Notes under the pieces: generated by a model
Database searches by the model: none
What the model saw: only the letters and a program-made list of their open reading frames with translations
Told to the model about the DNA's origin: nothing
Program-made: the position numbers and the translations under genes
Origin: a virus
DNA length: 18,373 bases
Reading direction: 5' to 3' (one strand)
IMG/VR virus record: IMGVR_UViG_3300045988_028413
Location: 1 to 18,373 of that record
Shown: piece after piece, positions 1 to 18,373 of the stretch
How positions within the stretch are numbered: the first letter of the stretch is position 1
Layout: each line of letters starts with the position of its first letter

Positions 1-157
1 GGACGACAGCGTTTGCCATGGAATGGGGGAAATGCTCTTCCAGACAGGCAGCAATGTTAGATGTTTGTCTAAATATCTAATTGCTTACCGACCGGTTGGC
101 AACTGTGTTTTAATATTTTGCATTCGTTTGTTTTCGGGCGTGTCGTGTTTTTGTTTG

Positions 158-166
158 TGTTATAGT
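158..166 (+). promoter_or_regulatory. Extended -10 promoter candidate (TGtTATAGT) inside the ITR, upstream of the ITR gene
   Basis: tgtTATAGTgtag lies ~34 nt upstream of the ATG at 200 and matches the TGnTATAAT class seen elsewhere in this genome. The same element exists mirrored in the right ITR. Confidence 0.35.
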
Positions 167-199
167 GTAGTTATCAACTTCAAGGGAAGGAAAAATAAA

Positions 200-400
200 A
201 TGATTAACAACACCGTTATTAAGGATTACGCCGAGGATTATATTCTGAACAGTGGTCAGCAACTCTCTGATTTTGATATTGATGTGATTGTTGAGAATCT
301 GCATCATGTGGCGGTGGTCAATAATATGACTATTGAGGGTTATGAGGATTGTGATTCGTTTCCGTCTGATGATTTTGTGGAAGCGTTTGAGGAAGCGTGA
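200..400 (+). CDS. ITR-encoded small highly acidic protein (66 aa), function unknown; DNA-mimic candidate
   Basis: ATG at 200 is preceded by the SD-like gggaaggaaaaataaaATG. The product MINNTVIKDYAEDY...DDFVEAFEEA has 16 D/E against 1 K and 0 R. The longer 23-400 ORF has a Cys/Phe-rich N-terminal extension from T-rich DNA and is probably non-coding. An identical copy sits in the right ITR. Confidence 0.6.
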   Translation: MINNTVIKDYAEDYILNSGQQLSDFDIDVIVENLHHVAVVNNMTIEGYEDCDSFPSDDFVEAFEEA

Positions 401-419
401 TTTGGAAGGGAGTCTTGAC

Positions 420-650
420 ATGTGGTATTTCATTGTTACTAATGATGGTTTTCAGGTTTTTGAGGTTTTGTCTGATTGTGTGAAGCCTAGTCGCATGTTT
501 TATGCAACGTCGTTAAAAGCGTCGTTGGATGGCGTATTGTCTCATATCCGTCATGCGTATGCTGGTATGGATGTGAATGTGGATATTGATAATGCTACGT
601 TTGACCTAGACAACACTATGGTTGGCGTGGTGAAGGTGGTGTTGGTATAA
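420..650 (+). CDS. Hypothetical early protein (76 aa)
   Basis: ATG at 420 follows ggaagggagtcttgacATG. The ORF ends at TAA 648-650, which overlaps the next start (TAATG). No recognisable motif. Confidence 0.45.
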   Translation: MWYFIVTNDGFQVFEVLSDCVKPSRMFYATSLKASLDGVLSHIRHAYAGMDVNVDIDNATFDLDNTMVGVVKVVLV

Positions 651-817
651 TGATGTGTATGAGTATTATTGTTATCCCGTTTGCTATATGGCTGATTGGA
701 TTATGTGCGGTAGCGTTTCGTGAAGCACCGCGAGACGTGGGTGACGCGCTCTGTTTTTTGGTCATGCTTGTGGTATGTGTGGCTATTGTATTGGTTTTTG
801 TAGTGAAAGGTTTTTGA
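650..817 (+). CDS. Small hydrophobic membrane protein (55 aa, two predicted TM helices)
   Basis: MMCMSIIVIPFAIWLIGLCAVAF...LCFLVMLVVCVAIVLVFVVKGF shows two hydrophobic stretches. The ATG overlaps the upstream stop (TAATG), with gaaggtgg as a possible SD. It is shorter than the ORF-track cutoff and was found by reading the frame. Confidence 0.4.
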   Translation: MMCMSIIVIPFAIWLIGLCAVAFREAPRDVGDALCFLVMLVVCVAIVLVFVVKGF

Positions 818-819
818 TT

Positions 820-1065
820 ATGCGTTGCTGTGATGTGAAGGTTGCTGTGTTTCCGTCTCAGCACTTGGGTGGTGATGTGGAGTTGTGGTATTGCTCTCAT
901 AGTCAATCGTATAGGTTGGAGTATGATGTGGCGTTTTACTCGCCGGACGGCTTATGTTCGGCTGTGGCATTGGCGTCGTATAGTGCCACTGATTATGATC
1001 AAGTGGTGGATGTGCTTGTTGACGCCATCGATATTGCCCGCACTCCTCTCTTGGATAGGGATTGA
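820..1065 (+). CDS. Hypothetical acidic early protein (81 aa) with four Cys
   Basis: The ATG at 820 overlaps the upstream stop (tgattATG). The frame of the 775-1065 ORF starts MRCCDV...; its product is acidic and protein-like. The competing 842-1270 frame is Trp-rich and junk-like across the overlap. Confidence 0.4.
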   Translation: MRCCDVKVAVFPSQHLGGDVELWYCSHSQSYRLEYDVAFYSPDGLCSAVALASYSATDYDQVVDVLVDAIDIARTPLLDRD

Positions 1066-1066
1066 C

Positions 1067-1270
1067 ATGTATTTTTTTGGCTGGCTGCATTCGTGGTTTC
1101 ACAGGGGCTGTGAGTATGCTGACTTGTATTGGCGGTTGAGAGCGTTTTGGGCGGGTGTGAAGCATAAGCGTGGTGCCGATAGTCCGCCAAAACGTTGTAC
1201 TAGTTCTTTCCTGTGGGAAACGATGTGGATGGCTGGCTATAATAGTGCCGATGATACTTTGGAGTTTTAG
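1067..1270 (+). CDS. Hypothetical small Trp-rich basic protein (68 aa)
   Basis: An internal ATG in the 842-1270 frame begins directly after the stop of the 820-1065 gene (gggattgacATG). Only open frame here; coding status uncertain. Confidence 0.3.
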   Translation: MYFFGWLHSWFHRGCEYADLYWRLRAFWAGVKHKRGADSPPKRCTSSFLWETMWMAGYNSADDTLEF

Positions 1271-1272
1271 CC

Positions 1273-1446
1273 ATGTATGAAACTTTTGTCGCACTGGCGT
1301 ATTTGAGACATGGTGATAAGCCGCCTATCGAAGTGGGGTACGCTAATTCGTATGATGATGCCGCTACTCTGATTCGTAAGTGGGCGGCAGTGCCTTCGCG
1401 TACGCGCAATATCGCCTATTTTAAGGTGGAGAGGCGCTATTATGTT
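1273..1446 (+). CDS. Hypothetical protein (57 aa)
   Basis: ATG at 1273 comes two nt after the upstream TAG. The stop TAA 1444-1446 overlaps the next ATG at 1442 (ATGTTTAA), suggesting translational coupling. Below the ORF-track cutoff. Confidence 0.35.
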
Positions 1447-1960
1447 TAACCGTGGCGATGATCGTACGCCGATTTATCGGATGCGCCGGTTTGATGACGG
1501 GATTATGGAATCATTCCGTATTGTCAAGGCTACGCGGGGGCATACTCGTGAATTGAATCTCAGACGCTATGACATGGGCTATGGTGATTTCGAGTCGTGT
1601 TGCCGTGCGGTCAGCATGTTGTGTGAATTGTGGCGTGAAGCGCCCAGCGAGTGGTTTACGCAAGCCGTGATAACGGTGTCTCAGATTTGCGGGAGCATGT
1701 GTATTGGTGATGGACTTGCCGCCGCCCTCTCTCGCACGTATGATGTGGAATATTTGGATGGCACGGTGAATCCGCCTAACCTCATTGCATGGTGTGCCGT
1801 GTGTGCAGTCAAGGGAGCGACATCGTATGACTGTTGTACGATTTTCGACAATCCTCAAGCGCAAAACCTGATTATCGCTGTCTATAAAAATTTTGACAGA
1901 CTGGACACGACACGGTATAATGATACCGAATTAGAAAAAATCTTACTGCAAGGGAGGTAA
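1442..1960 (+). CDS. Hypothetical Cys-rich early protein (172 aa)
   Basis: Good SD (aaggtggagagg, 8 nt upstream of ATG). Eleven Cys, including SCCRAV, ICGSMCIG and WCAVCAV...YDCC; a zinc-binding host-takeover protein is possible. No recognisable catalytic motif. Confidence 0.6.
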   Translation: MFNRGDDRTPIYRMRRFDDGIMESFRIVKATRGHTRELNLRRYDMGYGDFESCCRAVSMLCELWREAPSEWFTQAVITVSQICGSMCIGDGLAAALSRTYDVEYLDGTVNPPNLIAWCAVCAVKGATSYDCCTIFDNPQAQNLIIAVYKNFDRLDTTRYNDTELEKILLQGR

Positions 1961-1963
1961 AAA

Positions 1964-2278
1964 TTGGCTAGAACCAAAACCGACATTTTCAGAACCCGCG
2001 TCTATGCCGTCCTTAAAGGCATGGAGCTGGTTGACGGTGATTTTATGGAAGCCGAGCACGTCATTGACGGGCGCTTGAAGGATGTCCGCGCGTATTCGAT
2101 TCGTGCAAAGAAATTGTTTCCTAATTTCATTCCACGTTCTATCAATATTTTTTCTAAAAAGGTTTCCATGAATGAGGAGACTTTTTACAAGTACGCTACT
2201 TTTGAGGAACCTCAGGAATGGAACCCCGAAGAACATACAAAACGACGCGCCGAAATTGAAAATAATGACGGCATGTGA
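1964..2278 (+). CDS. Putative p6-like dsDNA-binding/replication-initiation protein (104 aa)
   Basis: TTG start six nt after the strong SD GGGAGG. It is 104 aa with an acidic C-terminus and sits directly upstream of the SSB-like gene, as gene 6 precedes gene 5 in the phi29 early operon. The N-terminus MARTKTDIF...VLKGMELVDGDF loosely resembles my recollection of phi29 p6 (MAKMM...VDGEV). Weak. Confidence 0.4.
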   Translation: MARTKTDIFRTRVYAVLKGMELVDGDFMEAEHVIDGRLKDVRAYSIRAKKLFPNFIPRSINIFSKKVSMNEETFYKYATFEEPQEWNPEEHTKRRAEIENNDGM

Positions 2279-2284
2279 TATAAA
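2276..2284 (+). promoter_or_regulatory. Extended -10-like element TGaTATAAA overlapping the stop codon (ggcATGTGAtataaaag)
   Basis: Same ATGTGATATA stop/promoter arrangement as at 14411-14421. It is 62 nt upstream of the SSB-like gene. Confidence 0.35.
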
Positions 2285-2345
2285 AGATTTTAGGCATAAG
2301 CCTGAAAACAAAAAACAACAATACCATAAGGGAAGGTAAAATATC

Positions 2346-2783
2346 ATGGAAAGCACTAACACCGCACTTGTCGCATTCAACACCGAGTCCACCGAACTTG
2401 GTACTGTCCAGCACTTTATCGACACTTCCACCCGTGAGGGTAAAATCAAGCTTTACAGCGCATTGCAGAACGCCGAAAAACTCGACGAACACCTCAACGA
2501 AACGCTCAACATGGTGAACGCCGTCGCACAGGCCGTACAAGTCACGGACGACCAGACCGGTGAAATCTCCAATACCGTGCGCGTCATCATCGTGACCGAC
2601 GACAACAAGGCATACGCGGCCACCTCCCCCACGTTGGCCGCAGGATTGAACACCATGTTCGGGATCTTCGGAACCCCGAACACTTGGGACGCACCATTGG
2701 CTATCAAGGTGGTGGAACGTCGTTCCCGTCGCGGCTTCAAATTTTTCAGCATCGAGCCGGTGGATGATCAGGAAACCAAGTGA
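2346..2783 (+). CDS. Putative single-stranded DNA-binding protein (phi29 p5-like), 145 aa
   Basis: SD aagggaaggtaaaatatcATG. The N-terminus MESTNTALVAFNTESTELGTVQHF resembles phi29 p5 (MENTNIVKATFDTETLEGQIKIF) as I recall it. The C-terminal LAIKVVERRSRRGFKFFSIEPV compares with FKVKVVQGTSSKGNVFFSLQ. Its position immediately before the terminal-protein and DNA-polymerase genes matches phi29 gene order 5-3-2. Confidence 0.65.
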   Translation: MESTNTALVAFNTESTELGTVQHFIDTSTREGKIKLYSALQNAEKLDEHLNETLNMVNAVAQAVQVTDDQTGEISNTVRVIIVTDDNKAYAATSPTLAAGLNTMFGIFGTPNTWDAPLAIKVVERRSRRGFKFFSIEPVDDQETK

Positions 2784-2786
2784 ACT

Positions 2787-2795
2787 TGCTATAAT
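2787..2795 (+). promoter_or_regulatory. Perfect extended -10 promoter TGcTATAAT upstream of the terminal-protein gene
   Basis: cttgcTATAATaac. An identical 9-mer recurs at 5297-5305. Confidence 0.5.
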
Positions 2796-2817
2796 AACTG
2801 AGTAGCGTTCGTTCATA

Positions 2818-2843
2818 GAGAGCACCCAACCTTGGGTGCTCTC
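2818..2843 (+). promoter_or_regulatory. Perfect 11-bp hairpin (gagagcaccca-acct-tgggtgctctc) in the 5' leader of the terminal-protein gene; no U-tract
   Basis: Read directly from the sequence. It lies downstream of the 2787 promoter and 23 nt upstream of ATG 2866. It is not a canonical intrinsic terminator; a leader structure or processing/stability element is more likely. Confidence 0.45.
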
Positions 2844-2865
2844 GCCATCTTAAGGACTGTGCTAT

Positions 2866-3825
2866 ATGTCTCGGAAGCAAAAGCATATCAAGGCACGTCA
2901 GGCCGCGCAAGCCCGTGCCGCACGCAATATTAAACAGCTCGGCGCTTACTCCCACTCGAACCTCGCTAAAACCGCAGACCAACAGTTAGTCAACATCGCA
3001 AAAACGCTGGGTAAGGAATGGGAGCGGCAGAAGAAACAGTCCATAGCGGAAGCGAAGGCAACCCCATATCATGCCACCGCCGTGGAAAAGCCGACGAAAA
3101 AAGACTACATGTTTGCCCAGCGCACACCCATCACGAACGCGCAAATTCAGGCGGAACCCGTGACGAAACGGCGCAAACTCCTGCGACAACAGCAACGGAA
3201 AATCAATGCGGCACGACGTAAGATCAATGAATGGAACAAAATGCAGGCCATGCCCCCGCGTAGCGTGTATGACCAGCGCGTGGCAGAACTTGAAGGCACC
3301 ACCGGTGAGGGTTTCGGGCGCACTCAAATCATCCCATCAAAACTCACCGACTTCCTGCAGATGACCAACGTGTTGAGTGATGAAGCATTCGTGCGAAGTC
3401 AATTGGAGAGCGGACACCGGAACGAACTACGTGAGCAGATGCACGATGTGGCCGAAATCTTGGGACTGCGTACCGAACAAAAACGCAAGCCGACTAAAAA
3501 ACGGAAGACAGAGACTCGACCCGACCTATACGACGATCATAATTGGCCGTCCTACATGAGTCGTGGACGCTATGAAGTTTTCGAGAAAATCTTGGCTACA
3601 ACGCTCGGCTCGAAACGTTTAAAGCGGTTCCGTCAACTGTCAGCCGCGCAAAAACGTGCGTTTATCGAACAGACAGACGCCCCCCGTATCGTGTTCGACT
3701 GGACAGTGTATGACCCCGTCCGACACGGTTTCACCTCAGTATTTCGAGATAACAGTGAGGGCTATCAGCGCTCACGGCGGCAATTCGATAGGTGGTTGGC
3801 GGAAGCTGGCGCACTGGAAAAGTAG
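2866..3825 (+). CDS. Putative terminal protein (TP) for protein-primed replication, 319 aa
   Basis: Immediately upstream of, and co-oriented with, the family-B DNA polymerase, as gene 3 is in phi29-like phages. Very basic N-terminus (MSRKQKHIKARQAAQARAARNIK) and K/R-rich patches (KRRKLLRQQQRK, KRKPTKKRKTETR) are typical of the TP DNA-binding domain. The linear genome with ITRs implies a TP. No sequence-level proof. Confidence 0.55.
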   Translation: MSRKQKHIKARQAAQARAARNIKQLGAYSHSNLAKTADQQLVNIAKTLGKEWERQKKQSIAEAKATPYHATAVEKPTKKDYMFAQRTPITNAQIQAEPVTKRRKLLRQQQRKINAARRKINEWNKMQAMPPRSVYDQRVAELEGTTGEGFGRTQIIPSKLTDFLQMTNVLSDEAFVRSQLESGHRNELREQMHDVAEILGLRTEQKRKPTKKRKTETRPDLYDDHNWPSYMSRGRYEVFEKILATTLGSKRLKRFRQLSAAQKRAFIEQTDAPRIVFDWTVYDPVRHGFTSVFRDNSEGYQRSRRQFDRWLAEAGALEK

Positions 3826-3852
3826 CGGTCAGTGATCAAGGGAAGTTATACT

Positions 3853-5304
3853 ATGACAGTGCAAGACAATAGGGTGGGATTATGGTGTGTGGATAACGTC
3901 ATACGATTTACGGATGGCACCGTGCTACGTGACATTATCGCCCCTAACCGGCTGTTGGCGTCCATTATGTCGGGTGGCAAACTCACAATATATGTGACTA
4001 ACCCAGACGTTTTAGACCCGTTTATTGCGCACGTCGTGCACTCCCTCCCCCACGATGAGCATAATGCTAACCTCAGCTGGGACGCCATTGTCTCCAAAAA
4101 AGGCAAGTTTTTCAGCTTCACGGTGCGTATAGATCGAGAAAATTCCGCACGATTTTTCGACATATCGAATCTTTTACGAGAGAATTGCCGTCTCACCATG
4201 ACCGACGCCCAGCTACTCAACATTTTGCGTGAGTATAATGACCGTGGCTTATGTAAGATTACGGCGGGCGGTGCGAGCATGGAAGCGTTCGCGTCCGGCG
4301 AGTGGAAATGGTATTACGACAAATTCCCCCAGCTGGAACCCGAAACTAAAAAGTCATTGCATGATGCCTATATCGGAGGATTCATGATCGCCAAAGAAGG
4401 CGTATATGGTAAGGCTATCGACGTTGATTGCAATAGCATGTATCCGAGCATTCTGAGGGACGAATGGCTCCCATGGGGCGAACCGGAACAATATGAAGGC
4501 AAATACGAAGAAGATAGCGACATGCCATTGCATTGTGATGAACTCACGTTCCGTGCGGAATTGAAACCAGACGGATACCCTTTCCTGCTCGACAATCGCA
4601 GTGTCTACGGACTCAACAGGCTCACTTCCACCCGTGGCTACATCACCCGCGTGCTCACTGATATCGACCAAGAACTGCTCTACGACAATTACGAGGTGAC
4701 TATATACAAGCATGTGCGAGGGTGGAAGTTCCGTCGCTCCAAGGGATTTTTTCGCTCGTTCGTCGATGAATGGGGGGAACTGAAACAGCGGGCGACGGGT
4801 GAGAAACGACAAATGGCCAAACTCATTATGAACGCCCTGGTTGGGAAAATGGCTAGTTTGCCCAAGGGTGCCGTCATGCTCCCTACCTCCAAAGATGGAA
4901 TTACCCTCGATTGGGATGTGGCGCAACGTGAGGAATCGAATTTGAAAACCGATTTTCTCCCCGTGCCCGTATGGGTGAATGCTTATGCACGTCGCAAACT
5001 TATGACCGCCTGCCATGCGAACGCAGATCGGCTACTGTATGCGAACACGGACGGGTGCATCCTATCCGGTTGGGATCCCGTGCGATCATGCGAGATACAT
5101 CCAACCGAACTTGGAAAGTGGAAGATTGCCGCACGATATGAAAAATTGACTATCCTCGGAATGAACCGCTATCAGGGTTGGCGGGATGATGGGGAGGTTG
5201 ACGTATGCATGGCCGGAAACATGTTTTCCCAGCCCATCCCCTACGAAAAGTTCAGGCATGGAACGCAAGTCATGGATGATTACGGGACAATGGTCATGCT
5301 ATAA
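3853..5304 (+). CDS. Protein-primed-type family B DNA polymerase (small, ~483 aa from ATG 3853; alternative GTG start at 3832)
   Basis: Motifs read in the translation: YIGGF (the YxGG/A motif); DVDCNSMYPS (motif A, Dx2SLYPS); KLIMNALVGKMAS (motif B, Kx3NSxYG); YANTDGC (motif C, YxDTDS); and a C-terminal LGKWKIAARYEK...NRY (KxY region). Strong SD aagggaag before ATG 3853. No D-x-E ExoI motif is visible in the first ~60 residues. Confidence 0.9.
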   Translation: MTVQDNRVGLWCVDNVIRFTDGTVLRDIIAPNRLLASIMSGGKLTIYVTNPDVLDPFIAHVVHSLPHDEHNANLSWDAIVSKKGKFFSFTVRIDRENSARFFDISNLLRENCRLTMTDAQLLNILREYNDRGLCKITAGGASMEAFASGEWKWYYDKFPQLEPETKKSLHDAYIGGFMIAKEGVYGKAIDVDCNSMYPSILRDEWLPWGEPEQYEGKYEEDSDMPLHCDELTFRAELKPDGYPFLLDNRSVYGLNRLTSTRGYITRVLTDIDQELLYDNYEVTIYKHVRGWKFRRSKGFFRSFVDEWGELKQRATGEKRQMAKLIMNALVGKMASLPKGAVMLPTSKDGITLDWDVAQREESNLKTDFLPVPVWVNAYARRKLMTACHANADRLLYANTDGCILSGWDPVRSCEIHPTELGKWKIAARYEKLTILGMNRYQGWRDDGEVDVCMAGNMFSQPIPYEKFRHGTQVMDDYGTMVML

Positions 5305-5305
5305 T
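5297..5305 (+). promoter_or_regulatory. Perfect extended -10 TGcTATAAT overlapping the DNA polymerase stop codon
   Basis: catgcTATAATgcc. Identical to the element at 2787-2795. It would fire a transcript across the 5306-5480 non-coding stretch. Confidence 0.4.
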
Positions 5306-5311
5306 GCCTAT

Positions 5312-5480
5312 TGTCTTCCTGAGCGTCGATTTTCGACTGGGATCAACATGAGTCGGACTGCCACGGCTGAGAATGCCGCCGACCGTGAACATCACTATCG
5401 TGGCGGTAGTGCCCTACGATTGTCAACTCGCGCTCACATAAGACGTTTCGACCCCGCGTGATTGCGGGGTCATTTATTTT
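5312..5480 (+). ncRNA. Candidate small non-coding RNA (promoter at 5297, intrinsic terminator at 5450-5480); possible packaging-RNA (pRNA)-like or regulatory RNA
   Basis: This is the longest non-coding stretch in an otherwise tightly packed genome. It is GC-rich with several short inverted repeats (gtcga-ttt-tcgac at 5325-5337; cacgg...ccgtg at 5362-5387; gccgccg...tggcggt). It is bracketed by a perfect extended -10 and a canonical terminator. The only ORF inside (37 aa from ATG 5348) lacks a convincing SD. Confidence 0.3.
5450..5480 (+). terminator. Rho-independent terminator (gaccccgc-gtgatt-gcggggtc + atttatttt)
   Basis: Perfect 8-bp GC-rich stem followed by a T-tract. It sits downstream of the DNA polymerase gene, and therefore of the early operon. 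Confidence 0.75.
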
Positions 5481-5489
5481 CTCGCCGCA

Positions 5490-5498
5490 TGATATAAT
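5490..5498 (+). promoter_or_regulatory. Perfect extended -10 promoter TGaTATAAT; probable late (structural) operon promoter
   Basis: gcaTGATATAATttt lies immediately after the terminator and 36 nt upstream of the scaffold-like gene, which has the strong SD ataaggagc. Confidence 0.55.
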
Positions 5499-5533
5499 TT
5501 TGATGGAAACATTACCGATCATAAGGAGCTTGC

Positions 5534-5812
5534 ATGGCAGACCCAAACAATGACGGCGAGGAAAACACCACCCCGCCGCCGACCGAAGAGGAACAGCAGA
5601 CCGAAACCGTAAATGATGAAATCAAGCCGAAAGAACCGGAACCGGAACCGTCCGAACCGGACGTGAGCGCGCGACTTGACTCGATCGAAAAAGAATTGGC
5701 CGCGCTCAAGGCCATGATGGACACGCTCGGCTACAATGACCCCGACCCCGACCCCGACGATGACGGCGACGGCGACAACGACGGCGAGTCAATCGAAGAT
5801 CTGTTCGACTAA
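5534..5812 (+). CDS. Putative scaffolding protein (92 aa, highly acidic, central helix)
   Basis: Directly upstream of the major capsid gene, as gp7 is in phi29. Composition is low-complexity: PEPEPSEP and DPDPDPDDDGDGDNDGE repeats flanking a helical segment SARLDSIEKELAALKAMMDTLG. Strong SD AAGGAG. Confidence 0.5.
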   Translation: MADPNNDGEENTTPPPTEEEQQTETVNDEIKPKEPEPEPSEPDVSARLDSIEKELAALKAMMDTLGYNDPDPDPDDDGDGDNDGESIEDLFD

Positions 5813-5833
5813 AACAGTTAGGAGATATATATA

Positions 5834-7549
5834 ATGTCCAATATTCGACCCCTCGCGGGTAAGGGAGACGTTGAGATCTTCAACGCCGTCCGAAACGCCA
5901 CTTCACCGCAGTTTCAGACTCGCATTCCGAGCGCTACGCAGGGAAATATTCGCAATGCCGTGGATACCATGCGCAATTTTCCATATTTGCGCGACGAATT
6001 CACCGGTGTTTTGATTCAGCGTCTTATCGGTCTGTATATCCAGCATGCTGACTGGGATGATCCGCTTAAGCTTATCGGCTCCCCACGCACTCTGAAGCGC
6101 TACGGCTCCACGTACGAACAGGCCGCTGTTGGTTTGGTCAAGGCGCGTACCCGTAATTTTAATAAAGAGTACTTGGGTGATGATGTGTATGGGCGCTACT
6201 CACTGCCAACCGCAAGCGTATTCCACCCCCTTACTTTTGATCATTACTATCCGGTTACCATCCCAGAGGACGCCTTGCTCACCGCGTTCGATGGCGAGTC
6301 CGGCATGTCGGATTACATTTCAGAGATCATGAACGCGCCGATCTTGAGCGATCGTAACGACATGTACTTGATGAAGACGCAGACCTTTGCAGAATACGCT
6401 CGCAAGGGTGGCTTCTATCGTGTTCACACCCCTGATGTGGGGGCGGCAAACTCCACTGAAGCGGACGCCAAGGGACTGCTGCGACTCATCCAGCAGGTGG
6501 CGAACGAACTCAAGGCTAGCCCAATGTCAGCCATGCCACGATATAATGCCATGAGCTGGGTGACTCCATGGCGCGACTCGGAAGCTATCCTCTTTGCCAC
6601 CCCGCAGGTGATCGCCGCGCTTAATGTGGAAGCTCTCGCCGCCGCGTTTAATATTGACAAGGTTAATGTGCCGTATCGTATCATTCCGATCCCGGAAGAC
6701 ATGTTCGGTATCGGTGGGCAGGGCGGCAAGGTACAGGCCGTCTTGACCACGGAAGACTTCTTCTTCTGCTGGGACGAGATGTTGGAGACGACGAACAGCC
6801 CCGTTAATCCGATTGACGGCACTCGCAACATCTTCTACAAGCATAGGGGGTCTATCACCCCTAATCCGTTTGCTAACGCGGTTCTTTTTTGGACAGGCAA
6901 AGACTCCAATAAGTCCGTGACCTTGCCAGATACGCTCACCACTTCGAAGCCAGTCTTTGAATTGAAAGTGCAGAAATACGGCCAGCCCGCCATCACCCCG
7001 CAGAATGTGGAACGTGGCGATCTCGTGCAAGTGGTGTCTACCATCGAAAGCGCGAACAAGACTAAGGCGTCCTTCCAGCCGGTCGGCATCGAATACAAGG
7101 TCGAAGGCGCGACCTCCCAGTTTACCAGCATTGATAATGACGGTATCCTGCGCTGTGGCCTTGACGAAACCGCCGAAAGCCTCAAGGTTACCGCTCAGGC
7201 AACCTACATCAATCCGGCTACACCGGAAATCGACCAGACCGTTTCCGCTGCACTGGACGTGCCGGTTAAGGGTACTTGGGTCGGCGGATTCGTCACCGGG
7301 GCACTGAAAGAAATCCATGTTGACGGGGCAAGCACTGTCAAGCAAGGCGAGAGTATCAAACTGACCGCCTCGGTTGTCTTGTATGACGGCAATAAGGTTG
7401 ATATCAGCAACATGGCCGATTGGAATGTGGATGCGAACGCCACCGTCGATAAGACAGGCAAGGTCACTGGTGCGAGTGTTGGTACGGCCAGGGTTTCAGC
7501 CAAGTTCGCGGGTGTAGTAGGCAACAGGAATATCAGCGTCACCGCCTGA
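5834..7549 (+). CDS. Major capsid protein (571 aa) with C-terminal Ig-like (Big_2-type) domain
   Basis: Strong SD (gttaggagatatatataATG) and a terminator downstream. N-terminal EIFNAVRNATSPQFQTRIPSATQGNIRNAV resembles the phi29 gp8 N-terminus ([29 protein letters not shown]) as I recall it. The last ~90 aa (VKQGESIKLTASVVLYDGNKVDISNMADWNVDANATVDKTGKVTGASVGTARVSAKF) have the Big_2 signature. Position after the scaffold matches. Confidence 0.85.
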   Translation: MSNIRPLAGKGDVEIFNAVRNATSPQFQTRIPSATQGNIRNAVDTMRNFPYLRDEFTGVLIQRLIGLYIQHADWDDPLKLIGSPRTLKRYGSTYEQAAVGLVKARTRNFNKEYLGDDVYGRYSLPTASVFHPLTFDHYYPVTIPEDALLTAFDGESGMSDYISEIMNAPILSDRNDMYLMKTQTFAEYARKGGFYRVHTPDVGAANSTEADAKGLLRLIQQVANELKASPMSAMPRYNAMSWVTPWRDSEAILFATPQVIAALNVEALAAAFNIDKVNVPYRIIPIPEDMFGIGGQGGKVQAVLTTEDFFFCWDEMLETTNSPVNPIDGTRNIFYKHRGSITPNPFANAVLFWTGKDSNKSVTLPDTLTTSKPVFELKVQKYGQPAITPQNVERGDLVQVVSTIESANKTKASFQPVGIEYKVEGATSQFTSIDNDGILRCGLDETAESLKVTAQATYINPATPEIDQTVSAALDVPVKGTWVGGFVTGALKEIHVDGASTVKQGESIKLTASVVLYDGNKVDISNMADWNVDANATVDKTGKVTGASVGTARVSAKFAGVVGNRNISVTA

Positions 7550-7570
7550 CATAGGTATCGACTGGTAAAA

Positions 7571-7606
7571 TAGGTGCGAGAATTATAATCTCGCACCTAT
7601 TGTTTT
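7571..7606 (+). terminator. Rho-independent terminator whose 9-nt loop carries TATAAT (taggtgcgag-aattataat-ctcgcaccta + ttgtttt), followed by the AGGAGG SD of the next gene
   Basis: Perfect 10-bp stem plus a U-tract. It shares the 14-mer attgttttaggagg with the 15765-15780 cassette. Confidence 0.7.
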
Positions 7607-7616
7607 AGGAGGGATC

Positions 7617-9857
7617 ATGAGCGCAAACGATTTGCCCATCAATTTTTCGTATGCAAAATGGACGCCCAACACGCGTTTCAAGCTGTGTAATGTGCCGTGG
7701 GATATGGGCTACCGGGATATCGTCAAATGGGATAAACAATCCCAGAAAGAGTATTTCGACCGGTTGAATGGTATTGAATTTACAGACTGCACCATGGCTA
7801 AATACGGACTGCCCGTAAGACTGCCTATTCCGTTTGCGCAGGCTAGCCAATATAATTATTTGATCGCCACGAACGATTATGACTTCGATACCCCCCGTAG
7901 CTGGTATTATTTCATCCAGACATGCGATTATATCAACGCCAACACCACACAGCTCAATATCCAGTTGGACGTATGGCAATCATTCCAGCACGATATTCAG
8001 TTGGGCAATGCCTATGTAGAGCGCGGCCATGTGGGCGTAGCCAACGAAAACGCATGGAAAGACTGGGGAAAAACCTACCTTGATCTGCCCGAAGGACTCG
8101 ACACCGGCAAATGTACGGTACTGACTAACGAATCATGGAAGCCATTGATGGACATAGGATCACATGACGGCGTGAAATACACGTCATATGGACTGATTAT
8201 CGTAAGCACCACCGACTTGGAAGCAAGCCCTGGCACCAAAGATAATCCGGTAGTCAATACCGCTACGGGCAGTGCTTTTGAAAGTCAGTTGAATGGCACA
8301 TCCATGTATTATTTGGACACTCCCGCCGATATTGTCGCATTCTTCACTGAAGGCATGAATGCGCCATGGGTAACGCAAGGTATTTGCGGCATCTACGCGG
8401 TGCCTCATCTACCGCAAGCCTTATTGGATGGTCAGCCGAAAAAGACGGAACTCTTCGGTCACTCGGTCGGTTTCATCGGCAATTGCTGGGAACTACGCAA
8501 ACGAAACGACAATAGCAACGCACGCTACGCGGACATTATCAATCTCAAAAATTTCCGAGACACTTTTACTTTGCCCGAACGCTATAAGTACCTGAAGAAA
8601 TTCCTTACCGCCCCATACGCCTATATCGAATGTTCATGCTTGAACGGTACCGTGATCGCGTATGAGCCTGAGCAGATTCCATCGGCTGACTTGATTATCC
8701 GCGAGTCGTGGAATTACGCGCCCCCTTCCCCACGCTTGAACTTCTACGTGAGAGGTTATCATGCAGGGAACTTGGGCGAACGCCAACCACTACCAGATAG
8801 CAAAGGATTGCCTATCGATACGGGCGACATGCTCGACGCATCATTTGGCATTACAAATTTCCCGACCTTTATGGCGGTGAACAACGGATCCGCTCTCGCT
8901 CTTGCGAACAGCGCATACACCCGTCAATATGCGCAACAATCTGCAGATTGGGGGTATCAAAAAACACAAATGGGCATCAACAACGCTTACGCTCAGGCAC
9001 AACTTGGAACGCAGTATGCGAGCGCACAGAACAGGTTGGGCGCGTCCAACCGGAACGCCATGAATGCGATCAGCAATCAATCTGCGCAGATGGGTACCGA
9101 TTTGACGTTGAAGAACCTCGGATTCAGCAACCAGATGGCGCAGTTGAACACGATTGGGTCGGGTGTGGCGAACGCTGTGGGTTCCGCCGTTACCGGCAAT
9201 ATGGGAGGTGTGGCCGGTGCCATAGCGGGCACCGCGATCGGCGCATGGACAAACCAGCAAACCTACAGCAACAACGTTTCAACCGCCAACCAACAATTGG
9301 CGAACACGCAGACCACGAACAACGCCAGTACCTCACAGGCCAACGCTTTTTCGCTCGCGCAAACCAACTTGAGCAATCAGCAAACCATGCAACTCGCGGA
9401 CATGAACAGACAGTTGGCGCAGGCCACGGCGCAAGGCGATTACGAAAACACGATCGCGGGCATCAACGCGCAGGTTCAGCAGACTCAGACCGTACCGCCG
9501 ACCACGTCCGGCGCTCTTGGAGGTGACGCTTTCAATTTGGCGAACGGACTGATTGGCGTCATGGTGCGGTTTAGGCAAATCTCTCCCGCCGCCATGCAAG
9601 CCATCGGAGAAGTATGGCTACGCTACGGGTATTACGTGCAACGGTTCATGAAACTGCCTGAAAATCTTATGACAATGAGCAATTTTACCTATTGGAAACT
9701 ACACGAGTTGTACGTGCGTTCGAGCACATGTCCCGAAGAGTACCGCCTAACTGTGAAGGGTATTTTCGAGAGTGGCGTGACCGTGTGGACTGACCCCGAG
9801 AAAATCGGTGTCACCGATTATGCGGACAATGTGCCTTTAAGCGGTATTGCATACTGA
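7617..9857 (+). CDS. Tail knob / distal tube protein (phi29 gp9-like), 746 aa, with an expanded Q/N/A-rich low-complexity central region
   Basis: Located directly upstream of the portal gene, as gp9 is upstream of gp10. The Gly/Ala-rich stretch GSGVANAVGSAVTGNMGGVAGAIAGTAIGA and the C-terminal YYVQRFMKLPENL...GIFESGVTVWTDPEK resemble the phi29 gp9 flexible loop and its C-terminal ...GITLWHTD as I recall them. About 190 aa of Q/N/A-rich sequence (QLANTQTTNNASTSQANAF...) are inserted. Confidence 0.7.
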   Translation: MSANDLPINFSYAKWTPNTRFKLCNVPWDMGYRDIVKWDKQSQKEYFDRLNGIEFTDCTMAKYGLPVRLPIPFAQASQYNYLIATNDYDFDTPRSWYYFIQTCDYINANTTQLNIQLDVWQSFQHDIQLGNAYVERGHVGVANENAWKDWGKTYLDLPEGLDTGKCTVLTNESWKPLMDIGSHDGVKYTSYGLIIVSTTDLEASPGTKDNPVVNTATGSAFESQLNGTSMYYLDTPADIVAFFTEGMNAPWVTQGICGIYAVPHLPQALLDGQPKKTELFGHSVGFIGNCWELRKRNDNSNARYADIINLKNFRDTFTLPERYKYLKKFLTAPYAYIECSCLNGTVIAYEPEQIPSADLIIRESWNYAPPSPRLNFYVRGYHAGNLGERQPLPDSKGLPIDTGDMLDASFGITNFPTFMAVNNGSALALANSAYTRQYAQQSADWGYQKTQMGINNAYAQAQLGTQYASAQNRLGASNRNAMNAISNQSAQMGTDLTLKNLGFSNQMAQLNTIGSGVANAVGSAVTGNMGGVAGAIAGTAIGAWTNQQTYSNNVSTANQQLANTQTTNNASTSQANAFSLAQTNLSNQQTMQLADMNRQLAQATAQGDYENTIAGINAQVQQTQTVPPTTSGALGGDAFNLANGLIGVMVRFRQISPAAMQAIGEVWLRYGYYVQRFMKLPENLMTMSNFTYWKLHELYVRSSTCPEEYRLTVKGIFESGVTVWTDPEKIGVTDYADNVPLSGIAY

Positions 9858-9865
9858 CATATATA

Positions 9866-9893
9866 ATAGGGAGAGTATAATAACTCTCCCTAT
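9866..9893 (+). promoter_or_regulatory. Hairpin atagggagag-tataataa-ctctccctat with TATAAT in the loop, ending 4 nt before the portal ATG; a second TATAAT lies at 9862-9867
   Basis: Perfect 10-bp stem with no U-tract. It overlaps the end of the tail-knob gene (stop 9855-9857). Confidence 0.5.
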
Positions 9894-9897
9894 TACT

Positions 9898-10854
9898 ATG
9901 TTAAGGACGGTTATAGTGGGTAAACGTAATAATGCACGTAAGGCCGCGCATTGGGACAATCAGAGTGTGCTCGGCTCCATGTGGGGCAACCTCAATCTGC
10001 CCGAAATGCGGCAAAGCTTACGAATTAATCAATATATGAAGCTGATTGAAATGCTGGCAGTAAGCCGATTCAAATGGATTAACTTACCCCCGTACATTGA
10101 TGAAAGATATTTGGAACTGACTTTGTTTGAAAACGGTTTAGCCCTCTTCTTCCCCGATAAAAGAAAAGGGGTAAACCGTTTTATGGTTACGTCCGGTAAT
10201 ATTGGCGGGGTTAACAACTATAATAATCCAACGTCATTCCAGCCGGTGGCAACCCATTATTCGCACCCACAGATCGGTTCAAAAAAGTGCGTGCCGATTT
10301 GGGACAACCAGCTACGTTGTACCATGATTGACGTCATGTGGAATTATGCGACGCGATTGGCCATTGCAGATCGTGCGCTGGATGTGAATTTGGATAATAT
10401 TTCCGTGCCGTTGATTATCGCCACGTCCGAAACCAACAAATTGACCGCCCAAAACCTCATGAAGGCGAGAGAAGACGGCGACCCATACATTTACACCTAT
10501 GATAGTGCCGATATCACCGGCATGTTCCAAACATTCCCCAACGTCACACCATTCCTTGCGGACAAAATCATCACCACGAAAACGCAGATCTGGAACGAAT
10601 TAGTCAATTATCTCGGCATCGACAACAGCACTACGGAAAAGAAGGAGCGGTTGCTAGAAAGTGAAGTCACGGCAGGCAACAGTCGAACGAATGTGTTTCG
10701 ACTGAGCTATTTGAAGGCACGCCAACAGGCGTGCGATACGATTAACCGGTTGTGGCCGCAAATGGCTGACTCGGGGTGCCCCATCGGCATTGAGTGGAAT
10801 GACACCACGTCTGGCGGTCTATTGGACGTGGAAGGCAACAAGGAAGAGGAATAG
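9898..10854 (+). CDS. Portal / head-tail connector protein (phi29 gp10-like)
   Basis: [35 protein letters not shown] compares with phi29 [64 protein letters not shown] compares with [51 protein letters not shown] compares with FLKSREEACEKINELYG. The start is uncertain: ATG 9898, or GTG 9916 ([10 protein letters not shown], resembling phi29 MARKRSN) with SD aagga. The ORF-track TTG start at 9847 overlaps the upstream hairpin. Confidence 0.9.
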   Translation: [318 protein letters not shown]

Positions 10855-10856
10855 AC

Positions 10857-11669
10857 ATGGTGCAAGACTTGAGCATGTACGCCATCAAAGACAGCATGGC
10901 CGATTACACGATGACCTTAGGCAATCTGATAGACCGTGGATTCAATACGGATGAAAAACTGCATTTAAGTTCGCAATATTACCCGATTTTCGACGAAAAT
11001 TATAGGGCGAAATTGAACGAGAAAATCGTAGCCCACTACGCACTGCGCGAAATCGGAAGCGAAACGCCACAAATGTTCGTATTTTATCTTGGGCGTACCA
11101 TGCGCGAACAAATGGACTATTACAATCAACTTTATTTATCCGCACAACGCAAGTTCGACCCGTTTATCACGTCCGATATCCGGCTGGAAATGGATTCGAC
11201 CAGTACGAACGAATCCAGCGGCAAATCTACGGGGGAGCAATCCAATACATCCACGGCAAACAGCACGTCCGATACCACGGCAGACAATTCGAGCATGACG
11301 TTTAACAGCGAGTTCCCGCAGACCCGTATCGACGATTTCAAACAGTTTGCTACCAGTGCGTCACAGACCGACTCACTTGGCAACACGCATACAAGCACCC
11401 AGCAGGACAGTACGGCCACCGCAACCAGCACCAGCAACACCGACTATGCGCACTCTTCCGACAAGGGCAATTCCACCTCACATACGCTCGGAACGAGCGG
11501 TTCACAATCCCAACTCCTACAAGACTGGCGCAGTACCATGCTCAACATTGATATGATGGTGATTAACTCGTTGGAAGACTTGTTTATGGGCATGTGGGGC
11601 AGTGGCGACAACATGACCAACGTACCACAGCTTTACAGTACCTCACTAGCATATAATCTCGGCCACTAG
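10857..11669 (+). CDS. Putative lower collar protein (gp11-like by position), 270 aa, with a Ser/Thr-rich low-complexity segment
   Basis: The ATG is three nt after the portal stop (aatagacATG), suggesting translational coupling. Its size is close to phi29 gp11. It contains ~110 aa of S/T/N-rich sequence (STSTNESSGKSTGEQSNTSTANSTSDTT...SQSQ), which is unusual for this role. No sequence-level support. Confidence 0.4.
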   Translation: MVQDLSMYAIKDSMADYTMTLGNLIDRGFNTDEKLHLSSQYYPIFDENYRAKLNEKIVAHYALREIGSETPQMFVFYLGRTMREQMDYYNQLYLSAQRKFDPFITSDIRLEMDSTSTNESSGKSTGEQSNTSTANSTSDTTADNSSMTFNSEFPQTRIDDFKQFATSASQTDSLGNTHTSTQQDSTATATSTSNTDYAHSSDKGNSTSHTLGTSGSQSQLLQDWRSTMLNIDMMVINSLEDLFMGMWGSGDNMTNVPQLYSTSLAYNLGH

Positions 11670-11701
11670 AGTATACTTAATACAGACAGATTGGAGGATT
11701 A

Positions 11702-12301
11702 ATGGACGGAATAAACCTATGTGCCGCACCGCTCGACATTGACCCACGACAACGGTATTTCACCACAGTACAACCGTTTTCGTACCGCGATACCTTGACA
11801 GTGTTGGGATATGTGCAGGAGGTGGCCGAACATCTTGACCATCTCAGAGAACAGCTTGACAATCTCGCCAAAGACGAAAACGCGGACATCGAAGCCATCA
11901 AACAGCTGATAGCCGGTTTTAATGAGCAGTTCGAGCGTATTAACAAGACGCTGGATGACTTGGAAAAACAGGTCGGACAGTATGAAGATTCAGGCCTTAC
12001 ATATAATCCGACCCGCGGCAAATACGAGGATAGCAAAAACACGAACCGAGACGTATACCGAGAGTTGGCAGTGTTCGGGGCGCGAGTCAATCAAATGGCT
12101 CAACTTAGCGTGCCAATGGCGGCGGCGCACACCTGCTTGGAGTTCGCCGTGCTCGGTAACAAAACCATTTTCCACAATGATGAGCCACGCATCACACCGC
12201 GTGATGTGCACATGGATGATGGGGAGCCGGTCAATCCGCTAACGGTTGAAAATCTCGCCAATGGCGTCGTGGTCAACAATTTTATGAAAACTGCAAAATA
12301 A
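11702..12301 (+). CDS. Hypothetical structural (tail/appendage-region) protein, 199 aa, with a predicted coiled-coil segment
   Basis: Strong SD (gattggaggattaATG). Coiled-coil-like EHLDHLREQLDNLAKDENADIEAIKQLIAGFNEQFERINKTLDDLEKQV. Lies between the collar and fibre genes. Confidence 0.5.
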   Translation: MDGINLCAAPLDIDPRQRYFTTVQPFSYRDTLTVLGYVQEVAEHLDHLREQLDNLAKDENADIEAIKQLIAGFNEQFERINKTLDDLEKQVGQYEDSGLTYNPTRGKYEDSKNTNRDVYRELAVFGARVNQMAQLSVPMAAAHTCLEFAVLGNKTIFHNDEPRITPRDVHMDDGEPVNPLTVENLANGVVVNNFMKTAK

Positions 12302-12319
12302 CAGGAAGGATTACAGGAA

Positions 12320-12673
12320 ATGACTAGTAAAACCACAAATTATAATCTCGAAAAATATGATGCAACCGATTCGCCGAACCTTCAGGGTGCATACAATCGG
12401 TCAATAGACATTATTGACATGACGCTGAAAGCCCAGTCAGACAAAATCGACACCATCCCGACACCGGAAAAACTACCGGACGGGCTGAAAGCGTTCTGCA
12501 CCGCCTTGGGATTGACCAATTCGAATGCGGGAGCGCTCGGTACCGCGCTCAATCATCTCCTCAACCGCACTCCTGCCAGCAATGGCGGACAGTATACGGT
12601 CAAAAATCTCAACGACACGAAGGTTACTGCGGAAGGATTGCCGTTCGTGTCCACCACCTCTACGGGGAAGTGA
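12320..12673 (+). CDS. Short fibre/appendage protein (117 aa) carrying the shared N-terminal anchor module (copy A)
   Basis: SD caggaaggattacaggaaATG. N-terminal TTNYNLEKYDATDSPNLQGAYNRSIDIIDMTLKA is paralogous to the N-termini of the two following genes. Confidence 0.55.
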   Translation: MTSKTTNYNLEKYDATDSPNLQGAYNRSIDIIDMTLKAQSDKIDTIPTPEKLPDGLKAFCTALGLTNSNAGALGTALNHLLNRTPASNGGQYTVKNLNDTKVTAEGLPFVSTTSTGK

Positions 12674-12679
12674 CATATT

Positions 12680-12862
12680 ATGGCAGACGGTCAGCAGACC
12701 ACGCCCGTGGATTCCGCCGCGTACGACGTGACCAGACATTGGGGACTTCCGCTCTACAATGATGCAACCACTATGGACTTAAGAGATGGCTACAATCATG
12801 CCATGCGTATGATTGACCAGATTCTAACCCAGCTGCAGACTCAAATTCGAGAAAAGGATTAG
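12680..12862 (+). CDS. Stand-alone fibre N-terminal anchor module (60 aa; copy B)
   Basis: HWGLPLYNDATTMDLRDGYNHAMRMIDQILTQL aligns with NYGLNLYGDNDPADLRDGYNGSMRTIDTTLKT at the start of the 515-aa fibre. It has its own start (ggggaagtgacatattATG) and a different frame from the downstream gene. It consists of the module plus a short helical tail only. Confidence 0.5.
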   Translation: MADGQQTTPVDSAAYDVTRHWGLPLYNDATTMDLRDGYNHAMRMIDQILTQLQTQIREKD

Positions 12863-12867
12863 CATAA

Positions 12868-14415
12868 ATGGCTACAGTATATACGAAAACCGACAATTAC
12901 GGTTTGAACTTGTATGGGGACAATGACCCCGCCGACCTGAGAGACGGTTACAACGGCTCCATGCGCACCATCGACACCACTTTGAAAACGCACCTGAATC
13001 GTATCGAGGGTGTGGAAGCTCGTGAAACCCATGATGAAGCGGTCATGAAGGCACTGCTTGTGGATAACACGGTGGATAACGCCACCGCGTCGAAAACCAA
13101 ATGGGATAAAGCAGGTATCGACGCCGCCGCCGCCGCAAGCAAGGCCGATGCAAACACAGCAATTCTCACCGCGCTCGGAGCTGGTTCCACCGTCAATGCC
13201 GCCGCACAAAAAACCAAGTGGGATAAGGCAGTGGACACCGCCAATAGCAACGCTCGGGCATTGACCGCGCTCGGGAGCGATACTACCGAGACCGCCACCG
13301 CAAATAAAACCAAGTGGAATGCCGCTTCCACCACCGCTACTAGCAATAATCAGGCATTGACCGCCCTTGGCAGCAACACAGTCGGCACCGCCACCGCCAA
13401 TAAATCCAAGTGGGACAAGGCTGCGACGGATGCCGCCGCCGCTCTCAACGCCGTCCACACCCCAGACAAGCTCAAGGATTATGTGGTAGTGTTGGGTGAT
13501 AGTTGGGTGGACGGATATTATGGTGGTGCGAAACATATCGACCAGTCACCCGCCGTCGCCATCAAGGAAAAACTCAGCCCACAACGCTTTTACTACAAGG
13601 GTTCCAGCGCTGGCGGTTTTGCTGTGTCCGGTGACGACGGGACGTTTATGGACATTTGGAACACCGTTCCAGATAAAAACAAGGTGACGGCGGTTATCGT
13701 CATCGGCGGACAGAATGACGCCACTGGACTCGAACAGCAACGTACCAGCGAATCCGTCATTACCTCCAAGGCTCGCGAACTCATGCAGACCATTCACGCG
13801 GAAGCGCCGAACGCCGAGATCCATGTCTGCCCCATGGTGTTGGCAGTCGGCCAAACATTAACAAAAACTCAGAACCACGGCTCGGATAGGGCGCACCGTC
13901 TTGCAGTTGTGAAGGCATTGACCCTCAACTTGAAGGATTTAGGTTTCGGCTGGATTCATGTACATGAGGGCGGATACCGTATCGGCGTGGTGGCTTCTCA
14001 GGCTTCGGACGGTGGCGACGGTGGTGATGGTGCGCACCTGAGCCGTGGGGGATACGTGCTTGCCGGATATTGGATAGCCCACTGCGTCGCCGCAGGTATC
14101 GACCTATGGCCCACGAACTACGGAGGTCCAAGCGAAAGCCAAATCAGCGGCAAATGGGATTACGTCAACATCTACGAGCGTGATGGGATATTGTCCATCG
14201 GCTTCAAAGTCAACTATAACGCGAAGCCGAACAATGCCGCCCGTATCTTCAAACTGCCGAAATGGGCAACCATCGGCAACTCCCATTTCTATCCGAATTT
14301 CGACGGCAAAGGATTCGTAGCCATTGACGGCAATACGCTCAGCGTCCAGAACGCCGGAAATTTGGACAATACGGGCGTTCTCGTAGGTTCCTATATGATT
14401 CCCGCAGGAATGTGA
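12868..14415 (+). CDS. Tail fibre / appendage protein (515 aa): N-terminal anchor module (copy C), four ~32-aa KTKWDKA tandem repeats, an SGNH/GDSL-hydrolase (esterase) domain and a C-terminal beta-rich putative binding domain
   Basis: SGNH blocks read directly: block I VVLGDSWVDG (GDS nucleophile), block III IGGQNDA (GxND), block V DGGDGAHLS (DxxH). Repeats NATASKTKWDKA / NAAAQKTKWDKA / TATANKTKWNAA / TATANKSKWDKA. SD aaaaggatt. Confidence 0.75.
   Translation: MATVYTKTDNYGLNLYGDNDPADLRDGYNGSMRTIDTTLKTHLNRIEGVEARETHDEAVMKALLVDNTVDNATASKTKWDKAGIDAAAAASKADANTAILTALGAGSTVNAAAQKTKWDKAVDTANSNARALTALGSDTTETATANKTKWNAASTTATSNNQALTALGSNTVGTATANKSKWDKAATDAAAALNAVHTPDKLKDYVVVLGDSWVDGYYGGAKHIDQSPAVAIKEKLSPQRFYYKGSSAGGFAVSGDDGTFMDIWNTVPDKNKVTAVIVIGGQNDATGLEQQRTSESVITSKARELMQTIHAEAPNAEIHVCPMVLAVGQTLTKTQNHGSDRAHRLAVVKALTLNLKDLGFGWIHVHEGGYRIGVVASQASDGGDGGDGAHLSRGGYVLAGYWIAHCVAAGIDLWPTNYGGPSESQISGKWDYVNIYERDGILSIGFKVNYNAKPNNAARIFKLPKWATIGNSHFYPNFDGKGFVAIDGNTLSVQNAGNLDNTGVLVGSYMIPAGM
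13078..13480 (+). repeat. Four in-frame tandem repeats (period 96-117 nt, about 32 aa) inside the fibre gene
   Basis: Repeat starts near 13078, 13195, 13291 and 13387 (acc gcc acc gc[agc] aat aaa [at]cc aag tgg ga[tc] aag gc). The matching antisense ORFs 12859-13536 and 12948-13346 are artefacts of this repetitive GC-rich stretch. Confidence 0.75.
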
Positions 14416-14421
14416 TATAGT
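14413..14421 (+). promoter_or_regulatory. Extended -10-like element TGaTATAGT overlapping the fibre stop codon (ggaATGTGAtatagt)
   Basis: Same ATGTGATATA arrangement as at 2271-2284. It is followed by the conserved tcggcatatgat motif, which also appears at 15692-15703. Confidence 0.4.
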
Positions 14422-14430
14422 CGGCATATG

Positions 14431-14463
14431 ATAGCCATGCCACTATAATGGTGGTATGGCTAT
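14431..14463 (+). promoter_or_regulatory. 13-bp hairpin (atagccatgccac-tataatg-gtggtatggctat, one G-T pair) with TATAAT in the loop; the 3' arm contains the CHAP-gene start codon (14456)
   Basis: Read directly from the sequence. It could occlude the start codon and SD in the mRNA. Confidence 0.45.
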
Positions 14464-15670
14464 TACTTTCTCACAGTGGATTGATCAGACAAAAAACCGA
14501 TACTGGGATATGGACGGCGCGTATGGGGCGCAATGCTGGGACTTATGGGCAAAATATTCCATGGATATGTACGGCATGTCCATACAGGACTGTATTACCC
14601 CTACCGGTTATGCGGGCGGACTGTACACCTCATATCCCGTGTCGGCTCGATGCGAACAAGTGTACGAACGTATCCCTGCCAATGGGTACTCGCCTGTGGC
14701 GGGGGATGTAGCAATATGGGGATACGGCACATATACCCCCTACACGCATGTTGCGATTGTGGCTAGCAATGATGGGGTGAAAAACAACAGCATTTACATC
14801 ATCACCCAAAATCCGGACGCAAGCGCACTCAAATGGTTTCCCACCGCTGGACTGTTGGGCTACCTACATCCCCGTGCCATGCCGAAGCCGGACGTGGACA
14901 ATCCGACCGGCGACAACAATCAAGGACACCCCGACACAGCGCGGGGCGGCGCGTGGATACACTGGCAGGGTGACAATCTGTACTTGCACGAAACAGACAA
15001 TAATGGCGCAAGGACTCGCATTTTTTATAAGACAACCGCCAATAATTTTTCGGAAAAAGCGTCGCAAGGCCAACCGTCCGACTCGCAAGGACAAGGCCAC
15101 CCATCCAGCTCGGTCAGTGCGGAAAACTCTTATGCCCTCTATGTGGTCGGCACAGTGGAAGCGGGATTACGCTGGGATGCAGTTGAAGCGGCCAACTTGC
15201 AGGGTATCGGCATTGCGCAATGGAGTTTCGGACGCCGATTGCAAGTGTTGAATGCCATGAAGACGGCAGACCCAACCGGCTATACGGCATTCAAAACCGC
15301 CGCGCCGCAGATTGCGGCACTCATGGAATCAGGGGGCGAGTTTACTCGGAGCCTCACGCAGGCAGAAGCGGCGGCATTTCAAGCGTGGGCGGCACGTAGT
15401 GAATCCCATGAGGGTCAGCGCAGGCAGTTCGCCGAAGACTACGTCGGATATCCGCACCAGTATGATGATAATAAAATGCAGATACTATGGGTTACGGCAT
15501 ACCACCAATCACCCGCGAACGCGCTCAAGGTGCCGAAGGCGTCGAATCTCGCACAGCTCAAAAACAATATTCTGAGCACGTACCCATTTCAGCCGTACGT
15601 GAATCGATACAATCAGGCGTACTCATTGTTGAGTGTGTGGGATGGAAAATCGAATCCGCCCGCATTCTAA
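14456..15670 (+). CDS. Tail-associated cell-wall hydrolase (phi29 gp13 analogue by position): N-terminal CHAP peptidase domain plus ~240-aa C-terminal domain of unknown, possibly glycosidase-like, function
   Basis: CHAP Cys in GAYGAQCWDLW and His in YTPYTHVAIV, then IITQNP. It is paralogous to the endolysin CHAP (DMDGAYGGQCWDLW...NHVAIVV...MSQNP). It lies between the fibre and the packaging ATPase. The C-terminal region (YALYVVGTVEAGLRWDAVEAANLQGIGIAQWSF...) is unassigned. Confidence 0.75.
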   Translation: MAITFSQWIDQTKNRYWDMDGAYGAQCWDLWAKYSMDMYGMSIQDCITPTGYAGGLYTSYPVSARCEQVYERIPANGYSPVAGDVAIWGYGTYTPYTHVAIVASNDGVKNNSIYIITQNPDASALKWFPTAGLLGYLHPRAMPKPDVDNPTGDNNQGHPDTARGGAWIHWQGDNLYLHETDNNGARTRIFYKTTANNFSEKASQGQPSDSQGQGHPSSSVSAENSYALYVVGTVEAGLRWDAVEAANLQGIGIAQWSFGRRLQVLNAMKTADPTGYTAFKTAAPQIAALMESGGEFTRSLTQAEAAAFQAWAARSESHEGQRRQFAEDYVGYPHQYDDNKMQILWVTAYHQSPANALKVPKASNLAQLKNNILSTYPFQPYVNRYNQAYSLLSVWDGKSNPPAF

Positions 15671-15675
15671 ACGTG

Positions 15676-15684
15676 TGATATAAT
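15676..15684 (+). promoter_or_regulatory. Perfect extended -10 promoter TGaTATAAT upstream of the packaging ATPase gene
   Basis: acgtgTGATATAATaagg, six nt after the CHAP gene stop. Followed by the conserved tgtcggcatgtgat motif. Confidence 0.5.
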
Positions 15685-15734
15685 AAGGAATGTCGGCATG
15701 TGATGACTTCCCTTGAGCCGACCGTAACTAGTGG

Positions 15735-15774
15735 GAGCGTAACGGTGGTCATGACGTTACGCTCTCATTGTTTT
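15735..15774 (+). terminator. Hairpin (gagcgtaacg-10 nt loop-cgttacgctc) + tcattgtttt, followed by AGGAGG and ATG 15788; second copy of the terminator-SD cassette
   Basis: 10-bp perfect stem and U-tract. It shares attgttttaggagg with 7599-7613. Confidence 0.6.
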
Positions 15775-15787
15775 AGGAGGTGAGCGT

Positions 15788-16855
15788 ATGGCATTGCAAA
15801 CATTGGCCGAAGACGACTATTATGACTTGCATAACCTGCTCACCCGCAACGCTCCATGGAATTTCGTGATCGGAGCACGCGGCTTAGGCAAGACATTTGC
15901 GGCAAAGAGATATGGCATAAAAGAGTACATTAAGCACGGCCATGAGTTCATCTATCTCAGGCGTACGGACGTAGAACAACACCGCAAGGAAACCTTCTTC
16001 AAGGACATTCAAGAGTTCTTCCCCTCTTACGAATTTCGTGTGAATGGTGAAAAAGGACAATTGCATAAGACATCATGGGATGAAAAGGACTGGCGCACAT
16101 GCTGTTATTTCGTCGCCCTATCCCAAGCGGGCGGACTAAAATCAGTGGCCTACCCTAAAGTGCACTTGATTATTTTCGATGAAATCTTCCCCGACAATCT
16201 CAGATTCTTAAGTAACGAAGTGAACTCGTTTAGCGAGTTTTACAATACCGTTGACCGTTGGCAGGATAGAACAAAAGTACTATTCCTCTCTAATGCCGTC
16301 CAAAAGGCTAATCCATATTTTGCGAAATACCGACTTGACATTGGAGCACAGCAATCCAATCAACAGCAATACAAATTGTATTGTGGTGGTTTCGTATGTC
16401 TCGAATTGGCAGACTATGGCGGATTCAGTGCGAAAGTCGCACAGTCCAAGTTCGGACGATTTCTTGAGCAGTATGACGGGGATTATGCGGATTATGCAAT
16501 CAGAAACAGGTTCCGAGATGAATCGGACACATTACTGGCACCCATCCCCCCAGATGGCGAACTCTCCTACATTTTGGACACTACCGATTATGCGCGTTTT
16601 GGAGTGTGGGTTTCCGTATCCGAACGCGATGGGCATGTTTCACAATATGTTTCACGACGTATCCCCAAAGACAATACCAGACCCGTCTACACGCTCGACC
16701 CCAACCATGTTGACGAACACACTTGGTACGTTAAAAAGTCAGATGATATTATGCGACGGTTAACCACCGGCTATCGGCTGGGAAAAATACGGTTCGATGA
16801 TTCACAGGTGAAAGCCGATTTTGGCTTGATCATCGGAGAATTACTAGGAAAGTAA
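15788..16855 (+). CDS. DNA packaging ATPase (phi29 gp16-like), 355 aa
   Basis: NFVIGARGLGKTFAAKRYGIKEYIKHGHEFIYLRR compares with phi29 gp16 NFVIGARGIGKSYAMKVYPINRFIKYGEQFIYVRR (Walker A). HLIIFDEIF is the Walker B. LFLSNAVQKANPYF compares with ICLSNAVSVVNPYF. Confidence 0.95.
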   Translation: MALQTLAEDDYYDLHNLLTRNAPWNFVIGARGLGKTFAAKRYGIKEYIKHGHEFIYLRRTDVEQHRKETFFKDIQEFFPSYEFRVNGEKGQLHKTSWDEKDWRTCCYFVALSQAGGLKSVAYPKVHLIIFDEIFPDNLRFLSNEVNSFSEFYNTVDRWQDRTKVLFLSNAVQKANPYFAKYRLDIGAQQSNQQQYKLYCGGFVCLELADYGGFSAKVAQSKFGRFLEQYDGDYADYAIRNRFRDESDTLLAPIPPDGELSYILDTTDYARFGVWVSVSERDGHVSQYVSRRIPKDNTRPVYTLDPNHVDEHTWYVKKSDDIMRRLTTGYRLGKIRFDDSQVKADFGLIIGELLGK

Positions 16856-16866
16856 GGAGACAATTA

Positions 16867-17238
16867 ATGACAATGACGGCAACGGACGTGTGGTGTGTGT
16901 TCGCAGTAGTCTTCTTCATCATTGTGGACTACGTCACCGGTATTGCAAAAGCCATCTTGCAAGATACGCTCAGCTCACAGAAAATGCGACAAGGCCTATG
17001 GCACAAGTTCGCCTACCTCATGCTAACCTTAGTCGCCTATTTCGTAGACATGATTAATCTACACGTTGACTTGGGACTTCCAGTCAGCGTGTTCGTATGC
17101 ACAGTAGGCGGTATTAGCCTCATCGAACTCACCTCCATTTTGGAAAACATTACCGCCATCAACCCCGAACTAGCGGACGCCCCATTTATGAGCGTGTTCG
17201 CAAATACCAATACCCCCAAACATAAGAAGGAAAACTAG
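16867..17238 (+). CDS. Holin (123 aa, three predicted TM segments; phi29 gp14 / Gram-positive holin family-like)
   Basis: Strong SD (taaggagacaattaATG). TM1 VWCVFAVVFFIIVDYVTGIAKAIL carries the D-x-V-x-G motif seen in phi29 gp14 (VVDTVLGVL). Two further hydrophobic segments. Sits immediately upstream of the endolysin. Confidence 0.8.
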   Translation: MTMTATDVWCVFAVVFFIIVDYVTGIAKAILQDTLSSQKMRQGLWHKFAYLMLTLVAYFVDMINLHVDLGLPVSVFVCTVGGISLIELTSILENITAINPELADAPFMSVFANTNTPKHKKEN

Positions 17239-17239
17239 A

Positions 17240-17917
17240 ATGAATATTCAAGAATGGATGAACAGCGTTAACGGACAGGTAGTAGACATGGACGGCGCAT
17301 ACGGAGGACAATGCTGGGACTTATGGAGTTCCTACGCCCGAAACGTCTATGGCATTCCAGCCGCCGACACCAACACCGTTGACGGATACGCCGCAAGCGT
17401 CTATTCTGCACAATATGACCGCTCCCGCGCTCTACAAGACACGTTCTACAGAGAAGCAGGAAACTACACGCCAGTTTACGGTGACGTAGCATTTTGGAAC
17501 GGAGCAGGCATGAACCACGTAGCCATCGTAGTCAAAGACAATGGCAACGGCACCTTGGAAACCATGTCACAGAACCCAAACAAAGCCGGATACGTGACCC
17601 TCAGCAAGAACGGTATCATCGGCTACTTCCACCCGCGCACAGCAAACACGCCCGCACCGGCACCAGCAAACAACAACGTAACAGTCATTCCACGCACATA
17701 CAAGGTCAACGTGGACGTGCTTAACGTGCGTTCGGCACCGTCAACCTCAGCACCAGTAGTAGCCCAATACCATTACGGACAAACCGTCAACCTATCCGAA
17801 GGAGGCACTATCGCAGACGGATACATTTGGGCACACTATACAGGCGGCTCAGGAGCCACTAGATACGTCGCACTCGCACCCGCAGACAAATCAACGTGGT
17901 ATCTCGTATTCGCCTGA
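17240..17917 (+). CDS. Endolysin: N-terminal CHAP amidase/peptidase plus C-terminal SH3b-type cell-wall-binding domain (225 aa)
   Basis: CHAP Cys (DMDGAYGGQCWDLW) and His (MNHVAIVV). Linker TANTPAPAPANNN. C-terminal VNVDVLNVRSAPSTSAPVVAQYHYGQTVNL...GYIWAHY...RYVALA is typical of SH3_3/SH3_5. SD agaaggaaaactagaATG overlaps the holin stop. Confidence 0.85.
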   Translation: MNIQEWMNSVNGQVVDMDGAYGGQCWDLWSSYARNVYGIPAADTNTVDGYAASVYSAQYDRSRALQDTFYREAGNYTPVYGDVAFWNGAGMNHVAIVVKDNGNGTLETMSQNPNKAGYVTLSKNGIIGYFHPRTANTPAPAPANNNVTVIPRTYKVNVDVLNVRSAPSTSAPVVAQYHYGQTVNLSEGGTIADGYIWAHYTGGSGATRYVALAPADKSTWYLVFA

Positions 17918-17931
17918 TTTGACAGCATAAG

Positions 17932-17966
17932 AAAGCCCCTAGGCAAACCCCTAGGGGCTTTTACTT
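17932..17966 (+). terminator. Rho-independent terminator (aaagcccctagg-caaacc-cctaggggcttt + ttacttttacc) at the inner edge of the right ITR
   Basis: 12-bp perfect stem (containing a cccctagggg palindrome) plus a T-tract. It ends the rightward late operon 7 nt before the ITR, into which the leftward ITR gene copy converges. Confidence 0.75.
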
Positions 17967-17972
17967 TTACCT

Positions 17973-18373
17973 ATCACGCTTCCTCAAACGCTTCCACAAA
18001 ATCATCAGACGGAAACGAATCACAATCCTCATAACCCTCAATAGTCATATTATTGACCACCGCCACATGATGCAGATTCTCAACAATCACATCAATATCA
18101 AAATCAGAGAGTTGCTGACCACTGTTCAGAATATAATCCTCGGCGTAATCCTTAATAACGGTGTTGTTAATCATTTTATTTTTCCTTCCCTTGAAGTTGA
18201 TAACTACACTATAACACAAACAAAAACACGACACGCCCGAAAACAAACGAATGCAAAATATTAAAACACAGTTGCCAACCGGTCGGTAAGCAATTAGATA
18301 TTTAGACAAACATCTAACATTGCTGCCTGTCTGGAAGAGCATTTCCCCCATTCCATGGCAAACGCTGTCGTCC
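17973..18373. repeat. Right inverted terminal repeat (~401 bp)
   Basis: Reverse complement of 1-401; see the left ITR entry. Confidence 0.9.
17974..18174 (-). CDS. Second, identical copy of the ITR-encoded acidic 66-aa protein
   Basis: Mirror image of 200-400, and the only minus-strand gene in the window. Its own promoter-like TGtTATAGT is mirrored at about 18208-18216. Confidence 0.6.
   Translation of the reverse strand: MINNTVIKDYAEDYILNSGQQLSDFDIDVIVENLHHVAVVNNMTIEGYEDCDSFPSDDFVEAFEEA

Follow-up and report, generated by a model that had tools for sequence, protein, structure and literature searches.

Phi29, a Bacillus phage of the Salasmaviridae, has divergent early and late operons, inverted terminal repeats (ITRs) of 6 bp, lysis genes that precede the packaging ATPase gene, the p6 and p4 proteins, and a packaging RNA (pRNA) encoded at the left end of the genome. 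The phi29-like Lactococcus phage asccphi28 likewise has a divergent gene layout, with an annotated, non-coding ITR of 577 nt. A different layout is represented by Av-1 of Actinomyces and Cp-1 of Streptococcus, in which the early genes, terminal protein, polymerase, late genes, ATPase, holin and endolysin are colinear, inward-reading genes are found at the right end, and the ITRs (210 and 236 nt, respectively) carry no annotated gene. BadAztec and BadAargau (Badaztecvirus) are phages of Bifidobacterium asteroides from the honeybee gut, with a perfect ITR of 259 nt. Finally, a lineage of human-gut Bifidobacterium podophages, VC_807 (PMC12694917), includes the isolates BP1 and BD811P1-3 and has already been discussed in print (PMC12694917, PMC11476376).

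The sequence analyzed here (the window) is the whole of an 18,373-nt uncultivated virus record from IMG/VR, and we are highly confident that it represents the nearly complete genome of an uncultivated, virulent phi29-like podophage of human-gut Bifidobacterium, belonging to the BP1/BD811P1-3 lineage. At the nucleotide level, 79% of the window aligns with BP1 at 81% identity, BD811P1 and BD811P3 are 76% identical to it, and synteny with the isolates is full. The gene order of BP1 (PQ571273.1) is identical to that of the window, with the ATPase 96% and the polymerase 88% identical, and BD811P1-3 (OP172658-60) share the architecture and the protein set, with polymerases 76-79% and ATPases 87-88% identical. 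The closest IMG/VR relatives are two uncultivated contigs, L008 and L016, at 87-88% identity over 94-95% of the window (87.4% over 95% for L016), and at least 134 IMG/VR contigs encode portal relatives 92-98% identical to the portal of the window. BLASTN-based estimates of intergenomic similarity are about 83% for L008, 66% for BP1 and 51% for BD811P1-3. The line between genera is drawn at 70% intergenomic similarity, and BP1, falling below it, would not be placed in the same genus as the window. The database comparison that the earlier note on this sequence had called for thus yields no near-identical described isolate, BP1 being the best; the window's own sequence had already been deposited in GenBank, as a TPA MAG (protein DAL27668.1). 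Judged from the hosts of the four cultured isolates, BP1 and BD811P1-3, alone, the host would be a Bifidobacterium, in agreement with the Gram-positive host proposed before. At the species level, the window adds one member to an abundant group of gut Bifidobacterium phages that has already been cultured.

The genes form one rightward array, every credible gene being on the + strand except for the ITR copy at the right, as had been noted before. A terminator follows the polymerase gene, and a late promoter of the extended -10 type precedes the scaffold gene. The early and replication part comprises the following features.

420-650, 650-817, 820-1065, 1067-1270, 1273-1449 and 1442-1960, + strand: six small early genes, open reading frames (ORFs) with ribosome-binding sites (RBSs)
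1964-2278, + strand: conserved 104-aa early protein (earlier termed p6-like), kept in BP1 and BadAztec1
2346-2783, + strand: phi29-type single-stranded DNA-binding protein (SSB; Pfam Phi29_Phage_SSB, 5.8e-18; PHROG 6243)
2866-3825, + strand: terminal protein candidate, 319 aa, pI 10.3, upstream of the polymerase gene
3832-5304, + strand: protein-primed-type family B DNA polymerase (Pfam DNA_pol_B_2, 9e-30)

The first 2 kb show a GC skew of +0.36 and an AT skew of -0.27. Minus-strand genes, suggested by this skew, were considered for the region and rejected, since the + strand ORFs have RBSs, are almost all called in independent assemblies (1067-1270 is the exception) and are conserved in relatives. 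Searches of Pfam and PHROGs with all the small early proteins returned no match, and a tRNA search of the window found none. The 104-aa protein is 93% identical to BP1 gp17 and 28% identical to its BadAztec1 homologue, and it loses its p6-like label, as BLASTP gave no alignment with phi29 p6 and hhalign a probability of 0.2%. A p6-type histone-like dsDNA-binding protein, a mark of the Salasmaviridae sensu stricto, was not found, nor were other p6 or p4 features of phi29. The basic 319-aa protein encoded ahead of the polymerase is probably the terminal protein. It has a BadAztec1 homologue (E 9e-17) and weak fold support; BLASTP against the Av-1 terminal protein and a profile search of PDB gave no match, hhalign against the phi29 and Av-1 terminal proteins gave nothing, and neither this protein nor the scaffold candidate (below) matched a Pfam or PHROGs family, so that the firm assignment of a terminal protein made earlier is reduced to a probable one. 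As such, it would serve as the primer at both ends for replication by strand displacement. The polymerase likely starts at the ATG at 3853, gene calls in other assemblies giving 483 aa, and matches the phi29 polymerase (1xhx) with E 2.5e-42 over phi29 residues 181-498. Like the polymerase of BadAztec1, it is without ExoI, whereas that of Av-1 retains exonuclease motifs.

The late part is composed as follows.

5490-5498, + strand: late promoter with the extended -10 sequence TGATATAAT, which hardly varies among 30 relatives
5534-5812, + strand: putative scaffolding protein, 92 aa, pI 4.1, called by position only
5834-7549, + strand: major capsid protein (Pfam Phi29_MCP, 4e-58; Big_2, C-terminal Ig-like domain)
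7617-9857, + strand: tail knob protein, gp9-like (Pfam phi29_gp9_C, 4.5e-9; PHROG 2248, 5e-82)
9916-10854, + strand: portal (upper collar connector; Pfam Phage_connector, 3.7e-39), 312-aa gene call in an ORF open from 9847
10857-11669, + strand: lower collar (adaptor; PHROG 3225, 4e-29; PHROG 5472, 1e-20)
11702-12301, 12320-12673, 12680-12862 and 12868-14415, + strand: appendage/fibre module, a variable host-range module
14456-15670, + strand: tail-associated cell-wall hydrolase, N-terminal CHAP domain and weak lysozyme-like match
15676-15684, + strand: TGATATAAT promoter motif ahead of the ATPase gene
15788-16855, + strand: gp16-type DNA packaging ATPase (Pfam Podovirus_Gp16, 9.6e-45)
16867-17238, + strand: holin (Pfam)
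17240-17917, + strand: CHAP and SH3b endolysin (Pfam)
17931-17962, no strand assigned: hairpin terminator at the meeting point of the late transcript and the inward transcript from the right end

The late promoter reads TGATATAAT in 28 of the 30 relatives and TGGTATAAT in the other two. The terminal hairpin is probably bidirectional; a similar one is present in BP1. The scaffold proposed earlier keeps its positional argument, the gene being directly 5' of the capsid gene like phi29 gp7 and Cp-1 orf8, and gains no family match. For the SSB, polymerase, capsid, tail knob, portal, collar, fibres, lysin, ATPase, holin and endolysin, Pfam and PHROGs matches support the earlier calls and their order, bearing out a phi29-like podophage with replication genes of the protein-primed type. 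Several of the features by which such a phage is recognized are found: a protein-primed-type family B polymerase, a phi29-type capsid, connector, lower collar, tail knob and gp16 ATPase, and ITRs, the last being backed by relatives and by another assembly. In phi29 itself, the SSB, polymerase, capsid, gp9, gp10, gp11 and gp16 are homologous to those of the window; the proteins of Av-1 and Cp-1 are only 30-36% identical, and the BadAztec1 polymerase and ATPase 34 and 43% identical, respectively. Differences within the lineage are concentrated in a few modules. BP1 departs from the window in the terminal cassettes and in the Ig tip of the capsid protein, and its fibre is pectate-lyase-like, while the fibre of the window (12868-14415) has a GDSL/SGNH esterase domain (Pfam Lipase_GDSL, 3e-5); BD811P1-3 have unlike fibre and lysin modules. 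The fibre module of the window is common to L008 and L016, and not to BP1 or BD811P. The three departures from classical phi29 that had been considered distinctive turn out to be the normal layout of Av-1, Cp-1 and BadAztec1. A colinear early-to-late order, a right end of ATPase, holin and lysin, and an inward right-terminal gene are found in these phages, as they are in BP1 and BD811P1-3.

Between the polymerase and scaffold genes, the window carries a small RNA gene.

5297-5481, + strand: small RNA gene, candidate pRNA, with its own promoter and terminator
5297-5305, + strand: extended -10 promoter TGCTATAAT of the RNA gene, overlapping the polymerase stop codon
5311-5446, + strand: structured RNA, supported by covariation
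5450-5471, + strand: intrinsic terminator of the RNA gene, with a T run after it

The promoter, a conserved extended -10 sequence about 7 nt before the first helix, is present in the lineage and in BadAztec1, where this promoter, with the same structured RNA and terminator, also comes after the polymerase gene, and the combination of its own promoter and its own terminator implies a discrete RNA of about 170 nt. Positions 5311-5446 fold into a three-way junction in which a one-sided bulge and the loop of the other arm are complementary; we take this to be the topology of the phi29 pRNA. By means of a three-way junction and a complementary bulge and loop, the pRNA of phi29 assembles into a ring on the connector. 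We tentatively propose, giving it slightly less than an even chance, that this gene encodes the packaging RNA of Bifidobacterium phi29-like phages. A role outside packaging, to which we assign a probability just short of one half, would make the RNA a regulatory sRNA, or else have it act in cis on the early transcript, for example as an attenuator or riboswitch-like switch on read-through into the late operon or as a stabilizer of the mRNA 3' end. The location directly 5' of an intrinsic terminator and the late operon speaks for such a role, as does a position unlike that of the left-end pRNA of phi29; in addition, when the whole window and 5290-5490 were scanned against Rfam, neither a pRNA nor any other credible family came up, and a covariance model of the RNA (R1) had no match in Av-1, BadAztec1, phi29 or Cp-1. 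What a cis-acting or regulatory role fits less well is the pRNA-like topology and the conserved promoter and terminator that would release a discrete RNA.

At the ends of the window, positions 1-401 and 17973-18373 form an inverted repeat of 401 nt, 100% complementary, just as the earlier note had described. It contains the following.

1-54, mirrored at 18320-18373, no strand assigned: chimeric non-phage tag, part of a P-type ATPase gene of Faecalibacterium
55-401, + strand: left ITR arm, phage part, a perfect inverted repeat truncated on the outside
158-166, + strand: early promoter within the ITR, extended -10 TGTTATAGT, with an RBS downstream at 182-190
200-400, + strand: cassette A, the ITR-borne early gene, encoding a very acidic, small helical protein of 66 aa
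17973-18319, minus strand: right ITR arm, phage part, bearing the second copy of cassette A (17974-18174)
18208-18216, minus strand: mirror copy of the early promoter, in the right arm

The repeat does bear a gene, as proposed, and the gene is the 66-aa ORF at 200-400; the 125-aa ORF from position 23 was rejected in its favor, given the RBS and promoter (158-190) and the homologues of the shorter frame. The homologues listed number 208, range from 65 to 76 aa, with nearly all being exactly 66 aa, and every one belongs to this Bifidobacterium podophage lineage. The protein has 16 D/E versus one K/R, its structure model has a pLDDT of 91, and a fold comparison of the model gave no informative match; it is probably a host-takeover or anti-defence factor. 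The promoter and RBS core is kept at both ends of relatives, across dozens of contigs, and BP1, with an inward-reading gene after the endolysin, has the same core. Identical promoters in both ITRs would express the first gene at each end straight after infection. In relatives, the repeat reaches no further than the start codon, with cassette A at a single end, left in some and right in others, suggesting that end-to-end copying, through a panhandle or template-switch repair, may move cassettes between the termini. In the window, the repeat would have spread inward over the whole first gene, leaving cassette A present twice. A mix of two variants with cassette A at opposite ends could mimic such an arrangement. 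A gene-bearing ITR is mildly unusual, yet it recurs within the lineage.

At each end, the outermost 54 nt are of bacterial origin, a chimera produced in assembly. Positions 1-54 are 100% identical to Faecalibacterium MAG contigs (L114 and L122) and 98% identical to F. prausnitzii ATCC 27768, within a P-type ATPase gene, and no relative has a counterpart, while 55-200 are homologous to the terminal regions of many relatives. A contig from another assembly (L110), otherwise identical to the window, departs exactly at 54|55 and reaches further outward with 115 nt of different, lineage-typical sequence. Contig L100 reaches 288 nt further out, to a terminus that recurs in 8 contigs, at 10 or more of their ends. 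Homology indicates that each end of the record lacks about 290 nt of the true terminus. Lacking its true termini and ending in Faecalibacterium sequence, the window is not the complete linear genome it had been taken for. In relatives, a palindrome lies directly outside position 55. The ITRs themselves are real, with the phage part at 55-401 in the record. That the repeat is wholly an assembly artefact, a palindromic fold-back or one end copied onto the other, with short real repeats, is very improbable. On its side are the demonstrably artefactual outer 54 nt, the palindrome, and the ITRs of exactly 119 nt in many IMG/VR contigs, which resemble k-mer overlaps; the arms are also 100% identical, as from a single graph node used twice, for which reason their identity is not independent evidence of a repeat. 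Against it, ITRs of 107-357 nt in relatives show 1-4% mismatches between the arms (96-99% identical), so that both arms must have been assembled separately, and the isolate records of BadAztec1 and Av-1 show ITRs of their own. A 17571-nt contig from another assembly begins at window position 402 and has the length of the spacing between the arms, as expected if it breaks at 401|402 and 17972|17973, a true repeat boundary, and the promoter core at both ends of dozens of contigs also argues for genuine repeats. Among the isolate records of the lineage, that of BP1 shows only a 148-nt inverted repeat, offset from the left end, and those of BD811P are without termini (a 55-nt ITR in P2, none in P1 and P3). 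Nor is the repeat unusually long, as had been claimed, since the ITR annotated in asccphi28 is longer. Among relatives, ITR lengths extend to 354-357 nt, to no less than 516 nt and, as can be inferred, to 900 nt or more.

The reading of the earlier note, in which the window is the complete genome of a phi29-like lineage not seen before and set apart by its layout, long gene-bearing ITRs and terminal lysis cassette, is scarcely tenable: the distance to BP1 and the lack of annotated whole-gene ITRs in the phi29, Cp-1, Av-1 and asccphi28 records speak for it, and it is refuted by the four cultured relatives with the same layout, the IMG/VR contigs, the layout of known phages, the longer asccphi28 ITR, the existing GenBank deposit and the chimeric ends.

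As a genome, the window matters little, its group being cultured and abundant and its sequence already deposited. It does present a clear case of a contig with perfect ITRs that looks complete, yet whose repeat ends in a bacterial chimera, and the 119-nt ITRs that recur in IMG/VR seem to be k-mer artefacts of the same sort. The shifting position of the ITR border in this lineage, together with the exchange of small early gene cassettes between the two ends, bears on terminus repair and diversification in protein-primed genomes. If the small RNA is indeed a pRNA, it would be the first one supported by covariation outside the Bacillus phages, in a new genomic position and with an unrelated sequence, the three-way junction and the complementary bulge and loop pair being kept. 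If confirmed, it would extend RNA-dependent packaging beyond the Bacillus phages and provide a second, divergent pRNA for comparison.

As to the proposal in the earlier note that the window represents a distinct lineage, we now have multiple relatives that belong with it, namely BP1 and BD811P1-3, isolated phages of human-gut Bifidobacterium, and at least 134 IMG/VR contigs with portals 92-98% identical, and the sequence itself has already been deposited. By megablast, BP1 matches at 81% over 79%, BD811P1 and BD811P3 at about 76%, and BD811P2 at 75%. The description of BP1 (PMC12694917) makes it a podovirus with affinity to Salasmaviridae, its genus undefined; a survey of phi29-like phages published in 2024 (PMC11476376) has BD811P1 as the representative of a cluster. 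Metagenomes contain 776 relatives of the terminal protein candidate, one of which, an identical protein (DAL27668.1), comes from an 18373-nt record, 'MAG TPA_asm: Caudoviricetes sp.', so the window was already public. Estimated intergenomic similarity is about 83% with L008, which together with L016 is the closest IMG/VR relative; with BP1 it is about 66%, and with BD811P1-3 about 51%. Within this known lineage the window is a new species, and a case can be made for a genus apart from that of the isolates; it is best described as an ordinary member of the lineage in a flawed record. What the earlier note observed is confirmed in part, and its interpretation is supported in part. It differs from BP1 in the terminal cassettes, the Ig tip of the capsid protein and the fibre module, homology being absent from the C-terminal Ig-like tip (7288-7531) and from the fibre module (12100-14429); the fibre gene is common, at 93-94%, to L008 and L016 only, and other relatives share its first 360-460 nt or so. 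The Ig tip and fibre differences are modular exchange of surface and host-range parts.

The genes are densely packed on the plus strand, the single minus-strand gene lying inside the right arm of a perfect inverted repeat (1-401 versus 17973-18373), and a tRNA search and Rfam scan of the whole window returned no tRNA and no Rfam match. Most of the gene list in the earlier note was borne out by Pfam and PHROGs:

2346-2783, plus strand, phi29-type SSB (Pfam, 5.8e-18)
3832-5304, plus strand, family B polymerase (Pfam, 9e-30; phi29 polymerase 1xhx, E 2.5e-42)
5834-7549, plus strand, phi29-type capsid protein with Ig-like domain (Pfam, 4e-58)
7617-9857, plus strand, gp9 tail knob (Pfam, PHROGs)
9847/9916-10854, plus strand, connector (Pfam)
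10857-11669, plus strand, lower collar (PHROGs)
12868-14415, plus strand, GDSL-type fibre protein (Pfam, weak)
14456-15670, plus strand, CHAP tail hydrolase (Pfam, PHROGs)
15788-16855, plus strand, gp16 ATPase (Pfam, 9.6e-45)
16867-17238, plus strand, holin (Pfam)
17240-17917, plus strand, CHAP and SH3b endolysin (Pfam)

Two entries fared less well: the 104-aa protein at 1964-2278, labeled p6-like, had no similarity to phi29 p6 when the two were compared, and the scaffold is a candidate assigned only from gene position. The shaft of the 515-aa fibre protein carries three tandem 96-nt (32-aa) repeats (13140-13413), and its N-terminal 40 aa or so resemble those of a 117-aa protein (12320-12673). 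The 117-nt gap upstream of the ATPase holds a second TGATATAAT extended -10 (15676-15684), and the 21-nt ribosome-binding region of the ATPase gene (15760-15780) repeats that of the tail knob gene (7592-7612), together suggesting that the packaging and lysis genes form a late transcription unit of their own.

Colinearity, long gene-bearing ITRs and terminal lysis genes, the three differences from phi29-like phages that had been emphasized, set the window apart from Bacillus phi29 only. The layout is common to all four isolates (BP1 and BD811P1-3), and it recurs in BadAztec1 (a Bifidobacterium asteroides phage), Actinomyces phage Av-1 and Streptococcus phage Cp-1, where the right end has ATPase, holin and endolysin and, beyond them, genes that read inward. 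The ITR of Lactococcus phage asccphi28 is annotated as 577 nt. These features are therefore not distinctive within the wider group. A further character concerns the polymerase. Aligned with the polymerases of phi29, Cp-1 and Av-1, all of which keep the ExoI, ExoII and ExoIII residues, the enzymes encoded by the window, BP1, BD811P and BadAztec1 have no Asp/Glu in ExoI, show Asn to Ser in ExoII and Tyr to Leu in ExoIII, and have an N-terminal exonuclease domain (3832-4240 in the window) shorter by about 55 residues. The window polymerase may thus be predicted, from this alignment, to be without proofreading.

The ITR itself is real. The ITRs of relatives measure 107-357 nt, with arm-to-arm differences of 1-4%, which means that the two arms were assembled separately, and among isolates the BadAztec1 record shows an ITR of 259 nt and the Av-1 record one of 210 nt. 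A second assembly, probably from the same sample, contains a contig of 17571 nt, the exact inter-arm distance, beginning at window position 402, the outcome that a repeat boundary yields in an assembly graph. ITRs of exactly 119 nt at 100% identity, recurring in IMG/VR contigs (L017, L026, L035, L053, L019, L020), resemble k-mer overlaps left by the assembler where a longer repeat has collapsed, the true repeat being under-reported; two of them fall within homologues of gene 2 and of genes 3-4, so that the ITRs of those phages must exceed about 520 and about 900 nt, respectively. ITR-based completeness calls are therefore unreliable for this lineage.

The description of the window as a complete genome does not hold, as both ends are a Faecalibacterium chimera (1-54 and its mirror), and relatives extend further outward. 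Positions 1-54 have no homologue among about 100 related loci. In a different assembly, contig L110 matches the window at 100% from 55 to past 470, but outward of 55 it has 115 nt that differ, including a CTAACCTACGGTTACGTAACCGTAGG palindrome also present in relatives. A 29-mer within 1-54 exactly matches genomes of Faecalibacterium and related Clostridia, and the whole 54-nt stretch occurs with 100% identity in two Faecalibacterium MAG contigs and with 98% identity in F. prausnitzii ATCC 27768, the counterpart lying within a P-type ATPase gene, near a DKTGTLT motif. These matches and the divergence of L110 show a bacterial tag mirrored on both contig ends. The chimeric join adjoins the palindrome, and palindromes are typical assembly break points. 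For at least eight related contigs, an end falls within a few bases of one shared sequence, (GT)GGGAGGGGTGTGGGTTTG, probably the physical terminus; L100, a relative reaching further outward, has it 288 nt outside the equivalent of position 55. Judged from these homologues, the phage would have a true ITR of about 635 nt in a genome of about 18.8 kb, and would be expected to end at a ...GGGAGGGGTGTGGG terminus. The non-coding ITR of relatives (L100 150-260, L081 30-140, L091 1-110) also contains tandem TTGACACTGTGTCAATGGTTGTATATGCAACA copies with internal palindromes and a long palindrome centered on GTTACGGTTACGTAACCGTAAC, just inside which the window record breaks; such elements may bind proteins or form part of an origin. 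As for BP1, its record probably does not reach the physical ends either: its inverted repeat lies at 380-527 versus 19316-19463, and the 379 extra left-end bases seem to be a partial repeat of gp1, in that their first 70 nt encode a gp1 stretch and 70-89 is identical to 731-750. Strand skews are strong at the window ends (1-2000 and 17000-18373 were considered), with GC skew +0.36 and AT skew -0.27 in the first kb, the reverse at the right end, and a nearly flat profile mid-genome. The pattern fits a displaced strand that stays single-stranded for longer at each end, or early genes with a differing codon usage.

Both ends of relatives keep a core of TTTCGGGCGTGTCG, TGTTATAGT (extended -10), GTAGTTATCAACTTCAAGG (RBS) and ATG, in this order, preceding a small inward-reading first gene that the core would drive. 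Behind this putative promoter are several unrelated cassette families (A-E), found at the contig ends of IMG/VR relatives (L006-L102). Cassette A of the window (200-400) encodes 66 aa, 16 acidic and 1 basic, confidently modeled as a small helical fold with uninformative structural neighbors, and the 208 homologues among the matches listed are all within the lineage. It is found at the right end only in L057, L046, L030, L076 and L067, and at the left end only in L012 and L078, and L008 and L016 differ from the window essentially only in terminal cassettes. The repeat border falls directly after the ATG in BD811P2 and one base past the stop codon in the window; the first gene of L025 resembles a B/A cassette chimera. 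The ends may be copied onto each other via panhandle or template-switch repair, known for other protein-primed replicons, and such copying would shift the ITR border and relocate cassettes. Judging by position, size and charge, we might guess at a putative immediate-early role for cassette A in host takeover or anti-defence.

The 229-nt gap between polymerase and scaffold genes, conserved in 82 relatives, holds a small RNA gene (5297-5481) followed by a late promoter:

5297-5305, plus strand, extended -10 TGCTATAAT, overlapping the polymerase stop codon
5311-5446, plus strand, structured RNA of 136 nt, starting about 7 nt after the extended -10
5450-5471, plus strand, intrinsic terminator, its stem with compensatory changes
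5490-5498, plus strand, late promoter TGATATAAT, exact in 28 of 30 sequences (TGGTATAAT in the other 2)

The -10 of the RNA gene is TATAAT or TATGAT in all 30 sequences examined. Of the 47 pairs predicted by RNAalifold, 21 show compensatory changes; paired cells amount to 97.9%, versus at most 54.5% with partners slid, covarying pairs to 21 versus at most 7, and none of 500 shuffles reached the observed values. In the fold, a long bulged stem pairs the 5' and 3' ends and leads to a three-way junction; of the two arms beyond it, one has a 7-nt bulge on one side (ACUGCCA) and the other is a hairpin with loop CGUGGCG. The UGCCA of the bulge is complementary to the UGGCG of the loop, and 78 relatives preserve the match, with an A in the second place of the bulge only where the loop has a U. 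This topology resembles that of phi29 pRNA, with its helix A, three-way junction, and CE-bulge 'right-hand' loop pairing in trans with the D 'left-hand' loop. BadAztec1, whose polymerase is 34% identical, has the same arrangement (L104 12680-12870, minus strand), with TGCTATAGT lying across the polymerase stop codon, then a junction RNA with a long stem, then a strong terminator; a covariance model search of BadAztec1 did not detect its RNA. We rate the reading as the pRNA slightly short of even, the chief alternative being an RNA with a regulatory or attenuator role. According to a 2024 review, only phi29 and related Bacillus phages are known to have a pRNA. This pRNA-like RNA is the single lead worth pursuing from the window.

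Follow-up and report, generated by a model that had tools for sequence, protein, structure and literature searches.

The prohead RNA (pRNA) of the phi29 packaging motor is described in reviews as unique to phi29 and its relatives among the Bacillus phages (PMC5066667, PMC11476376), and for the phi29-like Lactococcus phage asccphi28 it has been stated that 'there is no evidence for a pRNA' (PMC7823558). A pRNA has previously been claimed for an actinobacterial phage of the phi29 type: Actinomyces phage Av-1 has a misc_RNA annotated as 'packaging RNA' (NC_009643, 16295-16402). It lies at the right end of that genome and overlaps two ORFs of the other strand; its place and sequence are unrelated to those of the RNA described below, and its folding was no better than that of shuffled sequence (z = +0.53). 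In phi29 itself the gene order is SSB, TP, polymerase, small ORFs, promoter A1 and pRNA.

We analysed an 18,373-nt stretch of phage DNA (IMG/VR record IMGVR_UViG_3300045988_028413, positions 1 to 18,373), referred to as the window. Like phi29, the phage is a protein-primed podophage, and it carries a connector gene (PF05352, E = 3.7e-39), a Phi29_MCP gene and a gp16-type ATPase gene whose product matches PF05894 over its full length (positions 6-319 of 331, E = 9.6e-45). Compared with phi29 gp16 itself (7JQQ chain A, phmmer), the ATPase match spans residues 6-318 of 332 and includes the C-terminal domain. Connector and ATPase are therefore of the phi29 type, as the original prediction had stated for gp10 and gp16. 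The gene order is SSB, TP-like gene, polymerase, promoter and RNA. The phi29 pRNA has its own promoter and the RNA studied here a predicted one, and both genes lie downstream of the polymerase gene, where the early unit ends. The idea of a 'relocated' pRNA does not really hold, as the phi29 pRNA occupies the same place. The two systems differ in host phylum, which is Actinomycetota for this phage, whereas the phi29 pRNA family belongs to Bacillus phages. They also differ in that the phi29 pRNA is near a genome end and the RNA of this phage is in mid-genome, because all genes are on one strand here, the early block having the same orientation as the late genes.

The stop codon of the polymerase ORF (3832-5304) is a TAA at 5302-5304 and the next gene starts with the ATG at 5534, which confirms a non-coding gap of 229 nt (5305-5533) between the polymerase and the late genes. 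Apart from the 401-bp inverted terminal repeats (ITRs), no other clearly non-coding stretch is as long. The gap had been called GC-rich, but its G+C content of 0.51-0.56 is the same as that of its surroundings. The following elements make up the region:

5297-5305, + strand: extended -10 promoter of the RNA gene, TGCTATAAT, lying across the final polymerase codons and the stop
5306-5312, + strand: unconstrained spacer from the -10 box to the first helix, 51% conserved, the lowest value of the region
5313-5444, + strand: structured RNA core of ~132 nt, in which the 5' end pairs with the 3' end to close the fold
5450-5481, + strand: intrinsic terminator ending the RNA, a G+C-rich stem of 8-9 bp followed by a U tract
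5490-5498, + strand: extended -10 promoter of the late operon, TGATATAAT, 97.6% conserved and an instance of the enriched motif

The TGCTATAAT box is 97.7% conserved in 80 relatives, despite covering a four-fold degenerate Leu codon position. The motif TGNTATAAT has six copies in the window compared with 0.63 expected (six were reached in 0 of 200 shuffles), and every one of its five + strand copies is at a gene junction. We conclude that both boxes represent a phage promoter motif and did not arise by chance. Judged by the distance to the -10 box, transcription of the RNA gene probably starts at ~5310-5313. The terminator stem (5450-5471) has nine pairs, seven of them G-C, and is followed by ATTTATTTTC. 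It ranks second among the terminator-like sites of the window, is 94% conserved, and its stem covaries, CCCCGCG/CGCGGGG being replaced by CCCTCCG/TGGAGGG. Thus the promoter at the polymerase stop, the terminator and the promoter behind it are all present as first proposed. The late operon downstream of TGATATAAT begins with a 92-aa gene (ATG 5534), which is followed by the major capsid gene. The window contains no tRNA or tmRNA genes (ARAGORN).

A covariance model of the RNA (R1) matched every one of 91 related phage loci exactly once. Base-pair cells were paired in 98.0% of cases, compared with only 33-51% in a slid-partner control, and compensatory changes were found in 26 of the 41 pairs of the core. 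None of these measures was reached by any of 500 shuffles, and a plain MAFFT alignment gave the same result. The core is 87% conserved, the third codon positions of the flanking genes 55-59%. Single-sequence folding energy was an uninformative measure, being unremarkable for the core (z = -1.67) and lower when the terminator was included (z = -3.3). The fold derived from covariation consists of a closing helix, a three-way junction, a bulged C/E arm capped by a hairpin, and a D-like hairpin:

5313-5317 with 5440-5444, + strand: helix P0, 98.5% paired, three covarying pairs
5321-5326 with 5430-5435, + strand: helix P1, 100% paired, three covarying pairs
5327-5335, + strand: P2, small extra hairpin CGA-UUU-UCG, 99.2% paired, two covarying pairs
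5339-5341 with 5412-5414, + strand: P3, GGG with CCC, closing the three-way junction, 100% paired
5347-5387, + strand: C/E arm, comprising a 9-bp helix, a 5'-side bulge and the E hairpin
5357-5363, + strand: CE-like bulge ACUGCCA, 7 nt, on the 5' side of the C/E arm
5364-5378, + strand: E-like hairpin CGGC-UGAGAAU-GCCG with a 4-bp stem, the best-conserved element of the whole RNA (94-98%)
5393-5411, + strand: D-like hairpin of 7 bp with the 5-nt loop GUGGC (5400-5404), all seven pairs covarying, 100% paired
5415-5429, + strand: single-stranded return strand of 15 nt, with UACGAU (5415-5420) nearly invariant and the remainder variable

The internal loop that parts P0 from P1 (CCU/ACAU) differs in length and sequence among relatives, and P2 sits inserted within this stem; RNAalifold gives an alternative to P2, UCG pairing with CGA at 5417-5419, which also fits the alignment. 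P3 changes from GGG/CCC to AGG/CCU in one relative (L281) and to GAG/CUC in another (L052). The 9-bp helix of the C/E arm pairs 5347-5356 with 5379-5387 and contains one bulged G. Unpaired segments are also highly conserved (UACGAU, ACUGGGA and the E loop), with 94-98% conservation of the unpaired bases. The P2 loop (UUUU) appears complementary to the E loop (GAGAAU), but a kissing contact between them was dropped since variants of the P2 loop were never compensated.

These data show that the gap holds a structured RNA under selection. The 'short inverted repeats' noted in the gap are parts of a covarying multi-helix fold, and the proposed small structured RNA running from promoter to terminator has strong comparative support. 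G-U pairs account for 301 of 3335 cells (9%); the opposite strand would have A-C mismatches at these places. The structure is therefore assigned to the + strand, the only strand whose RNA would tolerate these pairs, and a minus-strand RNA was rejected. The same asymmetry led us to reject an element acting as DNA. In phi29 the boundary between early and late genes is a regulatory DNA region, so that sites for regulators, like those of phi29 p4 and p6, or a replication or packaging signal might be expected here. However, compensatory changes preserve pairs up to 130 nt apart, and we consider a DNA-level element very improbable.

Translation of the region was another alternative. The window does contain the 37-aa ORF with its ATG at 5348, which is the tail of a frame open from 5186, but no more than 38 of the 77 distinct relatives keep the ATG, and start-to-stop lengths fall evenly over the three frames (30/25/22). 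Moreover, third codon positions show no excess variability and the ORF has no Shine-Dalgarno sequence. The ORF is not conserved, which refutes the peptide coding that had been named as a possible objection to an RNA; we give a functional 37-aa peptide virtually no credence.

The region might also be the 3' untranslated tail of the polymerase mRNA together with a terminator. Its stable structure would then shield the early transcript and keep early and late transcription apart, and it would have no function of its own. Early transcription must enter the region, and the terminator at its end is strong. For stabilising a transcript, however, the terminator hairpin alone would do, whereas this RNA has a multi-helix junction, strongly conserved unpaired bases and helix registers kept by compensatory change. 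In addition, it has a dedicated promoter that is conserved even at the four-fold degenerate codon position. We therefore regard a mere 3' tail as improbable.

We compared the fold with that of the phi29 pRNA, using the consensus structure of Rfam RF00044 as the standard. In both RNAs the 5' end pairs with the 3' end as a closing helix, and both have a three-way junction. The C helix has 9 bp and a 1-nt bulge in both. The bulge between C and E is on the 5' side only and comprises 9 nt in phi29 pRNA and 7 nt here, the E helix has 4 bp in either RNA, and the E loops have 6 and 7 nt, respectively. The UGAG of the E loop is also found in the UUGAGU E loop of phi29 and B103. The D helix has 6 bp in phi29 pRNA and 7 bp here, each with a 5-nt loop, and no bases lie between D and the closing helix in either RNA. 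In both, the last four bases of the loop pair with the last four bases of the bulge. The sizes are also similar (a ~132-nt core plus a 3' hairpin, compared with 117 + 57 nt in phi29). The terminator is possibly the counterpart of the dispensable domain II of phi29 pRNA, and the closing helices P0 and P1 are the equivalent of the pRNA A helix.

The two RNAs also differ in their layout. The closing stem is shorter here (3 + 6 + 5 bp) than in phi29 pRNA, and the A-helix equivalent is interrupted by the extra hairpin and the 15-nt strand with the invariant UACGAU, both of which phi29 pRNA lacks. The CCA bulge of the phi29 A helix, which binds the ATPase, has no clear counterpart in this RNA, whose stem has the variable internal loop CCU/ACAU between P0 and P1. 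The junction linkers have 5 + 5 nt compared with 1 + 3 nt in phi29 pRNA. A search with RF00044, which the original prediction had suggested as a check, gave no match in the window or in positions 5295-5490 (196 nt) alone, whether the gathering threshold or E<=10 was applied, and sequence similarity to pRNA was not detected either. This model is narrow, though: the genuine pRNA of Bacillus phage B103 scores 50 bits against its threshold of 100, so the negative result says little. A search with all 4227 covariance models of Rfam 15 at gathering and permissive thresholds yielded only sub-threshold hairpin matches to the terminator.

The last four bases of the bulge, GCCA (5360-5363), are complementary to the last four bases of the D loop, UGGC (5401-5404), and this bulge-loop pairing is 98.8% paired. 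Among distinct sequences, the pair 5360/5404 is G-C in 65, G-U in 9, A-U in 8 and A-C in none. An A at 5360 was always accompanied by a U at 5404 (8 of 8 distinct sequences), and the clade of L020, L033 and L060 contains both G-C and A-U. Covariation is found in just one of the four bulge-loop pairs, and the A at position 5363 is changed to U, uncompensated, in about 9-11 of 96 IMG/VR copies. The sequence fits an intramolecular pseudoknot and an intermolecular kissing interaction alike.

A bulge-loop pairing compatible with a single molecule would also suit a regulatory RNA with an intramolecular pseudoknot that governs the switch from early to late transcription. Such an RNA could be a leader or attenuator controlling read-through at 5450-5481, a put-like modifier of RNA polymerase, or a trans-acting sRNA or protein sponge. 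The put RNA of phage HK022 is an example of a cis-acting antitermination RNA of a phage and consists of two simple stem-loops. Put-type leaders and the RNA described here are both structured, and both lie just 3' of a promoter and 5' of a terminator at an operon boundary; put has neither a three-way junction nor a bulge-loop pairing, whereas this RNA has both. The position exactly at the early/late boundary, with a terminator at the end, speaks in favour of regulation, and the conserved unpaired segments suggest a bound ligand or protein. In the Bifidobacterium phage family, however, a near-consensus, conserved promoter follows the terminator, which sets this RNA apart from put-type leaders and means that the late genes need no read-through. 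We found no conserved anti-terminator that would pair with the stem of the terminator; the core closes 5 nt upstream of the terminator, and none of the riboswitch, ribozyme, leader and sRNA families of Rfam matches the window or the 196-nt stretch. The arm-by-arm match with pRNA and its co-occurrence with gp10 and gp16 would have to be coincidence. We consider a regulatory RNA possible but rather unlikely.

The explanation that we favour, and think somewhat probable, is that the gap encodes a discrete ~165-nt + strand non-coding RNA, delimited by the promoter at 5297-5305 and the terminator at 5450-5481, which is the counterpart of phi29 pRNA. The proposed pRNA analogue is supported by the arm-by-arm match of the folds, the covarying bulge-loop pairing and the presence of the connector and ATPase; a packaging function is suggested by analogy with phi29. 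In this case, copies of the RNA would be linked head to tail by intermolecular pairs between GCCA (5360-5363) and UGGC (5401-5404), and the linked copies would build a ring at the portal vertex of the capsid while this is empty. Contact with the connector or the capsid may be made by the E hairpin, which is invariant, and by the junction region, and the RNA would depart from the particle afterwards.

Elsewhere in the window, the original prediction had considered a pRNA-like RNA in the left ITR region as a possible objection, and no rival candidate was found there or at other places. The conserved block at 124-204 represents a promoter and ribosome-binding site and not a fold. The unit upstream of the ATPase gene (15671-15787) was likewise rejected, being a simple hairpin unit with poor conservation in BD811P2.

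The R1 model gave no matches in other actinophage genomes, and analogues in these phages were therefore identified by position and folding. RNAs of 105-113 nt occupy the same slot in Curtobacterium phages (Pize, Ayka, Thatch, Trapezoid and others), Glutamicibacter phage Voltaire, the Arthrobacter phage Anjali group and RHph_N3_8. The common gene order is polymerase, in some cases a small ORF, RNA, scaffold-like gene and major capsid gene, and the RNAs end, like that of the window, with a strong terminator. All of them have a closing helix that joins the two ends, a bulge on the 5' side, UGA in the loop of the E hairpin, and a D hairpin of which 3-5 bases are complementary to the bulge. We count them as independent support for the pRNA reading. 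Several form clean three-way junctions with a closing helix of ~20 bp and are thus nearer to phi29 pRNA than the RNA of the window is. A literature search found no prior description of these RNAs.

The paired bulge and loop sequences vary by group (GCAA/UUGC, UUGCA/UGCAA, UGC/GCA, CGC/GCG, CAGCU/AGCUG and UGUUG/UAACA), and in all, analogous bulge-loop complementarity with other sequences was seen in nine phage groups besides that of the window. In Arthrobacter phage Tillums both bulge and loop are altered without compensation, leaving 3 bp, and complementarity over 3 bp alone is not significant. In the BadAztec phages an RNA of different shape is found at the same place; it is structured and covarying and could not be fitted to the pRNA layout.

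The late genes of Curtobacterium, Glutamicibacter and Actinomyces phages follow the terminator at a distance of ~20 nt, with no obvious promoter between them, so that read-through must occur in these phages. This arrangement would suit a cis-acting leader as well and is the point at which related actinophages favour a regulatory RNA. If the RNAs are instead read as counterparts of pRNA, a prohead RNA that forms rings would be an ancestral component of the phi29-type motor, kept in Actinomycetota phages and always encoded just after the polymerase gene, its kissing sequences drifting while its architecture and the UGA of the E loop stay fixed. We hold the chances of this wider proposal to be evenly balanced. 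The phages concerned are the human-gut Bifidobacterium phages of this study together with those of Curtobacterium, Arthrobacter and Glutamicibacter.

If confirmed, the proposal would place the origin of the RNA component earlier, in the common ancestor of the phi29-like phages, and bear on the question of what makes an RNA adaptor necessary for the small gp16 ATPase. Many divergent natural pRNA scaffolds and kissing pairs (~100 here plus several other families) would also become available for structural work and RNA nanotechnology, and annotators would know where to look, at the junction between polymerase and scaffold genes. Phages BP1 and BD811P1-3 are in culture, which makes direct testing possible. 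Among the matches listed in an 18-mer scan of genome and metagenome contigs, at least five are true extra members of the RNA family, all of them metagenomic, and the rest are mostly due to chance.

The genome is that of a complete phi29-like podophage (18,373 bp) with perfect inverted terminal repeats (ITRs) of 401 bp (1-401 and 17973-18373) and all genes on the + strand. Its closest cultured relatives are the Bifidobacterium phages BP1 (81 % identity) and BD811P1-3 (~76 %). The following features are relevant here:

3832-5304, + strand, protein-primed B-family polymerase (PF03175)
5297-5305, + strand, first -10 box, TGCTATAAT, overlapping the polymerase stop codon TAA (5302-5304)
5450-5471, + strand, terminator with a U tract behind it, ranking second among the terminator-like sites of the window
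5490-5498, + strand, second -10 box, TGATATAAT
5834-7549, + strand, capsid protein (Phi29_MCP)
+ strand, tail knob (gp9-like)
9847-10854, + strand, connector (gp10-type, PF05352)
+ strand, lower collar protein
15788-16855, + strand, full-length encapsidation ATPase (gp16-type, PF05894)

The probable connector N-terminus (MLRTVIVGKRNNARKAAHW, 9898-9960) is basic and resembles that of phi29 gp10, which binds RNA and begins MARKRSN... The ATPase could be aligned to residues 6-318 of the 332 residues of phi29 gp16 (PDB 7JQQ), including the C-terminal domain.

Between the polymerase gene and the next gene, which begins at 5534, lies a gap of 229 nt. The original prediction described it as a promoter-to-terminator unit followed by a second promoter, and all of these features were present where it had placed them; the stretch that it called GC-rich is not especially so. 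The equivalent gap of five GenBank relatives (228-231 nt) carries no annotated feature in any of them. The motif TGNTATAAT occurs six times in the window (expected: 0.63), a count reached by none of 200 shuffles. The five + strand copies (643, 2787, 5297, 5490 and 15676) are all located at gene junctions, and the sixth (7927-7935) is on the - strand. Based on this enrichment and on the junction placement of the + strand copies, we conclude that the boxes are phage promoters, and the + strand copies probably mark the transcription units of the phage. Among 80 relatives both -10 boxes of the gap are ~98 % conserved, even at the four-fold degenerate third position of the Leu codon that lies in the first box. 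Conservation is only 51 % over the 7 nt from this box to the first helix, which fits a predicted transcript start at ~5310-5313, at the first helix.

We collected homologues from 80 IMG/VR loci (via the capsid protein), five GenBank relatives and five metagenome contigs. R1, a covariance model built from the RNA core (5313-5444), found exactly one copy in each of 91 loci, plus one in the window. When the hand-drawn structure was applied to a plain MAFFT alignment, 96.0 % of cells were paired, compared with 35-48 % when the partners were slid by 1-3 columns, and 30 of 49 pairs showed compensatory changes. In the model-based alignment 98.0 % of cells were paired, with compensatory changes in 26 of 41 pairs, and no shuffle out of 500 reached any of the measures. 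RNAalifold obtained the same helices independently. G-U accounts for 9 % of paired cells; since these would be A-C on the opposite strand, pairing would fall to 89 % there. Identity of the core is 87 % in the 80 relatives, and that of third codon positions is 59 % in the flanking polymerase gene and 55 % in the capsid gene. We conclude that selection maintains an RNA structure on the + strand. A conserved gene in the gap for a structured RNA, probably transcribed from its own promoter, is well supported. The data disagree with each of three other readings, namely a passive 3′ UTR, a site acting as DNA, and a peptide. The ATG at 5348 of the putative 37-aa peptide gene is retained in only 38 of 77 distinct homologues, its distance to the stop is spread evenly over the three frames (30/25/22), and variability lacks codon periodicity.

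The RNA is composed of the following elements:

5313-5317/5440-5444, + strand, P0, pairing the two ends of the RNA
5321-5326/5430-5435, + strand, P1, also pairing the two ends
5327-5335, + strand, P2, a small hairpin after the 5′ strand of P1
5339-5341/5412-5414, + strand, P3, closing a three-way junction
5347-5356/5379-5387, + strand, first arm, 9-bp helix with one bulged G
5357-5363, + strand, first-arm bulge, 7 nt (ACUGCCA), on the 5′ side only
5364-5378, + strand, first-arm tip, 4-bp helix with 7-nt loop (UGAGAAU)
5393-5411, + strand, second arm, 7-bp hairpin with 5-nt loop (GUGGC)

The second arm joins P3 with zero bases between them. The return strand to P1 is 15 nt of single strand starting with a nearly invariant UACGAU, and the terminator begins five bases after the core. 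The bulge ends in GCCA (5360-5363), which is complementary to UGGC (5401-5404) at the end of the second-arm loop. In 82 distinct sequences the pair 5360/5404 is G-C 65 times, G-U nine times, A-U eight times and never A-C; A-U occurs in several lineages, and one clade mixes G-C (locus L033) with A-U (L020, L060). Each of the remaining three pairs is invariant, tolerates wobble or is mismatched in a minority of sequences, and A5363 is replaced by U in ~10 of 96 IMG/VR copies without a compensating change.

Only once this fold had been derived was it compared with the prohead RNA (pRNA) of phi29, using the Rfam consensus structure displayed on the phi29 sequence. In phi29 pRNA, the A helix pairs both ends and has a 3-nt bulge; 1 nt of junction leads to the C helix (5 + 4 bp, 1 nt bulged out). 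Next come a 9-nt bulge confined to the 5′ side, the E helix (4 bp) and the E loop (6 nt, UUGAGU). Another 3 nt of junction precede the D helix (6 bp) and D loop (5 nt), followed directly by the A helix. The two RNAs have their elements in the same order and agree in four helix or loop lengths, in a bulge on one side only, in the absence of bases between D and A, and in a UGAG within the E loop. The phi29 kissing bases, A45-C48 and G82-U85 (PMC5066667), are the last four bases of its bulge and D loop; the complementary bases of the window RNA, which may pair within or between molecules, occupy the same positions. The phi29 leftward early operon comprises SSB, TP, polymerase, small ORFs, promoter A1 and pRNA, and the window has SSB, a TP-like gene, polymerase, promoter and RNA; scaffold-like and capsid genes follow because early and late blocks share one orientation. 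Unlike that of phi29 pRNA, the closing stem is shorter and broken by an extra hairpin.

RF00044, the Rfam model of phi29 pRNA proposed as a check, matched neither the window nor the isolated stretch, even at E<=10, and the RNA is therefore not filed in that family. This model is narrow: the genuine pRNA of Bacillus phage B103 (172-287 of its locus) scores 50 bits, half of the gathering score of 100, so standard annotation misses Bacillus-phage pRNAs outside the phi29/PZA group. Only ~12 % sequence identity exists among pRNAs (PMC5066667). The arms, the bulge-loop complementarity and the gene order speak for the proposed pRNA analogy; the missing RF00044 match, the shape of the closing stem and bulge-loop pairs that may lie within one molecule count against membership. 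The best explanation, which we consider somewhat more probable than not, is that the RNA is a divergent counterpart of the prohead RNA, a candidate that can be tested directly in cultured phages.

In other phi29-like actinobacterial phages this junction likewise holds a non-coding gap. We found unannotated, pRNA-like RNA folds of 105-113 nt between polymerase region and scaffold gene in nine Curtobacterium phages (four sequence subgroups), the Glutamicibacter phage Voltaire, four Arthrobacter phages and RHph_N3_8 (loci L089:3938-4046, L352-L359, L090:4765-4869, L087:4991-5095, L471-L473 and L474:956-1060). Each has a long end-to-end closing helix, a C helix, a 5′-side bulge, a small E hairpin with UGA in the loop, a D hairpin and a strong terminator after it. 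Bulge and D loop are complementary in every one (GCAA/UUGC, UUGCA/UGCAA, UGC/GCA, CGC/GCG, CAGCU/AGCUG, UGUUG/UAACA), and UGC/GCA to CGC/GCG between Curtobacterium subgroups is a compensatory change. Against random loops, single 4-5-bp cases have P ~0.01-0.07 (phi29 itself: 0.04) and 3-bp cases are not significant. In one case, the Arthrobacter phage Tillums, bulge and loop are both altered without compensation.

As the chief alternative, the element could be a regulatory RNA that forms an internal pseudoknot where early genes meet late ones. Some support for this reading comes from these relatives, in which late genes begin ~20 nt past the RNA terminator with no obvious promoter between. In the family of the window, however, the terminator is succeeded by a conserved promoter close to consensus, no competing pairing that involves the terminator was found, and the pRNA-like details would have to be coincidence.

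The pRNA has been described as confined to phi29 and its Bacillus-phage relatives (PMC11476376, PMC5066667), with no evidence for one reported in asccphi28 (PMC7823558), and the literature leaves its origin open. The publication on BP1 is silent about such an RNA. The sole earlier claim found for an actinophage is a 'packaging RNA' annotated in the GenBank record of Actinomyces phage Av-1 (16295-16402; locus L088), which overlaps two ORFs on the opposite strand, is placed elsewhere than the window RNA and has a predicted fold no more stable than that of shuffled sequence (z = +0.53).

In the honeybee Bifidobacterium phages BadAztec1 (L086:5779-5956) and BadAargau2 (L111:1934-2106), TGCTATAGT or TGCTATAAT overlaps the polymerase stop, and the same place holds an RNA that covaries, is mostly rod-like and is closed by GUGAGCG/CGCUCAC. 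Its shape differs and could not be matched to the pRNA layout, and the hairpin at its 3′ end has no U tract.

A second promoter-to-terminator unit (15671-15787) lies directly 5′ of the ATPase gene: TGATATAAT (15676-15684), ~45 nt, a 16-bp hairpin (15733-15766) with U tract, an RBS and the ATG at 15788. Its fold has a z-score of -4.3. In BP1 the unit is 91 % identical, but the BD811P2 sequence can hardly be aligned to it. The unit may encode a small RNA or serve the ATPase gene as a leader or attenuator. Within the ITR, conservation relative to BP1 is confined to 124-204 (97 %), which reads as a putative promoter (TGTGTTATAGT) and RBS with an ATG near 205; a 125-aa ORF at 23-400 is not conserved. 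A strong hairpin (z = -5.1) lies 3′ of the capsid gene (7550-7616), and another strong hairpin, with a 13-bp stem, lies at the right end just inward of the ITR (17931-17962) and is the best terminator of the window.

What the first reader, a model, noticed from the sequence alone, without database searches (positions are those of the whole stretch)
12320..14415. Three consecutive genes share one N-terminal anchor module, including a stand-alone 60-aa copy
The 117-aa, 60-aa and 515-aa ORFs each start with a homologous ~35-aa module (xNYxLxLYxDxDxxDLRDGYNxSMRxIDxxL). The B and C copies are about 60% identical at the protein level but diverged at the nucleotide level, so this is not a recent duplication. 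Copy B is essentially the module alone plus a short helix. It has its own start signal and is out of frame with the downstream gene. Conserved fibre N-termini are the usual handle for attaching to the virion and for cassette exchange by recombination. Three co-existing copies suggest three possibilities. First, mixed or heteromeric appendages sharing one docking site. Second, a module-only protein that caps or titrates docking sites to set fibre stoichiometry. Third, scars of successive fibre-cassette acquisitions.
Basis: seen in the sequence. Interest (0 to 1): 0.65.

Follow-up and report, generated by a model that had tools for sequence, protein, structure and literature searches.

The report
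Shared docking handle on three tail proteins
In a small phi29-like virus of gut Bifidobacterium, three neighbouring tail genes begin with the same ancient ~45-residue attachment handle, and the 60-residue handle-only gene is a conserved, selected gene found in every relative examined rather than a leftover, although its function has not been tested.

Summary
ORFs A (12320-12673), B (12680-12862) and C (12868-14415) share an N-terminal module: B-C 54%/35 aa, A-C 38%/48 aa, profile-profile 93-99%. Third codon positions are saturated, so the duplication is old.

The window is a complete phi29-like Bifidobacterium podovirus. B (54-65 aa) sits next to a large module-bearing gene in 83/83 related loci, in four cultured gut phages, in honeybee phages and in other divergent lineages. 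It is under purifying selection (dN/dS 0.04-0.15). A occurs in 35 of those loci, always intact (dN/dS 0.08). "Scars" is therefore refuted.

C is an exchangeable enzymatic fibre: 14 C-terminal types, and the shortest segment shared between types is the module (46-60 aa).

The upstream gene (11702-12301, "p199") is homologous to the N-terminal anchor of the one-piece pre-neck appendages of other actinobacterial phi29-like phages (hhalign 97%). So the appendage looks split into an anchored adapter plus handle-bearing proteins.

My best reading, which is inferred, is that the module is a loop-plus-helix docking handle and B is a handle-only stub that fills docking sites. A mixed A/B/C stem is not excluded. 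This is a new variant of anchor-branch receptor-binding systems. Interest is moderate.

The parts
9847..10854 (+). Portal/connector (phi29 gp10 family). Context: part of the neck to which appendages attach.
   Evidence: Pfam Phage_connector, E 3.7e-39.
10857..11669 (+). Lower collar (adaptor Ad4 / phi29 gp11 equivalent). Context.
   Evidence: PHROG 3225 'adaptor Ad4' E 4e-29 and PHROG 5472 'lower collar'. 87-96% identical in 80 IMG/VR relatives.
11702..12301 (+). p199, the putative appendage adapter. It has an N-terminal 'QPFSYRD' anchor, a long coiled coil (about aa 28-96), a highly conserved 'YNPTRGKYEDS..RDVYRELAVFGARV' domain, and a ~30-aa C-terminal tail that is found in all loci that also have gene A.
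   Evidence: hhalign against the N-termini of pre-neck appendage or tail-fibre proteins of Curtobacterium, Arthrobacter, Actinomyces Av-1, Rhizobium and Microbacterium phages: 97.3%, E 1.9e-11, p199 aa 10-92. The AF2 model has low confidence (pLDDT 54) but shows helix 28-96. Tail versus gene A: 35/35 loci, with one exception, L082. It does not contain the A/B/C module (hhalign 0.95%).
12320..12673 (+). Gene A, 117 aa, a mini-fibre. It has the module (aa 2-43), then two short helices, then a weakly predicted C-terminal beta-hairpin.
   Evidence: Module HMM E 1e-20. 288 clusters of homologues, the top 120 all 117-118 aa. dN/dS 0.08. AF2: loop 1-21, helix 22-44 with pLDDT about 90, helices 54-62 and 67-81, strands 100-102 and 108-110. 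Relatives of variable length, 81-170 aa, keep both ends.
12323..12448 (+). Module copy in A (aa 2-43).
   Evidence: hmmsearch coordinates. BLASTP versus C.
12680..12862 (+). Gene B, 60 aa, the handle-only protein. It has a variable N-terminal tail (aa 1-14) and the module (aa 15-56), and it ends where the helix ends.
   Evidence: Module HMM E 2e-25. Present in 83/83 related loci. 550 database clusters, the top 120 all 51-82 aa on 17-19 kb contigs. dN/dS 0.035 in type I loci and 0.15 in others. The heptad core is fully hydrophobic: position Y+14 is L/M/I in 64/64.
12722..12847 (+). Module copy in B (aa 15-56).
   Evidence: hmmsearch coordinates. BLASTP versus C.
12868..14415 (+). Gene C, 515 aa, the exchangeable enzymatic appendage or receptor-binding protein. 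It has the module (aa 5-46), four ~32-aa KTKWDKA...ALTALG repeats (aa 76-210), an SGNH/GDSL esterase domain (aa ~206-400) and a C-terminal domain.
   Evidence: Module HMM E 9e-24. Pfam Lipase_GDSL, 24.6 bits (cut-off 23.6), and Lipase_GDSL_2, below cut-off. Repeats. Mosaicism.
12880..13005 (+). Module copy in C (aa 5-46).
   Evidence: hmmsearch coordinates.
14456..15670 (+). Tail-associated cell-wall hydrolase (phi29 gp13 equivalent; CHAP plus a lysozyme-like domain). It marks the downstream edge of the appendage block.
   Evidence: Pfam CHAP E 2.8e-8 and Phage_lysozyme2 (below cut-off). Conserved position in all relatives.

Best explanation
The window is a complete phi29-like podovirus of Bifidobacterium. 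A, B and C are three ancient paralogues. They share a ~45-residue N-terminal docking handle: a ~20-residue loop followed by a ~22-residue, three-heptad helix. The handle fixes them to the neck appendage apparatus.

The appendage here is split into two components. The first is p199 (11702-12301), which keeps the canonical collar-binding anchor and coiled coil of ordinary one-piece pre-neck appendages but has no receptor-binding domain. It acts as an adapter. The second component is the set of handle-bearing proteins, which dock on the adapter or on the collar beside it.

C is the exchangeable enzymatic receptor-binding protein (SGNH esterase here). A is a short accessory fibre. B is the handle alone. 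Its all-hydrophobic heptads suggest it can form a short coiled-coil stub on its own. I propose that B is a virion component that occupies handle-docking sites not used by fibres, so it completes or stabilises the docking ring and sets how many fibres are mounted.

Shown: homology, conservation, purifying selection, cassette exchange, and the homology of the p199 anchor. Inferred: that the handle is a docking element (by analogy and position), that its partner is p199, and the role of B.
For: (1) Virus identity and gene order: Pfam and PHROG hits for DNA polymerase, Phi29_MCP, gp9 tail knob, connector and lower collar. The window is 75-81% identical in DNA to Bifidobacterium phages BP1 and BD811P1-3. 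It has 401-bp terminal inverted repeats.

(2) Module homology. In 699 50%-identity clusters the module always lies at the extreme N-terminus.

(3) B is in 83/83 loci. It is also in the divergent lineages L085, L089, L094, L095 and L096 and in the honeybee phages BadAztec1 and BadAargau2, whose collar is only 42% identical. dN/dS is 0.035-0.15 for B and 0.08 for A.

(4) Cassette exchange occurs directly behind the module.

(5) The AF2 model of A shows a loop at 1-21 and a confident helix at 22-44. The helix ends at the same aligned position in A (IPTP), B (C-terminus) and C (Gly48), as read from the sequences.

(6) In the solved picovirus Andhra, the receptor-binding protein starts with a 36-38-residue loop and then a coiled coil. 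The loop is the contact with portal and collar, and it is conserved between the otherwise unrelated Andhra and P68 receptor-binding proteins (PMC9710869).

(7) p199 N-terminus versus canonical appendage N-termini: hhalign 97.3%, E 1.9e-11.

(8) Phyletic pattern. Every module-bearing lineage examined has a p199-like gene with the 'G.Y..S....RDMY' domain just upstream. Phages with one-piece appendages lack the module. Eggerthella phage LE1-1 has a p199-like protein without that domain and a fibre without the module.

(9) B resembles its own genome's C more than other genomes' C in 7 of 8 lineages (47% versus 39%).

(10) Heptad position Y+14 is hydrophobic in all B copies but is His in C and Gln in A. 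This fits B being a self-sufficient short coiled coil.
Against: No direct evidence shows that B, A or p199 is in the virion. No proteomics or structure exists for these phages.

The docking partner is unproven. In Andhra and P68 the analogous loop binds portal and collar directly, not an adapter.

The module has no detectable sequence or fold match to any solved structure. The analogy therefore rests on architecture only.

The AF2 models are of modest quality (A, pLDDT 68) or poor quality (p199, pLDDT 54). No multimer prediction was possible.

Lineages L092 and L097 have module-bearing fibres without a B-type gene, so B is not required for the handle to work.

The within-genome B-C similarity can be explained by gene conversion. 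The first 16 codons of B and C in BadAztec1 are 79% identical in DNA and 75% identical at third positions. Co-adaptation to a shared site is therefore not needed to explain it.
Confidence: 0.45

Rival explanations
1. Heteromeric stem. A, B and C, or B and C in phages without A, do not form separate homotrimers. They contribute one or two chains each to a common three-helix stem. The three non-equivalent positions of a fibre base have been sub-functionalised into paralogous chains, and only one chain (C) carries a normally monomeric enzyme.
For: The post-loop helix has the same length and ends at the same aligned position in A, B and C. The C cargos (SGNH, GDPD, beta-propeller-like) belong to enzyme families that are usually monomeric (own knowledge). 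The genes are adjacent and in many relatives overlap by 4 nt (ATGA), which suggests coupled, near-stoichiometric synthesis. Most module-bearing lineages have at least two module genes side by side. In Andhra the three N-terminal loops of one trimer already adopt different conformations (PMC9710869).
Against: L097 has a single module-bearing fibre and no partner. Paralogue-specific core residues argue for different oligomeric contexts: B has Leu at the d-layer where C has His and A has Gln. Loci with two large fibres still have only one B. No precedent known to me exists for a heterotrimeric phage fibre base of this kind.
Confidence: 0.2
2. Same handle idea, but with direct docking on portal and lower collar, as in Andhra and P68. 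In this reading p199 is an independent neighbouring appendage or whisker, and B simply fills collar sites left free by C and A.
For: The Andhra and P68 precedent for a loop-plus-coiled-coil handle binding portal and collar. The C module is very conserved (dN/dS 0.06) alongside a conserved collar (87-96%).
Against: p199 carries the anchor that is homologous to the collar-proximal N-terminus of one-piece appendages. The canonical site is therefore probably taken. The module co-occurs with the conserved C-terminal domain of p199 across about 10 lineages, and the module is absent when that domain is absent.
Confidence: 0.2
3. B is not a virion component. It is an assembly factor: a handle mimic that transiently protects docking sites or the fibres' handles during morphogenesis, or times fibre attachment, and is then displaced.
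For: B is small, has no distal domain and lies directly upstream of the fibre gene. Strong conservation is compatible with a chaperone-like role.
Against: Known fibre chaperones are usually encoded downstream of the fibre gene and act on C-terminal domains (own knowledge). A perfect heptad helix of the same length as in the fibres suggests a structural element. There is no supporting data.
Confidence: 0.1
4. A and B are decaying remnants (scars) of earlier fibre cassettes, or chance ORFs.
For: Truncated 'protein with conserved peptide' genes are described as remnants in KP32-like Klebsiella phages (PMC6872550). One small module ORF in lineage L086 looks like the 5' end of an L092-type fibre. 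A neighbouring accessory gene in type III relatives is visibly decaying.
Against: B is intact in 83/83 loci and in lineages whose collar is only 42% identical. A is intact in 35/35 loci. dN/dS is 0.04-0.15 with saturated dS. Hundreds of database clusters have a constant length.
Confidence: 0.03

Closest known systems
N-terminal loop plus coiled-coil attachment element of picovirus receptor-binding proteins (Staphylococcus phages Andhra gp15 and P68 gp17; cryo-EM, PMC9710869)
   Same: Both are phi29-like podoviruses. The attachment element lies at the extreme N-terminus and consists of a loop (36-38 aa in Andhra; about 20-25 aa here) followed by an alpha-helical coiled coil. It is conserved while the rest of the protein is swapped for unrelated folds.
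   Different: There is no detectable sequence similarity. Andhra and P68 have one receptor-binding-protein gene and no handle-only or mini-fibre paralogues. Their loop binds portal and collar directly, whereas here a separate anchored adapter (p199) exists.
Anchor-branch / adapter receptor-binding-protein systems of Gram-negative podoviruses (K1-5 gp37 adapter; G7C gp66/gp63.1; KP32- and KP34-like Klebsiella phages; PMC6872550, PMC13352976)
   Same: One protein carries the particle anchor. It may be truncated to anchor-only, in other words an adapter. Other receptor-binding proteins carry a short conserved N-terminal peptide that docks on it. Cargo domains are exchanged horizontally. 'Truncated protein with conserved peptide' genes exist (KP32viruses group C).
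   Different: Those systems use a T7 gp17-like anchor and T4 gp10-like branching domains, and neither was detected here. The truncated second proteins there are sporadic, whereas B here is universal in its clade and under purifying selection. The hosts here are Gram-positive and the virions are phi29-like.
One-piece pre-neck appendage or tail-spike proteins of actinobacterial phi29-like phages (Curtobacterium Ayka CF_10, Microbacterium PineapplePizza gp12, Arthrobacter Anjali-like phages, Actinomyces Av-1 ORF13)
   Same: Their N-terminal ~90 residues ('QPFTYRD' anchor plus coiled coil) are homologous to p199 (hhalign 97.3%). The gene sits directly after the lower collar gene in both cases.
   Different: They continue into a large receptor-binding or enzymatic domain and lack the A/B/C module. 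In the Bifidobacterium phages the anchor-bearing protein stops after ~170-200 aa, and the enzymatic domain is on a separate, module-bearing gene.
T4 fibritin (wac) collar whiskers
   Same: A short trimeric coiled-coil protein attached by its N-terminus to the neck, with a small C-terminal beta-hairpin. This resembles what A, and the long forms of p199, look like.
   Different: The resemblance is architectural only. The PHROG 'fibritin neck whisker' hit of p199 is insignificant (E 0.035). The resemblance between the C-terminal motifs of A and p199 is not statistically supported.

Membership tests
phi29-like (protein-primed, ~18 kb) podoviruses | Type B protein-primed DNA polymerase, Phi29-type major capsid protein, gp9-type tail knob, gp10 connector, gp11 lower collar, gp16 packaging ATPase, and a small linear genome with terminal inverted repeats | tested here: met
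   Pfam DNA_pol_B_2 9e-30, Phi29_MCP 4e-58, phi29_gp9_C 4.5e-9, Phage_connector 3.7e-39. Lower collar PHROG hit. The ATPase is 86-97% identical to proteins annotated as DNA packaging protein in relatives. 18,373 bp with a 401-bp exact inverted terminal repeat.
Picovirus-type receptor-binding-protein attachment element (Andhra/P68) | N-terminal loop followed by a trimeric coiled coil at the start of the appendage protein | tested here: inconclusive
   The AF2 model of A gives loop 1-21 and helix 22-44 (pLDDT about 90). The heptad pattern is conserved. Trimer formation was not testable.
Picovirus-type receptor-binding-protein attachment element (Andhra/P68) | Sequence or structural homology to the Andhra/P68 loop | tested here: not met
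   Profile searches of the PDB with the B profile and the A/B/C profile gave nothing at E <= 0.09 and no phage protein. Foldseek with the A model gave no match.
Picovirus-type receptor-binding-protein attachment element (Andhra/P68) | The loop contacts the portal stem/clip and the collar | not testable with these tools
   This needs cryo-EM or multimer modelling.
Anchor-branch / adapter receptor-binding-protein systems | One protein with the particle anchor, and other receptor-binding proteins lacking it but sharing a short conserved N-terminal docking peptide | tested here: met
   p199 has the canonical appendage anchor. A, B and C lack it and share the module.
Anchor-branch / adapter receptor-binding-protein systems | T4 gp10-like branching domain in the anchor protein | tested here: not met
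   No Pfam, PHROG or NCBIfam hit of that kind in p199. HHpred-level searches against T4 gp10 were not run.
Anchor-branch / adapter receptor-binding-protein systems | Physical docking of the conserved peptide on the anchor protein | not testable with these tools
   The only evidence is phyletic co-occurrence of the module with the conserved C-terminal domain of p199.
SGNH/GDSL hydrolase (cargo of C) | Match to the GDSL lipase/acylhydrolase profile, including the N-terminal GDS motif | tested here: met
   PF00657, 24.6 bits versus cut-off 23.6. PF13472, 25.5 bits, below its cut-off of 32.9. The motif 'VVLGDSW' at aa 204-210 is read from the sequence. The match is marginal.
Pseudogene / cassette remnant | Sporadic presence, frame disruptions, and relaxed selection | tested here: not met
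   B is in 83/83 loci and A is in 35/35 type I loci, all intact. dN/dS is 0.035-0.15.

The most novel reading that the evidence does not exclude
The handle-only protein B, together with A where present, is an obligatory chain of a mixed three-chain stem or docking ring. In that case a fibre base that is homotrimeric in other phages has been split by gene duplication into specialised paralogous chains. One chain carries a monomeric enzyme and the others are minimal. Alternatively, B is a dedicated stoichiometry-setting cap for docking sites on a split (adapter plus cargo) pre-neck appendage. Neither mechanism has been described for phi29-like or other tailed phages.
Probability: 0.2. Interest if true: 0.75.

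Novelty: new variant of a known kind. Interest (0 to 1): 0.5.

Why it matters
These roughly 18-kb podoviruses are abundant in human gut metagenomes. Hundreds of distinct clusters of A, B and p199 occur on 17-19 kb contigs, and 80 near-complete relatives were found in IMG/VR alone. They are among the very few lytic phages known for Bifidobacterium.

Knowing that the receptor-binding enzyme is mounted through a ~45-residue exchangeable handle, next to a conserved handle-only protein and an anchored adapter, gives a concrete route to retargeting such phages by swapping everything after residue ~50 of C.

It also defines a simple genetic test. Deleting gp7 in the cultured phages BP1 or BD811P1 would show how fibre number or attachment is controlled in a minimal tailed virus.

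Finally, it extends the anchor-plus-conserved-peptide logic, so far described for Gram-negative podoviruses, to phi29-like phages of Gram-positive hosts.

Tried and rejected
(1) p199 as a fourth copy of the module. This was suggested by the 'SYRD..L..Y' pattern. hhalign gave 0.95% probability, so it was rejected.

(2) The C-terminal beta-hairpin motif of A as a homologue of the C-terminal tail of p199 (a 'foldon-like' motif). An HMM of A's C-terminus gave only E 2.8 on one p199-like protein, so this is not supported. What remains is co-occurrence: 35/35 loci, one exception in L082, and the same pairing in L089.

(3) A B-C fusion by programmed frameshift. A TAA in C's frame lies directly upstream of C's ATG and there is no slippery heptamer. 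Rejected.

(4) Sequence homology of the module to any solved structure, Pfam, PHROG or NCBIfam family. None was found.

(5) Fold search with the AF2 model of A. Nothing was found. The AF2 model of p199 was too poor (pLDDT 54) to search.

(6) Close relatives of the divergent p199-like proteins of L092 and L085 in IMG/VR. None were found.

(7) Literature on virion proteomics or structure of BD811P1-3 or BP1. Nothing is in the searchable library. The BP1 paper discusses only gp5 and gp6.

(8) tblastn of the C handle against cultured phages. It detects only the BD811P and BP1 group. The BadAztec phages were found only through the collar protein and the HMM.

(9) Multimer structure prediction was not possible with the tools given.
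Full report
WHAT THE WINDOW IS

The 18,373-bp window is a complete phi29-like podovirus genome. It has a 401-bp exact inverted terminal repeat. On the + strand it encodes:
- a protein-primed type B DNA polymerase
- a Phi29-type major capsid protein with a C-terminal Big_2 domain
- a gp9-type tail knob
- the connector (9847-10854)
- the lower collar (10857-11669)
- four genes discussed below
- a CHAP/lysozyme tail lysin (14456-15670)
- the packaging ATPase, a holin and an endolysin.

Its closest cultured relatives are Bifidobacterium phage BP1 (81% DNA identity over 79% of the genome) and B. dentium phages BD811P1-3.

THE OBSERVATION

- BLASTP: B-C 19/35 identical (E 1e-9), A-C 18/48 (E 2e-7), A-B 9/32 (E 1e-3).
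- Profiles built from relatives: B-C 99% (E 3e-18), A-C 98% (E 4e-13), A-B 93.5% (E 2e-7).
- At the DNA level the modules are 48-49% identical, third-position identity is 27-37%, and no exact match is longer than 9 nt. The duplications are old.
- B and C are in different frames, 5 nt apart. A TAA in C's frame directly before its ATG rules out a frameshift fusion.

B-C identity is 54%, not about 60%.

ARE A AND B REAL GENES?

I searched IMG/VR with the lower collar protein and obtained 80 related loci that are 87-96% identical. I then scanned all + strand ORFs with an HMM of the module.

Every one of the 83 loci that covers the slot, counting the window and the four cultured phages, has a small module-only ORF. 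Its true length is 54-65 aa. It always lies directly upstream of a large gene whose residues 5-46 are the module. In BP1 this is gp7 and in BD811P1 it is gene 07. Both are annotated as hypothetical, and both overlap their neighbours by 4 nt.

A (117-119 aa) is present and intact in 35 loci.

Nei-Gojobori dN/dS values:
- A: 0.08
- B: 0.035 in A-containing loci and 0.15 in the others
- the C module: 0.06

Mean dS is above 1 and therefore saturated, so the ratios are approximate. The direction is clear.

Database searches found 550 clusters (at 90% identity) for the B profile and 288 for A. Lengths are constant, and the contigs are almost all 17-19 kb. It is clearly not met, and the 'scar' reading is refuted.

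DEPTH OF CONSERVATION

An exhaustive profile search found 699 clusters (at 50% identity) with the module. It was always at residues ~1-50, in proteins of 29-681 aa. I looked up genomic contexts for divergent members:
- L085, L095, L096: collar, p199-like protein, B (51-57 aa), C.
- L089 and L094: the full A-B-C arrangement.
- Honeybee B. asteroides phages BadAztec1 and BadAargau2, whose collar is only 42% identical: collar, a 215-aa protein, a 79-aa A-like protein, a 55-aa B, a 449-aa SGNH fibre.
- L092 has an 81-aa A-like protein plus a fibre but no B. L097 has a single module-bearing fibre. B is therefore clade-wide but not indispensable to the handle.

WHAT THE MODULE LOOKS LIKE

The AF2 model of A (mean pLDDT 68) gives an extended loop at 1-21 and a confident helix at 22-44. 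Two short helices and a weak C-terminal hairpin follow.

The hydrophobic positions Y+4, +7, +11, +14 and +18 form a heptad pattern. The helix stops at the same aligned place in all three proteins: Ile-Pro-Thr-Pro in A, the C-terminus in B, and Gly48 in C.

One core position is paralogue-specific. Y+14 is Leu, Met or Ile in 64/64 B sequences, His in 62/62 C sequences and Gln in 14/14 A sequences. B therefore has an uninterrupted hydrophobic core. That fits a protein that must hold a very short coiled coil together without downstream domains.

C IS AN EXCHANGEABLE CARGO PROTEIN

The 76 large module-bearing genes fall into 14 unrelated C-terminal clusters. Between clusters, the shared N-terminal stretch can be as short as 46-60 aa. 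The cargos include SGNH/GDSL esterases (including the window's C), a GDPD phosphodiesterase and pectate-lyase-like beta-helices. The BP1 paper reports a beta-helix for BP1 gp6 and a beta-propeller in BD811P1 (PMC12694917). Some genomes carry two large fibres behind one B (L022, L079).

THE UPSTREAM GENE CHANGES THE PICTURE

p199 (11702-12301) is a core gene in all of these phages. It does not contain the module. Its first ~90 residues are a 'QPFSYRD' motif plus a coiled coil. They are homologous to the N-termini of the one-piece pre-neck appendage, tail-spike or tail-fibre proteins of Curtobacterium, Arthrobacter, Microbacterium, Rhizobium and Actinomyces Av-1 phi29-like phages (hhalign 97.3%, E 1.9e-11). 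In those phages the gene also follows the lower collar gene, and the module is absent from all six reading frames.

In the Bifidobacterium phages, then, the canonical anchor and the receptor-binding enzyme are on different polypeptides.

Every module-bearing lineage I examined has a p199-like protein with a very conserved 'Y.P..G.Y.DS....RDMYRELAV' domain. Eggerthella phage LE1-1 has a p199-like protein without that domain, followed by an SGNH fibre without the module.

This phyletic pattern and the tight gene linkage are why I favour docking of the handle on the adapter. The alternative, direct docking on portal and collar as in Andhra and P68, is not excluded.

VARIATION AROUND A AND B

Three architectures occur:
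- Type I: p199 with a ~30-aa tail, then A, B, C. The window is type I.
- Type II: a 170-177-aa adapter, then B, C. BP1 and BD811P1-3 are type II.
- Type III: an adapter with a Pro-rich extension, then an optional 207-209-aa gene without the module, then B, C. The optional gene is often decayed.

The p199 tail is present in all 35 loci that have A. L089 shows the same pairing. L082 has the tail but no A. A claimed similarity between that tail and A's C-terminus did not reach significance.

B resembles its own genome's C more than other genomes' C in 7 of 8 lineages (47% versus 39%). In BadAztec1 this is at least partly gene conversion, because the first 16 codons are 79% identical in DNA. In the window it is not.

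COMPARISON WITH KNOWN SYSTEMS

In the cryo-EM structure of Andhra, the receptor-binding protein begins with a 36-38-residue loop and a 34-38-residue coiled coil. The loop binds portal and collar, and it is the only part conserved with the unrelated P68 receptor-binding protein (PMC9710869). That is the same architecture as here, but there is no detectable homology.

The logic of an anchor protein, short conserved N-terminal docking peptides and sometimes truncated partners is known from K1-5, G7C and the KP32- and KP34-like phages (PMC6872550; PMC13352976). Those systems use T7-type anchors and T4 gp10-like branching domains that I did not detect here. Their truncated partners are sporadic.

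I therefore file the locus as a new variant of a known kind: a split pre-neck appendage in phi29-like phages with a universally conserved handle-only paralogue.

VERDICT

- Shown: the homology, its antiquity, the conservation and selection of A and B, the cassette exchange behind the handle, and the homology of the p199 anchor.
- Inferred: that the module is a docking element, that its partner is p199, and that B is a structural stub filling docking sites (confidence about 0.45).
- Rivals: a mixed A/B/C stem (0.2), direct collar docking (0.2), an assembly factor (0.1) and scars (0.03).
- The decisive experiments are feasible because BP1 and BD811P1-3 are in culture.

Noticed in passing
window 1-401 and 17973-18373: The two ends of the window are exact reverse complements over 401 bp. 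This fits a complete linear protein-primed genome with long inverted terminal repeats. An assembly artefact cannot be excluded.
   Followed up: partly
window 11702-12301: The 199-aa coiled-coil protein is homologous over its first ~90 residues to the N-terminal anchor of the one-piece pre-neck appendages of Curtobacterium, Arthrobacter, Microbacterium, Rhizobium and Actinomyces phi29-like phages (hhalign 97.3%). The appendage therefore appears to be split into an adapter plus cargo in Bifidobacterium phages.
   Followed up: yes
window 12203-12298 (p199 aa 168-199); relatives L007-L076: A ~30-aa C-terminal tail of p199 ('DDGEPV..LTVENLANGVVVNNFMK') is found in all 35 loci that also carry gene A, and again in divergent L089. 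L082 has the tail without A. The tail looks superficially like A's C-terminal hairpin, but the similarity is not significant.
   Followed up: partly
L021 11476-12105; L049 11475-12098; decayed in L005, L027, L055, L070: In type III relatives, the slot occupied by A in the window holds an unrelated 207-209-aa gene without the module. It is intact in some genomes and frameshifted, truncated or deleted in others. The slot is variable and partly decaying.
   Followed up: partly
L098 8665-8712 versus 8825-8872 (BadAztec1): The first 16 codons of B and C are 79% identical in DNA, with 75% identity at third positions. This indicates gene conversion between the paralogous 5' ends in the honeybee phage lineage. 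The window shows no such signal.
   Followed up: partly
window 13093-13497 (C aa 76-210): There are four ~32-aa repeats (KTKWDKA...ALTALG) between the handle and the SGNH domain of C. TRF detects the last two copies as a 96-nt tandem repeat. One such repeat is inserted in a 170-aa A-like protein (P0262), so A and C share spacer units.
   Followed up: partly
window 14456-15670 and 17240-17917: There are two CHAP-type cell-wall hydrolases that are 37% identical in their N-terminal domains. One is a 404-aa tail lysin (gp13 equivalent) with a lysozyme-like C-terminal half. The other is a 225-aa endolysin that follows the holin.
   Followed up: no
window 5834-7549: The major capsid protein carries a C-terminal Big_2 Ig-like domain (aa 500-556; E 6e-4, below the Pfam cut-off). 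This may be a capsid-surface decoration that takes the place of a separate head-fibre gene.
   Followed up: no
L022 11530-14779; L079 11528-14924; L061, L077, L068: Some relatives carry two large module-bearing fibre genes in tandem behind a single B, or one intact gene plus one truncated gene. These would be dual-specificity appendages or exchange intermediates.
   Followed up: partly
L086 10001-10180: In a distant phi29-like lineage, a 59-aa module-only ORF lies downstream of the fibre gene. It is nearly identical to the N-terminus of L092-type large fibres. Here a remnant origin is plausible, unlike for B in the Bifidobacterium clade.
   Followed up: partly
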